Shown: positions 1 through 64,000, numbered from the stretch's first letter. The stretch: DNA of 64,000 nt from Asterias rubens (GCF_902459465.1 NC_047065.1:5084001-5148000); one strand, 5' to 3'. The notes: generated from the letters alone by a model not told the origin. Program-made: numbers and translations.

Positions 1-1663
1 AGAAAATCGTATCACGTACTTGAACGATTTTTGTTGAATCTCTTCAAAGGAAAGAGTAGGCATATACTATAATTATACAACATACTTTGAAACACCTTGT
101 GAAGGTCTGAAAATGAAGGAAAGCGATAAATATACGTACTTAAACCTTTCGAAGGTCTGAATAACGAAGGAAAAAACAAAAAATGTTAAAGCTCTGCACG
201 GAGGGGACCCTATACCTACGTGAACCTACGAGTGACAGACATTCTCCCGACAGTTCGAAACGTTGAAACCCATCTCATCACTGATTCTTCTGAAAACCAC
301 CATTTCTTGCGCTTGGTTGACACAGATGACATTATTATGATCATTATAGAAACACAGTTTATCTGAACTTGTTACATGATATCAACATATAGATCTCTTG
401 GTGGTATTAATGCATCACCAAAACAGCGGAGATACCAATGTCATAGCCGAATTTCGATGGCATGATTATTACGATTTTATATATGGTATAATTATTTGTT
501 GTGAGAAGTGTCAACTTTCTGATCTAATAGACGGGAGAACCGATACGGAAAAAACGGAGCTCTAGTTATCTTAATTGTGAAGTCTTTATAGACCAGGCAA
601 GACAAACTACAAAACTCAAGACTCTTCAAATTCACTGCAAAGTATAAATTAGCCACCGAGCATACAACTGCACTAAGTCAAATACCTGGGCAAGGTTATT
701 CACTTTGACCAATAATTATAAGCACGAATGACGAATTAATTTTATAGTGCGATTGATTAAAAATGTTACCTGATAATGTGGTCAGTATAATGAATACAAA
801 TAGTATCGAGAAGCAGTTAATCAAAAACGGTTGATTAAACCTTCCTAATAGATTCAGTGTTTCAGATGAATTGTGTGTTTTTTTTCATAACTGTGACAAT
901 TTTTTAGAGAAGATTCAAAGCTTTGACGTGGTGCTCTTTGTGGTGAGTTAATCGGAAAGGGGTTCAACTCTGTGCCGGTTTAACTTCACGCAATTTGTTA
1001 TTGTTTTTTTGTTTTAACTCTAATACACTGAGCTTTCACTGAGCAATGGGGCATATACGTCACACTCCATCACGCCCAGCCCGCCCTACAAAACAGACAA
1101 CCCCTCCCGTCCCCAAAGTCCCCCCCCCCCGAGGTCACTAAATACAATCCTCTTTGTTATATCATGGAGGTATTTTGAGCATACATTACACACTCGGTGG
1201 GATTCGAGTAAATTATATCTGTGAGTTTTTTTCCCCGCAGAACTTGGAGAAAGTTATACTGACAGTGCTTTGTACACATCGCGATACATCGGTTTTGAGG
1301 ATCATATCCCCGATGCAAATTTAACACACATTTTAGCGCAAACCAATAAGTATATGCAGTATATTGTGTTATCGGATACCAGAGGCAAGACTACTTTAAG
1401 TTGACATTGTTGTGACTGGTGCCCAACTATTATATTTTGCTCAGCAACGAAATTTGTCAATCAGTATTTTCAGCTTTAAGAAATTAAATTTGGCCCTTGG
1501 TCCTTACCGTCTCCATTGACGACACTCGATGAATAATCAGATGAATACATGTCAACATTTTTGAAGAATATGGCAAGAAGAACCGTCACATATCCATGTC
1601 TAAATTTTAATCGAGGTGGGAACGTCCAACCATGAAGGAATCCCGCCAGAATCATGATGATAC

Positions 1664-2193
1664 AAATAGTACTATTATTTGGAGGAACTGTTCAAATTCC
1701 GTCACTGCGCTAGCCCATCTCAGACTGTTGCTTTCGTCTGTGTGTCATTTTCAATGCCGTTGCACTATAAAACGTCTTGTCATTGTCTTCCAAAGATTCG
1801 TCAAATTAGACACGTTGAACATGGAGAAAATATGGGTCAATGGCTAAAAATAGTACTATTATTTGGAGGAATGTTCAAATTCCTTCACTGCGCTAGCTCA
1901 TCTCAGGGTGTTGCGTGTGTCATTTTCAATGTCATTGCACGAAACGTCTTTTCATTGTCTTTCAAAGATTCGTAAAATTAGAAATGTTGAACATGGAGCA
2001 AAAATATGGGTCAATTGCTAAAAATAGCAGTATTTAATATTTGAATGTTCAAATTCCTTCACTGCGCTAGCTCATCTCAGAGTGTTGCTTTCGTCTGTGT
2101 GTCATCTCCAATGCCTATGCACATCCTGTCATTTATGTTCCCAAGACTCGTCAAATTACAAATGTTGAACATGGAGCTAAATATCGGCCAATG
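1664..2193. repeat. Tandem repeat, 3 diverged copies of a ~175-180 bp unit
   Basis: The unit aaatagtactattatttggagga...tgttcaaattcc(g/t)tcactgcgctag...gttgaacatggag...atatgggtcaat recurs at about 1664, 1846 and 2019. The ORF-track peptides here (FKFLHCASSSQ repeated) are by-products of the repeat. Confidence 0.9.
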
Positions 2194-3888
2194 TAGAAAG
2201 TTGCAACTCCATTATTCAGGTGAATTTCCTCCGTGTATGGTTAAGCTCTCGTACTTGGTGTTATTAACTGTGGCTGTGTCGAACCCATTGCAGTCACTCA
2301 AGCACGTTGGTAATAAACATTTGCTTCACACAGACGGAACACCTCATTCGTGTTACCTACTTATAAGTCGGTCACATTTTAGAGCACAAACAAAAACGTT
2401 TACTGATACAAAATTCAATTTTTAGTTTGTTCCGTCATAGCTCCATTATTCCATTAAATATCCATGAAATGTATCTTCAGTTGTTCAAACGAACGTTCAA
2501 ACAAATCATCCGTAGTAAACAAATTCGGCTAATGCATTTTGCTTTATTGATGTTTTCCATCTAGACCAACCGTACGTTGTGTTTTAACAATCATGGCCGA
2601 CGAGTTGTATACCGTTTCCAAGTTGTTTAGCGTCATGCTTGAATGGGTCTTTTGTCGTGGGGAATCCTTTCAGGTATCTACTTTTTGTAATGTGGATACC
2701 CGCCATAAGCTGGGTGTAGCCTTTTGTCAAGGGGTTAATAGAGCCTCTTTCCCAAGTGACTGGGTTCGCCACTCGACTCGCGCGCGTGTGGTCCAGTTGC
2801 GGCTTATTATGAAGGCCTTGACGAAAAGGCTATAAGCTAGGTCGATATCAGTCCGGCCCTTTGTAAACCCGTTGCGTCACCAAGCTGTACAAAGCTTTAT
2901 ATTGACTTTTGGTAAGGGATAAAATGGTGGCAACATACAGTGGCGGGACCACTGAATGAGCACAGCAGCCGGTTTCACGAAACGCTAGGATTAATACTAA
3001 CATACCGAAGACCAGTATTCTCACTCAATGGTGTATCCCGACATATGCATAAAATAACAAACCTGTGAAAATTTTGACTCAATTGGTCATCTAAGTTGAA
3101 AGAGAATAATGAAAGAAAAAAACACCCTTTTTTTAGTAATGTGTTTTGAGTAAGTACTAATAGTGTCCAGTTCCTTTAACCTCAAACAATTTAAGAGATG
3201 CAAGTTGCTACGGAAATGTTTATTATTTATATATTTGCTGTCTACAATTAGTAATGCACAAATTTGCATAATAATAATAATGTAGGCCTACACCATTTTA
3301 TAAAGCTCTTAAAATAAAGGGTGAAGAGACCACCAGAATTACGAGGGAGGGGAGGGGTTGGGGCTATAAAACACGGGGGGGGGGGCTTTTGAAGCAACAT
3401 GAGTAGCATCATCAATTTTCTTTAGTTGCCATACATTTTACCAATAAGTTCTTTCTTATTCTTAAAAAAAAAAGATACAAATTCAGAGTGAATAACGATA
3501 TCCAGTAATATATAGCCTGTATTGTAGAACTCAATGGGACATGTCTAAACTACAGTTGTGACAAGGTTGGGACGCGTCCGGACGGTGTCCCCCCCCCCCC
3601 CCTTCCCCCGGGATTTTGTGTGCCCCCCCCCCCCCCTCGCCACCCCCATATCACAAACTGTGTACAACCTTCTTCTGATAGCGCCCTCTTTTGAATCATC
3701 CTCCTCCAGCCCATATTTGTTTCCCATAAAAATTAATAGGGGACGAATCTACGGCGAACAGAATTCCCTGGGACAACGGAACACTCTGATCGTTTTCTTC
3801 GATCAGCATGCTTGCCTGATAATACAATAACGTATACAATACACCTACTGGTCTAAAAAGGCCCCGGGAGGTCCCTTCATCAGTTCCC

Positions 3889-4300
3889 GACTTCGATGTC
3901 GCTTCTGTGTTATTGGCAAATGTTTGATCAAGCACTCTGCAAGTCTAATGAACATGTTGAACAAAGTGTTATGCATAATTGCGTTAAAAAAAATCAACAA
4001 GACAGAAAATGGCGCACTCACGCGCTCCGTTTAAAACATCATCACCCATGTCAACCGTCGACAAGGGAATCATGATTTCTGACGTCACTGACTCCGATGT
4101 CGCTCCTGTGTATATGTATTCGTAAATGTTTGTTCAATCACTCTCTGTAAATCTAATATACATGTTGAACTAGTTTTATGCACAATATTTGCATTGCAAA
4201 AATCAACGAGACAGAAAATAATTGTAACGGCGCTCCGTTTATAACGTCATCATCCACATCAACCGTTGACAAGAAGGGACTCGTGATTTCTGACGTCACT
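3889..4300 (-). repeat. Tandem duplication (~205-210 bp, 2 copies) of the ALP C-terminal codons plus proximal 3' UTR
   Basis: Copy A 4090-4300 (coding [23 protein letters not shown]... and the stop) aligns with copy B 3889-4089 (would read VTSEIMIPLSTVDMGDDVLNGA...). tgacgtcact occurs at 4080 and 4291. Confidence 0.85.
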
Positions 4301-7300
4301 GGCTCCCCCTGTTCATCGGTAAGTGTAGCCTCACTACCAGTCGTAGTTGTCCCTCTCCGTGTGTGGCATTGGGTTGTGTAGTCTCCGATACAAGCCGCAT
4401 ATTGCATGACGTGCATGATGTAGTTCTGCTCGTGCACTGAGTGAAAGAGATGCGACATGGGGCCCTTGGCGAAGATGGCAACGTCGTCCCCGGCGTGCGT
4501 TTCGCTCAGCATGGGGACGAGGGACTGCCGGGTGTACTGTGGATCTTCTGTAGAAGTGGAACATGGAAACATGGCTCTTGAAAAATAAAGCAAGCTCAAA
4601 TAATTGAAGCTGTGGGCCAAATTTCATAGGGTTGCAATAAGCAAAGAATAGTGCTTTAAGCATTTTTCTGCTGGACAAAAATGAGCAGGATACCAGTCAC
4701 AATTGTGCATGTGAAATTTTTGTTTGACTCACTGGTAAGATTATTGTGCTAAGCATAATTTGTTTGTGCTTATCTACTTGTGTGTGCTTAAGCAGCTCTA
4801 TGAAATTTGGCCCTGGTGTTGCCAGCAGTAGAGTATGGGTTCGAATCCTGATCATGACACTTTGTGCCCTTGAGCAAGGCGCTTAATAACCATAATTGCT
4901 TCGTATATAAACTAAAGGTGGGAAGGTGGTGCATTCTGCTCTACCAGCAGCCAGGCTCCTGTAGTATAGTGGATGATACATCACAAACTTGCCTAAAATG
5001 GGGGTACTCGTCCTGTAATAAAGGGGGAAAACCTGTCCCTGGTGGTAGTTGGATTTTGTCAACAGCCCAAATCAGTTAAAGGCAGTGGACACTATTGGTA
5101 ATTACTCAAAATAATTATTAGCGTAAAACCTTTCTTTGTGACGAGTAATGGGGAGAGGTTGATGGTATAAAACATTGTGAGAAATGGCTCCCTCTGAAGT
5201 GCCATAGTTTTCAAGAATGAAGTAATTTTCCACGAAGTGGGTTTCGAGACCTCAAGTTTAGAACTTGAGGTCTCGAAATCAACTATCTAAACGCACACAA
5301 CTTCGTGTGACAAGGGTATTTTTTTTCTCATTATTATCTCGCAAGTTCGATGACCGATTGAGCTCAAATTTTCACAGGTTTGTTATTTTATGCATATGTT
5401 GAGATACACCAACTGTGAAGACTAGTCTTTGACAATTACCATTAGTGTCCACTGCCTTTAAGTGTAGCCATCACATTGAAGAACACGTCTGGCCTTGTGA
5501 TCTTAGGAGATATCTCATTTAAAAAAAAAAAAAATCAAGCACATAGTGAAATGTTTATTAAAAAACATACTATATATCCTTCAAGTTTCTAACGCTTAAT
5601 TCGAAAGTAAATGTAAAACGTATATAACCATTATTTGCAAACACGTCAATCAATTTGCGCGTCATGGCAACTCGTGTTATACAATCCGACTCGGCGGCTA
5701 TGGCTCACGGCTACGACTACTGCTGGACGTCTAATAAACCTACCAGTGTCATCAGATGTGATGTCAGGTCGTTTGCCCGTTTCAGAGAATGACGACGCCA
5801 AGAGGGCAGCAGTCGGGCCATTTGCGTAGCCAAGGGTTGTGTATGGGAGCTGGTCTAGTCCCAAGTCTTTGTCATTTATTCCTGAAAACAATTAATTTAA
5901 AAAAAGTCAATTTATAGGTAAGTATTGCCTACAGGATTTGAAACTTTGCATGGTGGGAGTATAAACTATGCGGTAACACCATCTGAATTATATATTTCTG
6001 AGTAGTGTCGGTTCTAGATAGATAGATAGATAGATAAAAGGTTTATTGACAATAGCCATCACAGCATAAAAACTGAATTTCAACTATGATACAATATTTT
6101 AAAAAGATTAAAAGGACATCATTAAGAGAACAACAATTAATATACAAAAAATGTTTTATATAAAATACACAAGCAAAAAGGGGAATAAAATTAAACAGCA
6201 ACCACACACCTTTGGCAAAACACACACCACACCAGCACACACAAAAAGGAACACAAACGCATGTACACACTTGGACTAAACAAAAACAGCATTTAACAAG
6301 AACTCTGCAACACAAACAAGACCAAAAGAGCTTTATAAAACGGAGAAGAACCGGTAGTTATAAAGACTCAACGATCAGTATGCTCTTTCTCCTCCTGAAG
6401 ACAATCAGAGCACACTGATCAGACGTCTATCTATTGGTTTAATGGTTAATATAGTGAGTAGGGTAGATGGCTTTAGCTTTCGATCCAAACCGGACCTTCT
6501 TCAGAGGCAGGAAGATATTATTGGTAAATATATATATAGATACTTTAATAAAGGGCCTATATAGCATGACAAGTTCTCAAAAGAACAAGAACATAAAACT
6601 TGCTGAGCACAGAAAAGTATTGCTATTCAAACAGAAACAATTTACCAGGACTGTTTTTGCATATTATAGCAAAGACATTTGTCAAGCTGCGTTTTCTGCT
6701 AAACAGCTTTATGAAATTAAGCTCTGGTGGAGGCATCAGGTTTCTCACCTAGGATCGGATTTCCTCTGCTTGGGTAGCCGGCCATGTACATCGTGTGACT
6801 GTGATCAGATGTGACAATAATCAGTGTGTCCTGGTCGTCTGTCATCTCAATGGCCTTAGCGACAGCTTGTTCCAGGGCTAGGGATTCTGACAGGGCGAGA
6901 CCTGCGCGGGTTGTGTGATGCGCCATGTCAATTCTGCCACCTGCATGGCAACAAAATAAGTCACTTTTAAAACAAATGCGGGAAATTTTGCAGTGGTTTG
7001 CATGGTGTTCTTAATTACGGGTGGGCATAAAACCCCGCTGTATTTTCAGCAATATATTTCAAAAACGGCAGTCCAACTTTGGAAACTTTATGTTTGTATG
7101 TAATTGTTTTCAATCTAATGTAAAAGGTCTAAATGAATCCCATGATCGGGGATAATAATGTAAATTTATACGAATTGAACACGGGTTAATGTTATTGTAT
7201 AATACAAAATAAAGGGTTTGGGTACCTTTGGTAAGAAAATTTAAAAAACGAGAAAAAAAAAACGACCACAGATCTAACCTAAACAATGGTAGAAAGCTTC

Positions 7301-10300
7301 CCTTCAGAAATTACTTGACAAAGAGTTAAACAATAGAAACTGCACACAAATTATTTCAGCATGTGCAATGGATTTACGGTGCGTCTGTCCTAAAAACATT
7401 GCTCTGTGAGTTTCACCTTTTTTTATCAAAAACTTGACGACTAATGCAGCTGTGGGTAAGTTTGTTTTACAGACATCTTCACTTAAAGTGTTGGGATTCA
7501 TGTCCTGGACTAAACTTTGATCTACAAAAGGTACTAAAACCTCTTTAATGGGAAGGTACACGTTTGGTAATTGTCAAAGACCAATCTTCTCACTCGGTGT
7601 ATCCCAACATAAGCATAAAATAACAAACCTAGTGAAAAGTTTAGCTAAATTGGTCATCGAAGTTGCGAGAAAATGATGAGAGAAAAAACACCCTTGTTTG
7701 ACGAGCTTGTGTGCTTTCAGATAAGAATAAAAGACTTCTGGCTCAAAGTCTTTTAATATTTTAGTGAGGAATAACCTCTTTCTCAAAATCTATGCTACTT
7801 CAGAGGGAGCCGTTTCTCACAATGTTTATACCATCAACCTCTCCCCATTACTCGTTACCAAGTCATGTTTGTTTTAAGTAATTACCAAACGTGTATCTTC
7901 CCTTTCATTAAGCCCACTTATTTACCCTCTACAAGAAGGAAGAATCTGTCTTTCTTCCTCCGCAGTAAATTGATTGCCTTCTCAGTCATCTCAATAATGC
8001 TCGGTTCACCTTCAGGACCAGCATCTCTTAGCGCCTCGTAGTTCATGTGTTCGTAGTTAAAGAGCCCTGTAATCATAAAGTGGGATGACATTTCAAGTTT
8101 ATAACCTTTGAAAACAAAATCTACCTTACGATCATCAACATTGTCATCACACAACTGTCTCGCCAATGTTGGGCAACTTGGAGTCAATTGTCATTTTGTT
8201 CTCTGCAAGGTCCTCCATGGTGCAGGTGTTATATGCAGCAAGCCACACTGGACTTTTGACGTCACACTTCGAGGCCCGTGATCTTGCTGATATAAACGGC
8301 GACCAGGATAGCCACAGTCTGGGGTCCCTTGTCCGCACTCACAGTCTGCAACAGCTTCGGAGTACCCCCACTTCTGCATGTTCCTTTTCCTTTTTTCCAC
8401 GTCTGGGCGCAGTTTGTTAACTTAAGACTGCGCCATGTGAATAACTTAAAATGTACACACATAAATAAGTTCGTCGTGTGCCACCAGTAGGGCGGATGGC
8501 TCGGGCTACGCTATTCTTTAAGGCACAAAGTTGTCTTCCTTTGTCAGTAGCAGAATATTACCGGCTGCTTATCGTGTTGTGGGAGGTCCACCAACACCTC
8601 GGAAGTGCGGCTATGGTAGACTGGTCCCCTGTCTTTATCCGCAATTCAACTGAAGCGAAGTATTCGTTGCGAATTTGTGACGTCGAAGTTCGAATCGCAT
8701 TCACAGGAAGTATGAACCGGGCTTTGAATACTCACCGAGTATGTAGTCCGTACTGTTGGGATCGATGTTGTCGAACTGTTCCTTGTTCCAGACAAAGTCA
8801 GCCCTTCCAAGCTTAGCCCTGGCTAGCCGCCACTCGTCTATAAGATTACGACCGTCTTGTCTGATGCCTCTAAGAAGTGGATTTCCTCCGTAGTCTGTTT
8901 TGGACGTCGGCATGAAGCTTGATCGTCCTCCTCCCATAGCAACCTTTTCTCAAAAAGAAAGAGATAGAGGTGAGTAATACATTTTGTTCTTTAGAGGACT
9001 GTCAATGTCTTGCCTTACCGCGGAGTAGATTTTCGTAATTCGGGGTGACTTCCTGTCCTGCTTTTTAACCATTACCTGGGCACAAAATATAGCAAAGGAA
9101 GTCCACTGAGTCTACAACACAGAGCCATGTTGGTGTGGATGAGCTTTCGGGGTGTCCTTGTGGGGTATTTTACACAATGGAATACTGGACCCCGTTAATA
9201 TTTTAACAACATTAGCAGGACCCAATGGATCCGATTGGCTGAGTTTGTGAGGGCACACCAATTTCCAGAGTACTGTAAAGAGGACTGAAAGGGTAAAAAC
9301 ATTTTATAAAACAATTAATGGATGTGTAGGTCTACCACGTAACGGCCATAAGAATGTCCAGGGCCAAATTTTATAAAGCTGTTCAGCAGAAAATACTGCT
9401 TGACAAATCTCTTTGCTAAGCAAAATTTGAAACGGGCACCAGCCACAGCATGGAGCAACAGCAATGCAAACTTCAGGTAATTTGGGGTGGTATCCTGATT
9501 TTGATAAGCATACTTTTCTGTGTTTAGCGAGTTTTTGAGCTCAGGAGGGGATATCAACAACGAAGCAAACATAATACTCTTCTTACATCGATTTCGAAGT
9601 TTTCAAGAAACTGCAGTGCGATGTCTTTGCATCCAAAGGGCTTCTGTGCTTCGGGTATATCTAGATCTGATTGCCAATCTCTGCTTGGTGAGTTCGCATA
9701 GGCTGCAGCGGGTGTGGCGTGGGTAAGTCTTGTATTAGTGACTACACCAACGGCGAATCCTATAGCGAAAATCATGAGAGACCTATATTAAAGGCACTGG
9801 ATGGACACTATTGGTAATTACAAAGAATAATTGTTAACATTATCAACTTACTTGGTAACAAGCAGTGGGAAGCTGTTGATATGATAAAACATTGCGAGAA
9901 ACGGCTCCTTCTGAAGTAACATACAGGTTTTTTTTTTTTCGAAAAGGGTAATTTCACACTCAAATATTCATTAGAGAGGACCCCGATAGAAAAACTGATA
10001 TATTTGCGTTTTGGGGGTTACTCTTTTAATTTTCTGCAGTATTTCTATTTTGTGTTCTATTTTGGTCTATCTTGTTTCACTGTATTTTCTCATGTTGTTG
10101 TGTATGTATTTTTGGCATGTTCTTGCTGTACCTTTATCTAAATAAATTGAACAAATCAGTCAATATTATAACAGACTTCAGAAAGCACACCAAGCTACAT
10201 CTGGGGGGGGGGGGGGCACACATAATTATAGTATATCATTTGAATGATAAATATATACTTGTTACATTTGACTACTTTTTTCTTTTACAGATTGAAAAAA

Positions 10301-11084
10301 AGTATTTTGACATTACCCGCTTCTTTAGCCATCTTCACAATTGAGGGCACTTCGTGGCCCTGGGCAGAGGCGCAATCGCCCCGTATGGCTCGATCATCGA
10401 GACCAACAAGGCCTCGTTTCGTCTTGACACCAGCGAGGAAGGCTGTAGCAGTGCCTGCTGAGTCGGGAACCTGGTAATCTGTGTTGTATGTCTATTACAA
10501 GTGCATACGATAAAATGAGAGTCAGATGTACATTATGCATCTTATGTCGATATATAGGCATCCACTGCAAACAAAAATCACATACCGAGAGAGAATGAAA
10601 ATTAACATCAAAGGGTGTCAAAAAACACCATTGTATTTGTGTTGGCAGTGTTATTTTAACACCGGCACGGTGTAAATTTTGGTAAGACGACACATAACGT
10701 AGAAGTGTCGCGGCCGAGCGGTTAAAGGCACCGAATTCAAACTCTGGTGTTTCTGATAAACAGAGTGTGGGTTCGAATCCCCAGCCGTGACACTTGTGCA
10801 TGCTTTGTCCATCGGTTGGGGATGGGACGTTAAGCCGTTGGTCCAATGTGTTGTGTAACGCATGTAAAAAATAACAGTACACTTATCGAAAATAGAAGGG
10901 GTTCGCCCCGCTAATCCTGGCTGTGGCTGCTGTATGCACCGTAGCACCTTGTAAACCCTTATGAGGTGCTAAATGATATGGTCTCAGCATTCATCACTGC
11001 AATAACCTATATTTCTGAAAGTTTGTATATACTCAGCGCCTTGAGTACCTTGTTTTGTAGATACGTGCGCTTATATTATAAGAC

Positions 11085-11123
<39 letters not shown>

Positions 11124-12712
11124 ATACCTGGGTTTTGCAGGTTTTTATTATGTAGTTTATTGCATTTGGCGTTCTAACGATTCATTACCCTCGTATTGGA
11201 TATACAAATGCAATTCCATCATCCAAAAGGATTTGAAAACAAAGTCCATTCGCACCCTTAACTACCGTATGTAGACAGCATTTTAACAAAAGCGTAGGCC
11301 TATGATATAATAATAACACTTTTCATTCTACCTTTGAAAGAGCCACATGTGGGAATTCCTCATAGACTAGCGTTGACTCTTCCCCAGTCTTCCCCTCTCT
11401 CTGACCCTTGTATATCCTGGTACTCGTCACCGTTGGTATGCTCATCCCGTCCCCTAAGAACAGAATGACATTCTGTGCGATGTTCTCATTGTGTTGTGAT
11501 GCGGCATTCAGTGCTTTCTGTAACGTCTCCCTCGCCTGTTGGTTCCAATAGTCTGGCTCTGCATTTCAAATGACAATCACGGTACGTTTTGTCAGAGTGA
11601 CGTCAGGACGTCAGGACGTCCATTAGGTAAATTTGCACTAACACCTGGTGAAAGTTATTTAACAACTGACACCTGTGGCTTGAATGGATATAACTATATG
11701 ATTGCTATTTTCCAGAAACAAATTGCATTTATGGAAGCGTCGTGTGGTCGAGCGGTTAAGAGCACGACTCGCGCACTGATGTACTCTGATCAGCAAAGTA
11801 TGGGTTCGAGTCCCGGTCGTGACACTATTGTCCTTTAGCAATCGTCCTTCGGATGGGACGTAAAGCTGTGGGTCCCGTGTGTTGTTATAAAAACTGTTGG
11901 TCATCAACGCTCGTAGAATACTTCAGTATACACCCCCACCCTATCTCAAAGAGAATGGGTTCCCCCCGGTGTGTCTGGCAGTGCGACTATCTTCAATTAT
12001 GAAAGGTAGAAAGGAAGGAAAGCAAGCTAACTCCTTCCCCCTTCTTTATGTGGAGAGCCATACGCAACTTCATAGCCACACCCCCAACCGCCAACCATAC
12101 AAAATAGTATATGCTTTCGAGATAACTTGGTCGTCGACGGGCGTAATAAAATGAATTCAGACCGTCAAAACAACAGTTGAATACTGTTAAGTCACCTATT
12201 CATTTCGCAAAATGAATCTCAATGTATGGGAACCTATGCCTTAAACATGTATGTCCCGTCGCCCCTATATCATCCCTTCCCCTTGACTGAGGCGACCAGA
12301 CTACAGACATCGGTGCACCTTGGTGTGCACAGTCAGTGTCACACCCAAATGATCTGTTGCACCCACCAGTCACACTACACTTTTACGATTACATATCGAG
12401 GTATGGTACAGGATTTGTATTTGAAACACAACAGTGAAATAAATGAAGCACAATTATTTATTGCACTACCAAACAGAGACGCTGGTAACAGGTTGCTATC
12501 ACGATCATAACACATGAAATCAACTTAGTACTGAGAATACGGTGCTTTTAAACACATCGGTGTAATGCTAAAAAAAAAACCTTAATGTTATTCGTGATCC
12601 CTTGATGCAAAACTATTAAAGGAAAACAACATGTTACACCAATACCTTGTCCTGCACTCAGCATAGCTACCATCAACAACACAGAAACTATAATGCACAC
12701 TGCAGTCGCCAT
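4153..12712 (-). CDS. ALPL: Alkaline phosphatase (ALPL/TNAP-like, GPI-anchored), 9 exons, 571 aa
   Basis: Exons (minus): 12712-12646, 11558-11332, 10491-10317, 9759-9587, 8943-8736, 8066-7926, 6940-6749, 5881-5744, 4547-4153. All introns are GT-AG, phases are consistent, and the total is 1716 nt. Signal peptide [22 protein letters not shown]; motifs [19 protein letters not shown] (catalytic Ser), [30 protein letters not shown]; hydrophobic C-terminal GPI-type tail. The symbol denotes the family; vertebrate paralog orthology is unresolved. Confidence 0.95.
4614..4813. mobile_element. MITE with GGGCCCAATTTCATAGAGCTG-type TIRs (possibly PIF/Harbinger-like), family copy
   Basis: Starts gggccaaatttcatagg and ends cagctctatgaaatttggccc. 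The same termini occur at 17439-17677, 41370-41548 and 43725-43968, with partial copies near 9359, 50710, 55640-55830 and 57000-57144. The superfamily assignment is tentative. Confidence 0.7.
5080..5457. mobile_element. TTAA-flanked non-autonomous DNA transposon (Kolobok-like MITE, family 1)
   Basis: ttaa|aggcagtggacactattggtaat ... attaccattagtgtccactgcct|ttaa. TIRs are ~23 bp, the TSD is TTAA and the termini are AG...CT, the Kolobok hallmark (piggyBac starts CC). Length is 378 bp with no ORF. Confidence 0.85.
5929..6427. mobile_element. Hammerhead-motif element (copy A), split by a LINE-like 3' tail inserted at ~6016-6339
   Basis: The left part gatttgaaactttgcatggtgg...gcggtaacaccat matches copy B. 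The right part has ctcCTGAAGAcAATCAGagcacaCTGATCagacgtc (6392-6427) with a decayed GAAA. The insert is a minus-strand A-rich tail ending aataaacctttt(atct)n. Confidence 0.7.
7549..7905. mobile_element. Kolobok-like MITE family 1 (gggaaggtacacgtttggtaat TIR variant)
   Basis: ttaa tgggaaggtacacgtttggtaattgtc ... attaccaaacgtgtatcttccctt. The internal sequence is homologous to 5080-5457 in reverse orientation. Confidence 0.8.
8140..8450 (-). mobile_element. Decayed 3' end of a non-LTR retrotransposon (Vingi/Ingi-like) in ALP intron 5
   Basis: Frameshifted minus-strand peptides [10 protein letters not shown] / [21 protein letters not shown] / QTVAILV / CTMEDLAEN / AQHWRD resemble the C-terminal KWG..C.CG..QT..H..C..CT.EDLA zinc-finger end of I-group LINE ORFs. 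This was recognised from memory, with no search run. Confidence 0.55.
10701..11120 (+). mobile_element. Full-length tRNA-derived SINE with (TAT)n tail
   Basis: A-box-like gcggccgagcggtt (~10710), B-box gggttcgaatccc (~10769), a central body, and a (TAT)n tail at 11087-11120. Related copies lie at ~4825-5060, ~11738-11985, ~50915-51212 (minus) and ~62160-62290. Confidence 0.85.
11738..11985 (+). mobile_element. tRNA-derived SINE, 3'-truncated copy in ALP intron 1
   Basis: gtcgtgtggtcgagcggttaag...gggttcgagtcccggtcgtgacact...gatgggacgtaaagctg, homologous to 10701-10930. Confidence 0.8.
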
Positions 12713-14269
12713 TTTGAATGACCGAGCTTTTTGTTTTATGAGTAAACAAAATTATCTTTACATTTTCTTTCATTATCTTAATCCGGATAAACGGGGAGGT
12801 CGGGAGCGAACCATTTTGAAGATTGGATGTCCCTTGCACACTGACGTCACATCCATGCGGCCTGTGTATGTCAGAAATGTTCACTGTCCATTACGATACA
12901 AACAGGGGTACCGGCCTGACAAACTAGGTGGTTTTATTGGATGAGACCGAAGTGACGTATTTCCAACATCTATGCTATGAATGGTTAGAAGTCTTCATTG
13001 AAGCTCTCGTGCATAGTTTGCGATGTGTATGTTGGCGGAAACTGGCCAACTCATTTGGCTAATTTCTTAATACAGTTATTGCCGTGCAAGCCCAAGGGGT
13101 TCGTTTTGGCAGTCGTAGCCAAGACATGTTTTTATTTCATCTAAGCAGTGTCCAATCCAAAACATATTGGTTACGATCGCCACTAACGCACCCAGCGGTT
13201 CAACCACTTGATGAAGGCCGGTCTCTGGCGTTACTCACGAGCCCCAAAGAGTTACGTCAGACTGCGGTGTTCTATCATCCTGGCCCCAGTTTCTCTAACA
13301 GAAAATACTTTTGCCAAGCCAAGCAAAAGGTGGTTGGGGCATCTGGGGCATCTGTCGTAATAAATCGCACGCATATCGCCATTAAGCGCAAAAGTGCCCA
13401 CACCAGTGACATAACGAAAATCTAATTTTTGAAAACGGAAAAACCAAGATCGTACTTTCAGTGATGACGTCATGAGAATCTGTCTCTTAAATATTATTAT
13501 AGGATGGATACAATAATGATAGAATACATAAAAAGTTCTTGTTAGAAGGATTTCCTGCAACAAAAGGATATGAACCCAATTTCAAGCCACTATAGCATAG
13601 TACGCAAGCAATAACTCCACAATCTCATATTATGACACCAAAATGGCGGAAAGATAGACAAAACTGGTCAAAGCTTTTTGTGGCATGAAATATCTTGTGT
13701 TCAGCTTATTTTCGGGTCATAAACATACATGAAAATGTTCCCAGTAAAAAAAAAGTAAATAGTGAACTGAGCTAACGAACTAGAAAGAACTGATGTTCAA
13801 AGGGGCCGAACGGTGGTAGCTGTCTAAAAATAGAATAAAGACAGATGAAGATACTATTGTCCGCGTCCGGATGTTGAAGTTGTCGTATTTTCCCACTCTT
13901 CCTCCCTCCCATCACTGTCCCACCCTTGGGGGCATCTACCACAAAGAAACAATGGAGCACAATGGTTTAAGTCCAAATTATTTACGATGTACAACATAAG
14001 TATCGAACAATCGAAATTACCCCTAGTTTGTGAGGGATGGGATCGATCACCCACATCACAATGGCTGATAATCGACTACCTTATATCGAAATACAATACC
14101 GTGTGTGATGCTTCACCCAAATTAGTGGATGAGCTATGTTGGTCAATATTCAGCAGTGAAGAGAGTTTGTTTCTAAACATGGCAGATCAAGGCTACCAGC
14201 GGATGCTTCGGGGAAAGACCAAGATATGGAGATGAACTTGGAGATACCACTAGGGTGAGTTGACTTCGA

Positions 14270-14636
14270 CGAGAGATGTTTGGTAACTGTAAAATAAAAC
14301 AGTATTCTCACTAGGTGTATTCCAACATATGCATAGCAAAATGTGGAAATTTGGGCTCAATCGGTCATCATCGAATTTGCAAGAGTATCACAATGAAGGC
14401 AAAACACGCTTGTTGCATTACTTTGGTTGCTGTCATCGGATGCATAATAAAACGGCTGCAGAAGTATTTTATTATTTAAAATGAGAAATTACCTCTTTCT
14501 CCAAAACTACGTCACTTAAGAGGGAACCGATTTTCACAACGTCTCAAACTATCAACAGCTCTTCATCGCTCGTAATACCCCGCAAGTAAGTTTTTGAGCT
14601 AACAGTTAATTGACGTAATAACCAATAGTGTCTTAA
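14270..14636. mobile_element. Kolobok-like MITE family 1, diverged copy
   Basis: tttggtaactgt...ttctcactaggtgtattccaacat...taaccaatagtgtc. Internal homology to the family; TIR ends are degraded. Confidence 0.7.
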
Positions 14637-14948
14637 AAGTTGTGTTTAGTAACTTGTAGTTAGGTTTGCCCCGGCGTAAACTGCTCACACTTAAAATAAG
14701 TTCCCGTGTGTTCTTTTTCCAGATCCAGCAAAATGTATACCACTTCGAAAGTCAATGACTGCACAAGTTTGCACAGACGTAAAATGGGTAGCCTGCACCC
14801 GAGTTCGGGCCCATCATTTTTAACACCTACGCTCAAAGTTAACACCAGTTTTCAAATACCATTATGACTCGTCGTTGAAGTTCATTTCTTGGACCAAATG
14901 TTTTTTCTTAAAATCCACGAATGCAACAGCAGTTAAAAAAAACTGGTA

Positions 14949-16517
14949 ATGGTAATATCAAGGCGTAGACGTGGCGTCACTCTGATGGTACTGACGTTCA
15001 CTGTGACCGTCCAACTGTATTTTGTGGTCTCCAGCCTCAATAAAACATCACCAAGTTCACACTCTCTGGGGATTCCTGCTAAGGTCAAGGGTCATTCGTA
15101 CTATACTACCAAATCAAAGGGTCTATTTGACAACCATACGCAATACAGCGAGGGAATTCTGCTCTCTTCACATAAAACCAAACCAGATGACGATCAAATT
15201 TTCAAAAAGGCGGACAGAAAAACTCGTCACGCCACCAAATCTCCTCAGGAGTACATACTCGCACTGAAGGAGAAATACAAGCATGTGCAATATAGATTAT
15301 CTTGCAGATACAACAAGACACAAAATGGACTCTCCAAAGTTTGTTTCGATAGGTTTAAAAACGGGTCAATGGGCATGCTGACTGCGCAAGCTGTGTTTAT
15401 GAGGAGGGAGAACTTCACATCAGACGCGTCCGGGCAAGATAGGGCTGGAGTCAAAAGGGAACATGGTGTTGATAGACAGAGTGTGTTTAACGAGGAAGAC
15501 CCTAAGATACCCGAAGCACCACCCGAACTGAGCAAACCGATATACAACAGAAAACACCGTGTGGAGTCAATTGCCAAGAAACCAGTCTTGAAAGCACGGC
15601 ATTCTCCGAAACCTGGCATCATGAACAACACACGCTGGGTAGCCTTCAGAGATGTCCACAACTACAGATACTTGGTCAACCCTAGCTTCAACATTTGCAC
15701 GACCGGCGGGCGACGCGATAAACGGGTTGATCTGTTGGTGCTCGTCACGTCTCACCCGGACCACTCCGAGAGGCGTGATGTCATCCGGGAGACGTGGGGG
15801 GCTCGCGGGAGCGTCAAACCCACCCTACCGATGCCGGTCGTACGCGTTCTGTTCCTACTCGGCGTGACATCATTGGAGAGCAATGGTGGGCAACAACTCA
15901 GCGAGAGCTTACAGAAGGAGGTTAACGACCACAATGACATCATAGTAGAGGAGTTTCTGGACACCTATCTGAACCTGACCCTCAAGACCGTGATGGGACT
16001 CAAGTGGGCTAGTCGGCACTGCCAAACCGCCCGTTTCGTCATGAAGACCGACGATGACATGATCATAAACATGCCCAGGCTACTGGCGTTCCTGCACAAA
16101 GAGCCCCAGCACGCTTACATCGCCGGCCGCTTGGCAAAGGCCTTCCCGGTCGTGCGAGATCCCTCCGAGAAATTCTACGTCCCGGGCGACATCTACGCGC
16201 CGTCGACCTACCCGGATTATTGCATAGGTCTCGGGTACATCATGTCCTCCGACGTGGTGAATAGACTTTATCTCCAATCTCTCCTGACCAAACTCTTCCC
16301 ATGGGAAGACGTCTTCGTTGGCATCTTACTCAAGCAAATAGGAATTATCCCGCGTGATATTCGCAACTTTTATTATTTTAAAGGAGACGGGATATTTGAA
16401 GGTGATGTTATTGTGAACCAATCTAAGGTGTTTTTCCACCTTCGCTCGTACTACGTGTTGGATGGACTAACACCGAAACAAAGTCGAATATTGTGGAAGC
16501 AGTGGCAGCAATCATAA
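14949..16517 (+). CDS. Beta-1,3-galactosyltransferase (GT31, B3GALT1-like), single coding exon, 522 aa
   Basis: Type II membrane topology (RRRR followed by a hydrophobic segment) and a long basic stem. Motifs DLLVLVTS..RRDVIRETW, VLFLLG, DIIVEEFLDTYLNLTLKT, FVMKTDDD (DxD), YPDYCIGLGY, EDVFVG. Confidence 0.93.
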   Translation: MVISRRRRGVTLMVLTFTVTVQLYFVVSSLNKTSPSSHSLGIPAKVKGHSYYTTKSKGLFDNHTQYSEGILLSSHKTKPDDDQIFKKADRKTRHATKSPQEYILALKEKYKHVQYRLSCRYNKTQNGLSKVCFDRFKNGSMGMLTAQAVFMRRENFTSDASGQDRAGVKREHGVDRQSVFNEEDPKIPEAPPELSKPIYNRKHRVESIAKKPVLKARHSPKPGIMNNTRWVAFRDVHNYRYLVNPSFNICTTGGRRDKRVDLLVLVTSHPDHSERRDVIRETWGARGSVKPTLPMPVVRVLFLLGVTSLESNGGQQLSESLQKEVNDHNDIIVEEFLDTYLNLTLKTVMGLKWASRHCQTARFVMKTDDDMIINMPRLLAFLHKEPQHAYIAGRLAKAFPVVRDPSEKFYVPGDIYAPSTYPDYCIGLGYIMSSDVVNRLYLQSLLTKLFPWEDVFVGILLKQIGIIPRDIRNFYYFKGDGIFEGDVIVNQSKVFFHLRSYYVLDGLTPKQSRILWKQWQQS

Positions 16518-16929
16518 AACAATAAACATTTTATGAGGTTCTTTATTTTTTATCCAACAAAAAAAAACATGTAGAATACTGTTAGTAGCGTATTGCTGCC
16601 ACATAAATAACAAAATCTCTTATCGTGTACGTACACGGCTAGTTTGGAATTATTATGTTCGTACATAATAAGTTATTATGTACATACACAATACGATAGA
16701 GATTTGTATTCATGTGGCGGCAATACGCGTCCGTAAGAATGGACACGTTCTAAAAGCCAACGGGAACACATTTCGGGGAGGCTGGTCAATTTCTGGGTCA
16801 GGTTGTCCCGGAAACTTGTTTTAAATAAAATGTTGAGGATTTTTCTAGGGTGTAATTGTGTAAAACAAAAGTCACAATATTAAAGTCTGAAATTCGCGAG
16901 AATGTTGTCCGAATGTTTTTAATGAAATC

Positions 16930-17077
16930 AATAGGAGACTTTCCAACGCTAGGTGGCAGCAGACATACCGGGTAAATTTCCATTGTTTACGTAGTTCTGA
17001 ACATGCGCATAATTCTGAGAACAATGGATTTACCCGGTAAGTCTGCTGCCCTCTATCGTCCCTGAAAGGATCCCATT
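16930..17077. repeat. Palindromic MITE-like element
   Basis: Arm gcagcagacataccgggtaaatttccattgtt is inverted against aacaatggatttacccggtaagtctgctgc. Confidence 0.65.
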
Positions 17078-17438
17078 GACAAATCGAAATGAACACATAC
17101 TATTAAGTTTCAACAAACTCTGAGCATGTGTGTCTTTTTGTATAATACATTTATTAATTCTCTCACAAATAATCTACACTTCACAAAACTGAATGAAACT
17201 ATAATTGACACCATACAGATAACATTTTAAGAATAACCAAATAAATGGACAATCTTGAATGTCGTTTCATTACCATTTAAGGGGAACTACTCAAAATAAG
17301 TTATGACATTTTAGCTTAGCAAAAACTAAATTTGTGACTCTCAACTATGAAGTGGGATTTAACACAACAGCAAACAAGCTACGGAGCTCTGTCAGTGCCA
17401 TTCATCTTTTGAGATTCTGAGATAATTTATTACAGGCA

Positions 17439-17677
17439 GGGCCCAATTTCAAAGAGCTGCGGAAGCACAAAAATTTGCTTAGCATGATTTTTCTGCCTCG
17501 ATAAAAACAGGATTACCAACTAAATTTCCACATGATTTTCAGGATGAGCAAACAGCAGCTGAATTCCAACAAGCAATATGCATCAATTGGAAATTTGGTT
17601 GGTGATCCTGTTTTAACCAAGGAAGAAATTTCATGATAAGCAATTTTTGTGCTTAGCAGCTCTATGAAATTGGGCCC
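17439..17677. mobile_element. GGGCCCAATTTC-TIR MITE, full copy
   Basis: gggcccaatttcaaagagctg ... cagctctatgaaattgggccc. Confidence 0.8.
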
Positions 17678-18158
17678 TGATGCCATCATATGTTAAGATG
17701 ATGCCATCATGAGGTGATTAAATCTCGGGATGACGACTTCTTGAAAGAAGGTCGTCTTTCAGATACAGTTTATCTCCGGATGACAACATCCTGATGATGG
17801 GATGATGTCTTCCCAAGATAATTTATCTCGGGTTCTCGAGAAAAACAAATAAGGATGTTAGTATCACAAGATGAATCATCTCGGGAAGTCGGCATCCTCG
17901 TTCAGGAGGTCATCATTCTGAATAAATTTTTCTCTGAAATTAAGTCCACATGTAACTAAACTTTCATGATGTCGACATCTAAAGATGATAAATATTGGGA
18001 AGACATCTTACTCCGAGATTAGTTATTTTAGAATGTTGACAACTTCTATTAATGTCACCACCCAGCAGTTAATTACATCATGATCTCAGCATGTCGGATA
18101 ATACGTCCAGAGGTACATACAACATAGCTTAACTACACTTGTATTTATGTTCTCTTAA

Positions 18159-18359
18159 AGGGACACGTTGCCTTGGATCGGTTGAGTTGGTCCATAAGAA
18201 GCGTTTGAAACCGTTTGACATAAAATCAATATGGTTAGGAAGGTGTTTTAAAAGTAGAATATAATGATCCACACAAACATGCCCTGAAACTGCTTGGTTT
18301 TCCTTTTTCTGTGCGCACTAACACGGTGGAAAATTTTATGGAGTCAAAAACGTGTCCTT
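18159..18359. mobile_element. Kolobok-like MITE family 2, internally deleted
   Basis: ttaa|agggacacgttgccttggatcgg ... aaacgtgtcctt|ttaa. Homologous to 21727-22091. Confidence 0.75.
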
Positions 18360-18934
18360 TTAAAGTTTTGCTGTTGCTATAGCTTGGCGTTTACATCCCC
18401 TTGTGTGAGTTTGCCAAGTTCCCTTGCCAGGAAGATCATCTGTGTAAGTGGCCGACAATGGAGAATGGTTACATATGTACTTCGGCACTCACCAAAACAA
18501 ACTTCCAAACCAATGTTTAAATGTTAAAACTCTTGCATAGATTCAATATTTACATTAACTATATGACACAAAGGTAAAGTAACGGAAAAAAAGATATGTT
18601 TTAAAAGAGACAATATTTCAACAAGATTTAAAGCGATCATCAATGCAGTAAAAGAGTTTAAAACAAAGGCGTTTGAATAAATAAGCCTACATGTAGCACA
18701 CTCTAAAGAAACAAATCGTCGTGAAATATATTGATTTGTATCATGATTTTCATAAATTTCAAGTGTTTCAGAACCTTTAATATATGGAATATGTTGAGAA
18801 ATTGTAAGGTCAGTGCAGTTGTGTAGTTATTATGTTTGTTTTGTTGTAATTATAGATATGGCCCCGATGCCCCAAAATGGGCTTTTCATGGGTTTTTCAT
18901 AATGGCCTTTACCAATGGCTTTGATTCTCTCACA

Positions 18935-19262
18935 ATAAGCCTTTTTGAGATATGGCGGACACAATGCTACAACACTATAAGGTTTTGGGTAAATTTGTGT
19001 GTACATTGTATACACCCAAACCAAACAGTACACTCCTATCATGTCCGCCATACCTCATGGCGGACACAATGCTACAACACTATAAGGTTTTGGGTAAATT
19101 TGTGTGTATACACCCAAACCAAACAGTACACTCCTATCACGTCCGCCATACCTCATGGCGGACACAATGCTACAACACTATAAGGTTTTGGGTAAATTTG
19201 TGTGTATACACCCAAACCAAACGGTACACTCCTATCACGTCCGCCATACCTCAAGGAGGCTT
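18935..19262. repeat. TIR-bounded element containing 3 tandem ~98-105 bp hairpin units
   Basis: Units start atggcggac at 18952, 19057 and 19155 and each ends gtccgccatacctc. The outer ends are taagcctttttgagatatggcggac and gtccgccatacctcaaggaggctta. A partial reverse copy lies at ~62745-62820. Confidence 0.9.
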
Positions 19263-20305
19263 ACGCAGTTCTGTAAAGTCTGCAAAAGAGAGCACCACTG
19301 ACCCAGTGAGAGTTTTTATGAAAAGATAACTTCACTTGTGTTCCCTAACCATAGTGCCCTCTAAGACGCCCCATATCTTCTTTATCAAACAATTTATACA
19401 AGAAACAAATTTCCCCTGATTTCTCAAACCAAAAGTACAGAATAAAAGGCTCTTACTAGCTGATAATATCAACTAATAAATATGTCTTTATCTGTAGTTT
19501 CATAAATGCACTGCACTCAAAAAACATTTCCTAGTGTAACCCTAAATAAAATTCTACAAATAACTTATCTTCTGCAAAATAGAAAAAATAACACTAAACT
19601 GTATCATGGAAATATCTCAGAGAAATAAACAAAAAATTAAACCAATTTTACAATAAATTAATTCAATGAAGCTTTATCGGTTTTTCAGAGCAGCAATTTA
19701 AAAGTGTTTAATTACATGTATACTTGATATTTTTGAAAGAAATCCAATATTCTTATTACAGGATAAATTCCAATAACACATGTTTTTAAAGTCAAAAACA
19801 ATGTCTCCATTCCTCAATTATATGAGATTGGTATGAAATGAACTATGGGTGTTGCCCACACGTTGTTACTAGTTACTTACATGTGCAATGGACAGGACTG
19901 AAATGCAGTGACTGTGGACATGGGGTGCAGAGTAAAAAAGTAGCTACAAATTTGGACAAGTCTTGAATTCATTATTTTTCTGCCATCAATTCCTTCATAC
20001 ATTCTGCTTGCCAGTACACTGAGTATGTTTCTTTGTGCCTGTGGGAGAAAGGAAAAAAAGAATTGTCAATAAACGAAGGCTGAAAATTTCCCCATAATCA
20101 ATTATAAAATCACTAGAGAATTAAACATCTGAATTAGATGTAAAATCCTCTAAATGTATGCAAGAATGGGTTCACCTAATGACGGTAATGCAAAAGGACA
20201 AAGGATGGAAAGCAGTGGAAAGTTTAAGATAGATCTATGCATAGGACGGGTAAGAATAGAAATCAGTACGAGTACTGAGCACAAATACTACAACACTTCT
20301 TCTAA

Positions 20306-20673
20306 AGGCACTGAACACGGTCACGTTTGGTAATTGTCAAAGACCAGTATTTCCACTTGATGTATCCCAAAATACCTAAAAAATAAATCTGTGAAAATTT
20401 GGACTTGATTGGTCATCAAGGTTGCAAGAGAACATAAGTCACCCTTGTGGCAGCCACTTGTGTGCTTTCAGATGCATAATTAAAGGCTTCAGGCCTGAAG
20501 TCTTTAATATTTCTGTGAGAAATAACCTCTTTCTCAAAGACTACGTTACTTTCAAAGGAAGCCCTTTCTCACAATGTTTATACTATCGACAGCTCCCCAT
20601 GGCATTGTTCGATACCAAGTAAGTTTTTATGCTAACAATTATTTTGAGTGATTACCAATAGTGTCTAGTACCT
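20306..20673. mobile_element. Kolobok-like MITE family 1
   Basis: aggcactgaacac...tttggtaattgtcaaagaccag ... attaccaatagtgtctagtacct|ttaa. Confidence 0.8.
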
Positions 20674-20677
20674 TTAA

Positions 20678-21036
20678 AGCCATTGGACACTTTCTGAACA
20701 GAACAAAAATTAAATGTTCAAAGATTTACAAATAACTTACAGGGTTTACAGAAGGTAATGGTGAAAGACTTCCCTTGAAATATATTCCATGATATGCTTT
20801 ACTTTTTCATTAAAACAGTTATCAATTCTCGATATCGAGAATAGCGGATTTATCTTAAACACATGTCATGACACGGCATCACGTGCGGAAACAAGGGTGG
20901 GTTTTCCCGTTATTTTCTCCCGTCTAAGATGACCGATTGAGCCTAAATTTCACATGTTTGTTATTTTATATATAAGTTGTGATACAAGAAGTGTGGGCCT
21001 TTGGACAATACTATTTATCGATGTTGTGCGATTGCT
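20678..21036. mobile_element. Kolobok-like MITE family 3, sharing its left TTAA with the previous element
   Basis: ttaa|agccattggacactttctgaacag ... atgttgtgcgattgct|ttaa. A reverse partial copy ends at 28732. Confidence 0.7.
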
Positions 21037-21117
21037 TTAACATGAGAGCACTCGTATAACATCAAATTGTTTTGAAGAATACAAACCTTACTGAGTTGAA
21101 AGAGGGTGGGGATGAAT

Positions 21118-23670
21118 TTATTTTTCTAGCTGACTACTATCTTGGGCTTCATCTACTCCTGCTTGCATCATCAGTTCAGCGATGTTCTTCTCCAGATCGT
21201 CAATACGCGTACCCATATCATCAAGTAATGCTTGGGTTAAGGAAATAATCAACCCAAAGCATGGAGTGCGTTTTTGGCGACCCCAACCAGTCGCGTGTTC
21301 AGCTAAGCGCGGTGACGATGCTGTTCAGACCAACCGGTAACCGACTTGTTGAGTCGGTTGGGCTTTGGTTGGGGTTGCCAAAACGCACTCCTGTAAAGCA
21401 CATAAACCTGCTTAGCCATTGAAATCTTGATTAGCAAAAGTGGGTTACCAGCCAACATTACATTGCTACAACTGGTGCCCCATTCATTTGTTTGCTTAGC
21501 AAAGAAATTTGTGCAGGAACGGAACAAGCACTGGAGTCTTGTGGATTTCCCCCTCAAATTCGAATCCTGGGAGTCAAGGAGGCAATTGCCTATGTTGCCC
21601 TAGTCTTGGCATTGGTGCTCATCACAATTTTCCAATCAAAAGACTTAAGCAGTTTTTCTGCTTCACAGAGCAAGCACTCTTTTTTTATAGGTTTCCCCAG
21701 ACAGCCTTGTAAACTACAGTGATTAAAGGAACACGTTCGAGTTGGTCTTTGAAAAGCCATCAGTAACCATTTGTTATAAAATGCATGTAGAAAGATGTTT
21801 TAAAAATAGAATACAATGATCTACACAAGTATGCCTTGAAATTGCATGGTTTTCTTTTTACCTCGTGGACTAACACAGTCGGCCAATTCATTTTTTTTAC
21901 TCCCATAAATGACCGACCGTGTTAGTTCGCAACATAAAAGGAAAACTGTGCAATTTTGAGTGATACTTTTGTGGATCATTATTTTCTACTTTTAAAACAT
22001 CTTTCTAACCATATGCCATATGCATTTCATAAAAAACGGTTGCAAACGCTCTTTACAGACCAACTCGTCCGATCCAAGGCAACGTGTTCCTTTAAGTTTA
22101 CTTATGTTTTGGGGCATCCTTGGTTTCATTACCGAGATTAAAAAAATAATAATTTATAAAGAAATGCTGTTCCATAATTGGTTTGAAAGGATATTTCTGC
22201 CAATAATTCTATCTGACATGTTCTGGAAGTTGTCCTGCATCGTCTGTAGTAATTGTTGCACCTGTTGGAAAAAATATTCAATAACTTATTTAAACTGATA
22301 CCTTGTTTTGAGTTCTGAGTAATGTATCATGCCTGGCACATAGCCCCATCTTTGTTTAATCCGCGTAAAGCATGGACCTCTCTTTATTCTCCCATCTTAG
22401 TTTGGACTTAGAGACACCATAGGTTTTGAAATTAAACTGGAAATTGAAGTTTAGCATTTTCCAAAATTCAGATCTATTGAACCACAGCTGTTATGATTTG
22501 AATCTTTCAATTGTCTGCGAAAGTTTGTTGTGTGAAAAGTTCTTCGTTATGGACTTGATTTGGCTTGGCTGCAAGCCCAAAATGGAAGATCAGTACATGT
22601 GTGGGCTCGTTTTACTGAACTGAAGAGTTTAGTCATGACAAACTTGACCTAGGGAGGGTTCTCCCCTATCTTAAGGTCGATACACGCAGATTGTGGGATG
22701 AATGCTGATATTGTGAATAAGGGCGGATACCGCAAAACAATAAACAATAAATCAACCAATCTCGTTTTTATATTTGTTTCAGCCCTGATACTTCACGACG
22801 GCAATTGCAGTCGTTGCCCCCTTCCCATTGCCGCAATGCCCTTCAAAAACCCAATTTTTCATGGCAATGATTGCGGTGCCCTTTTCTTATCATTGCCGCC
22901 GTGCCCTTCCTTCCGAAAACAAATTATATTCAACGTTGTCAAAGTTCGAAAATAAGCCAAAAAGTCCCGATGTCTGTGCAAATTCCACGCAACGAAATAG
23001 ACCCCAATTTTACTTTACTTTTAGTTTATTTTAGTATTAGGCCTACTGTTTATTTTTGTTTTTTTTGGGGGGGGGGTTGTTTGATGAAACCAGGGACAGT
23101 GTCCACTGACTGTTTCATTTGTTATGAAATAAATTACAACAAATAATTATTATATTTTGATCTCCTTTTTTTTTATCAACACGAGTGAAAAACTAGGTGG
23201 CAGGCTCTGGAAATCTTTCCAAACCAAGTGAGCTAAGTTAAAGCAGAATTTTGTTTTTCATTTACTCAGCAGTCATTGAGCCATTCAACCACTCATCTCA
23301 GTCATTGTCATGCCATCATGGCCATTGTCAGTCAGTGCGTAACTTCGTCTTCACACTTTAGTAGTCACAAAGTGAGTTTCAAAGTCAGTTGATTAAGGAT
23401 ACCAAAAAGTCAAAATAAGCTAGCCAGCTGGACCAATTGAAAATTATTCTGGCTGACCCTCTGGTATTTTAACCAGCGTTTCCCTATTATTTATTAAAGT
23501 TAAACGCATAAACAAACAAAATTCACGAAATTGGTGCAGCGCAGTTCAGCATGCACAAAATTTGAAAACTTTGATAAAACGAAATTGCTAAAACTTACAA
23601 ACTGTGTTAAATCTTGGACATTCTTGGGATCTTGCTGTCCGGTTCCCACTTCACCCTTCATGTCTGTCAT
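21118..23670 (-). CDS. HSBP1: Heat shock factor binding protein 1, 3 coding exons, 81 aa
   Basis: Exons 23670-23599 (MTDMKGEVGTGQQDPKNVQDLTQF), 22261-22195 (VQQLLQTMQDNFQNMSDRIIGR) and 21224-21118 (IDDMGTRIDDLEKNIAELMMQAGVDEAQDSSQLEK*). This matches the HSBP1 pattern DPKxVQDLT..VQ.LLQ.MQD.FQ.MSD.IIGRIDDM..RIDDLEKNIA.LM.QAGV. Intron 1 is GT-AG and intron 2 is AT-AC. The gene is not in the ORF track. Confidence 0.95.
21225..22194 (-). other. U12-type (minor spliceosome) AT-AC intron, 970 bp
   Basis: 5' splice site ATATCCTTT (22194-22186), branch point TTCCTTAAC (21244-21236), and 3' AC at 21226-21225. Splicing restores the codon A|TT (Ile) in IIGRIDDM. Confidence 0.95.
21727..22091. mobile_element. 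Kolobok-like MITE family 2 inside the U12 intron
   Basis: ttaa|aggaacacgtt ... gatccaaggcaacgtgttcct|ttaa. Confidence 0.8.
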
Positions 23671-23773
23671 TATTACGAGTCGCCGCTTTCTTCAACAAAA
23701 CAAGACTTTTGGAATGCCAAATTTCCTGCACAACGAACCTAACGCCAAGTTAACATCAAATGATAACATTTTA

Positions 23774-23783
23774 CGCATGCGCG
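23774..23783. promoter_or_regulatory. NRF1-like motif in the CpG-rich HSBP1 promoter
   Basis: cgcatgcgcg, ~100 bp upstream of the HSBP1 ATG. This is a motif match only. Confidence 0.4.
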
Positions 23784-24113
23784 AACACACATCGCCGTGC
23801 GTTGAGGGCGCTGCTCAACTGTAGCTTTTGTAAGCTCTTTTCGAAACCATGGTTTGGGCTTGGGGCTTGGCTACATTATTAGTGCACTTTTCTAACTAAC
23901 GGAGCCAATGCTAAAACCCTTAGTTTCGAGAAGGGCTTACACAGTTGGCGTGTGTTTAGCGTTGTCTCCTCAGCAGTTTGTGACCGAGAGCTCAGTGCTG
24001 CCATAAGCAAAAACTCCTGGTCGTAGCCAGACAAAACATGTCGTAACATGTTCAGGGGTGCCAAATAATGATAATACCGTACAATAAAATAAACATTTGT
24101 TTGATAAGATTAG

Positions 24114-24278
24114 TTACGTAGGATTTGAAACTTTGCAAGGTGGAAATACGATATAGAAAGGTTTGCGGTAACACCATGTAAATGACTATCTTTAATGAGT
24201 TGGGGTGGTTTGAAAAGAACCGTTGGTTTCAACTCGACGTTTCGATCAGTATGCTCTGATCGTCTTCTGCAGAAAGCA
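24114..24278 (-). mobile_element. Hammerhead-motif element (copy B, most complete body; retrozyme/Penelope-type)
   Basis: Minus strand: ctgCAGAAGA-c-GATCAG-agcata-CTGATC-GAAAC-GTC-gag (24272-24233), then a ~120-nt body ending ccaccttgcaaagtttcaaatcctac. Stem II is perfect; the core reads CAGAAGA instead of CUGANGA. Confidence 0.7.
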
Positions 24279-24814
24279 GAATTAGTTACATTTTCACAGC
24301 TTGGTTTTTCGCGTGCATTACTGACAATTGTAAAACAACAAAAAACTTCATAACCGATCGAAATAAATCAATAAATAAACGATTAAATAAAAAAATGTTT
24401 ATTTTTTACTGCAAAAGGCCCTATACAAAATAAAAGCAATTGTCCTTGAATTTTTAATAATTTTGTGTTTTTCGCCATGAGTACACACTATAGCTTGCCG
24501 AAGTGTGTCAAGCATGATTGTTCCGTGGTCAAGCCAACCTGTATTATACCCTTTTGAAAAATGCACTAAAATAAATTATGTATATTCAGAAGGCGTCGGG
24601 TGTTTAAACTGGATTAAATTGCTTCAAAGGGAATTCAAAACGACACAACGCTGACTTTGTTGCTATGGTAACACAGTGATTCTCGGTGCGGTTTTTTCTC
24701 TTGGAGTGCATTAATGCATGAAAGTGTTCATAGAGTAATATACTTATTCAAGGATGGTTAAAATAACACAGCTTCCTGAGTTAAATATCGCGCGCCTTTA
24801 ATAATTAATAATAT

Positions 24815-25526
24815 TGTAACGATTCCGGGGTGGGGTATGGTTCTTATGAATTTAACCAAGCCGCCACTCTGGAATCTTAAGAAGCCACAGGGGAAGGATG
24901 AAACATAATATTGGGGGATTGTCCTTAAACTCTTCGGATGGGGCACATTGAAATAAATCAACTGTTTTAAACAGAGGGTTGACATTAACCGCAAGGAACT
25001 ACACAGTGTGTATTTTTATTTAATCATACAATCCATGTTCAATCACAAAATGTACATAGCGCCCTCTCTTGATTTAACCGGTATTAACTTAAGGTAATCT
25101 GCAATCAACCAGTTCGCTGGTTCATCATTCGCACGTAGTCGTATACATGGTAGCGTGGCTGCTCGTGTTGCAGTAATTATCTAATGAGATTCGCCAATAA
25201 AGTGAGTAGCATCGTTTGCGTTTGTGTGTGTGTTCTTGAATGGTCTTGAGGTCTTGAGTGGCGATCTCTAGTCTGGAAGCGACGGAGCTCCCTCTCGTTG
25301 TTTTCGTCCCCTTTTAAAGCCTAGCAGAAGTACGCGCTGCACGCAGCTTGCCTAAGCCAGAGAACTGATTGGTTAATTTATAAGCGTTAAGAAGACAATG
25401 TAAACACATTTTGGTAGCGTGCGCGCTAGCAGTTTGTAAGTGTGCGCGTAAAGCGCACGCGAACGCACAGTCCCATACGCACAACCAAATGTGTGAACAC
25501 TTAATTTAGCTGAAGTTAAACTTACA
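24815..25526. mobile_element. Candidate solo LTR (~710 bp)
   Basis: Bounded by TGTAAC...CTTACA and CpG-rich. On the minus strand it has CCAAT-like (~25370), TTTAAAA (~25315) and AATAAA (~25020) motifs in the expected order. There is no clean TSD (ATAT vs ATAA) and no second copy in the window. Confidence 0.3.
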
Positions 25527-25656
25527 ATAATGGTGAATTAGCAAGACATTATAAATAAAGAGATAGCATTTAAGTTGTCTCAACAACTCTATAATTAATT
25601 CTAAAACGCAAGGCAGTTTTCGCCACAATATAAAATTGTTTTATTATTGCTATTAA

Positions 25657-26036
25657 AGGCAGTGGACACTATTGGTAACTACTCAAAATAATTATTAGCA
25701 CAAAACCATACTTGGTGACGAGTTATGGGGAGAGGTTGATGGTATACAACATTGTGAAAAACAGCTCCCTCTGAAGTGACATAGTTTTCGAGAAAGAAGT
25801 AATTTTCCCCGAATTTGATTTCGCGACCTCAGATTTAAAATTATTTTGAGGTCTCGAAATCAACCATCTAAACTCACACAACTTCGTGTGTGGGTATTTT
25901 TTTCTTTCATTATTATCTCGCAACTTCGATGACCGATTGAGCTCAAATTTTCACAGGTTTGTTATTCTATGCATATGTTGAGATACACCAAGTGTTAAGA
26001 CTGGTCTTTGACAGTTACCAATAGTGTCCAGTGTCT
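25657..26036. mobile_element. Kolobok-like MITE family 1, full copy
   Basis: ttaa|aggcagtggacactattggtaac ... ttaccaatagtgtccagtgtct|ttaa. Confidence 0.88.
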
Positions 26037-26040
26037 TTAA

Positions 26041-26410
26041 GACACTGTACACGTTTGGTCATTGTCAAAGACCAGTGTTCTCACTTGATGTATCCCATCA
26101 TAAGCATACAATAACAAGCCTGTGACAATTTGGGCTCAATTGGTCATCAAAAGTTGCGACAAAATGATGAAAGAAAAACACCCTTATTGGTCGAATTTGT
26201 GTGCTTTCATATAGGAATAACAGACTTCTAGCTAGAAGTCTTTTATTATTTTAGTGAGAAATCACCTCTTTCTCAAAAACTACGTTACTTCAGAGGGAGT
26301 TGTTTCCCACAATGTTTTATACTATCAACAGCTCTCCCATGCTTGTTACCAAGTCAGCTTTTAAGTTAATAGTATTTGTTTTGAGTAATTACCAAGCGCG
26401 TACCTTCCCT
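26041..26410. mobile_element. Kolobok-like MITE family 1, opposite orientation, sharing TTAA 26037-26040
   Basis: ttaa|gacactgtacacgtttggtcattgtc ... attaccaagcgcgtaccttccct|ttaa. Confidence 0.85.
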
Positions 26411-27734
26411 TTAAGCCTAATATCCTTCCTTTTTATTTTAACAATGCGCTATATTTTTAAAATATTTTTTTAAAAACTATTCTCTCGCAATTTCGACGAC
26501 CAATTAAGTTAAAATTTTCACATGATTGTTATTGTATGCATATTTTATGTTTAGATAAGTTTTATTGTACTGTATTGTGAAGTATTGTGTTGTTGAGATA
26601 CAACTAGTGAGAAGACTGGTCTTTGAAAATTACTATTATTGTCCCGTGCCTATAATGCTTTTACTTTACACAATCATAACGTTTATTAAAGCACCGTATA
26701 CTAAAAACTTTCCCGAGTTTGTGTGAACAGGAAAAACACAGACAGATCACTTGGTTGGAATTACGAACCCACGACCTTTGCATAGTACTGTTAGGACAGA
26801 TGTCTAATATACAACAGAGCTCAAAAGATACGGATTAAACAATCAAAAATGTCAAAGACCAGTTGGTCTCACTCGGTGAATACTCAACATACATTAACAA
26901 ACCTGTGGAAATTTGAACTCAATATTGGTCTTCGGAGTTGCGAATAAATAATTGGGAAAAAAAACACCTTTGAAGCACAAGTTAGTGTGGTTTTAGATGC
27001 TTGAATTCGGGACCTCAGCTGAGGTCTCGAGGGGAAAAAAACAAAATCATTGGCTATTTTGATGTACAAACAACAAATTGCCGCCCTTGTACGTTAAAGA
27101 TGCATTTTGCGCGGGTTAGACTCTATGGTTGTATCCAGCTGTTTCTATAGCAACGTCACTCCCGAGTTTTATGACCACCAAGGTTGGAAAACCGTGGAAA
27201 GCCATAAATGCAATGTAAAACCAGATAGAAGTTTGTAACAATGTCACACAATATTCAAACATTATAAGATGAATTTGTTGGAAACAAAGAAAACAATCAT
27301 GGGGGGGGGGTATTTTATTAAATTGACATTTTTCAGAACATACTGAAGTAAAGTGGGTACACCTTTTACCGGGATTGAGTGTTTCATAAACGGCGTTCGG
27401 CCGTCCATGCAAACCAGCGGATTCGTTTAACATAGGCCCTTAGCGAATCCACGGCTTCGGCTTTGGATGCGGCTTCAGGCTTCTTTCTCTGGTCTGAAAC
27501 CCTGAGCGCGTATACGCAAAGCACGCGTAAATTGTCATAACAAACTGCGAGCCCCAAACTATACAATAGCCTGAGCCGATTCTGGAGCCGAAACCATGGT
27601 TGCGTCACAGGGCCATAGAAATGTCTATTATTATCAGCCCCATCTCAGTAGACACTGACGTACAACGGCTCTTTACTCTTAGTTGATAAGTTGAGGTGAT
27701 GAACATGTCCTTGTAGTTTTGTCGAGGTTAGCTT

Positions 27735-27742
27735 TATATAGA
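27735..27742 (+). promoter_or_regulatory. Putative TATA box of the C-type lectin gene
   Basis: TATATAGA ~40 bp upstream of the ATG at 27780. Confidence 0.5.
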
Positions 27743-27779
27743 TCACTGCGTTTTCTCCGGTTGAAATTAGTACTCAGAA

Positions 27780-28292
27780 ATGGCGTTGTTGCAGTCTTCA
27801 ATCACCCTGCTGACTTTCTCATCATTTCTCGCGAGTAGTTTCTTCGTTTCCACCACCAAGGCCTGTTCAAACTGCCGCGAGCCGTGGGTGGAATTCAACG
27901 GTCACTGTTACTTAATGGTCACGGACAAACGCAACTTTCAGGATGCGGAAAATAACTGTCAATCCCGTTCGAAGTCTTGCAGACCGTCGCATCTCATCAC
28001 AGTCGAGAGCGAGGAAGAAAACCTCTTTCTGAAGAACTACACCATCGCTGTGTTCGGACCAGGCCACTTTGCTCTGTGGATCGGGCTCAACAATAAGGCT
28101 GTCTCTGGGGACTTCGTCTGGGTCGACGGGAGCGAAGCGACTTACCGTAATTTTAAGACGGGGGAGCCGAGCAATAACTGGGGCGAGGACTGCGTGGTTC
28201 TGTGGTATGGGGAGGAATGGAATGACTTCCCCTGCTCGAATGATGTCGAGTTTGTGTGCAAGATGCCCGGTAGATTTTCACGTTATAACTAA
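27780..28292 (+). CDS. Secreted C-type lectin (echinoidin/perlucin-like), single exon, 170 aa
   Basis: Signal peptide followed by a long-form CTLD: CREPWVEFNGHCY, AENNC, HLITVESEEEN, WIGL, FVWVDGS, EPSNNWGEDC, WNDFPC, FVCK. Confidence 0.93.
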   Translation: MALLQSSITLLTFSSFLASSFFVSTTKACSNCREPWVEFNGHCYLMVTDKRNFQDAENNCQSRSKSCRPSHLITVESEEENLFLKNYTIAVFGPGHFALWIGLNNKAVSGDFVWVDGSEATYRNFKTGEPSNNWGEDCVVLWYGEEWNDFPCSNDVEFVCKMPGRFSRYN

Positions 28293-28736
28293 ATGCAAGT
28301 GAGTATAATAAGAGGAGGAATGGAAATAAGTTGAGAAATTAACTTGACTGTGTGGATACTAATCGCAATTGGTGTTGATTTTTGGCCACCCCCACTCCCC
28401 CCCCTCCCCCCCACCAATTGAAAAGGTATATATTATGATCTTTCAAAGGAGTACCAAGCTATCTATTTAAAGAACAAAAACTTAAAACATCCGTCTCCAA
28501 AAGCATAATTTGATCGGACCAACTTCCGGTAAATATTACTGTTTTGTGTTTCACGTTAGGTTTGCATGAAATTATATGAGAATTAGCCATTAACAATTAA
28601 TATCACTCCTTAAGGCTGATATTGCTTTTATGATTTCTCAACGAGTAAAGCATTTCATGGAATAATATTTCAAGAGAAGTCTTTCACCATTAAATCTGTG
28701 AACTTGTTCTGTTCCGAAAGTGTCTAATGGCTTTAA

Positions 28737-29065
28737 AGACACGGACACTATTGGTAATATTGTCAAAGACCAGTCTTCTCCCGTGTATCTCAACATATGC
28801 ATCACATAACAAACCTGTGAAAATTTGAGCTCAATTGGTCGTCGGAGTTGCGAGATAACTATGAAAGAAAAAAACACCCTTGTCACACGAAGTTGTGTGT
28901 TTTCAGATGCTTGATTTCGAGACCTCAAATTCCAAACTTGAGATATCGAAATCAAATTCGTGGAAAATTACTTCTTTCGCGAAAACTATAACGTCACTTC
29001 TGAGGGAGCCGTTTCTCACAATGTTTTATTCTTATCAACAGCTCCCCATTACTCGTTACCAAAAT
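28737..29065. mobile_element. Kolobok-like MITE family 1, 3'-truncated, sharing TTAA 28733-28736 with a family-3 fragment
   Basis: ...gaaagtgtctaatggct|ttaa|agacacggacactattggtaat... Confidence 0.75.
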
Positions 29066-29701
29066 AAGGTTTCTAGGAATACATTATCTGAGAGGCAATA
29101 CTGTTAGTATAAAGTGCTTATATTATTTATTTGTTTGTAAACAAAAATATTTTATTTGGGGGGGGGGACTTCAAACTTGTAATTTATCTGCAACCACATC
29201 ATTACTTCCAAGTGAAATAATTCCCAAAACGCTTTCGAAGGCTGATGTTGTTCTAACCAAGTATTTGCCATTCATTTCAGAAGACTGATTACCAAACGTA
29301 TACCTCCCCTTTAACTGTATACCTTTGAGCGAAAATTTCGATATGCTTAGCAAAAGTGTCAATGCTGTGTGTGGCTTAACAGCTGTATAAATAACCTGCT
29401 ATATACCGCGTTTGTATTAGACTTTAACTCAAGTCCAAATCCAGTGCCATCGCCAGAAATGTTCTGCTTATCTTATCCCAAACACCTGTTCTGTATACGG
29501 CTTGTTTGCTAGTTGGCCCGATATATGCTTAGGGACCTCTCACACGAAAACGGGACTTGAATCAAGTCTACGTTTTTATAGATTTGCATCATCAATAATA
29601 CAGGTCCCTTTATTGAGGACAGACGAGCATTTTTGTGCACTCTCTGTAATACACGAACATGAAGTTTATTGATTGTACTGCGCCTACCTATTTTAATAAA
29701 G

Positions 29702-29913
29702 GTACTCATTTTGCAAGCTGTCCACTGAACATGAAAGACCCTTTTTATACCCTTTGCTACTCATCAGATGTTCAGGTTCATTAAAACATGAGTGCTTTCA
29801 GTAAAACAGCCATAACTTCTCTTTAAGAAATGATACATTTGTTTCATTCTTTTGTTCTTTAGAAAAGCAGGAAAGAATGCTTGTTGTGCTTCACTGGGGT
29901 TTAGATTGTCAGT
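29702..29913. repeat. Dispersed ~210-230 bp repeat; second copy at 37648-37878 in the DHRS1 3' region
   Basis: Shared blocks gtactcattttg(c/t)aagctgtccac, aaacatgagtgctttcagt, agaaatgat..atttgtttcatt, tgtgcttcact. Confidence 0.75.
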
Positions 29914-31099
29914 TTATTTCTGATTTTTCTGGACAGCTTGCAAAATGTGTACAAAATGGGCAATACTAAAAGGCAAGACTAGTTTGGTCTGCTTTTTTAA
30001 GGAGGAATTATTTCGACTATAATGGTAAAACAAACCAAATGGCCACGAAATAGCAAACCTACGCTGTGTTTCAAAATGGCGGACTCTACAAAAGGCGGAA
30101 AATGTCAATGGAATCGTCAACAACAAAAATGAAATACCTTGAAGCATAACAAATGAATAATGTTGATAAAATTACAAAGACCAAGTTCCTTTACTTTAAA
30201 ATAAAATGAATTTTTTTTTTTTTTTTTGGAACCTGCATTTTTGATCGATGAAGGGCAAACCTGTACGTGTTTCTTGTTATCAACCCATTTTCGCGTAGCT
30301 CTCGGAAATTGTTTCGGTCAGATATTTTCGTCAGAAACTTGCCCGTCAATATTAGTCGCCAAAAACACGCCAAGTGTGACTTAATGTCCTGAATATATTG
30401 GATTTATTAATAATTAGTCCTGTGGTTAATCCGTGTTGTTATACAGACTACAAAACGCGCTTTAAAAACACTGGGCTGATTTCACAAAGCAATAAAATTA
30501 ATCGTAAGACAAATTGTCAGTATCACCATAGTGATCTCTGTTGTGACATCACGCATTACTTAGCAACTACCATTGATATGTAGCTATTAGCATATAAAAA
30601 CTTACTTGGAAACGAGCAAAGGAGAGATGTTGATAGTATAAAACATTGTGAGGAACGGCTCCCTCTGAACATAGTTTGCGAAAAAGAGGCAATTTTTCAC
30701 TCAAACAATATTTTAAAACGTCAGCTGAAGCCTTCATTTCTTCTTGAAAGCACACAAACTTGTACTTTAGTATGTTTTTTTTTTTCGTTTATGACCCTTC
30801 TCTTGCAACTTCGATTACCAGTTGATTCCAAGTGAGAAAAACTGGTCTTTGACAATGACCAAACGTGTCCATCCCCATATCTTTAAGAAGCCTCTGTATT
30901 GTTTGATATTTCATTAAATGCAATATCTTGTAAACGAATAGGTTGCAGTGGGTTAGCCCTAGACACGCAAACGTTGCTTGTAATTAAATTGCGATCTATA
31001 AATTTGCCTTAATTCGACACGATGGGGTGTTTTATTAATGTGGTTGTCATAGGAACCGCACCCTCTTTTATGAACTGAGAGAAGGCGTATACCTGTTAA

Positions 31100-31473
31100 A
31101 GGCAGTGGACACTATTGGTAATTACTCAAAATAATTATTAGCATAAAACCTTTCTTGGTGACGAGTAATGGGGAGAGGTTAATGGTATAAAACATTGTGA
31201 GAAAAGGCTCCCTCTGAAGTGCCATAGTTTTCGAGAAAGAAGCAATTTCCCACGAATTTGATTTCGAGACCTCAGATTTAGAACTTGAGGTCTCGAAATC
31301 AACCATCTAAACGCACACAACTTCGTGTGACATGGGTGTTTTTTGTTCTTTCATTATTATCTCGCAATTACTTCAATGAGCTCAAATTTTCACAGGTTAG
31401 TTATTTTATGCATGTTGAGATACACCAACTGTGAAGGCTAGTCTTTGACAGTTACCAATAGTGTCTAATGGCT
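31100..31473. mobile_element. Kolobok-like MITE family 1, full copy
   Basis: ttaa|aggcagtggacactattggtaattactc ... ttaccaatagtgtctaatggct|ttaa. Confidence 0.88.
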
Positions 31474-32048
31474 TTAAATTAAACCTGATCAATAACTTCT
31501 CATGATGGTTTTGCAGAAATCAATATCTCGGTCTTGCCGATTATGCTCGCTGGCGATACTGAAGGTTTGATAATTACTTCCGTAACTCGTGCACTTGGTT
31601 AGGGGCTCTGAATGGTCATAGTTAGCTTGGTTTATATCAAAGGCACTGCACACTTTTGGTAATTGTCATAGGCTAGTATTCTCACTTGGTGTATCCCCAC
31701 CATACGCATAAAATGACAAAATCTAGGAATTTTGGTTCCAAAAACCAAACGTATGCTTTGCTTTTCAAAAAGGTATCACAAGTGGTCAGTTCGTGGTATG
31801 TCACATCATGCATTCTTTCAACATGACGTCTTATAAATTATTTATTTTTTATTCAATTCTAACTGCAGAAACAAGAACAGTTTTTTGAATCGACAACATT
31901 GCGCAAGACCTCAAGACATTGAACGGAGTACAATCAGTGATGTGGAAAAGGGCAGTCCGGGCAACAATTAGAACTTCAGAGACAATGAGGTTAGAGACAC
32001 ATCCACTTAGGATCATAATCGTCACCGTTTACACAAAGAGCCACTTAA

Positions 32049-32377
32049 AAGGGAAGGTACACGTACGTTTGGTTATTATTACTAAAAAAAAAATATTAAC
32101 TTAAAAACTGACTTGGTAACGAGCATTGGAGCTGAACGGCTCCCTCTGAAGTAGCATAGATTTCACTAAAATAAAAGACTTCTAGCCAGAAGTCTTTTAT
32201 TCATATCTTAAAGCACACAAATTCGTCCAACAAGGGTGTTTTTTTCTCTCATCATTTTCTCGCAACTTCGATGACCAATTTAGCTCAAATTTTGACAGGC
32301 TTATTATTTTATGCTTATGTTGGGATTACCAAGTGAGAAAACTTGTTTTTGACAATAACCAAACGTAAACCTTCCCT
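32049..32377. mobile_element. Kolobok-like MITE family 1 (gggaagg TIR variant)
   Basis: ttaa aagggaaggtacacg...tttggtt ... taaccaaacgtaaaccttccct|ttaa. Confidence 0.75.
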
Positions 32378-32489
32378 TTAAATTTTTAAAGGTTCTGACA
32401 CGCCCGCAGTATCTTTTTGAACTCATCAACCCACCCCCCCCCCAAAAAAAACAAAAAAAAAACAAAAAACAAACAAAAAACAGTCTGCT

Positions 32490-32790
32490 GTATAAAAACA
32501 TCAGGATCTCACTTGCTGGTACCTATAGAACAAGAACAATTCGTTACGAAGACCGTGCTTTTGCCAAAGCTGCTCCTGCCCTGGAGTAAGCTCCCTGTCA
32601 CTTCGTACTCGACAACTTCAAGAGGGAACTGAAGTCATACTTGCTCACTTTAGACTTACTGGGTTTTATTTAATAACCACAAGGAGTAATATCTATCACT
32701 TTCATTTTGTATGTGTTTATTTTTGTGTGTAGGCGCCTTTATCGGCTTTCTGTAGAAGTGAGCTAAAGAATTATTGTTTTTATTAGTATT
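32490..32790 (+). mobile_element. Decayed L2-type LINE 3' end
   Basis: Frameshifted LLVP..RT.RYEDRAFAKAAP..W..LP....NFKRELKSYL, followed by a 3' UTR ending gtgtaggcgcctt...aagtgagctaaagaattatt. Confidence 0.65.
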
Positions 32791-33725
32791 TATGGCCAAA
32801 CGCTTGATTGAGATTTACATTACTGTGCTTGGCTTAAAACTGCAAGTCTGCAACAACTAGGCCATGCAGTTCTCTAAGAGTGTTTAAAAGTGTAACCTCT
32901 CCTCTGACTAACTAATTTCTGTAAATAATATGTATTGGCTGCTAATTGGCATATTAATTAAATAAGTACGTGATATTATATCTAGAACTTGTATATTATA
33001 AATCTAGTGCATTGGTTGACTGTGAAAGTTTGAGCCCAATCGGTCATTGGAGGCACGATTAAATAGTGAAGAATCTAATTATATTATTTCTTTCACTGTT
33101 TTCACAATATTATAGGACCTACATCAGATCAGGTTTAATTATCGATTTCTCAAAACTGATTCTAGCAAAATTTAATGTTTCAAGTTAAGTTTTCCACGTC
33201 AGTAGACCCGACATACGGTTAAATAATGATGTGGACAACTGCGCATAAAGCTACTCATAACGCCAGTCAAAGATACGTGAAATGGTCCTTGGCTGGTAAC
33301 CATTGAGTTGTGATTAGCTACTTTTGGTGTGTGCTTAAGCAGCTCTTTGAAATCAAAGCCTTAATCTGGTAAGCATATTTTTGTTATGCTTAACTTGTTT
33401 TTGTGCTTTATAAGCAGCTCCATTTTTGGAGACTGATGGGCGATGCCATTGTATTGCTTCGACAACCGGCAATAACGAACTGTCATTGTCAAGTCAAGTG
33501 TCAACAGTCAAATTTGTGGTTAGATGAAGTATGAAAAAAACATAATCATTTGAACATTTCGGACAAAAGCACAAAACTTGTTCCATCATATGGCGGTCAT
33601 TTTGGATTTTCAAGTTGCAGCCATAGTAAGTCTTCGTGGTCCCTATTAAAAAATGTTGTCTGACTAAAGAATGGTCACATTGACTTTAAAAACCGGAATC
33701 CATGTTCTGCGAGATTGCCCATTAA

Positions 33726-34094
33726 AGATGCTATGCCAGATTTTTGGCCGATTTAACCCCAAAATTTTGATTTAAAATTCAATAGGTATTTTGATGGGGG
33801 TCGAGAAACTTACAAAAATTCATTTGAGCCATTGCTCGAAAAGGTCCGCCAATTATTAGTAGCAGTGAAATAAAGTGTTCAAAACTAGTTTTTGTCGGGA
33901 TCACGACCATATATCACGTGACCAACTCTTATGTGTTTTATAATAAACGTTTTAAATTTTTGTCAAGGTTCCTGACCATTAAAAGTAAAAGCTACACTTG
34001 TTTTCGTTAGAGCGGGTGATGCTCTTTGAAATACCATTCACTAAAAAAAATCTATTTTGTAATGTTTGGGGGCCAAAAATCTGGCACAGCATCT
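33726..34094. mobile_element. Kolobok-like MITE family 4
   Basis: ttaa|agatgctatgccagatttttggcc ... ggccaaaaatctggcacagcatct|ttaa. Confidence 0.85.
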
Positions 34095-34386
34095 TTAAAC
34101 ATCAACTTGGGTTTTGTTAGTCTATTATTATTAATCAATATTAACGAAGTTGAACTGATAGGAAAGATAGACGTTTTTTGATGGACCATTCCGATGAAGC
34201 TATTATTAATTGCGTTGCTAAATATCTTTGTGTTTACAAAAAATCAAACTGCGTGATTAGGTTTATATTAGGCAATGTTTTTATGTTGTGTTCTAAGTCA
34301 ACACAGTTATTAGTGTTTTCGTACGGCGTTTTCTGCACTAATTGTTATTTTGTACTCGGTCTAAATGGGAGGGATCTAACACTTAA

Positions 34387-34763
34387 AGGCAGTGGACACT
34401 ATTGGTAATTACTCAAAATAATTATTGGCATAAAACCTTTCTTGGTGACGAGTATGGGGAGAGGTTGATAATATAAAACATTGTGAGAAACGGCTCCCTC
34501 TGAAGTGCCATAGTTTTCGAGAAAGAAGTAATTTTCCACGAATTTGATTTCGAGACCTCAGGTTTAGAATTTGAGGTCTCGAAATCATCTAAACGCACAC
34601 AACTTCGTGTAACAAGGTAGGGTGTTTTTTCTGTCTTCATTATCTCGGAACTTCGATGACCGATTGAGCTCAAATTTTTACAGGTTTGTTATTTTATGCA
34701 TATGCTGAGATACACCAACTGTGAAGGCTAGTCTTTGACAATTACCAATAATGTCCACTGTCT
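34387..34763. mobile_element. Kolobok-like MITE family 1, full copy
   Basis: ttaa|aggcagtggacactattggtaattactc ... attaccaataatgtccactgtct|ttaa. Confidence 0.88.
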
Positions 34764-35325
34764 TTAATAAAGGATTGTAATTAGGGACCAATCATTTTCT
34801 AGATTCAACATTTTCAAATGCTTAGGTAATGGATTGGTCCCTTATTATTACAACCCTTTTGATTAACCTTAACATCCCTCTCATTATAGGGTGTATAATA
34901 CTCATGTTTACCCTCCCCAGGGTTATGAGGTTTGTTCCACTTTCAGAATATAATAAACTACACTACAGTATAATCAATATTTTATCAAGATAATTAAAAG
35001 ATTAATTTCCCCACATAACCTTGCACAGAACAAATGCTCACGTGTTGGCCTATGTCCCAATTCTCACGGTATTAAACAATGGTGGTTGCTTGTTGGCTTT
35101 TGTTCCCATGTGCGTCACAATATTAAACAGGCTGAGCGTGTTTCCCCGCTAAATTAGTTCATTTTAAACGCGGTTGTTGATAGGCCTACACCTGTTTGTA
35201 TAGACTTGCAAAACATTATGCACCAGTTTAATTTGTTTGCAATGCATGGCGCATAACCATCTAGCTATGGATTTTGTTTTGTTGTGTTCTTTATTAATTC
35301 AGATTTTGGGGGTTGAACAAAGAAT

Positions 35326-35398
35326 TGATTAGAGTGGGATTCGAACCAACGACCTCCGGATTAACGTGCCGGCGCTCTACCAACTGAGCTATCTAGCC
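35326..35398 (-). pseudogene. tRNA-like cloverleaf (73 nt, GTT at the anticodon position), probably a SINE head or tRNA pseudogene
   Basis: GGCTAGA TA GCTC AGTTGGTA GAGC G CCGGC ACGTTAA TCCGG AGGTC GTTGG TTCGAAT CCCAC TCTAATC A. Spacing is canonical and the A/B boxes are intact. However, it has A32/C33 instead of Y32/U33, mismatches in three stems and no T4 terminator. Degenerate copies lie at ~45965-46065 (minus) and ~56360-56432 (plus). Confidence 0.7.
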
Positions 35399-35569
35399 CT
35401 ATGTTGGCGGTGTTCCTTAATTAATTAATTCTGAAAAGATTTTGTTCATCCATACTTTATAACAACACGTCCGGGACGTCTATGCGCCGTACAAAATAGC
35501 ATCTGAACTACTTTTAAGTACGTTATCTAGGCACCATCTTTGCTCCATACACTATAGGGCCTACATAAT

Positions 35570-35860
35570 ATGCATCCAGGTCATGGCTGGATTTTTTCTT
35601 TTCTTTGAGAGGGCAAGGCCACTTTCCTTTGGAAAACCTAAAAGTCTATGGAAATGTTTTGAGGGGCACCAAGGCCAAGACCAAAGAAACGGAGGCCATT
35701 GACTCTACTGTGGCCACGGAATTGCCCATTATGCATCCATGTCATGGCTGAATTTTTTTTCTCTTTGAAAGGGCAAGGCCACTTTCATTTCAATCTAAAA
35801 GTCTATGGGCATGTTTTGAAGGGGCACCAATGCCAAGACCAGGGCAACGGAAGCATGCTC
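35570..35860. repeat. Two tandem ~150-160 bp copies of a dispersed repeat
   Basis: atgcatcca(g/t)gtcatggctg...agggcaaggccactttc...ggggcaccaa(g/t)gccaagacca appears twice. Related pieces lie at ~43620-43725, ~55400-55460, ~59965-60125 and ~61560-61630. Confidence 0.7.
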
Positions 35861-37940
35861 TATGCTTCATACAACATATTACTTTATGATCAAAACTCTC
35901 ACAACATTTAGATGACAAATGAGAGAGCCGTAATGGATTCACACTAAATTTGAGATGGACCAGCAAAACAAATCAGCACAAATGGATAAACTCGCAATGT
36001 TTCAAATCAAAAGATATTAAGTTTATTTATTTATCAGAATCAGGAAAGGAATATTTTTTTTTTGAAAGAAATAAATTTTTCTTAATTCAGCATTCCAAAA
36101 AACTTCTGTTCACACATCTAACACTAACCCACAAAGGCCTTTCCCTTTATAAAATGTTAATCTATAGCTACAAAAAATGATCTGACAAAATTTCATGGCG
36201 AGTATGAACAAATTATCACATAATTTTTAGCCTGAACGAAAGAATTATAAAAAGCACCATCAAGGTAGGATATCAACATTTACATGTTAATAAAATAAAA
36301 TAACATGATTGTTTCTCACTTTTTTGTTGTAAGAAAACTTACTTCATAAAAAATATCGTTAGAACTCAATTTGTCTCACCTAATGAAGAAATCAGATGAT
36401 AAAGTTTGGTGTTTTAATCACTTTGGCATAATTTTGTAGGAATCTTATATGAAAAAACCTTTTAGCACAACACTACCTCAGTGCAATTGGTAATTGCATG
36501 GGACCCACCCGAGGTCTCTCACACTAATACATATTTAATAAAATCATCATTTTTTAAATTGACTGAAAACCAATTGAAGGAGGGAAACTATATGAATAGT
36601 TTTGAAGTTAATTGATTAGTTGATGTAAATTTTAATATTTGAGTGAGAAACTACCTCTTTCTCAAACACTACGTTAGCTGTTTCTCACAATGTTTTATGC
36701 TATCACTAGCTCCTAATTGATCATTTTTATGCTGACATTATTTTGTGTAATAACCAGTAGTGTCTAGTGCCTTTAACAGAGGTGGATATTAATCAATTAT
36801 ACACATTTGTTTTATTTAAAATTTTATTTTTACATGTTTTTATATAAAGTTGCATGATCCATCACATGAAGAAGCATTTCATAATAGAATCATGAAATTT
36901 CTTCACTTCTATGGAGAGTATAAATTATCAATAATAATAAAAAAATCAGAAAACCAAAACAAAAACCTGATTCATCAATGCCCCTGAAGAATGTATTATC
37001 TTTTTACAAATAAAATTTGCTTTATTTACTTATTTTTACCCGAAAAGGTCTTTGAAAGAGTTTCACATTACAAATAATTTTTCTTTAGAAAAAAAAAAAC
37101 AATAGAGAAATTTTGGATAGCGACTACAGTATACTTGAAGTAATTATACCTCCCCCACCAAAATATATTAAAAAGAGTTGGTTAAACAGCACCGCTCCAT
37201 ACATATCTGGTTTTATTTTACTCAGTTAAATTGTTTTAATAATTATTATCTTATAAGTAAAGCTGCACTTTGCCAAAAACAAGCAATTGTAAAGTTACCA
37301 CAATGACTTTAGCACATTTGAAAATCTTTGGAATGATATCATACTACAGGACGGCTGATAAATGAATACTGCATTTAGGAAAAACTTCCCTTTACATGGT
37401 TTTTCTTTTGGCCTACCTTTCTCCTCAAAACATGTTCAAACTTCTCCCATTTTTTTTTTTACAGCGCTATAGGGCAAGCAAAAAAGAAGTTAACCCGCAA
37501 TTGGTGATGTTTTTCAAAACAAGCAAATGACACTCAAGAGTTCAGTAAGGCATCTCTTTAACAAGCACTCTCTCCTGCTTATTAGGAAGAACAAAAATGA
37601 AAGCAATTGATCATTCCTCAGAGGAGTTGTGTCTACTTTAATCAAGGTACTCATTTTGTAAGCTGTCCACAGAATACTTGACAAAACCCTTTGCTTCTTT
37701 CTCAGATGTTAAGATTCAGTCAAGCATTACCAATCCATGGACAGTTACAAACATGAGTGCTTTCAGTGAAACACGCAACTTCTCTTAGAAATGATCAATT
37801 TGTTTCATTTTTTTTTAACAGATAAGCACAAAATAATGCTTGCTTAATATGTGCTTCACTTGGGTTTTGAGTGTCAGTCTTTTTGTTTTTAAATTATAAA
37901 TCTTGGTCAACTTCATTTTGACTCACCCTGTATGACTGGT

Positions 37941-40900
37941 CTAAAACTTGCTGGCAGAAATTGACCACAGCCAAAAAGGTATCTTCAGGAAACCTGGTGT
38001 CATGGCAGCCAGCCATGGGTGCCCCGACATTTTCAAAAGTGACTTGATTTGTCGGAAGTTTAACGGATTAGAGCCATCGATGTCGGTGAAGCCGTATTCC
38101 TCGCCAAGCTCAGCAGTCAAGAGAACACGCCCAGATTTCTTCATGATGTTTTTGTCTGAATAAAAAGTAAGCAGAGATAAGTGTTCCAAGACATTAATAA
38201 CAATAATAATTAGTTTTTATTATGCACTGTTCACACCCGAAGGGTGTCTCAAAGCTTTACCGACATTATTACCCCTGGTCACTGGGCCATTTAATTCATT
38301 CCTTAAACCGTCTCAGCTCCCTGGGGAGTATACAGCCTGTGCATCAAATATAAGCTACTGAGCTAAATCAATCACAAGAACCATCTCTGCCCTCACAGGT
38401 ACCCATTTACCCCTGGTTGGAGCGAATCAATTATAGTTAAGTGTCTTGCTCAGGGACATAAGTGTCACGACCATGACTTGATTCCACACTCTGCAGAACG
38501 GAAACGCCAGAGTACTACAATAATGTAGTTCGGGGCTCTTGTCCACTTGACCATAACACGCAACAGACACCCCCATTGCGATACAAAGGATGAGGTCAAG
38601 TTGCTGCTGAGCGCATCTCGCTCGTCAGAGCAATATTCATCCAAGTAGTCTTGTGCTGTTAAAAAATCTTTCATAAAATGAATAAAAAAATTAACAAAAT
38701 CTATAACAGTCTCTAGCTATATAATTAACTTACCCTGAGCAAGACAGGCAACCGCTTTACCAGGATACTCAACCGATTCCCCAAACTGGAAGACGTCCAA
38801 CTGAAAGATAGAAAACAAAATTCTCCATAAGAATTTGTTGAATTAAAACCACAGGGAGTTAACCCTAACTCCTGGGGCATTTTGGGCTCTCTAAATCCCG
38901 GTTCATACTTCCTGCGAATGCAATATGAATTTTACGTCACACATTTGCGACAAATAATTTGCATCAGCTGAATTGTGCTCAACTCCTGCAAAACATTCGC
39001 TGAGAAGAGCCGCATGTGATGTCAAAATACGATTGCCATTCGCATTTGCAGAAAGTATGAACCAGACTTTATACTACACTTGTTAAGTATAGTATGGTAA
39101 ACGAATACGGGTGGATGCTTCACAAACGATTGGAAATCATGCACGTACAGATCATTAGGTGAGGTTTGCGGTAGCACCATGTTTAAATCTCTTTTGAGCT
39201 GTGTTTGTTAAAAAAAAAGAACCGATGACTAACAATTCAACCACTGATGACTATGCTCTGATTGTCTCTTTCGATCAGTATGCTCTGATCGTCTACTGAA
39301 GACAATCAGAGCATAATAATCGAAACGTTACGTTGTCAACCATCGGCTCTTTTCAGAACCAGAACTTCTCAAAAGAGATTTACACAAAGTGCTCCCACAA
39401 ACCTAGACTTGTTGACAAGTTGTTAAATGTCTATCGCGGTGATAGCGTTCCGACTCTTTCCCGCGATTCCCTAGGAATTCTCGCAAGACTGCTGGCTCGC
39501 GAACACTGCTGGCCCCGCGAGACTACTGCTCTCACGACTACGGTCCCATTTAACCGAGTAGAAGTCGAGCAACCAGTAGTTCGCGCAAGAGCAGTGATCT
39601 GGCGAGAGCAAAGCCACAACTCGACTATCTCACCGCGTGGGACCATTAACGACTTGTCCACAAGTCTACCACAACCTTCACCTAATAAAACTCTCATCAA
39701 GCATAGTTTCAAATCCTACTTACAAATCCGTCTGGGAAGTTGTCGGCCTTGTCCGACAATATTGTCTCCTCAAAGATTTCTGTTTTGACTGCACCAGGCC
39801 ACAATGAGATGAAAGCCACATTGCTTTTCTTCAGTTCAAAAGCACAATCAGCTGCCATACGATCACACTACAGGAAAAACAATGGAGTTAGGATAAAAAG
39901 AAGACGACAATGTTGAACATTATAATATGGTTTTACCCTGCGATGGACTGGCATCCTGTCACAGGGGGGGGGGGTAAAAATATTCTCAGTGGTTTAATGC
40001 CAATGAAACCAGAGATAAGTATTGTTTGAAACTTTGCATGGTGTGGATCGATAGGAAGAAACTATAAATAAAAAGTAATTGCTATTTTGGGGGGAGTGTT
40101 GGCTCTGAAAAGAGCCAATGTGGTCTTGACTTTTCGAACAGTACACGTATACTCTGCTCGTCTTCAGTAGACACCAGACTTTTGCATTTTTACTTTTACT
40201 GGTTGATTGGTTCTTCATCCTACAGTGATTAAAAAGTATTTCACAATTAGCGAGGCAACAAATAAAACAAAACGTACCGCTGCCTTGCCCACTCCGTAAG
40301 CCACATTAAACAAATAGTTGAGACCACCGGGCGACGAAACATTGATCATCAGCCCCTGCTTGGCTGGAACCATCATCTTGGCAGCGTACCACGAGGCGAT
40401 GTAGTGACATCTGGTTAAAGAGAAGTCATTTAAAAAAGTGAATTTCTCCACGGCTTCTCCAAAGTGCTCTAAGGGCCAGTATTGTAGCTAGACCAATATC
40501 AGTGGTGGGCTCTAAATCCAATTTAGTCCACCAAGGGCGAGCGCCTCAGCATATTATTCATATTTAGATATTGGACCATCATTGCTGAAGTGCAGTATGG
40601 GGGAAATGGCTGCACAGTGTATTTTCTCAGAGTGCAGGGCGATATTTGTTAGTTCCTGGCACCACCCACCGTTGCTCCAACACTGTTAAGGGACTTGTCA
40701 CACGAGGCAACTTTTTCAGGCAACCAACTGCAATGCATAATAATAATAAATAATAATAATAAGACTTGTAATGCGCACATATCCACCCTGCTGGGTGTTC
40801 AAGGCGCAGTAAAACCAAAAACAAAACAAAAAACAAAAACACAACACAAAGAAAAACAGAAACAACAAAATAGTCATTGAAAACCTGTGACATAAGATAA

Positions 40901-43900
40901 GTTTTGAGAAGAGACTTGAATTTTGCGGTACAAACACAAGATCGAAGATTAAGTGGTAGAGAGTTCCAGATGCGTGGCGCTGAAGAAAAAGACCTGTCAC
41001 CCCATGAGTGTCGAGACTTGGGTTCAATGAGGAGAAGCATGGAACTTGATCGAAGATTCCTTGATGGAGTGTAAACTTGAAGCAGTTCAGAAATATAGTG
41101 GGGAGCCTTGCCATTAAGAGCTTTGTGGACAATGAGCATCAGCTTGAAGATGATTCGTTGAGAGATAGGGAGCCAGTGTAGTTGTTTCAGAATGGGGGTA
41201 ATAGCACAGGATTTTCTAGACAGTGTCACAATGCGGGCAGCAGTATTTTGGAGCCGTTGCTATGACTACTGTGGTAGCACATGAGTAATTTACATGACTT
41301 CAATCCTCAAGAATATTATGTGAACTTTCAAATGAGAATGGATTCTCCTCTTGGAGATTGCCTAGAACTGGGCCCAATTTCATGGCTCTGCATACTTACC
41401 GTAAGCACAGAATGGGAAGCAGGGAACTCTGTGCTTACGGCAAGTGTACTTCACTGGTTAGCAGCAATTTTTTTTTTCTTTGCGTAAGCAGGGAATCGTG
41501 ATCGTAAGCGCAGATTTCGGAGGTAAGCAGAGCCATGAAATTGGGCCCAGGTTGCCTGTAAATTGTGTACCCATGTGTACCCACAAGAGCAAAACTCATT
41601 CAATTTTGTTTTCCCTTTTATGAAACAGAACAGCAGACTTTATACATACCTTAATCCCACATTATTAACGGTGTCCCAGGTATTTGGAGACACTTCCCAA
41701 AACTTCTTTCCATATTGCTCTGTAAGAAGCTAAACATCCATAAAGATGGGGAAAAAAGTAACATGAACAACTTTTAGAATCAGTAAATGTTCAACACTCT
41801 CATAATCATCCAACATTTAACATAGGAAGAGGTGGTCTGTTTTACTGTGTGTTCACTTATAGTCCTTGGGCCAGACCAGATATGGGTAACCACCTGAGGT
41901 GGCAAAACATAAATGGTGTCAAATGTTTTGTAGGATCACCCTAAGTACAACAACATGTTAAGGCATCTCCAAATGAGTAGCTTTTTAGTGTCTGATTTTC
42001 GTAGTTTTGTATTTTCCCATTAGGTTGGATTTTAATATATTTTGTTACCCATACACTGATGTGTTTTAAGGACTGTCTACTCAGTACTTTCCCAAGTTCT
42101 GTGGAAAAAAAACACACGGGTAAATCACTCGATGGATTTTGAACCTATGAACTTTGCATTGCTAGAGCAGATGTCATACCACTACACCACTGAGCTAACC
42201 CAACAGGTAGAGGCAGTTGGAACAAAACTAAGAAAAGTACCGAGTATATAGTGCTTAACACACAACTATGGTATCATCATCATGCAGAAAATTATCTCCA
42301 CATGTCCGGTGGCACTTTTGGAGCTCGGTCATGTCTGGAGAAATTGGACCAAATATCTGCATCTCTAACTTACAGACACTGCAGCATAAGCGTTGTTGAC
42401 CAACACATCAAGACGTCCGTTCTGCTCTTTGGAAATCTGCTCAAATAGTTGCTTAACCTGTTCATCGTCAGCGTGATCGCACTGGACAGGGATGCATTTC
42501 CCACCACGAGCTTCAATCTGTGAAAAAACAAATGGAAAAGAATATTCCACTGGTTGCATAAATTGCCTGATGACGCAAATGTGGAGAGACACAGAAGGCG
42601 GTCAGATTGAGCGTAGGGTGGTCGGGTTTGCATAGTAGTATCTTTCCCCGCCTTCCACCTCTAGGACCCCCAGTTCGAATCATGCCAAAGTCAACATTTT
42701 ATGTGGACTGTTTATTCAGTCCCTACACCTGACTGCAGGGTTTTCCTCCCACACCTAAAAATTAATCTTGGATAGTACAGTGATTACGCTCGCTTTTCTG
42801 AGAGTCCTTTCAAATGAAATGAAATGAAGTGTGGCGAGACACAGACAGCGGTCAGTCAGGTTGGGCGTACGGTGGTTGGGTTGGCGTAGTGGTATCTTCC
42901 CTCATCTTCCACCTCTAGGAGCTCGGTTCGAATCATGCCATGGGCACAATGTAAAATGGCTTTTCAGTCTATAACTGACTGGAGGTTTTTCCTCCCTCAT
43001 CTAAAACTGAATCTTAGAGAGTACAGTGATTAAGTTCTCTTTTCTGAGAGTCCTTGGCTTTAAATGAAATAAAACGTGAAGAGTCGGGTTGGCATAATGG
43101 TATCTTTCCTTGCCTTCAACCTCTAGGACCCCAGTTCAAATCACACCAAGGGCACTATGTGGATTGGGTTTTCAGTCCCTACCTGACTGCGTTGGTTTTC
43201 CCTGGAATATTTCTCTGGGGTTTTCCTCCCACATCTAAAACTGCAACTTCCTTCATTGTCTTCTCTCCATTTGGGTTCTTGACTAGTACATGTAGATGGA
43301 TTAAGTTTGCTTTTCTGACAGCCGTTGGCTTCACAAGAAATGAAATGAAATTAAATCAAACAAACTGTGAAAAGATGGATGTACTTTGCTCACCTCCTCG
43401 GCTGTTGTTGTTAAAGAGCCTGAAGTTCCTGCCTTTCCATCAGACTTGGGTTTTAGCGTTCGTCCTTTTGGGATTAAAGTTAATAACAACAAATAAATAA
43501 TGAGCACTGACTAAGTGTTACATACATAAATTATGCTTAGCAAATTTTAATGGCCTGACAATTCGAGCGAGCAGAATCTTTATTGAAGGCTAAATGTCAA
43601 TATGCATACATGTATATAACCACAGGCCTTTGTTGTTGAAAAAGCAAGGGCACCCAGGCATTTTCTCAGTGAGGAAATTGTAAATTTCTGCTGGAGCATT
43701 TCAAGGGCACAAAGGCAATGACCAGGGCCCAATTTCATAGAGCTGCTTAAGCACAAAATTTTGCTTAAGCAAAAAAATCATTGCTTAGTAAAATCAGATT
43801 ACCGGCCAAGACTCCACTCAATTGTTATGCTTATGCACTCAACAGCTAAATACTAGTCGTAAGCAATGTATATGGCATGACATTTTGGCCAGTAACATGA

Positions 43901-44566
43901 GTAAATAAAGCGAGCTGTTTTCTTGCTTAAGCAAAATTTTTGCTTAAGCAGCTCTATGAAATTGGCCCCTGGGGGCATGGAGGCAATCACCTTCGCTGCC
44001 TCTGTAAAGTATCAGGACTGTAACAAGGTATACTGGTGTAACAGAAGCAATCAAGTTCAAATAAATGAAGAGAGAGAGAGGGGGAGAGTGAGGCAGAAAG
44101 CACAAAAAAGGCTCTTCAAGGGTTGAAAAGTCAGGCTGGAGGCTTATTTTGCTTTTTTAATTTAGTTCTCTTGAAATTCATTCTTTCATGCAGTCCATGC
44201 AGAGCATCGGGTGATGGCCCTCCAAACACGTTGGTCCTTCATTGCTGTACGCAGCTCCTCCTGTTGCAGTCCTTGCACAAGGTGTCCATCAGGTGGTTTG
44301 TGGTCTACTGCTACGGGAACAGTGTCCCAAATTGGGATAATGTTCACCTACTCTTAGATTTATGAGGCTTGTTCCGCTGTTGCCTTCGTGGCGATGATAG
44401 CGGAATGAACCTCATAGTTGTAGGAGTAAATAACGTCAACCTAGATTATTTTACCTGTGATATAAACTGTAGCCCCAGCTTCTCCAAGCTGCAAAGCAAT
44501 ACCTCTTCCAATGCCTCTAGTTGCACCAGTCACTAGACACACTTTGCCTGAGAGTGGAAGAGCCAT
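37941..44566 (-). CDS. DHRS1: Dehydrogenase/reductase SDR family member 1, 8 coding exons, 321 aa
   Basis: Exons 44566-44455, 43464-43394, 42517-42374, 41729-41650, 40410-40278, 39867-39724, 38800-38734, 38155-37941. Introns are GT-AG, phases are consistent, and the total is 966 nt. Motifs VTGATRGIGRGIA (TGxxxGxG), GRLDVLVNNAY, YGVGK (YxxxK), SLWPGAVKTE, C-terminal SKF. Confidence 0.96.
38196..38580 (-). mobile_element. tRNA-derived SINE (second family) in DHRS1 intron 7
   Basis: caggtacccatttacccctgg...aattatagttaagtgtcttgctcagggaca...gacttgattccacactc with a poly(ATT)-like tail. Homologous to ~63030-63300. Confidence 0.75.
38893..39070. mobile_element. TIR MITE (cccggttcatacttcctgcgaatgc ... 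gcatttgcagaaagtatgaacc)
   Basis: Terminal inverted repeats. Related copies lie at ~55462-55610 and ~8640-8725. Confidence 0.7.
39160..39365. mobile_element. Hammerhead-motif element (copy C), inverted/rearranged
   Basis: Plus strand: CTGAAGA-c-AATCAG-agcata-ATAATC-GAAAC-GTT (39296-39329). It is directly preceded by the reverse-complement motif tttcgatcagtatgctctgatcgtct, and the flanks are inverted (aagaaccgatgac...aac / gttgtcaaccatcggctctttt). Confidence 0.7.
39404..39668. mobile_element. TA-flanked TIR MITE (Tc1/mariner-like)
   Basis: tagacttgttgacaag ... cttgtccacaagtcta. A partial copy lies at ~56830-56910. The 151-aa ORF 39333-39788 overlapping it is spurious. Confidence 0.7.
40030..40172 (-). 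mobile_element. Hammerhead-motif element (copy D), sense in DHRS1 intron 5
   Basis: Minus strand: GTCTA-CTGAAGA-c-GAGCAG-agtatacgtgta-CTGTTC-GAAA-A-GTC-AAGAC (40172-40123). The body ends catgcaaagtttcaaac like copies A and B. Confidence 0.72.
40736..41275 (-). mobile_element. L2/Crack-type LINE 3' fragment in DHRS1 intron 4
   Basis: ORF 40627-41229: RLQNTAARIVT..ITPILKQLHWLPISQRIIFKLMLIVHKALNGKAPHYISELL..YTPSRNLRSS..GDRSFS..APRIWNSLP..FKSLLKTYL. The 3' tail is gcgcattacaagtc(tta)n. Confidence 0.9.
41370..41548. mobile_element. GGGCCCAATTTC-TIR MITE
   Basis: gggcccaatttcatggctctgc ... gcagagccatgaaattgggccc. Confidence 0.8.
42580..43355 (+). mobile_element. Three tandem tRNA-like SINE copies with (GAAAT)n tails filling DHRS1 intron 2
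   Basis: Units at ~42580-42828, ~42830-43070 and ~43080-43355 share ggttggcgtagtggtatct..ccacctctagga..gttcgaatc (A/B-box-like), ggttttcctccc.catctaaaa and ttttctgagagtcc, and end in gaaatgaaat. Confidence 0.8.
43725..43968. mobile_element. GGGCCCAATTTC-TIR MITE, full copy
   Basis: gggcccaatttcatagagctgcttaagc ... gcttaagcagctctatgaaattggccc. Confidence 0.82.
44150..44330 (-). mobile_element. Decayed RTE-type LINE 3' end in DHRS1 intron 1
   Basis: Frameshifted RPQTT/MDTLCKDC/EELRTAMKDQRVWRAIT resembles the RTE ORF C-terminal ..AM.DR..WR motif (from memory). Confidence 0.5.
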
Positions 44567-44769
44567 AATCGTCCTCTCAGTATTCCTGGATGAAAGATTA
44601 TAAATTACACAAAATTATTAATACATGATTGGTAGAGCTGATGAAAGGCTGAAAATAGTGTTTACTTTGTCATCAATCAACCATACATGAAATAATAAAC
44701 CTGTACTAGACCCTGTAACTGGGGCTCCGTACCCCTTTTTCTTTCCTCGAAATTTAGTAATTATCAATC

Positions 44770-44828
44770 TAGTTGTGATAACGTAACCCTCCTGCCGACG
44801 GCGCAGGAGGATTACATTATCGCAACTA
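44770..44828. repeat. Short hairpin MITE (tagttgcgataacgtaaccctcctgccgac...), 3 copies
   Basis: Copies at 44770-44828, 46778-46844 and 46923-46998. Each is a TA-bounded near-perfect palindrome. Confidence 0.85.
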
Positions 44829-44899
44829 TTATCAATCGTACTTTACTAAAACGACCGATAATGACAAAATTTCGATAAAACTGGGGCGCTGTGTTGATC

Positions 44900-45385
44900 T
44901 TACTATATAAAATATAGTGCTGGTTGTAACATTAATAATAATTAATAATTAAGTGGATGAACATTATGCGGTTAGCAAAGTTTAGTTGCCTTGCCCGTTC
45001 AAATACCTTGCTGCTGTTTTTTATTTCTCAAATTTATAGTGCCTTTTGCATAATTAACTAGAATCTCTCTTAAAGGATTTTGTATTTTTAATGCCCATAG
45101 TGCTTTTAAAGTTTTAACTGCTTGTATAGTTCTATATTTTTATACTGTATGCCATGTTTTAATAATGTCCATCTGGATCTGTAATGTCCCTTTTTGTCTC
45201 TTCGTAAATTGTGGCATCCGGAGATAACTCGACAGTAATTTAGTTTACTTTTTAAAAATCCTTCAGGGGTGCTGCTTTTTTTGTTATTGTATTGTATGTT
45301 CTTGTTTTTGTTTTCTTACTGTTCTTATTGTCTGTGCTTGAATTTTTTCCTGTGAAATTAATAAATGAAATGAAATGAAATGAAA
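44900..45385 (+). mobile_element. LINE-like 3' UTR ending aataaa(tgaaa)n, between DHRS1 and ADAT1
   Basis: T-rich sequence ending attaataaatgaaatgaaatgaaatgaaa. The tail is the same as on the SINEs at 42580-43355. Confidence 0.5.
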
Positions 45386-46221
45386 GTTATATCATGTTCA
45401 TCCGAATTATCATATATGTTCATCCACCACCACCAATTGCAGTCCTCCCCTTCATTGACAATCATCTAATGGCAATGCAGTGATTTTTAATTAAGAATAA
45501 GATAAAGCCTTTCTCTATGGATAAAGACTAAAAAGAGTCAAAGTTTGTTTTTTCACCTCCATTGGCTATTTTTAGTAAAATAGGCCCCTACCAACTAGGC
45601 AGTACCTCTGGCACTATGATTTAATTTAACAACTTCTCCGTGTGTAGCAAATTACTCAAACTACTTACATACAGTTTCTACCTTTTTAGTCTGGGAAATT
45701 GCAATATCTTGCTTGGTTCTTGCTTGGTTGCGAAACAGTTTACAGCTATATTACACCTCCTGCACTCTATACTACCTGCTATCTGTGAGCAATCGATCAT
45801 CTGTTTCTCTGTTATGCAACACTTTACAAAAGTTGACCCTGTCCCTTCACTACTTCTTGCTTTCTTTTGTACAGTGTCTGCATAAAAATGAGTAGAGGAC
45901 TGGTACACAAGTTTAATGGTTGTGCGTAGTCTTAATTGAATTTTTAGTGGAACGAAGAAAACGTGCGGGACTCCTTGAACCTGTAAACTCCACACTGACG
46001 TGCCAGCTCTCTACCAAAATAGCTTATCTGGTATCTAGCCCTATGTTTATGTTGGCGGTCTCTCTATTTTGTAGTTCATTACTTTGTTCACATTATTTTA
46101 AAACCCTGACAGCAATCTTTCTATTTGCGCACTCTAGCGGCAGCTAATTCTTTAGCAGTGACTTGTGGAGAGAGGCTAAGCAAAACACTTTCTGTTCAGT
46201 GTTTGACATGTGTGCTGCAGG

Positions 46222-49200
46222 ATGAACACAACTTGCTGGATGGATTTTGTCACAAATGTGTCGAATTTATGCATTAAACATTACAATGATGCTCTGCCCA
46301 AGAAGGGAAAACCACAGGTCAACAGGGAATGGACGTTGCTGGCGGCAGTTGTGCAGAATTCTGCTGCTTCCAGTGAGCGAATTTCAAGTATAACAATTTC
46401 ATTCATAAATCATCTAGTAGATGTTCGGCACTAACTTAGTGTGTGTGGGGGGGGGGGGGATTAGTGTTTAGTTTCATCCGATAGTCACTTGACTTAGGAT
46501 GAAAAAATTAAAATAAAATATAATTTTTTACAAAAAGGGATAGGGCCTATCTCATAAAAGTCATAGGGTTAGAGATGTTCGGTACTTTGTGTCGGTCACT
46601 TTGTTCGGTCACTTAAGATAACCTGCGTATGGTGCCGCCACTTTTTGTCAATTTTTACAAAAAGGGATATCTCATAATATACATAACTTCATATCTAATG
46701 AACATGTGGTGTTGCACCATCAAGAACTTTTCCGTTATTTAAAATTAATTAAATTAGGTGTAACTCTAGCTCAATCATAGTTGCGATAATGTAACCCTGC
46801 TGTTGACGACCTCGGCAGGAGGGTTACGTTATAAATCGCAACTAGTTCAATCATTGAGGAGGAAGACCCTTATGATCATGCATGATGGTATATTGGTACC
46901 ACACCAGGACAGGGTTTAATAATAGTTGCGATAACGTAACCGTCCTGCCGACGGCGTGCTGGCTCCGCCGTCGGCAGGAGGTAACGTTATCGCAACTAGA
47001 CGGGGGTGTGTTTTTTCGCAGTCTTAACCAAACTATTTTGGTCATTACTGGCCATTTGACCAAACGGGAGTTATTGGTAAGGTTAGTAATACATGTACTA
47101 ATATTATGCACACGCGCGCCAAGCCTAAATTCCCCACTTAAACTAACCCTTGATGAAATAAGTATGACTTGAGCTCTGAAATCACTGCTCTGCGCAAGCA
47201 CTGATTCTTTGCGTACGGTAAGCACAGCCATGCCCAGCCCTGATGGAACCTAGCTACATACATGTACACCCAGTAAATGTTCCAGTATAAACATTTGGAA
47301 TTGTGTCGTGTCATACTGTTCCGCCCCAACTTGATAATCGTCCCAACTATAGTTGGGACTGTAGATGTGCCCTTTCCCTACTTCTGAGTCCTAGAACTAT
47401 ATGAGGTTCATTCCACTATCATCTCCACAAACTATAGCGAAACAAACCTCGTAGTCTAGGAGTAAATTACACTGATAGCCTCGGAATGAACCTGACAAAA
47501 TGCCTCACACCTCGAGAGCCAAAGTATCACTCAGGCCTGTATTCTAGAGAAGTCAATGACGATACTGGGGGATAGATATAATAATAATAATAACAATAAT
47601 AAAACCATTTATATAACACCTCCTAAGGTTAGAAAGCGCTCAGAGATATCATTCATTATCTTCCAGTACGCGCTAATCCTCCAATCAGATTTGCAGAATG
47701 CAGTGGTGATAAAAACCTATATTGCACGGCTAATATCACTACCATGTGTCTTGTGTGTTCTATGTCACGCACCAAGTGTGCTTGAAGATAAATACGTTAT
47801 CACACGCGCTTGTGGAAATACGGAAAATATAGCGCGTCTGCGTCCCATATCCAACTCGGCCTTCGGCCTCGTTGGATATGGGATGCAGAAGCGCTATATT
47901 TTTCCGTATTCCACTTGCGCTTGTGTGATAACTTATATTATCTTCCAGTACGCGCTAATCAAACAATCAGATGCTCGAACTGGAGGGGGGATAAAAACAT
48001 TTATATAACACCCAAGCAGATCCTTGCCATTTGATTGGAGGATTGTCCGTCACGTGATAGCAAATAAAAGTACCATTGCACGCTGAGTCACTCACCGTGC
48101 TTTTTCGTTCCATCCGAAAAGTACCATTGCACGCTGGCACGCTGCCAGCGTGCAATGGTACTTTTCGGATGGAACGAAAAAGCTGAGTAAAAACATCACT
48201 GCGGCGTGCGCGTGCCTTTGGTAACGCAGCAGGTGTTCTGCAAGAAGGCATTGTAAAATTACTAGCATTCGGCTTCTACAGTTGAAATTGTTTGTTTTGA
48301 AAGTTGTATCTTTCAATCAAAATTACAAGGTTCTACTTGGATGTTATATAAAACAAATAATGAATGTTTTTCATTCGTGCATTGGTACGGTGCGAATATG
48401 TTCATTCGTTGAAAGCTGGAATGTTCCATTCAACTCGGCTCCGCCTCGTTGAATAGAACATTCCATCTTTCAACTCATGAACATATTCGCACCATTGCAC
48501 TCATAAACATTCATTATGTGTATAATATACTACTTCCTCTCTGTTTTATATCATACTTCCTAAGTTTTTGTTCAACACAGTGCGTATTGTGAGTGTCAAT
48601 GCGTCACGCTCTGTATACGGACAGTTCAAAAATTACATTCTAAACTTTATGTGCGTGCATGCTGTTCGTCGTGAAATAACGTTCTGAAATTTTAAACATT
48701 GCGCGTTGCACGTGATACTGGAAGATAAATTCGTTATAACACGCGCGCTCGTGGAATACAAAAAATTTAGCGCGTCTTCAGCCTCGTTGGATATGTGACG
48801 CAGAAGCGCTTCCACTCGCGCTTGTGTGATAACTTATATAGTTTCTTTATAGAAACTCACGGGAGAGCCAGTTATAGTTTCGATAAATAGTATCAATCAT
48901 GTTGTTTCTGAAATAGAAACTTTGATTGGCTGTTATTTTCCCGCTTCTTTCTGGATCCTTCCCTTAATCCCTTTCCCCTCTCTTTTTCTATAAATGGATA
49001 AATGTATTTGTTTGTACTTGTTTTATGCCTCTTAAGAAGGTCCAGTTTGGATCGAAAGCTACGGCCATCTACCCTTTTTATAATAATAGCAATCATTAGT
49101 ATACCATTCTGTTTCAATTTTATTTCCAGTGACAGCAACAGACGGCTTGAAGGTTGTTGCTATGGCAACAGGATCAAAGTGTATTGGCCAGAACAAGATG

Positions 49201-52200
49201 AGCAAAGAAGGTATAATACAGATTGACTGGTTTTGTCTTCAATAAAGTTTTGGGATTGTGAGTGTGGAGTCCGAGGAATTGAAACACCAAATTCGGTTGT
49301 TTTTCAAATGTGGTATGAAATGCTGCATCAAGGCTACCTCGAACACCTTAGATTCCTGGATGTCTGTGGCTGGACTACAGATCAGTGACTAGCCGTAGAT
49401 CACTGAAAAGAAATTTGTATCTTTATTTTCTCCTGCCTTTTCTTTAGGTAATGGGTAACTCAAGGTTAAAAAAGATATATAATTTTTCTGTTTTATTTTT
49501 TCTAGGGAACATCATCAATGACAGTCATGCAGAAGTTTTGGCAAGAAGAGCATTTATAAGGTACGGAGAAATAAATGTATTATACCAAGTCCAACAGCCC
49601 TCCAACTGCCCCCTCCTTTTCCCAAAAATCTAAAGATTGATAAAGTTAGTACAGCTATAAACAAAAATAACTACAGAAGTTTGTGCTGTAATTCCCTTGT
49701 TTTATTTGCACTTTCAAACTTTAAAGTCAGCGATAGGAGTCCAAAGTTCTAGAAGATGTTTTACCACAGCTATCCCACCCCACCCCAAACTCATATTTCC
49801 AGTGCACTAATGACTTTATAAGAGAATTCTCAAAGTTATTTTTTTATTGTGAACCACCAGATACCTAAACGAGCAACTCCACTTTGCCTACTCCGATCAG
49901 AGAGAGAGTATCTTCACGGGACCCGATCAAAACTTCAAATGCCACCTCAAGGATGACGTAGAGTTTTACTTCTTCACGAGTCACACACCTTGCGGAGATG
50001 CCTCTATATTCCCAAAGGAGGACCCACCCTTGATTGTGTCCTCTCATGATGAATCTAAGAATGAGACTCTAAGAAAGGAGGCAAATGTTACGATCAAGGA
50101 GAAAGATACTGATTTTGAGGGAACTGATTGTGAAAGGGATTTCAGTCCAGGAATAAAACATAATCAAGATCACAGAAAGGAGGAGATATCCTTGACTGTG
50201 TCCTCTCATGACGAATCTAAGAATAAGACTCTAAGAAAGGAGGCAAATGTTACATTCGAGGATAGAGATGCTCAACTTGGGGGAACTGATGGAGACATCG
50301 ATTTTAGTCCAGGAATAAAACGAGATCAAGATTACAGAAAGGAGGAGACGCCCTTGACTGTGTCCTCCTCTCAAGACGAATCTAAGATTAAGACCCTAAG
50401 AAATGAGGCAGATGTTACGTTCGAGGAGAAAGGTTCTGATCTTGGGGGAACTGATTGTGAAACCGAAATCAGTCGAGGAATAAAACGAGCTAAAAAAGGT
50501 CTCGGAAAGGGAAGTGAGGATATCTCGTCTGTTTTGCCAGCGCCCTCTGAGGATTTCTGTTCGAGTAAGAGAATAAAGATGGAAGTGTTGACGTCGACAA
50601 CTCATACAGAGATTAAAGGGTGTGACCGTAGGGTTCCAAAGGAATGGAGTGGAGAAACAAATAATGAAGAGCTTGCGTCCAATCCTGCCAAGTCTCCAAA
50701 AGGTACATAGCCCAATCTCATGAAAGCTGTTTAGCAGAAAATTTTGCTCAGCGATTCTTTGCTAAGCACGAAATGAGTGGAGCACCGGTATGGAATGTTG
50801 GCTGGTAATCTGTTTTTGCTTAGCAGGATTTGTCTATGCTTACAGGCTTTATGAAATTGGGCCCAGGTGTTTAGTTTTCTGCTTTACCAACCAACCTATT
50901 CTTTTACAGCACCATGTAATGGTTTATAAGGTGCTGTTTGGCAATATGCAGCCAATCAAACAAGGCACATTGGGGCGAACCCCTACTCTTTTCGATAAGT
51001 GCACTGGGTTCTTTACGTGCATTATACTCAACACACTGGACCTACGACTTTGCGTCCCATCCAAAGGATGCAGCAATAATGGTTAAGTGTCTTGCTTTAG
51101 GACACAAGCGTCAAGACCAGGACTCGAACCCACACTCTGCTGTTCAGAAACACCAGAGCTCGAATCCGGTGATCTTATCTAAGTTAATCTTATCCGCTCG
51201 GCCAGGACATGCCACTAATAATACTATTGCTCCTTTTCTTTAAAACTCAACCAGCACATACAGAAGTTGCAGTGACATCCAATGACATCTACCGCACCGG
51301 TGCCAAGTGCGTTCCAGGAGGACCCCAAGATTTACTCCACCACGGGGCGGAGTATCACAGAGTCGGCCTCCTTCGTTTGAAGCCTGGACGCGGTGATCGA
51401 ACGCTGTCCATGTCCTGCAGTGACAAGATGGCGAGGTGGAATGTTGTAGGATACCAGGGTGCTTTGCTGTCACACTTTCTGGACAAGCCTGTCCACATGA
51501 AGACGCTTATTGTGGGAAAGTAAGAAGATACTATGTGTGTTTCAAAGTCTGTTTCATAGTTTTTTGTGCTCACTCAATTCAGTAGTCAACTTTGTTTTCT
51601 TCCTGTATGTTTTTGCAGATAACAAGTGCCTTTAAAACTTTTCTAAAATTTAAACAAATTAGCAGCCATATTTTGTGACATTTAAGTTCTCTGGATCTTT
51701 CATGTGAATTTGTAACATTTACTACAATCTCAAATTTTCCTTTGCACTGCACATAGGATAACCATTAAGTATGCATGAATCTTGCACTGCTCAAAAGCTT
51801 TAGACTTTGCCATTCAAGCAAACAAGCCCATCAAAAAAACCTAGAAATATGAAACTTTGTCATCATAGCCATTTTTTTTAATCATTTGGGCGAATGAAAC
51901 TAGTTGGTAAAATAAATTTCTTTACTTCCAGATGTCCTTACAACCAAGCTGCGATGGAGAGAGCCCTCATTGGCAGGTTACAGCCAGTGTCCGACCTGCC
52001 AGAACCCTACCGCATCAACGTACCGAGTATAGTATCATCCCAGATAGCATTCCCTGATGCTAAGGATGAGGTGCAAGCTCAGTTTGCTGGGAACCAGGGA
52101 AAGATGGCACCTGCTGGTTCAGGTGAGTGTGGCTCCTGATTTGGACCTTGACTTAAACACTCTGCCAGAAAATAGATGCTAGCATTAGATTTTTCACTCA

Positions 52201-55200
52201 GCTCAGATCGATGATTGATGGTTTTAGGTTTCATGTGATTGATGGCCTTGTAAGCTTGATTTGGGGTTTTTATTTTCATGAAAGAAGTTCATCAGGCTGG
52301 TTGTTATTTTACATTTACTTTTTATGAGAGATCGCCTATTATCGCAAGGCTGGTCGGCCACTCTAAGGTGAGCTAGGGCTACACTTAACTGATTTGAGCC
52401 ATCGATCCAAACCAACTGCCTCCAGCAACATGTTGCCACCTACTCCTGGGGCTGAAACAGGGACACCCCCTTCACAGTCCATAAGGATGTAGGCATGGAT
52501 GCGCATCATCCACTAGGAGCCTGGCTGGTAGAGCAGAATGCACAACCTTCTCATCATTTTACAAAGCAATTACGGTTAGGGCACTTGAGCGGGATTCTAA
52601 CAGACACGCCACAAATACAGAAAGCTGCAGTCTAGTTGTTGGGATTTTCAGGGGTGACTCAAATGTATGTATGGTATGTACTCCGAGGACAACCCCCACA
52701 AAAATTGAAATACACTTGTTTTTTTGTTTCTGTATCAAAGAACTTGAATTGATGGTTTCAATCTTGTTTTGTTTGATTGTCTTCGGAACATGTTTTATGT
52801 CCTTGTCGTCCCAAGTCCTTGTCTGTCTCAGGGAAATATCCAAAAGCATTATGCTTAAACTTTGTCCCTGCATGTTGACTAGTACGTTAATTTCTGTATA
52901 CATGGTACAGCTATTATCTTCAAGTCGATAAACTGTATTACTGTTAAGTTATTTGGCATCCGTCCTTCATTATTATACTCATTGATATTATTTTGTTTTC
53001 TACTGTATACATTATTGTTATTGTCGACATGGAAAATAAATGTACATTGATTGACTGATTGATTGATTTAAAGGCAGTGGACACTATTGGTAACTGTCAA
53101 AAGAGTAGCCTTCACAGTTGGTGTATCTTAACATTGTGCACAAAATAACAAACCTGTGAAAATTTGAGCTCAATCGGTCATCGAACTTGCGAGATAATAA
53201 TGAAAGAAAAAAACACCCTTGTCACACGAAGTTGTGTGCGTTCAGATGGTTGATTTCAAGACCTCATGTTCTAAATCTGAGGTCTCGAAATCAAATTCGT
53301 GGAAAATTACTTCTTTCTCGAAAACTATGGCACTTCAGAGGGAGCTGTTTCTCACAATGTTTTATACCATCAACCTCTCTCCCCATTACTCGTCACCAAG
53401 AAAGGTTTTAGGCTAATAATTATTTTGAGTAATTACCAAAAGTGTCCACTGACTTTAAGATGCTCAGAATTTGGAGCCAATAGTAGAGGAAGGAACTGTG
53501 AACCAGTTTGTCTTGCTATTATCACCCACAGCCATCATCTGGAGCAGGGTACAATGTAAGCCTTTAGAAGTGTCGGTGATTGGTAGCAGGCAAGGCGTCA
53601 CCACCAAGAATCTACACAAAGTAGAGGCCAGGTAAGTCACAAACTGGGCATTAGACCCCTTGCACAATGCAGATCGCACCTCTGTACAATGCACATCTTC
53701 CATTCTACCTTTTTGGGAGTGAATTCTTTTGGTGCACGTTGCGACTCCCAAATGGCAGAGAGGAATCAACACCCAAAGGGGGAGGTCATTGTGTGTTGTG
53801 CAAGGGGTATAAAGCAATGCAAAAGTCTATCAAGTTTCTTCAAAATATCAAGTAATAAACCACAAGGGAAATATAGTAGAATTTTGATTTCATCATTTAT
53901 AATCTAAAGTGTATGCATAACATTGGTTAGATTGAAAACATGAATTTTCACAGATTGGCATAATTACGACCACCATGGTACAAAGATAGTCATGGTAGAA
54001 AACTTCCCTTTAAATGTTTTTGCAGAAAATAGTTAATGGCCTGAAGATTTGTCCCTAACAGAGTCTTTCTCAAAGGCTAAAACAGAAGCAGTGAAGTGAA
54101 AATAAATTAATAGAGAGAGGGAATATAGAAGGGAGGCAGAAATCACACGGAAAAAGCAAGGGATAAACAAAATAATTTTGCCTTGAATAAGTGATATAGT
54201 CTCTGAGAAATGCTTGTAAAACATTTCTTTTTTTATCTCAGATTCCGAAAAAATCCAATGTTTCTAAAGAATGATGGGTTTGTTCAACTGTTTCGCTGTA
54301 TATGTTGGGTAACACTAAGTGTGGATACTGGTCTTTGGCATGTACCACAGTTGTCCACATGCTTTTAACAAAGCACCCTGTAAACATTTGTTTGTTTGTA
54401 TCTTAATTTCAGATGTAGTGTATGTAAGGCTGAGATGTTTCGATCGTTCAAAGAGTTGATGCAAGCAATCCCAGAACATCAGCTGCCACTAACATTGAGG
54501 TATGTACCTCGTATTGCGGGCAGGAGGTAGATGAATTCCAATTGGAGATGAAGTAAGGAGCCTGTTGCTCTGGCTTCTAAATGTCATACTGTGGTGGAAC
54601 AATAAACCTTTTGTTGACCCCGTGAGGGCGCTCTCAAACATATTTGTATCACTTCCGGGGATATATTAATTCATACCCAAAACAGTTACTAAAGACTGGA
54701 ACACATTACCACCACAGACATCTAAATCATCATGGACAATTAAGATCTTTAAAGGAGCTGTTATAATCCATATCTAAAGCAAGTTGAAACTATGGGGCAA
54801 CAAAAGTGATAAAGGCTAATTACACTGTGCAGGACGAATCACTTATATACCTCCGGAAGGGATAACTCTGAGCGCCCTCGCGTGGTCAAAAATACGATGC
54901 ATTAATGATTAGGCCCAATCTTAAATAAAATGGGGACAACAGCTACACCTATACTTGCTTTAACAGCAGCAACCTTTTCAGACAAGGTTTTAGCTTTAAA
55001 CAATAGACTCCTTGCAACAGAGGTCAAACAATGGAAATTCAATCAAATCGTTTTGACCTCATATTTTGGTTGCTTTGTATGAAGAACCCAAATTTTCTTT
55101 TAAAATCATGAAAATTATTCACAAATTTTATATTTCTTGTTTGCAGGAGTTCTAAACTACAAAATTACCTTGATTTCAAGCAAGCTGCCACAGTTTACCA

Positions 55201-55276
55201 AGAAGCTCTGGGTCGCTTACTCCACGTCTTTGATACATGGGTCAAGAAACCCGAGGAATATTCACTGTTCAGTTGA
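46222..55276 (+). CDS. ADAT1: tRNA-specific adenosine deaminase 1 (A37 of tRNA-Ala), 9 exons, 633 aa
   Basis: Exons 46222-46372, 49130-49210, 49506-49560, 49861-50702, 51255-51519, 51932-52122, 53532-53631, 54413-54499, 55147-55276. Introns are GT-AG, phases are consistent, and the total is 1902 nt. Motifs [67 protein letters not shown]. There are no dsRBDs. An alternative in-frame acceptor for exon 5 lies at 51264. Confidence 0.96.
47788..48840. repeat. Pile-up of palindromic MITEs in ADAT1 intron 1
   Basis: 47788-47937 (centre ctcggccttcggcctcg); 48001-48351 (TIR ttatataacacccaagcaga/tctacttggatgttatataa, containing a perfect 41-bp inverted repeat at 48099-48183); 48344-48525 (centre ctcggctccgcctcg); 48725-48840 (deleted copy of the first). 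Confidence 0.85.
50030..50490 (+). repeat. In-frame 162-bp (54-aa) tandem repeat, ~2.8 copies, in ADAT1 exon 4
   Basis: Units start TTG at 50030, 50192 and 50354: L(I/T)[17 protein letters not shown]......GTD...DFSPGIK..QD.RKEE. Confidence 0.95.
50915..51212 (-). mobile_element. tRNA-derived SINE in ADAT1 intron 4
   Basis: Reverse complement of the 10701 family (gcaccatgtaatggtttataaggtgct, actcgaacccacactctgctg, ccgctcggcc). Confidence 0.75.
53072..53454. mobile_element. Kolobok-like MITE family 1, full copy (reverse internal orientation)
   Basis: ttaa|aggcagtggacactattggtaactgtc ... ttaccaaaagtgtccactgact|ttaa. Confidence 0.88.
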
Positions 55277-58015
55277 CAGTCACTGGCCTGACCTTCAAGA
55301 TGTACTTGAGGAATAGTTTTCACTTCAAATTGTTGAGGTTTTTAGTCAGGGCCCAATGAGGCAGTTCACCACAGAGTTGTGCCTGGTAGGCCTGTAGGCC
55401 TGTACAATTTTACTGGAGCATTTCAAGGGCACCAAGGCAATGACCAGGGGGCATCAGCCCTGGCCCGGTTTATACTTCCTGCAAAAGCTTTGTTCAAAGC
55501 GAATAATCTTGCATCACAATTGGGTAGGCAGCGTGTACTGATTTTTGCATCACCAAAACTCCAAAACTTACTTTCGCAGTTGCATTTGCAGAAAGTATGA
55601 ACTGGGCTTGATGCATTTTGGCCCATAGGGTGCCATAAGCGCAGAATTCTGTGGTAAGCAGCATCATGAAATTGGGCTTGGAATTTTAACTGGGCTTATT
55701 TCATAGAGCTGCTCGAGCAGATAATATTGTTTAAACATTTAAACATTGAACACGAGGCATGGTGTTTTTGCTGGTAACCTTATTCTGGTAAGCATAATTA
55801 TGTTGTGCTTAGCAATTTCATGAAATTGTGCCCTGGACTTCAGACGTTTTACCTATTAATTTTTGTGAACACTCTTTTTACTTGCACACTTTTCTAAATT
55901 AATGATAAAATAAATAAAAATTGAAAAATATAAATAATGACACTGCTGAATATCTCTAGCGACGGTTGTTTGTTTTTTATTTGAATGTGTTCTTGTTAGT
56001 CTCCCCTGTCAAATAAAACGATCAAGGCGCCTACACAAAAACAAAATATTATACAAAGTAAAAAGTTGTCAACCTATGAAATTGGCATTAGATGCAAGTT
56101 GTCCTGTAACTGCCATATAGCAAGGGATCATGCCCAAAGGGAAAGTTGAAAATGGCTTTCGACTTTCATCTCAAACACAGGCATGCAACTTTATCTCGGA
56201 TCAGCTGATTTCTTAATATTTAGTCTCATTTTTACCATTCAAAATTGATAAATACTTTACAAAGTCAATGAAGTTTTGTAATTTCCTCATTTTTTGGTGA
56301 AGTAACAGTTGCACGCCTGCGAATAAAAGATATTGACAACATAGGGAGACTGACAACACAAGGGCTAGATATAGCTCAGTTGGTAGAGAGCCGTCATGTC
56401 AATCTGGAGATTGAGGTTCAAGTCGTACTCTAGTAAATTTGTCTTTATCCAATCCCAAATGCGTTAACAAATTTATCAGTCAGTTTTCCTTCTGGTTTAT
56501 TACTAAATATTTTTATTTTGTAACTTATCATTTAAAAAGCGAAGCTTGCCCCAACTTTACATTGGGCTCAAGATTATTACATACGTGTAAATAATATTTA
56601 CACTGAAACATATTTAATTTTACAGGAAATTTTACCCAAAGCCAAATATTCTTAAGGATACAAAAATATAATTCAAGCTGTAAATAGACATGCTGAAAAT
56701 GCATAGCTATCGATCGAGTGAAAGGCAAAAATCGTTATACAATAGAAAGGTGACGTACTCGCCCAAGCTACCTAGAGCTGCTAAAGTGCAAAAAGTAGCT
56801 CAGAGTTAACCAAATTATGCTTATCTGAATTAGACTTGTGGACAAGTTGTTGAATGTCTGTCGCGGTGATAGCATTCCGGCTCTCTGCGTGATATTCTCG
56901 CGGGACTGCTGCCCCCCCCCCTGCAAGATTACAATAATCAGCAGTAATCGGCAGGAAACCAGTAACAAGTTGTAATTTGGCTGATAACCTATTTATAAGC
57001 AAAGTTAAACAGGATACCAGTCACAGATGAACCATATGAAAATGGTGTACTGTTTTGGTTGGTAACCTTACGCTGGTAAGCAACATTTTGTCGTGCTTAG
57101 TTACTTTTTGTGATTATAAAAGCAGCTCTGTGAAATTGGGCCCCGATTTGAAAGTAAACACAAATAGATGACATACTGTAACTTACATTTTAAAGAGAAA
57201 AACAACAATGCCCTGAGTTCAATATGAACTATCACTGCTGTCTGAAACAGGGTTGTTTTGATAGCAAAAAATCTTTACTGTAAATCTTTCTAGAAAACAA
57301 ACTATTATTTGGCACAACTTTCACCTGCATGCCTCGTAAACTTTTGACCTATTTAGACCTTATTGAATAAACCCTTTTTGCTATGAAAAGTCGCCATCTT
57401 GTAGGGCAAACCGTATGCGCGTCCCACGCAGCACGCAACATTCCCGGTTTGATTTCTACGGCACACGCCTGCACACATGCGCACACACATACAGGCATGT
57501 TTATGGTGCAGACCGAGGACTTCTCTTTGTTCTCCCATTGTGTTTATTTTTCAGACCCCATTGGTCCCCATTGGTTTTGTACACAAAATCTACCGAGGAC
57601 TGTCCCTGGTGTGACTTTTTCCCGGATCCCTTTTGTTAAAGTCCTCAGTTATCAATAGTAGACATGCCCACATGCACCCACACGCGCACAGACGTCATGT
57701 TGTAGGTCAGACATTTGAACAGTGACGTCATATTCAATACGGTCTTTATTACTACTCTGTATTACTACTCTATCACATGTTTCCTGCAGGCATGAAGTGT
57801 CCACAGCTCTATTGTAGAAATTATTCAATCTTATAATAATGGTTACATCATCTGATTTTTCTCAACTTTTTATATGAAGAAAGGTGGCAAATCTCATAAT
57901 GTGGTCAGCTGTTACTTTAACAGGCCTCAAATTAACCCACGATACCCACATCAATTACGAATTTAACGTCTATTTTTATCAATCCTGTATAATACATAAC
58001 TCCCTCCCTTCAGCT

Positions 58016-58598
58016 ATGAGTATATAAAAAACCTCTACACTGAATAAAAAACCAAACCTTACTACATTAAAAGGTTGATTTCCAGATCCAAAACTTCACC
58101 CTTACACCATGTTATGGTTGATCACACAAAACATGACCGTTGTCCGCGACACATTTTCCAGCTCTGATCCTGTATAACAGTACGCTCAACTCCCTTCTAA
58201 ATGAGTATACAAATCAAAATTTGTACACAGAATAATAAAAAAAACTCACTTCCCTGAAAGGTTGCTTTCCAGACCCCAAAACTGAACCCTAAAACCACTG
58301 GATCTGTCAGGATGCTGGTCTGGTTGTGTGTAAGCGCCGTGAGGGAGTGGGTAGAACTCATTGTCTTGTTTGGGGTGAGGTTCAACCATGTCAACTTTTT
58401 TTCTGAATGAGTATACAACAAACTTTTATACTAAATAAAAAAACAATATATTTATAACTACCCTGAAAGGTTGCTTTCACGATCCAAAACTGAACCCTAA
58501 AACCACTGGATCTGTCAGGGTGGAGGATGCTGGTCTGGTTGTGTGTAAGCGTTGTGGGGTAGAGGGTAGAACTCATTATCTTGATTGGGTTGCTGAGG
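58016..58598 (-). repeat. Three tandem ~185-205 bp copies covering the DUSP22-like C-terminal codons and 3' UTR
   Basis: atgagtata...ccctgaaaggttgctttc..gatccaaaactgaaccct recurs at ~58016, ~58199 and ~58404. The two right-hand copies also share ggatgctggtctggttgtgtgtaagcg...gggtagaactcatt.tcttg. Confidence 0.88.
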
Positions 58599-61500
58599 TC
58601 CCTGATTGCACTTGTCCAAGAGTTGTTGGATTGCCTCTGTGTCCCTCTCTCTCAACGAGTCTGAGAATTTCTCTCGCATACTATCCCTGACCTGTTCACA
58701 TTGAATAAATATTGACAGAGGTTCACTGTACGCAGGTTTTAGAAAGACGTATACTGTCCCTGATCTGATCACATTGTGAATAAACATTGACAGAGGTTCA
58801 CACTTAAGCTTTTTCAGATTTAAACTTCGGGGATAAAATTACTTCCTTCTCTTAAACTAGACTACTTCAAAAGGAGTAGATTCTAACAATTTTTTATAAA
58901 GTCAATGGCTCTTCAGTGCTCCCAAGTAAGCTTTTACTGTCAATAACTCGTAGAGTAGTCATCAAAAGCGAACCCTGCCTTAAGGCCGAGTCACACTGCA
59001 GCGATCACGATGCTAAGAGAACGCATTCTATTGGTTGAATTGCTCTACACAGAAAACGTACACGCTCATTCAACCAATAAAATGCATTCTCTTTGCTTTG
59101 TGATCGTTATCGTTTTTGTTATCGCTGCAGTGTGACTCGGCCTTTACACATCATTCTTCACATTCAGCACCTTTGACCTTTGCCCTTTCTCACCTGTCCA
59201 ACCTGTGTGTGCTCAAATGTCTGAAGCTGTCTCTGGAATCCAAAGTTAGGGTTGGCCACTTGCCTGGCCTGCTTGACTGCTTTGAGACAATCCCTCCAGC
59301 CATGGTCAGTCACGGTCATCAGGTACGCTACAGTCAGCGTTACACTCCTTGACACTCCAGCAATACTGTACCCAGAGAAAAAAAAACACATTCGTTGAGA
59401 GGGGGGTAAGGGATCATAAAACAAATATCAACAATAGTCCGATGTAATTTCAGTTTTGAAAGATTAGCCCCTTTCACATGAGAGCAATTTAGCAAGGGTC
59501 CCTTGCCAAATTGTAGCATGGTTGTAAGATTTTACAAAATGCACCTCGTGTGAAAGGACAATAATTTTTGGAGTGTCCAGGGTCCCTTGTCAAATCTTGT
59601 CCGACATTGCTACATTTTGTCAGAGGTCCGGACAAAATCTTACACTAGCGGAAGTTTTGACCAAGGACGTGGGCTTCATCATCGTGTGAAAGGAATCCTT
59701 GTTTATTGAACGACGTCCTAGGTGAAAATGCCCATACAGCGCGTGCTATTGTTGGTGCTATCTTGTCCAATCAAGATGATCAGGATTACCAATTCGTCAT
59801 ATCACTCTCATGTCGCACAAGGGTTGTTAGTTTTTTAACTTTGCAGTGGGAAAGCTCACAAAATCAGTCTCACATGGTGATAACAAATAAACAATCCAGG
59901 CTCGTAAAATTTGTAGCAAGGGACCCTGGCTACATTTTGGCAGTGTGAAAAGGGGTATTGTGTTAAAGCCTGGAATTATACGGAGGTCACAGAGGCCAAG
60001 GCCTTGTTGCCCTTGGTCTTGGCCTTGGTGCCCCTTTAAAAGTTTTCCATAGACTTTAAGATTCTCCTATATATATAGACGTGACCTCTGCAAAATGAAA
60101 GCGGTCTAGCCCTCTCAAAGATTATGATTCCGCAGGCCTGGAGTGGATTTCACAAAGAGTTAAGACTAGTGATCATCTCGAGTTAGGACGAGTTACTTGT
60201 TGTCCTTAACTTTAGGACTAGCCATAGGTTTGTAATATCTCCTGGGACTGGTCCTAACTCTTTGTGAAGTCGACCCCAGGTAACGTTAAGGCCTGGGGAG
60301 ACCATACAACAAATCAAAGAAACAGTTCTTTCTTTTCTAGGACATTACTTTTAGTACTACATACTACATTAGTTACATGTATGTCTTATCTACCAAGCAT
60401 CTCACCACAAGCTTTGGCTTTGGCTTACACGCTTGTTTAGGTTTTGTGTCTTGTACCGGTATAGCTGGATTTATGGGTATTTCTTCAATTCATTCTCTTC
60501 GTTTGTTATGAATTGTTCAGAAATCTTGGTGATGTACAAAAATGTGTTTTAAGAATTGAGAGGTACTTACCAGTGCACAAGTACGCAGCCCTGATTCACT
60601 CTGCAATTGTGGATGAATTCAGTGGATTTGTAGAAAAACTGAGAGCTAAAATTAAACACATATGTGTACCATTATAATTAATTAAGCAGATTTTTTTTTA
60701 AGCGTACTTTTTGAAGCGCTATAAAAAGCCAAGATCATGCTTCCCACTGTAGCAAAGTGATGAGGATGGTTGCTATGCAAACAATCAATACGTACAGTAT
60801 TTTCCAATTCACCGATCCATTAGGCTCTGCCCACAAGAACATGTGCGCCTCTCCCAAACCATTCTGCACAACTCTGCCGCGCATACCAAGCAAACACGCA
60901 CGCATGTCAGACCTTAATAATTTGTCAGACTTTTTGTTGCGCAATGGGTTGTGATTGGTCAATACGTAATGGGGCGGGGCTTAATGGATCGGTCTATTGT
61001 GTCTAAGAAAAGTGGCTTCACGTAAAGTAGAACCAGTTTTTGTTGGCCTGCTGCAACCCGTCCCAGCCCAGCAAAGTTCAGTAAGATAAAGGTCTCTTTT
61101 ACATAATTTGTACTTACATGTTTGCAGTAGGAGTATCTGCTGAGTTTAAGCAGAGGTACTCAATATGCTGAGGAAAGAAAACAAGAAACAACCCGTTTTT
61201 ATGGCAAAACAGCCAATCTCTACACTTGCTTTTTTCAAAGTATCATTTTCAAGTTAAATTGTTTTGCAACAGAAAGGGCGGCCTGGGACCTGTTGAAAAT
61301 GTTTGCGAAAACCTTTCTCTTTCCTTCATGAAGGTACTCTTTAGTAAGGGAAGATCTATTATACCCTCGCAGGATTATCAAGCATGGAATGCTTTACGAT
61401 CGTCTGAAAATTCTTACCGGGAGTTGTCCCTTAGGATGGTCGTGGATTGCCACGATGTGTGTGATGTTATGATTACGCAATGCCTCCTGATCTTTTGCAT

Positions 61501-62449
61501 CTGAAAAGAATCAGAACGTTTTGAATTGAATGTAAAGCGAGATATTTCTGATGGGTTGCAGGCCTGGTATAACACAGAGGTCACGGAGGGCATGGCCTCT
61601 GTTGCCCCTGGTCTTGGCCTTGTTGCCCCTCCATATTTTGGTTAATAACCTTAATCTGGTAAGCCTAATTATTGTTTTGCCTTGTTACTTGTTGTGCTTA
61701 AAGGCAGTGGACACTATTGGTAATTGTCAAAGTCTAGCCTTCACAGTTGGTGTATCTCAACATATGCATAAAATAACAATCCTGTGAAAATTTGAGCTCA
61801 ATCGGTCATCAAACTTGCGAGATAATCATGAAAGAAAAAACACCCTTGTCACACGCAGTTGTGTGCGTTCAGAGGGTTGATTTCGAGACCTCAAGTTCTA
61901 AATCTGAGGTCTCAAAATCAAATTCGTGGAAAATTACTTCTTTCTCGAAAACTATGGCACTTCAGAGGGAGCCGTTTCTCACAATGTTGTATACCATCAA
62001 CCTCTCCCTATTATACTCGTCACCAAGAAAGGTTTTATGCTAATCATTATTTTGAGTAATTACCAATAGTGTCCACTGCCTTTAAGCAAGTCTTTGAAAG
62101 TTTGGCCCTGGTGTTCTGATCAGCAACATGTTGGTTTAAGTCCAGCCCATAAAACACTTGTGTCCATAAAGCTAGACAGTTTTGGGATGTAAAGCTATCT
62201 ATAGGTCCCGTGTCTTGTGTAATAAAGAGAAGCCAGTGCATTTATTGTTAAGAGAAGGGGGTTTACCCAAGTGTTTTCTGGCATGGTCTGGCAGCAACAA
62301 GTTTGTTTTGTCATTAAATTTCCTGTTCAAGTCAATCTAGTCTGAGCTTTTTGTGTGAAGCAGGAATAGAGTCAGGAAACTACAACAAGAATCTTTCATA
62401 CAAGTTATTTCTTACCTCTGAAGTTTCCAACAAAAAGACCAGGAATAAT
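58515..62449 (-). CDS. DUSP22: Dual specificity phosphatase 22-like (JSP-1/DUSP15 group), 5'-partial; 6 exons, 196 aa seen
   Basis: Exons 62449-62416 (IIPGLFVGNFR), 61500-61418, 61167-61118 (YLCLNSADTPTAN), 60645-60571, 59365-59194 and 58691-58515. The signature VHCIAGVSRS spans an intron; ANPNFGFQRQL is present. The short first exon (MGNGM.K-type) was not found and is probably beyond 64000. Confidence 0.92.
58981..59146. mobile_element. TIR MITE (Harbinger-like GGC termini)
   Basis: taaggccgagtcacactgcagcgat ... atcgctgcagtgtgactcggcctt, with an internal inverted gcattctattggttgaat / attcaaccaataaaatgc. Confidence 0.75.
59467..59955. mobile_element. TIR element with subterminal agggtcccttg repeats
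   Basis: cccctttcacat ... gtgtgaaaagggg, with internal agcaagggtccctt / gcaagggaccct. Confidence 0.6.
61702..62081. mobile_element. Kolobok-like MITE family 1, full copy
   Basis: ttaa|aggcagtggacactattggtaattgtc ... attaccaatagtgtccactgcct|ttaa. Confidence 0.9.
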
Positions 62450-62829
62450 CTGCAAGTAAAAGATTCAGAAACATTACACCCTATGTCATTTTCTGAACTT
62501 TCAGCTCAGTGTCAACTTATTCTCTCAACACAAAATGTTCAGCTCTCTTCTTTAAAATGCGAGTTTCTTTATGACTTTGCTGTTCAGAATTGTCACTGTT
62601 GAGGCACTACTTTGTTCTTCAGCATATAGATTTGTTTATGAAGCCATAAAACTTTTAATAATAAAAATTTGGGCTTCCCAAGTTCGAATGCGCCCCAGAC
62701 TTGCACAGTTTATTACAATCCGATTAGCATTATAATTTACTCAATAAGCCTTTTGGAGGTATGGCAGACGTGATAGGAGTGTACTTTTTGGGTATATAAA
62801 GACAAATTTACCCAAACCTTTAGACCCAG

Positions 62830-62992
62830 TAACTGGGGCGCTGTACTCCTTTTTTTCGAAATTTTGACATTCTCGGTCGTTCTAGCTAGTTCGACCGAGA
62901 ATGTCAAAATTTCGAAAAAAAGGAGTACAGTACTAGCTAGTTCGACCGAGAATGTCAAAATTTCGAAAAAAAGGAGTACAGCGCCCCAGTTA
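62830..62992. repeat. Palindromic element with a 51-bp tandem duplication of its right arm
   Basis: The left arm taactggggcgctgtactcctttttttcgaaattttgacattctcggtcg is followed by ctagctagtt and the right arm twice, ending gcgccccagtta. Confidence 0.9.
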
Positions 62993-63029
62993 ATTACTAG
63001 GTCTAGATGATGTCCCACACACATTTAAT

Positions 63030-63300
63030 AATAATAATAACAATTACAATTCTTTAGCGCATTTCACAATAACCGTATCAATGCGCTTTACATATAACAT
63101 CCCTTTTTAATGTTTCTCAGCTTAATTCCTTGGGGGGTATACAGCCCTGAGCTGCCTGTAAGGCGCTTGTGGCGTTTTCATACACAATATCAACCTCTAC
63201 CCTCGCAGGTACCCATTTATACCCCTGGGTGAAGAGAAGCAATTATAGTAAAGTATAGGCTCCAGGACACAAGTGCCACCCGGGATTCGAACCCACACTC
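63030..63300 (-). mobile_element. tRNA-derived SINE (38196 family), truncated at the B-box
   Basis: caggtacccatttatacccctgggtgaagagaagcaattatag...gggattcgaacccacactc. Confidence 0.75.
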
Positions 63301-63304
63301 CGGC

Positions 63305-63650
63305 ACCATGCACTGTTTCTCGGAGGGGTCATTCTTACAAATACATGACACCATTCCCCAGGACAGGGGTCTACCAACAGTCATTCTTTCCCAATAGCAT
63401 TAGGATATGGAACAATCTCCCGGAAGACCTGATCAACTTCACAACTCTTGCTAGCTTTAAGCAGGGTGTACAGTCAGACCAGCTTCGCTAGGTCAGCCCG
63501 AGATGTTTTTAGCCGCACTCTACGTTCACTGTTCACCCACCTGCACTGTATATATCCACACCCTAGCATGCACACAACAACCACAGCACATAATAATACA
63601 CCAGGTGGTGGACTATACTTCTTCTACGGAAGAAGAAGAAACAGAAAGGG
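63305..63650 (+). mobile_element. CR1-type LINE 3' end
   Basis: RRGHSYKY..P..RT..YQQSFFPNSIRIWNNLP......TLASFK*, then a 3' UTR ending ctacggaagaagaagaa. Confidence 0.8.
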
Positions 63651-64000
63651 ACAGTATATTACCTCGCTCATTCCAGCCCCCATGCTTTTATGGGAGAAGT
63701 AGTCTGCTAATGAGCAGAACGGTTGTTTTTGGACACCAGGTGTGAGGTTTGTCAATGGAATTCCTAAGCAGCAACACAAGCAGCGAGAGACCATCAGTCA
63801 AATCAAGGTGATACAAACTGGCGTTCACAGATCATGGGCTATCTATAGCTCCTGTTTGGAGAATCCTTACAGGAAAATGAACATAATGTACCTGTCAAAA
63901 TAATATCACGTCATTGGTTTAGATAAAAAACAATGTTAAATACTAAAAAAAGTATGATATCATTAAAAGTAAAACTACCTTCCCCAGGTTTTAGCTGTTC

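Follow-up and report, generated by a model that had tools for sequence, protein, structure and literature searches.

A short non-coding repeat family of Asterias rubens combining a minimal hammerhead with a histone-type hairpin, probably mobilised in trans by Penelope-like elements

Penelope-like elements (PLEs) of metazoans carry minimal hammerhead ribozymes that are characterised by an additional base separating positions 9 and 10.1, by pairing of G10.1 with C11.1, by a palindrome at 15.2-16.2 and by compensated consensus families (PMC4209133). Inverted head-to-head partial copies have been described for PLE insertions, and extensive 5' truncation is usual in them (PMC8557442). We analysed a window of 64,000 nt from Asterias rubens (GCF_902459465.1 NC_047065.1:5084001-5148000), in which an earlier note had described four loci (copies A to D) as a non-autonomous, hammerhead-bearing family of PLE or retrozyme type. 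The note had proposed to look for Rfam hammerhead matches, covariation in the stems, tandem arrays, a partner PLE with reverse transcriptase (RT) and GIY-YIG domains, and RNA ends at GUC or circular junctions. We conclude, with a probability of roughly 0.78, that the loci represent a short non-coding hammerhead and histone-hairpin retroposon family mobilised in trans by PLEs. The four loci in the window are dead copies of this family.

The window was searched by nhmmer with two sets of copies from the genome (418 Mb) as profiles, 30 of them young and 39 older. The hits fell precisely on the four loci and the common body motifs described before were present, identifying the loci as copies of one dispersed family. 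The first-look genome search gave at least 1,630 candidates, and the family has thousands of copies in the genome. A 31-nt hammerhead core pattern was also matched exactly genome-wide, with the reversed pattern as control. The 1,071 exact matches versus none for the reversed pattern placed the hammerhead pattern far above chance. The unit was non-coding and ~160-170 nt long, in line with the ~170 nt given earlier. From 5' to 3' the unit consisted of a minimal type I hammerhead, a histone-type stem-loop that lay ~11-18 nt past the GUC site and had a conserved AGAGAU box behind it, a variable middle, and a conserved 3' end of ~30 nt. In this middle part two subfamilies differed by ~40-45%. The young subfamily, to which copy B belongs, was the youngest and most uniform (95-97% identity between copy B and genomic copies in 40/40 scored), and the older subfamily, represented by copy D, was 72-88% identical to its genomic relatives.

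The older-subfamily majority read UCUC-CUGAAGA-C-GAGCAG-AGUAUA-CUGUUC-GAAA-CG-UC-GAGA, that is, the CUGAAGA box, a single unpaired base, helix II with 6 bp, GAAA, helix III as the palindrome ACGU, GUC, and a helix I of 3-5 bp. CUGAAGA was found in at least 27 of 39 older copies, in 28 of the 100 exact matches listed first for the genome and, within the window, in a fragment at copy A and in copies C and D. In the young subfamily the box was CAGAAGA (U4 to A; 29/30 copies, and 72 of the first 100 matches). When U4 or A4 was tallied against the type of helix II in the first 100 of the 1,071 exact matches, A4 with GAUCAG occurred 72 times, U4 with GAUCAG 4 times, U4 with GAGCAG 24 times, and A4 with GAGCAG not at all. 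U4A was therefore restricted to the young type of helix II among these 100. In hammerhead mutagenesis, changes of U4 strongly reduce cleavage. Both majorities carried GAAA-CG-UC-GAG(A), with GUU variants that fit CpG decay, and both had the ACGU palindrome as helix III, the corresponding palindrome in an unrelated 921-aa PLE of this genome being AGCU. The extra C after A9 and the ACGT before GUC reported in the earlier note were both present, and all parsed copies had the extra base, which was C or, in some of them, U. Pair 39/70, the G10.1-C11.1 pair, was GC in 54 cases, GU in 6 and other in 15.

Helix II occurred as GAGCAG/CUGUUC, GAUCAG/CUGAUC and GACUAG/CUAGUC, the third variant being seen at L014:2743-2837. 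Pairing and covariation were measured over 80 copies with slid partners as control. Of the cells, 88.8% were paired versus 27-46% when the partners were slid. The proposed covariation of helix II was borne out, with two-sided changes at pair 3 (UA 38, GU 34, CG 1, GC 1). Helix II covaried between the subfamilies, and only 2-3 independent events lay behind the covariation. Rfam hammerhead models, run along with every other Rfam family, gave no match on the window at the gathering score. Copies B, C and D and a canonical natural copy likewise had no hammerhead match at E<=10. This was expected, since the models need helix III, which is absent from minimal PLE hammerheads. The older majority showed the four descriptor-independent PLE-hammerhead traits of PMC4209133. 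Master copies of the older subfamilies kept the hammerhead: its core stayed canonical and helix II changed in a compensated way. The latest wave of 95-97% identical copies spread with the U4-to-A core change. This latter finding suggests that self-cleavage would be dispensable for mobility. There is almost no likelihood that the resemblance to a hammerhead is a chance feature of a hairpin repeat. Such a reading could draw on the missing Rfam match, the absence of a cleavage signal and the young majority without U4. However, all boxes were present together at the right spacing, along with the bulged base, G10.1-C11.1, a helix III palindrome and the complement of helix I; the architecture was kept between subfamilies that differ by ~40-45% mid-unit, and an unrelated PLE of the same genome had the same architecture in a different sequence.

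Each copy in the window was held to be defective, and this was borne out by copies A to D. Copy A (minus strand) was split by an A/C-rich insert of ~320 bp (6021-6341) into a 3' part at 5932..6020 (family positions ~69-166; nhmmer young profile, E=9e-10) and a 5' part at 6342..6404 (nhmmer positions 9-74), whose head was truncated inside helix II. An inverted head fragment of 39 nt abutted it on the plus strand at 6389..6427 (nhmmer positions 10-49 and direct reading), with CUGAAGA-C-AAUCAG..CUGAUC, AGAC as a decayed GAAAC, and then GUC. The CUGAAGA at this locus lay inside this short fragment and not in the main copy. Beside copy A, at 6449..6509 (minus strand), was the 61-nt 3' tail of a different, canonical PLE of the 921-aa ORF family (blastn, 93% to positions 3952-4012 of the L074 unit), which carried a separate minimal hammerhead whose palindrome was AGCU. 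Another piece of the tail of the 921-aa PLE was located at 48899..49085 (plus strand; blastn, 93% over 188 nt) with the hammerhead box decayed to CUUAAGA.

Copy B was a full-length member of the young subfamily on the minus strand (24118..24280; nhmmer E=1.6e-56), flanked by a 9-bp target-site duplication, ATTAGTTAC, at 24109..24117 and 24281-24289, which was read directly and recovered as a 9-bp match by script at the L001 boundaries. By direct reading and motif parsing its hammerhead-like head was placed at 24233..24275 (minus strand). CTGAAGA had been ascribed to copy B, but its box reads CUGCAGAAGA, which is the young CAGAAGA (U4A) with a C-to-G change in helix I; then came GAUCAG/CUGAUC as helix II, as described before, and GAAA-CG-UC-GAG. 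The supposed A/B consensus was accordingly a reconstruction, since copy B lacks CUGAAGA and that of copy A is confined to the inverted fragment; the true young majority was U4A. The histone-type stem-loop of copy B (24207..24221, minus strand; GGUUCU UUUC A-AACC) had a 1-nt deletion in its 3' arm and scored 21.6 bits (E=6.5e-4) with Rfam RF00032.

Copy C was a head-to-head inverted pair. Its left, inverted arm (39159..39267, minus strand; nhmmer positions 20-129) had a partly duplicated head and an A-run that destroyed the stem-loop. The right arm (39289..39404, plus strand; nhmmer E=3e-16) carried a head reading CUGAAGA-C-AAUCAG..AUAAUC-GAAA-CG-UU (39296-39329, plus strand) and a stem-loop at 39345-39360 (plus strand; RF00032, 18.5 bits). 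Copy D, on the minus strand, was a full-length member of the older subfamily (40016..40178; nhmmer E=2.8e-40). Its hammerhead (40123..40172, minus strand; direct reading and motif parsing) had intact CUGAAGA, GAAA and GUC and the reported GAGCAG/CUGUUC helix II. It also had a 6-nt insert in loop II, a decayed, non-palindromic helix III (AAGU) and an A.A mismatch at 1.1/2.1. A perfect stem-loop, GGCUCU UUUC AGAGCC, followed at 40101..40116 (minus strand; RF00032, 24.7 bits, E=2.5e-4).

We further investigated the signatures of insertion. Target duplications of 8-13 bp were found in 9/30 young copies, compared with 2.5% in mismatched controls. An inverted partial copy abutted the head at 13-14 of the 30 young loci, complete head-to-head junctions numbered 38 (young) and 4 (older) genome-wide, and copies A and C in the window showed the inverted head arrangement. 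Partial tandems, another trait of PLE insertion, occurred at L033, L007 and L025. Based on these target duplications and inverted head copies, the insertion pattern fits that described for PLEs in PMC8557442. Canonical PLEs were present in the genome; their 921-aa ORFs, with RT and GIY-YIG, were intact, they formed partial tandems and they carried a minimal hammerhead of their own. Among the PLEs sampled, none had a head, hairpin or 3' end in common with the family, and the tail of the abundant 921-aa PLE was unrelated.

It is unlikely that the copies are extreme 5'-truncated tails, similar to a solo pLTR, of an autonomous PLE with a hammerhead and hairpin in its 3' region. PLEs are usually much truncated at the 5' end (PMC8557442), a minority of copies extended 35-90 nt further upstream with shared sequence, and the 5' ends varied by a few nucleotides (GTCCAGC.., GC.., C.., TCTCC). 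However, most 5' ends of the 30 young copies fell within ~10 nt, and upstream homology ended by ~90 nt in the longest copies. No RT ORF in the right orientation was found beside ~120 copies within 320 kb sampled, and no RT/EN ORF upstream of any of them, nor a histone hairpin or such a tail at the 15 GIY-YIG/PLE loci sampled. A SINE-like element mobilised by a LINE, whose head would be no more than a captured PLE hammerhead plus the 3' end of a histone gene, is highly improbable. Discrete ends and variable target duplications would suit such an element, and the 3' box could be a LINE-derived tail. Against this, the head-to-head duplication with the same head in both arms is a signature of PLEs and not of LINE twin-priming, there was no poly(A) or microsatellite tail, and neither pol III A/B boxes by eye nor a tRNA, 5S or 7SL match in Rfam was found. 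A link to a tRNA-like repeat at L075 was rejected, as the repeat was on the opposite strand.

In the preferred reading, of a PLE-mobilised retroposon, the element would be transcribed or read through, and the PLE reverse transcriptase and GIY-YIG endonuclease would copy its RNA into new sites in trans. Such copying could produce target duplications of varying length as well as the partial inverted copies often present at the head. Against this reading, most 5' ends clustered a few nucleotides 5' of helix I, a pattern that none of the known PLE steps accounts for. The proposal of a non-autonomous, hammerhead-bearing family of PLE type was supported, given the complete hammerhead of the older majority, its PMC4209133 traits, the target duplications and the inverted head copies.

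Three RNA-seq runs were used to follow the RNA of the element. Depth was 2,000-3,400 over the element and about 0 in the flanks, equal in both orientations, and 87-91% of element reads ran on into unlike flanks. In these runs the element was transcribed only as a passenger of longer transcripts. The passenger state and the U4A of the youngest majority had both been missed by the earlier note. At the GUC site neither read starts nor read ends piled up and depth showed no step in the three runs, whose libraries did not select 5'-OH ends and whose reads were mostly of the U4A subfamily; for the older canonical copies, standard RNA-seq of a family in which U4A prevails is only a weak test. The absence of GUC ends agrees with a study in which PLEs with mutant hammerheads inserted unimpaired in vitro and the cleavage site had no RNA-seq ends (PMC11167929). 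The palindromic ACGU of helix III implies action as a dimer, and the hammerhead would be no more than weakly active, either dimeric or assisted by protein.

It is very unlikely that the family is a metazoan retrozyme, whose head-to-tail multimers are cut into units, circularised and reinserted. The ~170-nt unit and the type I hammerhead fit PMC7229834, a three-unit tandem array occurred at L033, and a 2026 preprint (10.64898/2026.07.22.740005) links animal retrozymes to PLE pLTRs. However, head-to-tail junctions genome-wide numbered 0 in the young subfamily and 3 in the older, all three sharing one linker, and this near-absence of arrays indicated that the family was not a tandem array of retrozyme type. 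In addition, its ends were fixed, bordered by target duplications and not coincident with the GUC cleavage site, no unit-length back-joint was present among the best-supported RNA joints, and the motif was of the loop-less minimal type instead of a canonical hammerhead with loop-loop contacts. The retrozyme label was therefore not supported.

The body motif gttcttttcag of the earlier note was part of a histone-type stem-loop, which the note had missed. The stem comprised 6 bp, GGCUCU/AGAGCC or the compensated GGUUCU/AGAACC, with a UUUC loop, a C/A-rich 5' flank, a 3' flank of AACA, ACCCC or ACCA, and the purine-rich AGAGAU box ~12 nt downstream. Pairing over 80 copies was 93.7%, and pair 3 was compensated from C-G to U-A (UA 36, CG 35). 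An exact 20-mer of stem-loop plus ACCA had 275 genome matches, several directly past hammerheads. With RF00032, window copies scored 18.5-24.7 bits and a natural copy (L035) 28.7 bits against a gathering threshold of 34 bits. One match was above threshold (C2:2633239-2633284, 38.9 bits), ~30 nt from a hammerhead match on the opposite strand; judging from the coordinates, it is probably the hairpin of an inverted partner copy. In the three RNA-seq runs depth was flat across and beyond the hairpin with no pile-up of read ends, giving no sign of 3'-end processing.

Among known systems, Sm-alpha of Schistosoma mansoni, as summarised in PMC6155905, is likewise a dispersed short non-coding retroposon with a type I hammerhead, but its hammerhead is canonical and efficiently cleaving with loop-loop contacts and, as far as that summary goes, it has no histone stem-loop. 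Metazoan non-LTR retrozymes (PMC7229834; Li et al. 2026 preprint 10.64898/2026.07.22.740005) are also small (170-400 nt) non-autonomous hammerhead repeats of marine invertebrates, with a presumed origin in PLE pLTRs. They form head-to-tail arrays with linear and circular unit RNAs and mostly canonical hammerheads, whereas the present family is dispersed, with target duplications, head-to-head pairs and no circular or unit-length RNA signal. The family resembles the PLE minimal hammerheads of Cervera & de la Pena 2014 (PMC4209133) in type I topology, CUGANGA/GAAA, the base between 9 and 10.1, G10.1-C11.1, a 6-bp helix II, a helix I of 3-5 bp without a defined loop 1, the ACGU palindrome, thousands of dispersed copies in consensus families and opposite-strand pairs ~100 bp apart. 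It differs from them in that the motif heads a ~160-nt non-coding unit instead of lying close to where an element with an ORF ends on its 3' side, in the added histone-type stem-loop, and in the U4A of its youngest subfamily. The hairpin resembles the histone mRNA 3' stem-loop (RF00032) in stem, loop and flanks, with AGAGAU where the histone downstream element would sit, but it is internal to a retroposon instead of ending a histone gene, and its scores in the window are below the 34-bit cut-off. The hammerhead itself is of a known kind, and its pairing with a histone hairpin seems to be undescribed.

Four loci in the window, copies A to D of one retroposon family with a unit of ~160-170 nt, were read directly and then mapped with profiles made from genomic relatives. 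Copy B (24118-24280) and the more diverged copy D (40016-40178) were both full length on the minus strand, the former with a 9-bp flanking duplication, ATTAGTTAC. Copy C was a head-to-head inverted pair (39159-39267 on the minus strand and 39289-39404 on the plus strand). Copy A (5932-6020 and 6342-6404, minus strand) was split by an insert of ~320 bp, with an inverted head fragment of 39 nt at 6389-6427. The body motifs, the two versions of helix II and the extra C after A9 described in the earlier note were all present at these loci. The CUGAAGA box ascribed to copy B in that note actually reads CUGCAGAAGA, and the one ascribed to copy A exists, but within the small inverted fragment and not as credited. 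With these corrections the initial observation is real. Copies A and C represent a rare intermediate that combines U4 with a GAUCAG-type helix II (AAUCAG after CpG decay). A (GATA)n microsatellite lies at 6013-6035, where copy A is broken, and a G13 run lies at 39960-39972, upstream of copy D. The window also holds an intact-looking tRNA-Asn (GUU) gene at 35326-35398 on the minus strand (Rfam tRNA, 51.5 bits; ARAGORN agrees).

The window is C4:5084001-5148000 of an assembly of 417.6 Mb in 150 contigs, which yielded at least 1,630 first-look candidates with copy B as the query, and all 40 copies scored were 95-97% identical to it. The copy D query gave 1,673 candidates at 72-88% identity, and the two ranges therefore define one young subfamily (copy B type) and one older subfamily (copy D type). 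Majority heads were derived from an alignment of 30 young and 39 older copies, and were CUC-CAGAAGA-C-GAUCAG-AGCAUA-CUGAUC-GAAA-CG-UC-GAG for the young and UCUC-CUGAAGA-C-GAGCAG-AGUAUA-CUGUUC-GAAA-CG-UC-GAGA for the older subfamily. A degenerate 31-mer spanning both heads matched the genome 1,071 times, versus 0 for the reversed control. Among the first 100 matches, A4 was combined with GAUCAG in 72 and with GAGCAG in none, and U4 with GAGCAG in 24 and with GAUCAG in 4; by these counts, U4A was fixed in the young wave. Exact-match counts underestimate the older copies because those are heavily decayed, and the family probably comprises on the order of ten thousand copies. When young and older natural copies were aligned pairwise, the hammerhead, the hairpin region and the 3' terminal box were each ~90% identical, and the middle region between the conserved blocks showed ~55-60% identity with indels. 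The element was also present in seawater and marine metatranscriptomes.

The Rfam hammerhead models, a check suggested in the earlier note, gave no match in the window at gathering score and, at E<=10, none for copies B, C and D or a canonical natural copy, a null that is uninformative for minimal hammerheads because the models require helix III, absent in these. The Penelope-type reading was nevertheless supported by the traits listed in PMC4209133, which defined the minimal hammerhead of metazoan Penelope-like elements (PLEs). Four of these traits lie outside the search descriptor of that study: compensatory changes in consensus families, a conserved G10.1-C11.1 pair, palindromic positions 15.2-16.2, and an unpaired base between positions 9 and 10.1. 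Further features are a long helix II, a helix I of 4-5 bp, and opposite-strand pairs 100-700 bp apart. Every one of these traits and features held for the family here. Across 80 copies, 88.8% of cells were paired, versus 27-46% with the partners slid. Two-sided changes at pair 3 of helix II gave U-A in 38, G.U in 34, C-G in 1 and G-C in 1 of these copies. The covariation is real, although just two or three events underlie it. One natural head of the older type folded into helices I and II at -11.3 kcal/mol versus -6.7 +/- 2.5 for shuffles, and the monomer fold recovered both helices plus a separate histone hairpin. RNAcofold of two heads returned only the trivial extended duplex and was uninformative on a dimeric hammerhead. 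A third hammerhead variant, GUCUC-CUGACGA-U-GACUAG..CUAGUC-GAAA-CG-UU-GAGA with helix II GACUAG/CUAGUC, was seen at genomic locus L014:2743-2837 on the plus strand; no histone hairpin follows it, and this head may therefore belong to another family of elements.

Within the copies, Rfam detected nothing but the histone 3' stem-loop (RF00032), which scored 24.7 bits in copy D, 21.6 bits in copy B, 18.5 bits in copy C and 28.7 bits (E=8e-7) in the natural older copy L035. The hairpin starts about 11 nt after the GUC site in the older type (GGCUCU-UUUC-AGAGCC) and 18 nt after it in the young type (GGUUCU-UUUC-AGAACC). Its C-G to U-A compensation divided the copies 36 versus 35, with 93.7% of cells paired. 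An AGAGAU box about 12 nt 3' of the stem was conserved in both subfamilies, at roughly the position where a histone downstream element would be expected. The exact hairpin plus ACCA occurred 275 times in the genome, several times directly after a hammerhead match. One RF00032 match (C2:2633239-2633284) exceeded the cut-off with 38.9 bits; a hammerhead match on the opposite strand is ~30 nt away, and these coordinates suggest that the hairpin belongs to an inverted partner copy. A flank-specific genome pattern for host histone genes with the same hairpin gave 0 matches, and a looser histone hairpin pattern matched mostly element copies. A cluster of RF00032 matches at C14:12417145-12431367 (40-42 bits, strands alternating) is probably a true histone gene cluster. 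SLBP binding would be the obvious candidate function of the element hairpin.

Insertion was then considered from the ends and junctions of the copies. Of 30 young copies, 9 were immediately flanked by target duplications of 8-13 bp, versus 2.5% of mismatched flank pairs, and the young copies had no poly(A) tail. An inverted partial copy abutted the head in 13-14 of the 30, which make up most of those without a target duplication. Across the genome, complete head-to-head junctions were present at 38 loci of the young type and 4 of the older type. The PLE insertion signature is an inverted 5'-truncated copy adjoining the 5' end (PMC8557442), and the inverted partial copies therefore support mobilization by a PLE enzyme and argue against a retrozyme-type tandem array. 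The retrozyme alternative in the earlier note would find its support in the head-to-tail junctions, of which there were 3 in older copies, all with one common linker and two of them in a three-unit tandem array (L033); there were none in young copies, and unit-length back-joints were absent among the supported RNA joints. The evidence supports the Penelope-type reading and not the retrozyme one.

In most copies the 5' end lay no more than ~10 nt upstream of helix I, and a minority of copies reached 35-90 nt further 5' into shared sequence without coding potential, ending ..ACUUAAGC..GUCCAGC directly before helix I (L006, L024, L028, L043, L051, L057, L030 and L003). A full unit of ~200-250 nt is therefore possible, in which case the common ~160-nt form would reflect a favoured 5' end. 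As a path to an open reading frame the extension was rejected, since the shared sequence stops within ~35-90 nt and has no coding similarity. A link to a tRNA-derived SINE through a common 3' tail at L075:3725-3985 was also rejected, the tRNA-like part lying on the other strand and the piece of tail being no more than a 5'-truncated family copy. The tRNA-like sequence adjoining that copy (L075:3725-3808, minus strand; tRNA-Sec model 27.1 bits, below cut-off) probably forms the head of such a SINE.

The same genome contains a young canonical PLE family, with at least a dozen copies carrying a 921-aa open frame with reverse transcriptase (RT) plus a GIY-YIG domain at the C terminus (L073-L075: C2:24066000-24075999, C4:12486500-12494500 and C17:2434000-2443999). 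Its loci, 96-97% identical to each other, contain copies in partial tandem at a spacing of ~4.4 kb; two pieces of its tail, at 6449-6509 and 48899-49085, fall within the window. Its hammerhead, 45 nt from the 3' end (GCCU-CUGAAGA-A-GGUCC..GGAUC-GAAA-GC-UA-AGGC), equals that of the family in architecture but differs in sequence. It was rejected as a sequence-sharing partner, as blastn, a hairpin regular expression and tblastn revealed no common head, hairpin or tail. No RT frame in the right orientation was found beside the ~120 family copies sampled in 320 kb, no hammerhead or hairpin match lay within 2 kb downstream of a GIY-YIG match on the same strand when their coordinates were compared by eye, and no element with an open frame and the family head, hairpin or tail was found among the elements and loci sampled. 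The family may therefore be a separate non-autonomous lineage, or its copies may be tails that a rare autonomous PLE left behind after extreme 5' truncation.

Three raw RNA-seq runs and one metatranscriptome were mapped onto one young copy with its flanks. Depth was 2,000-3,400 on the element versus about 0 on the flanks, read orientations were equal in number, and 87-91% of reads ran into flanks differing from the reference locus. On this young reference there was no site where many molecules start or stop, no step in depth at GUC or 3' of the hairpin, and nothing to indicate that the RNA is cut at the hairpin, a weak test for older canonical copies, whose mutual divergence is too great for pooling on one reference. 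Those joints that had support were of inverted head-to-head form or duplicated part of the tail. The element therefore appeared as a passenger of many longer transcripts and not as a processed small RNA. Another repeat beside the young copy (L002:1902-2000) exceeded even the element in abundance, its depth being ~4,000 in each orientation, and its boundaries at 1906-1909 and 1941 were sharp.

Numerous minimal hammerheads are already known from Penelope-like elements. The element is of this known kind, and what sets the family apart is the conserved, compensated hairpin of histone-mRNA type placed directly 3' of the ribozyme, a pairing for which no description was found in the searchable full-text literature. 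We give about one chance in four to the reading that hammerhead and histone stem-loop, with the AGAGAU box, form one functional RNA module, in which a PLE-type lineage copied the end signal of host histone mRNA. The purpose of the copied signal would be to attract SLBP, perhaps together with the U7 machinery, so that the non-polyadenylated RNA of the element would be stabilized, exported, timed to S phase or given a defined end; the hammerhead would be kept beside the hairpin even where cleavage is lost. If true, this would be a previously undescribed exploitation of a host RNA-processing pathway by a retroelement. Should the hairpin bind SLBP, the element would be borrowing the histone mRNA pathway, and there would be a concrete handle on the cellular role of its RNA.

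Mutagenesis of hammerheads leads one to expect that a change at U4 strongly reduces cleavage. In the young majority the uridine turn carries U4A, yet no other wave is as recent or as uniform, so that the family offers a natural experiment on a core-mutated subfamily. For the PLE studied in PMC11167929, catalytic hammerhead mutants left insertion in vitro unaffected, and public RNA-seq reads had no starts or ends at the cleavage site, which matches the RNA-seq of the family here. A latest wave with U4A supports that in vitro result, namely that Penelope-type insertion needs no cleavage.
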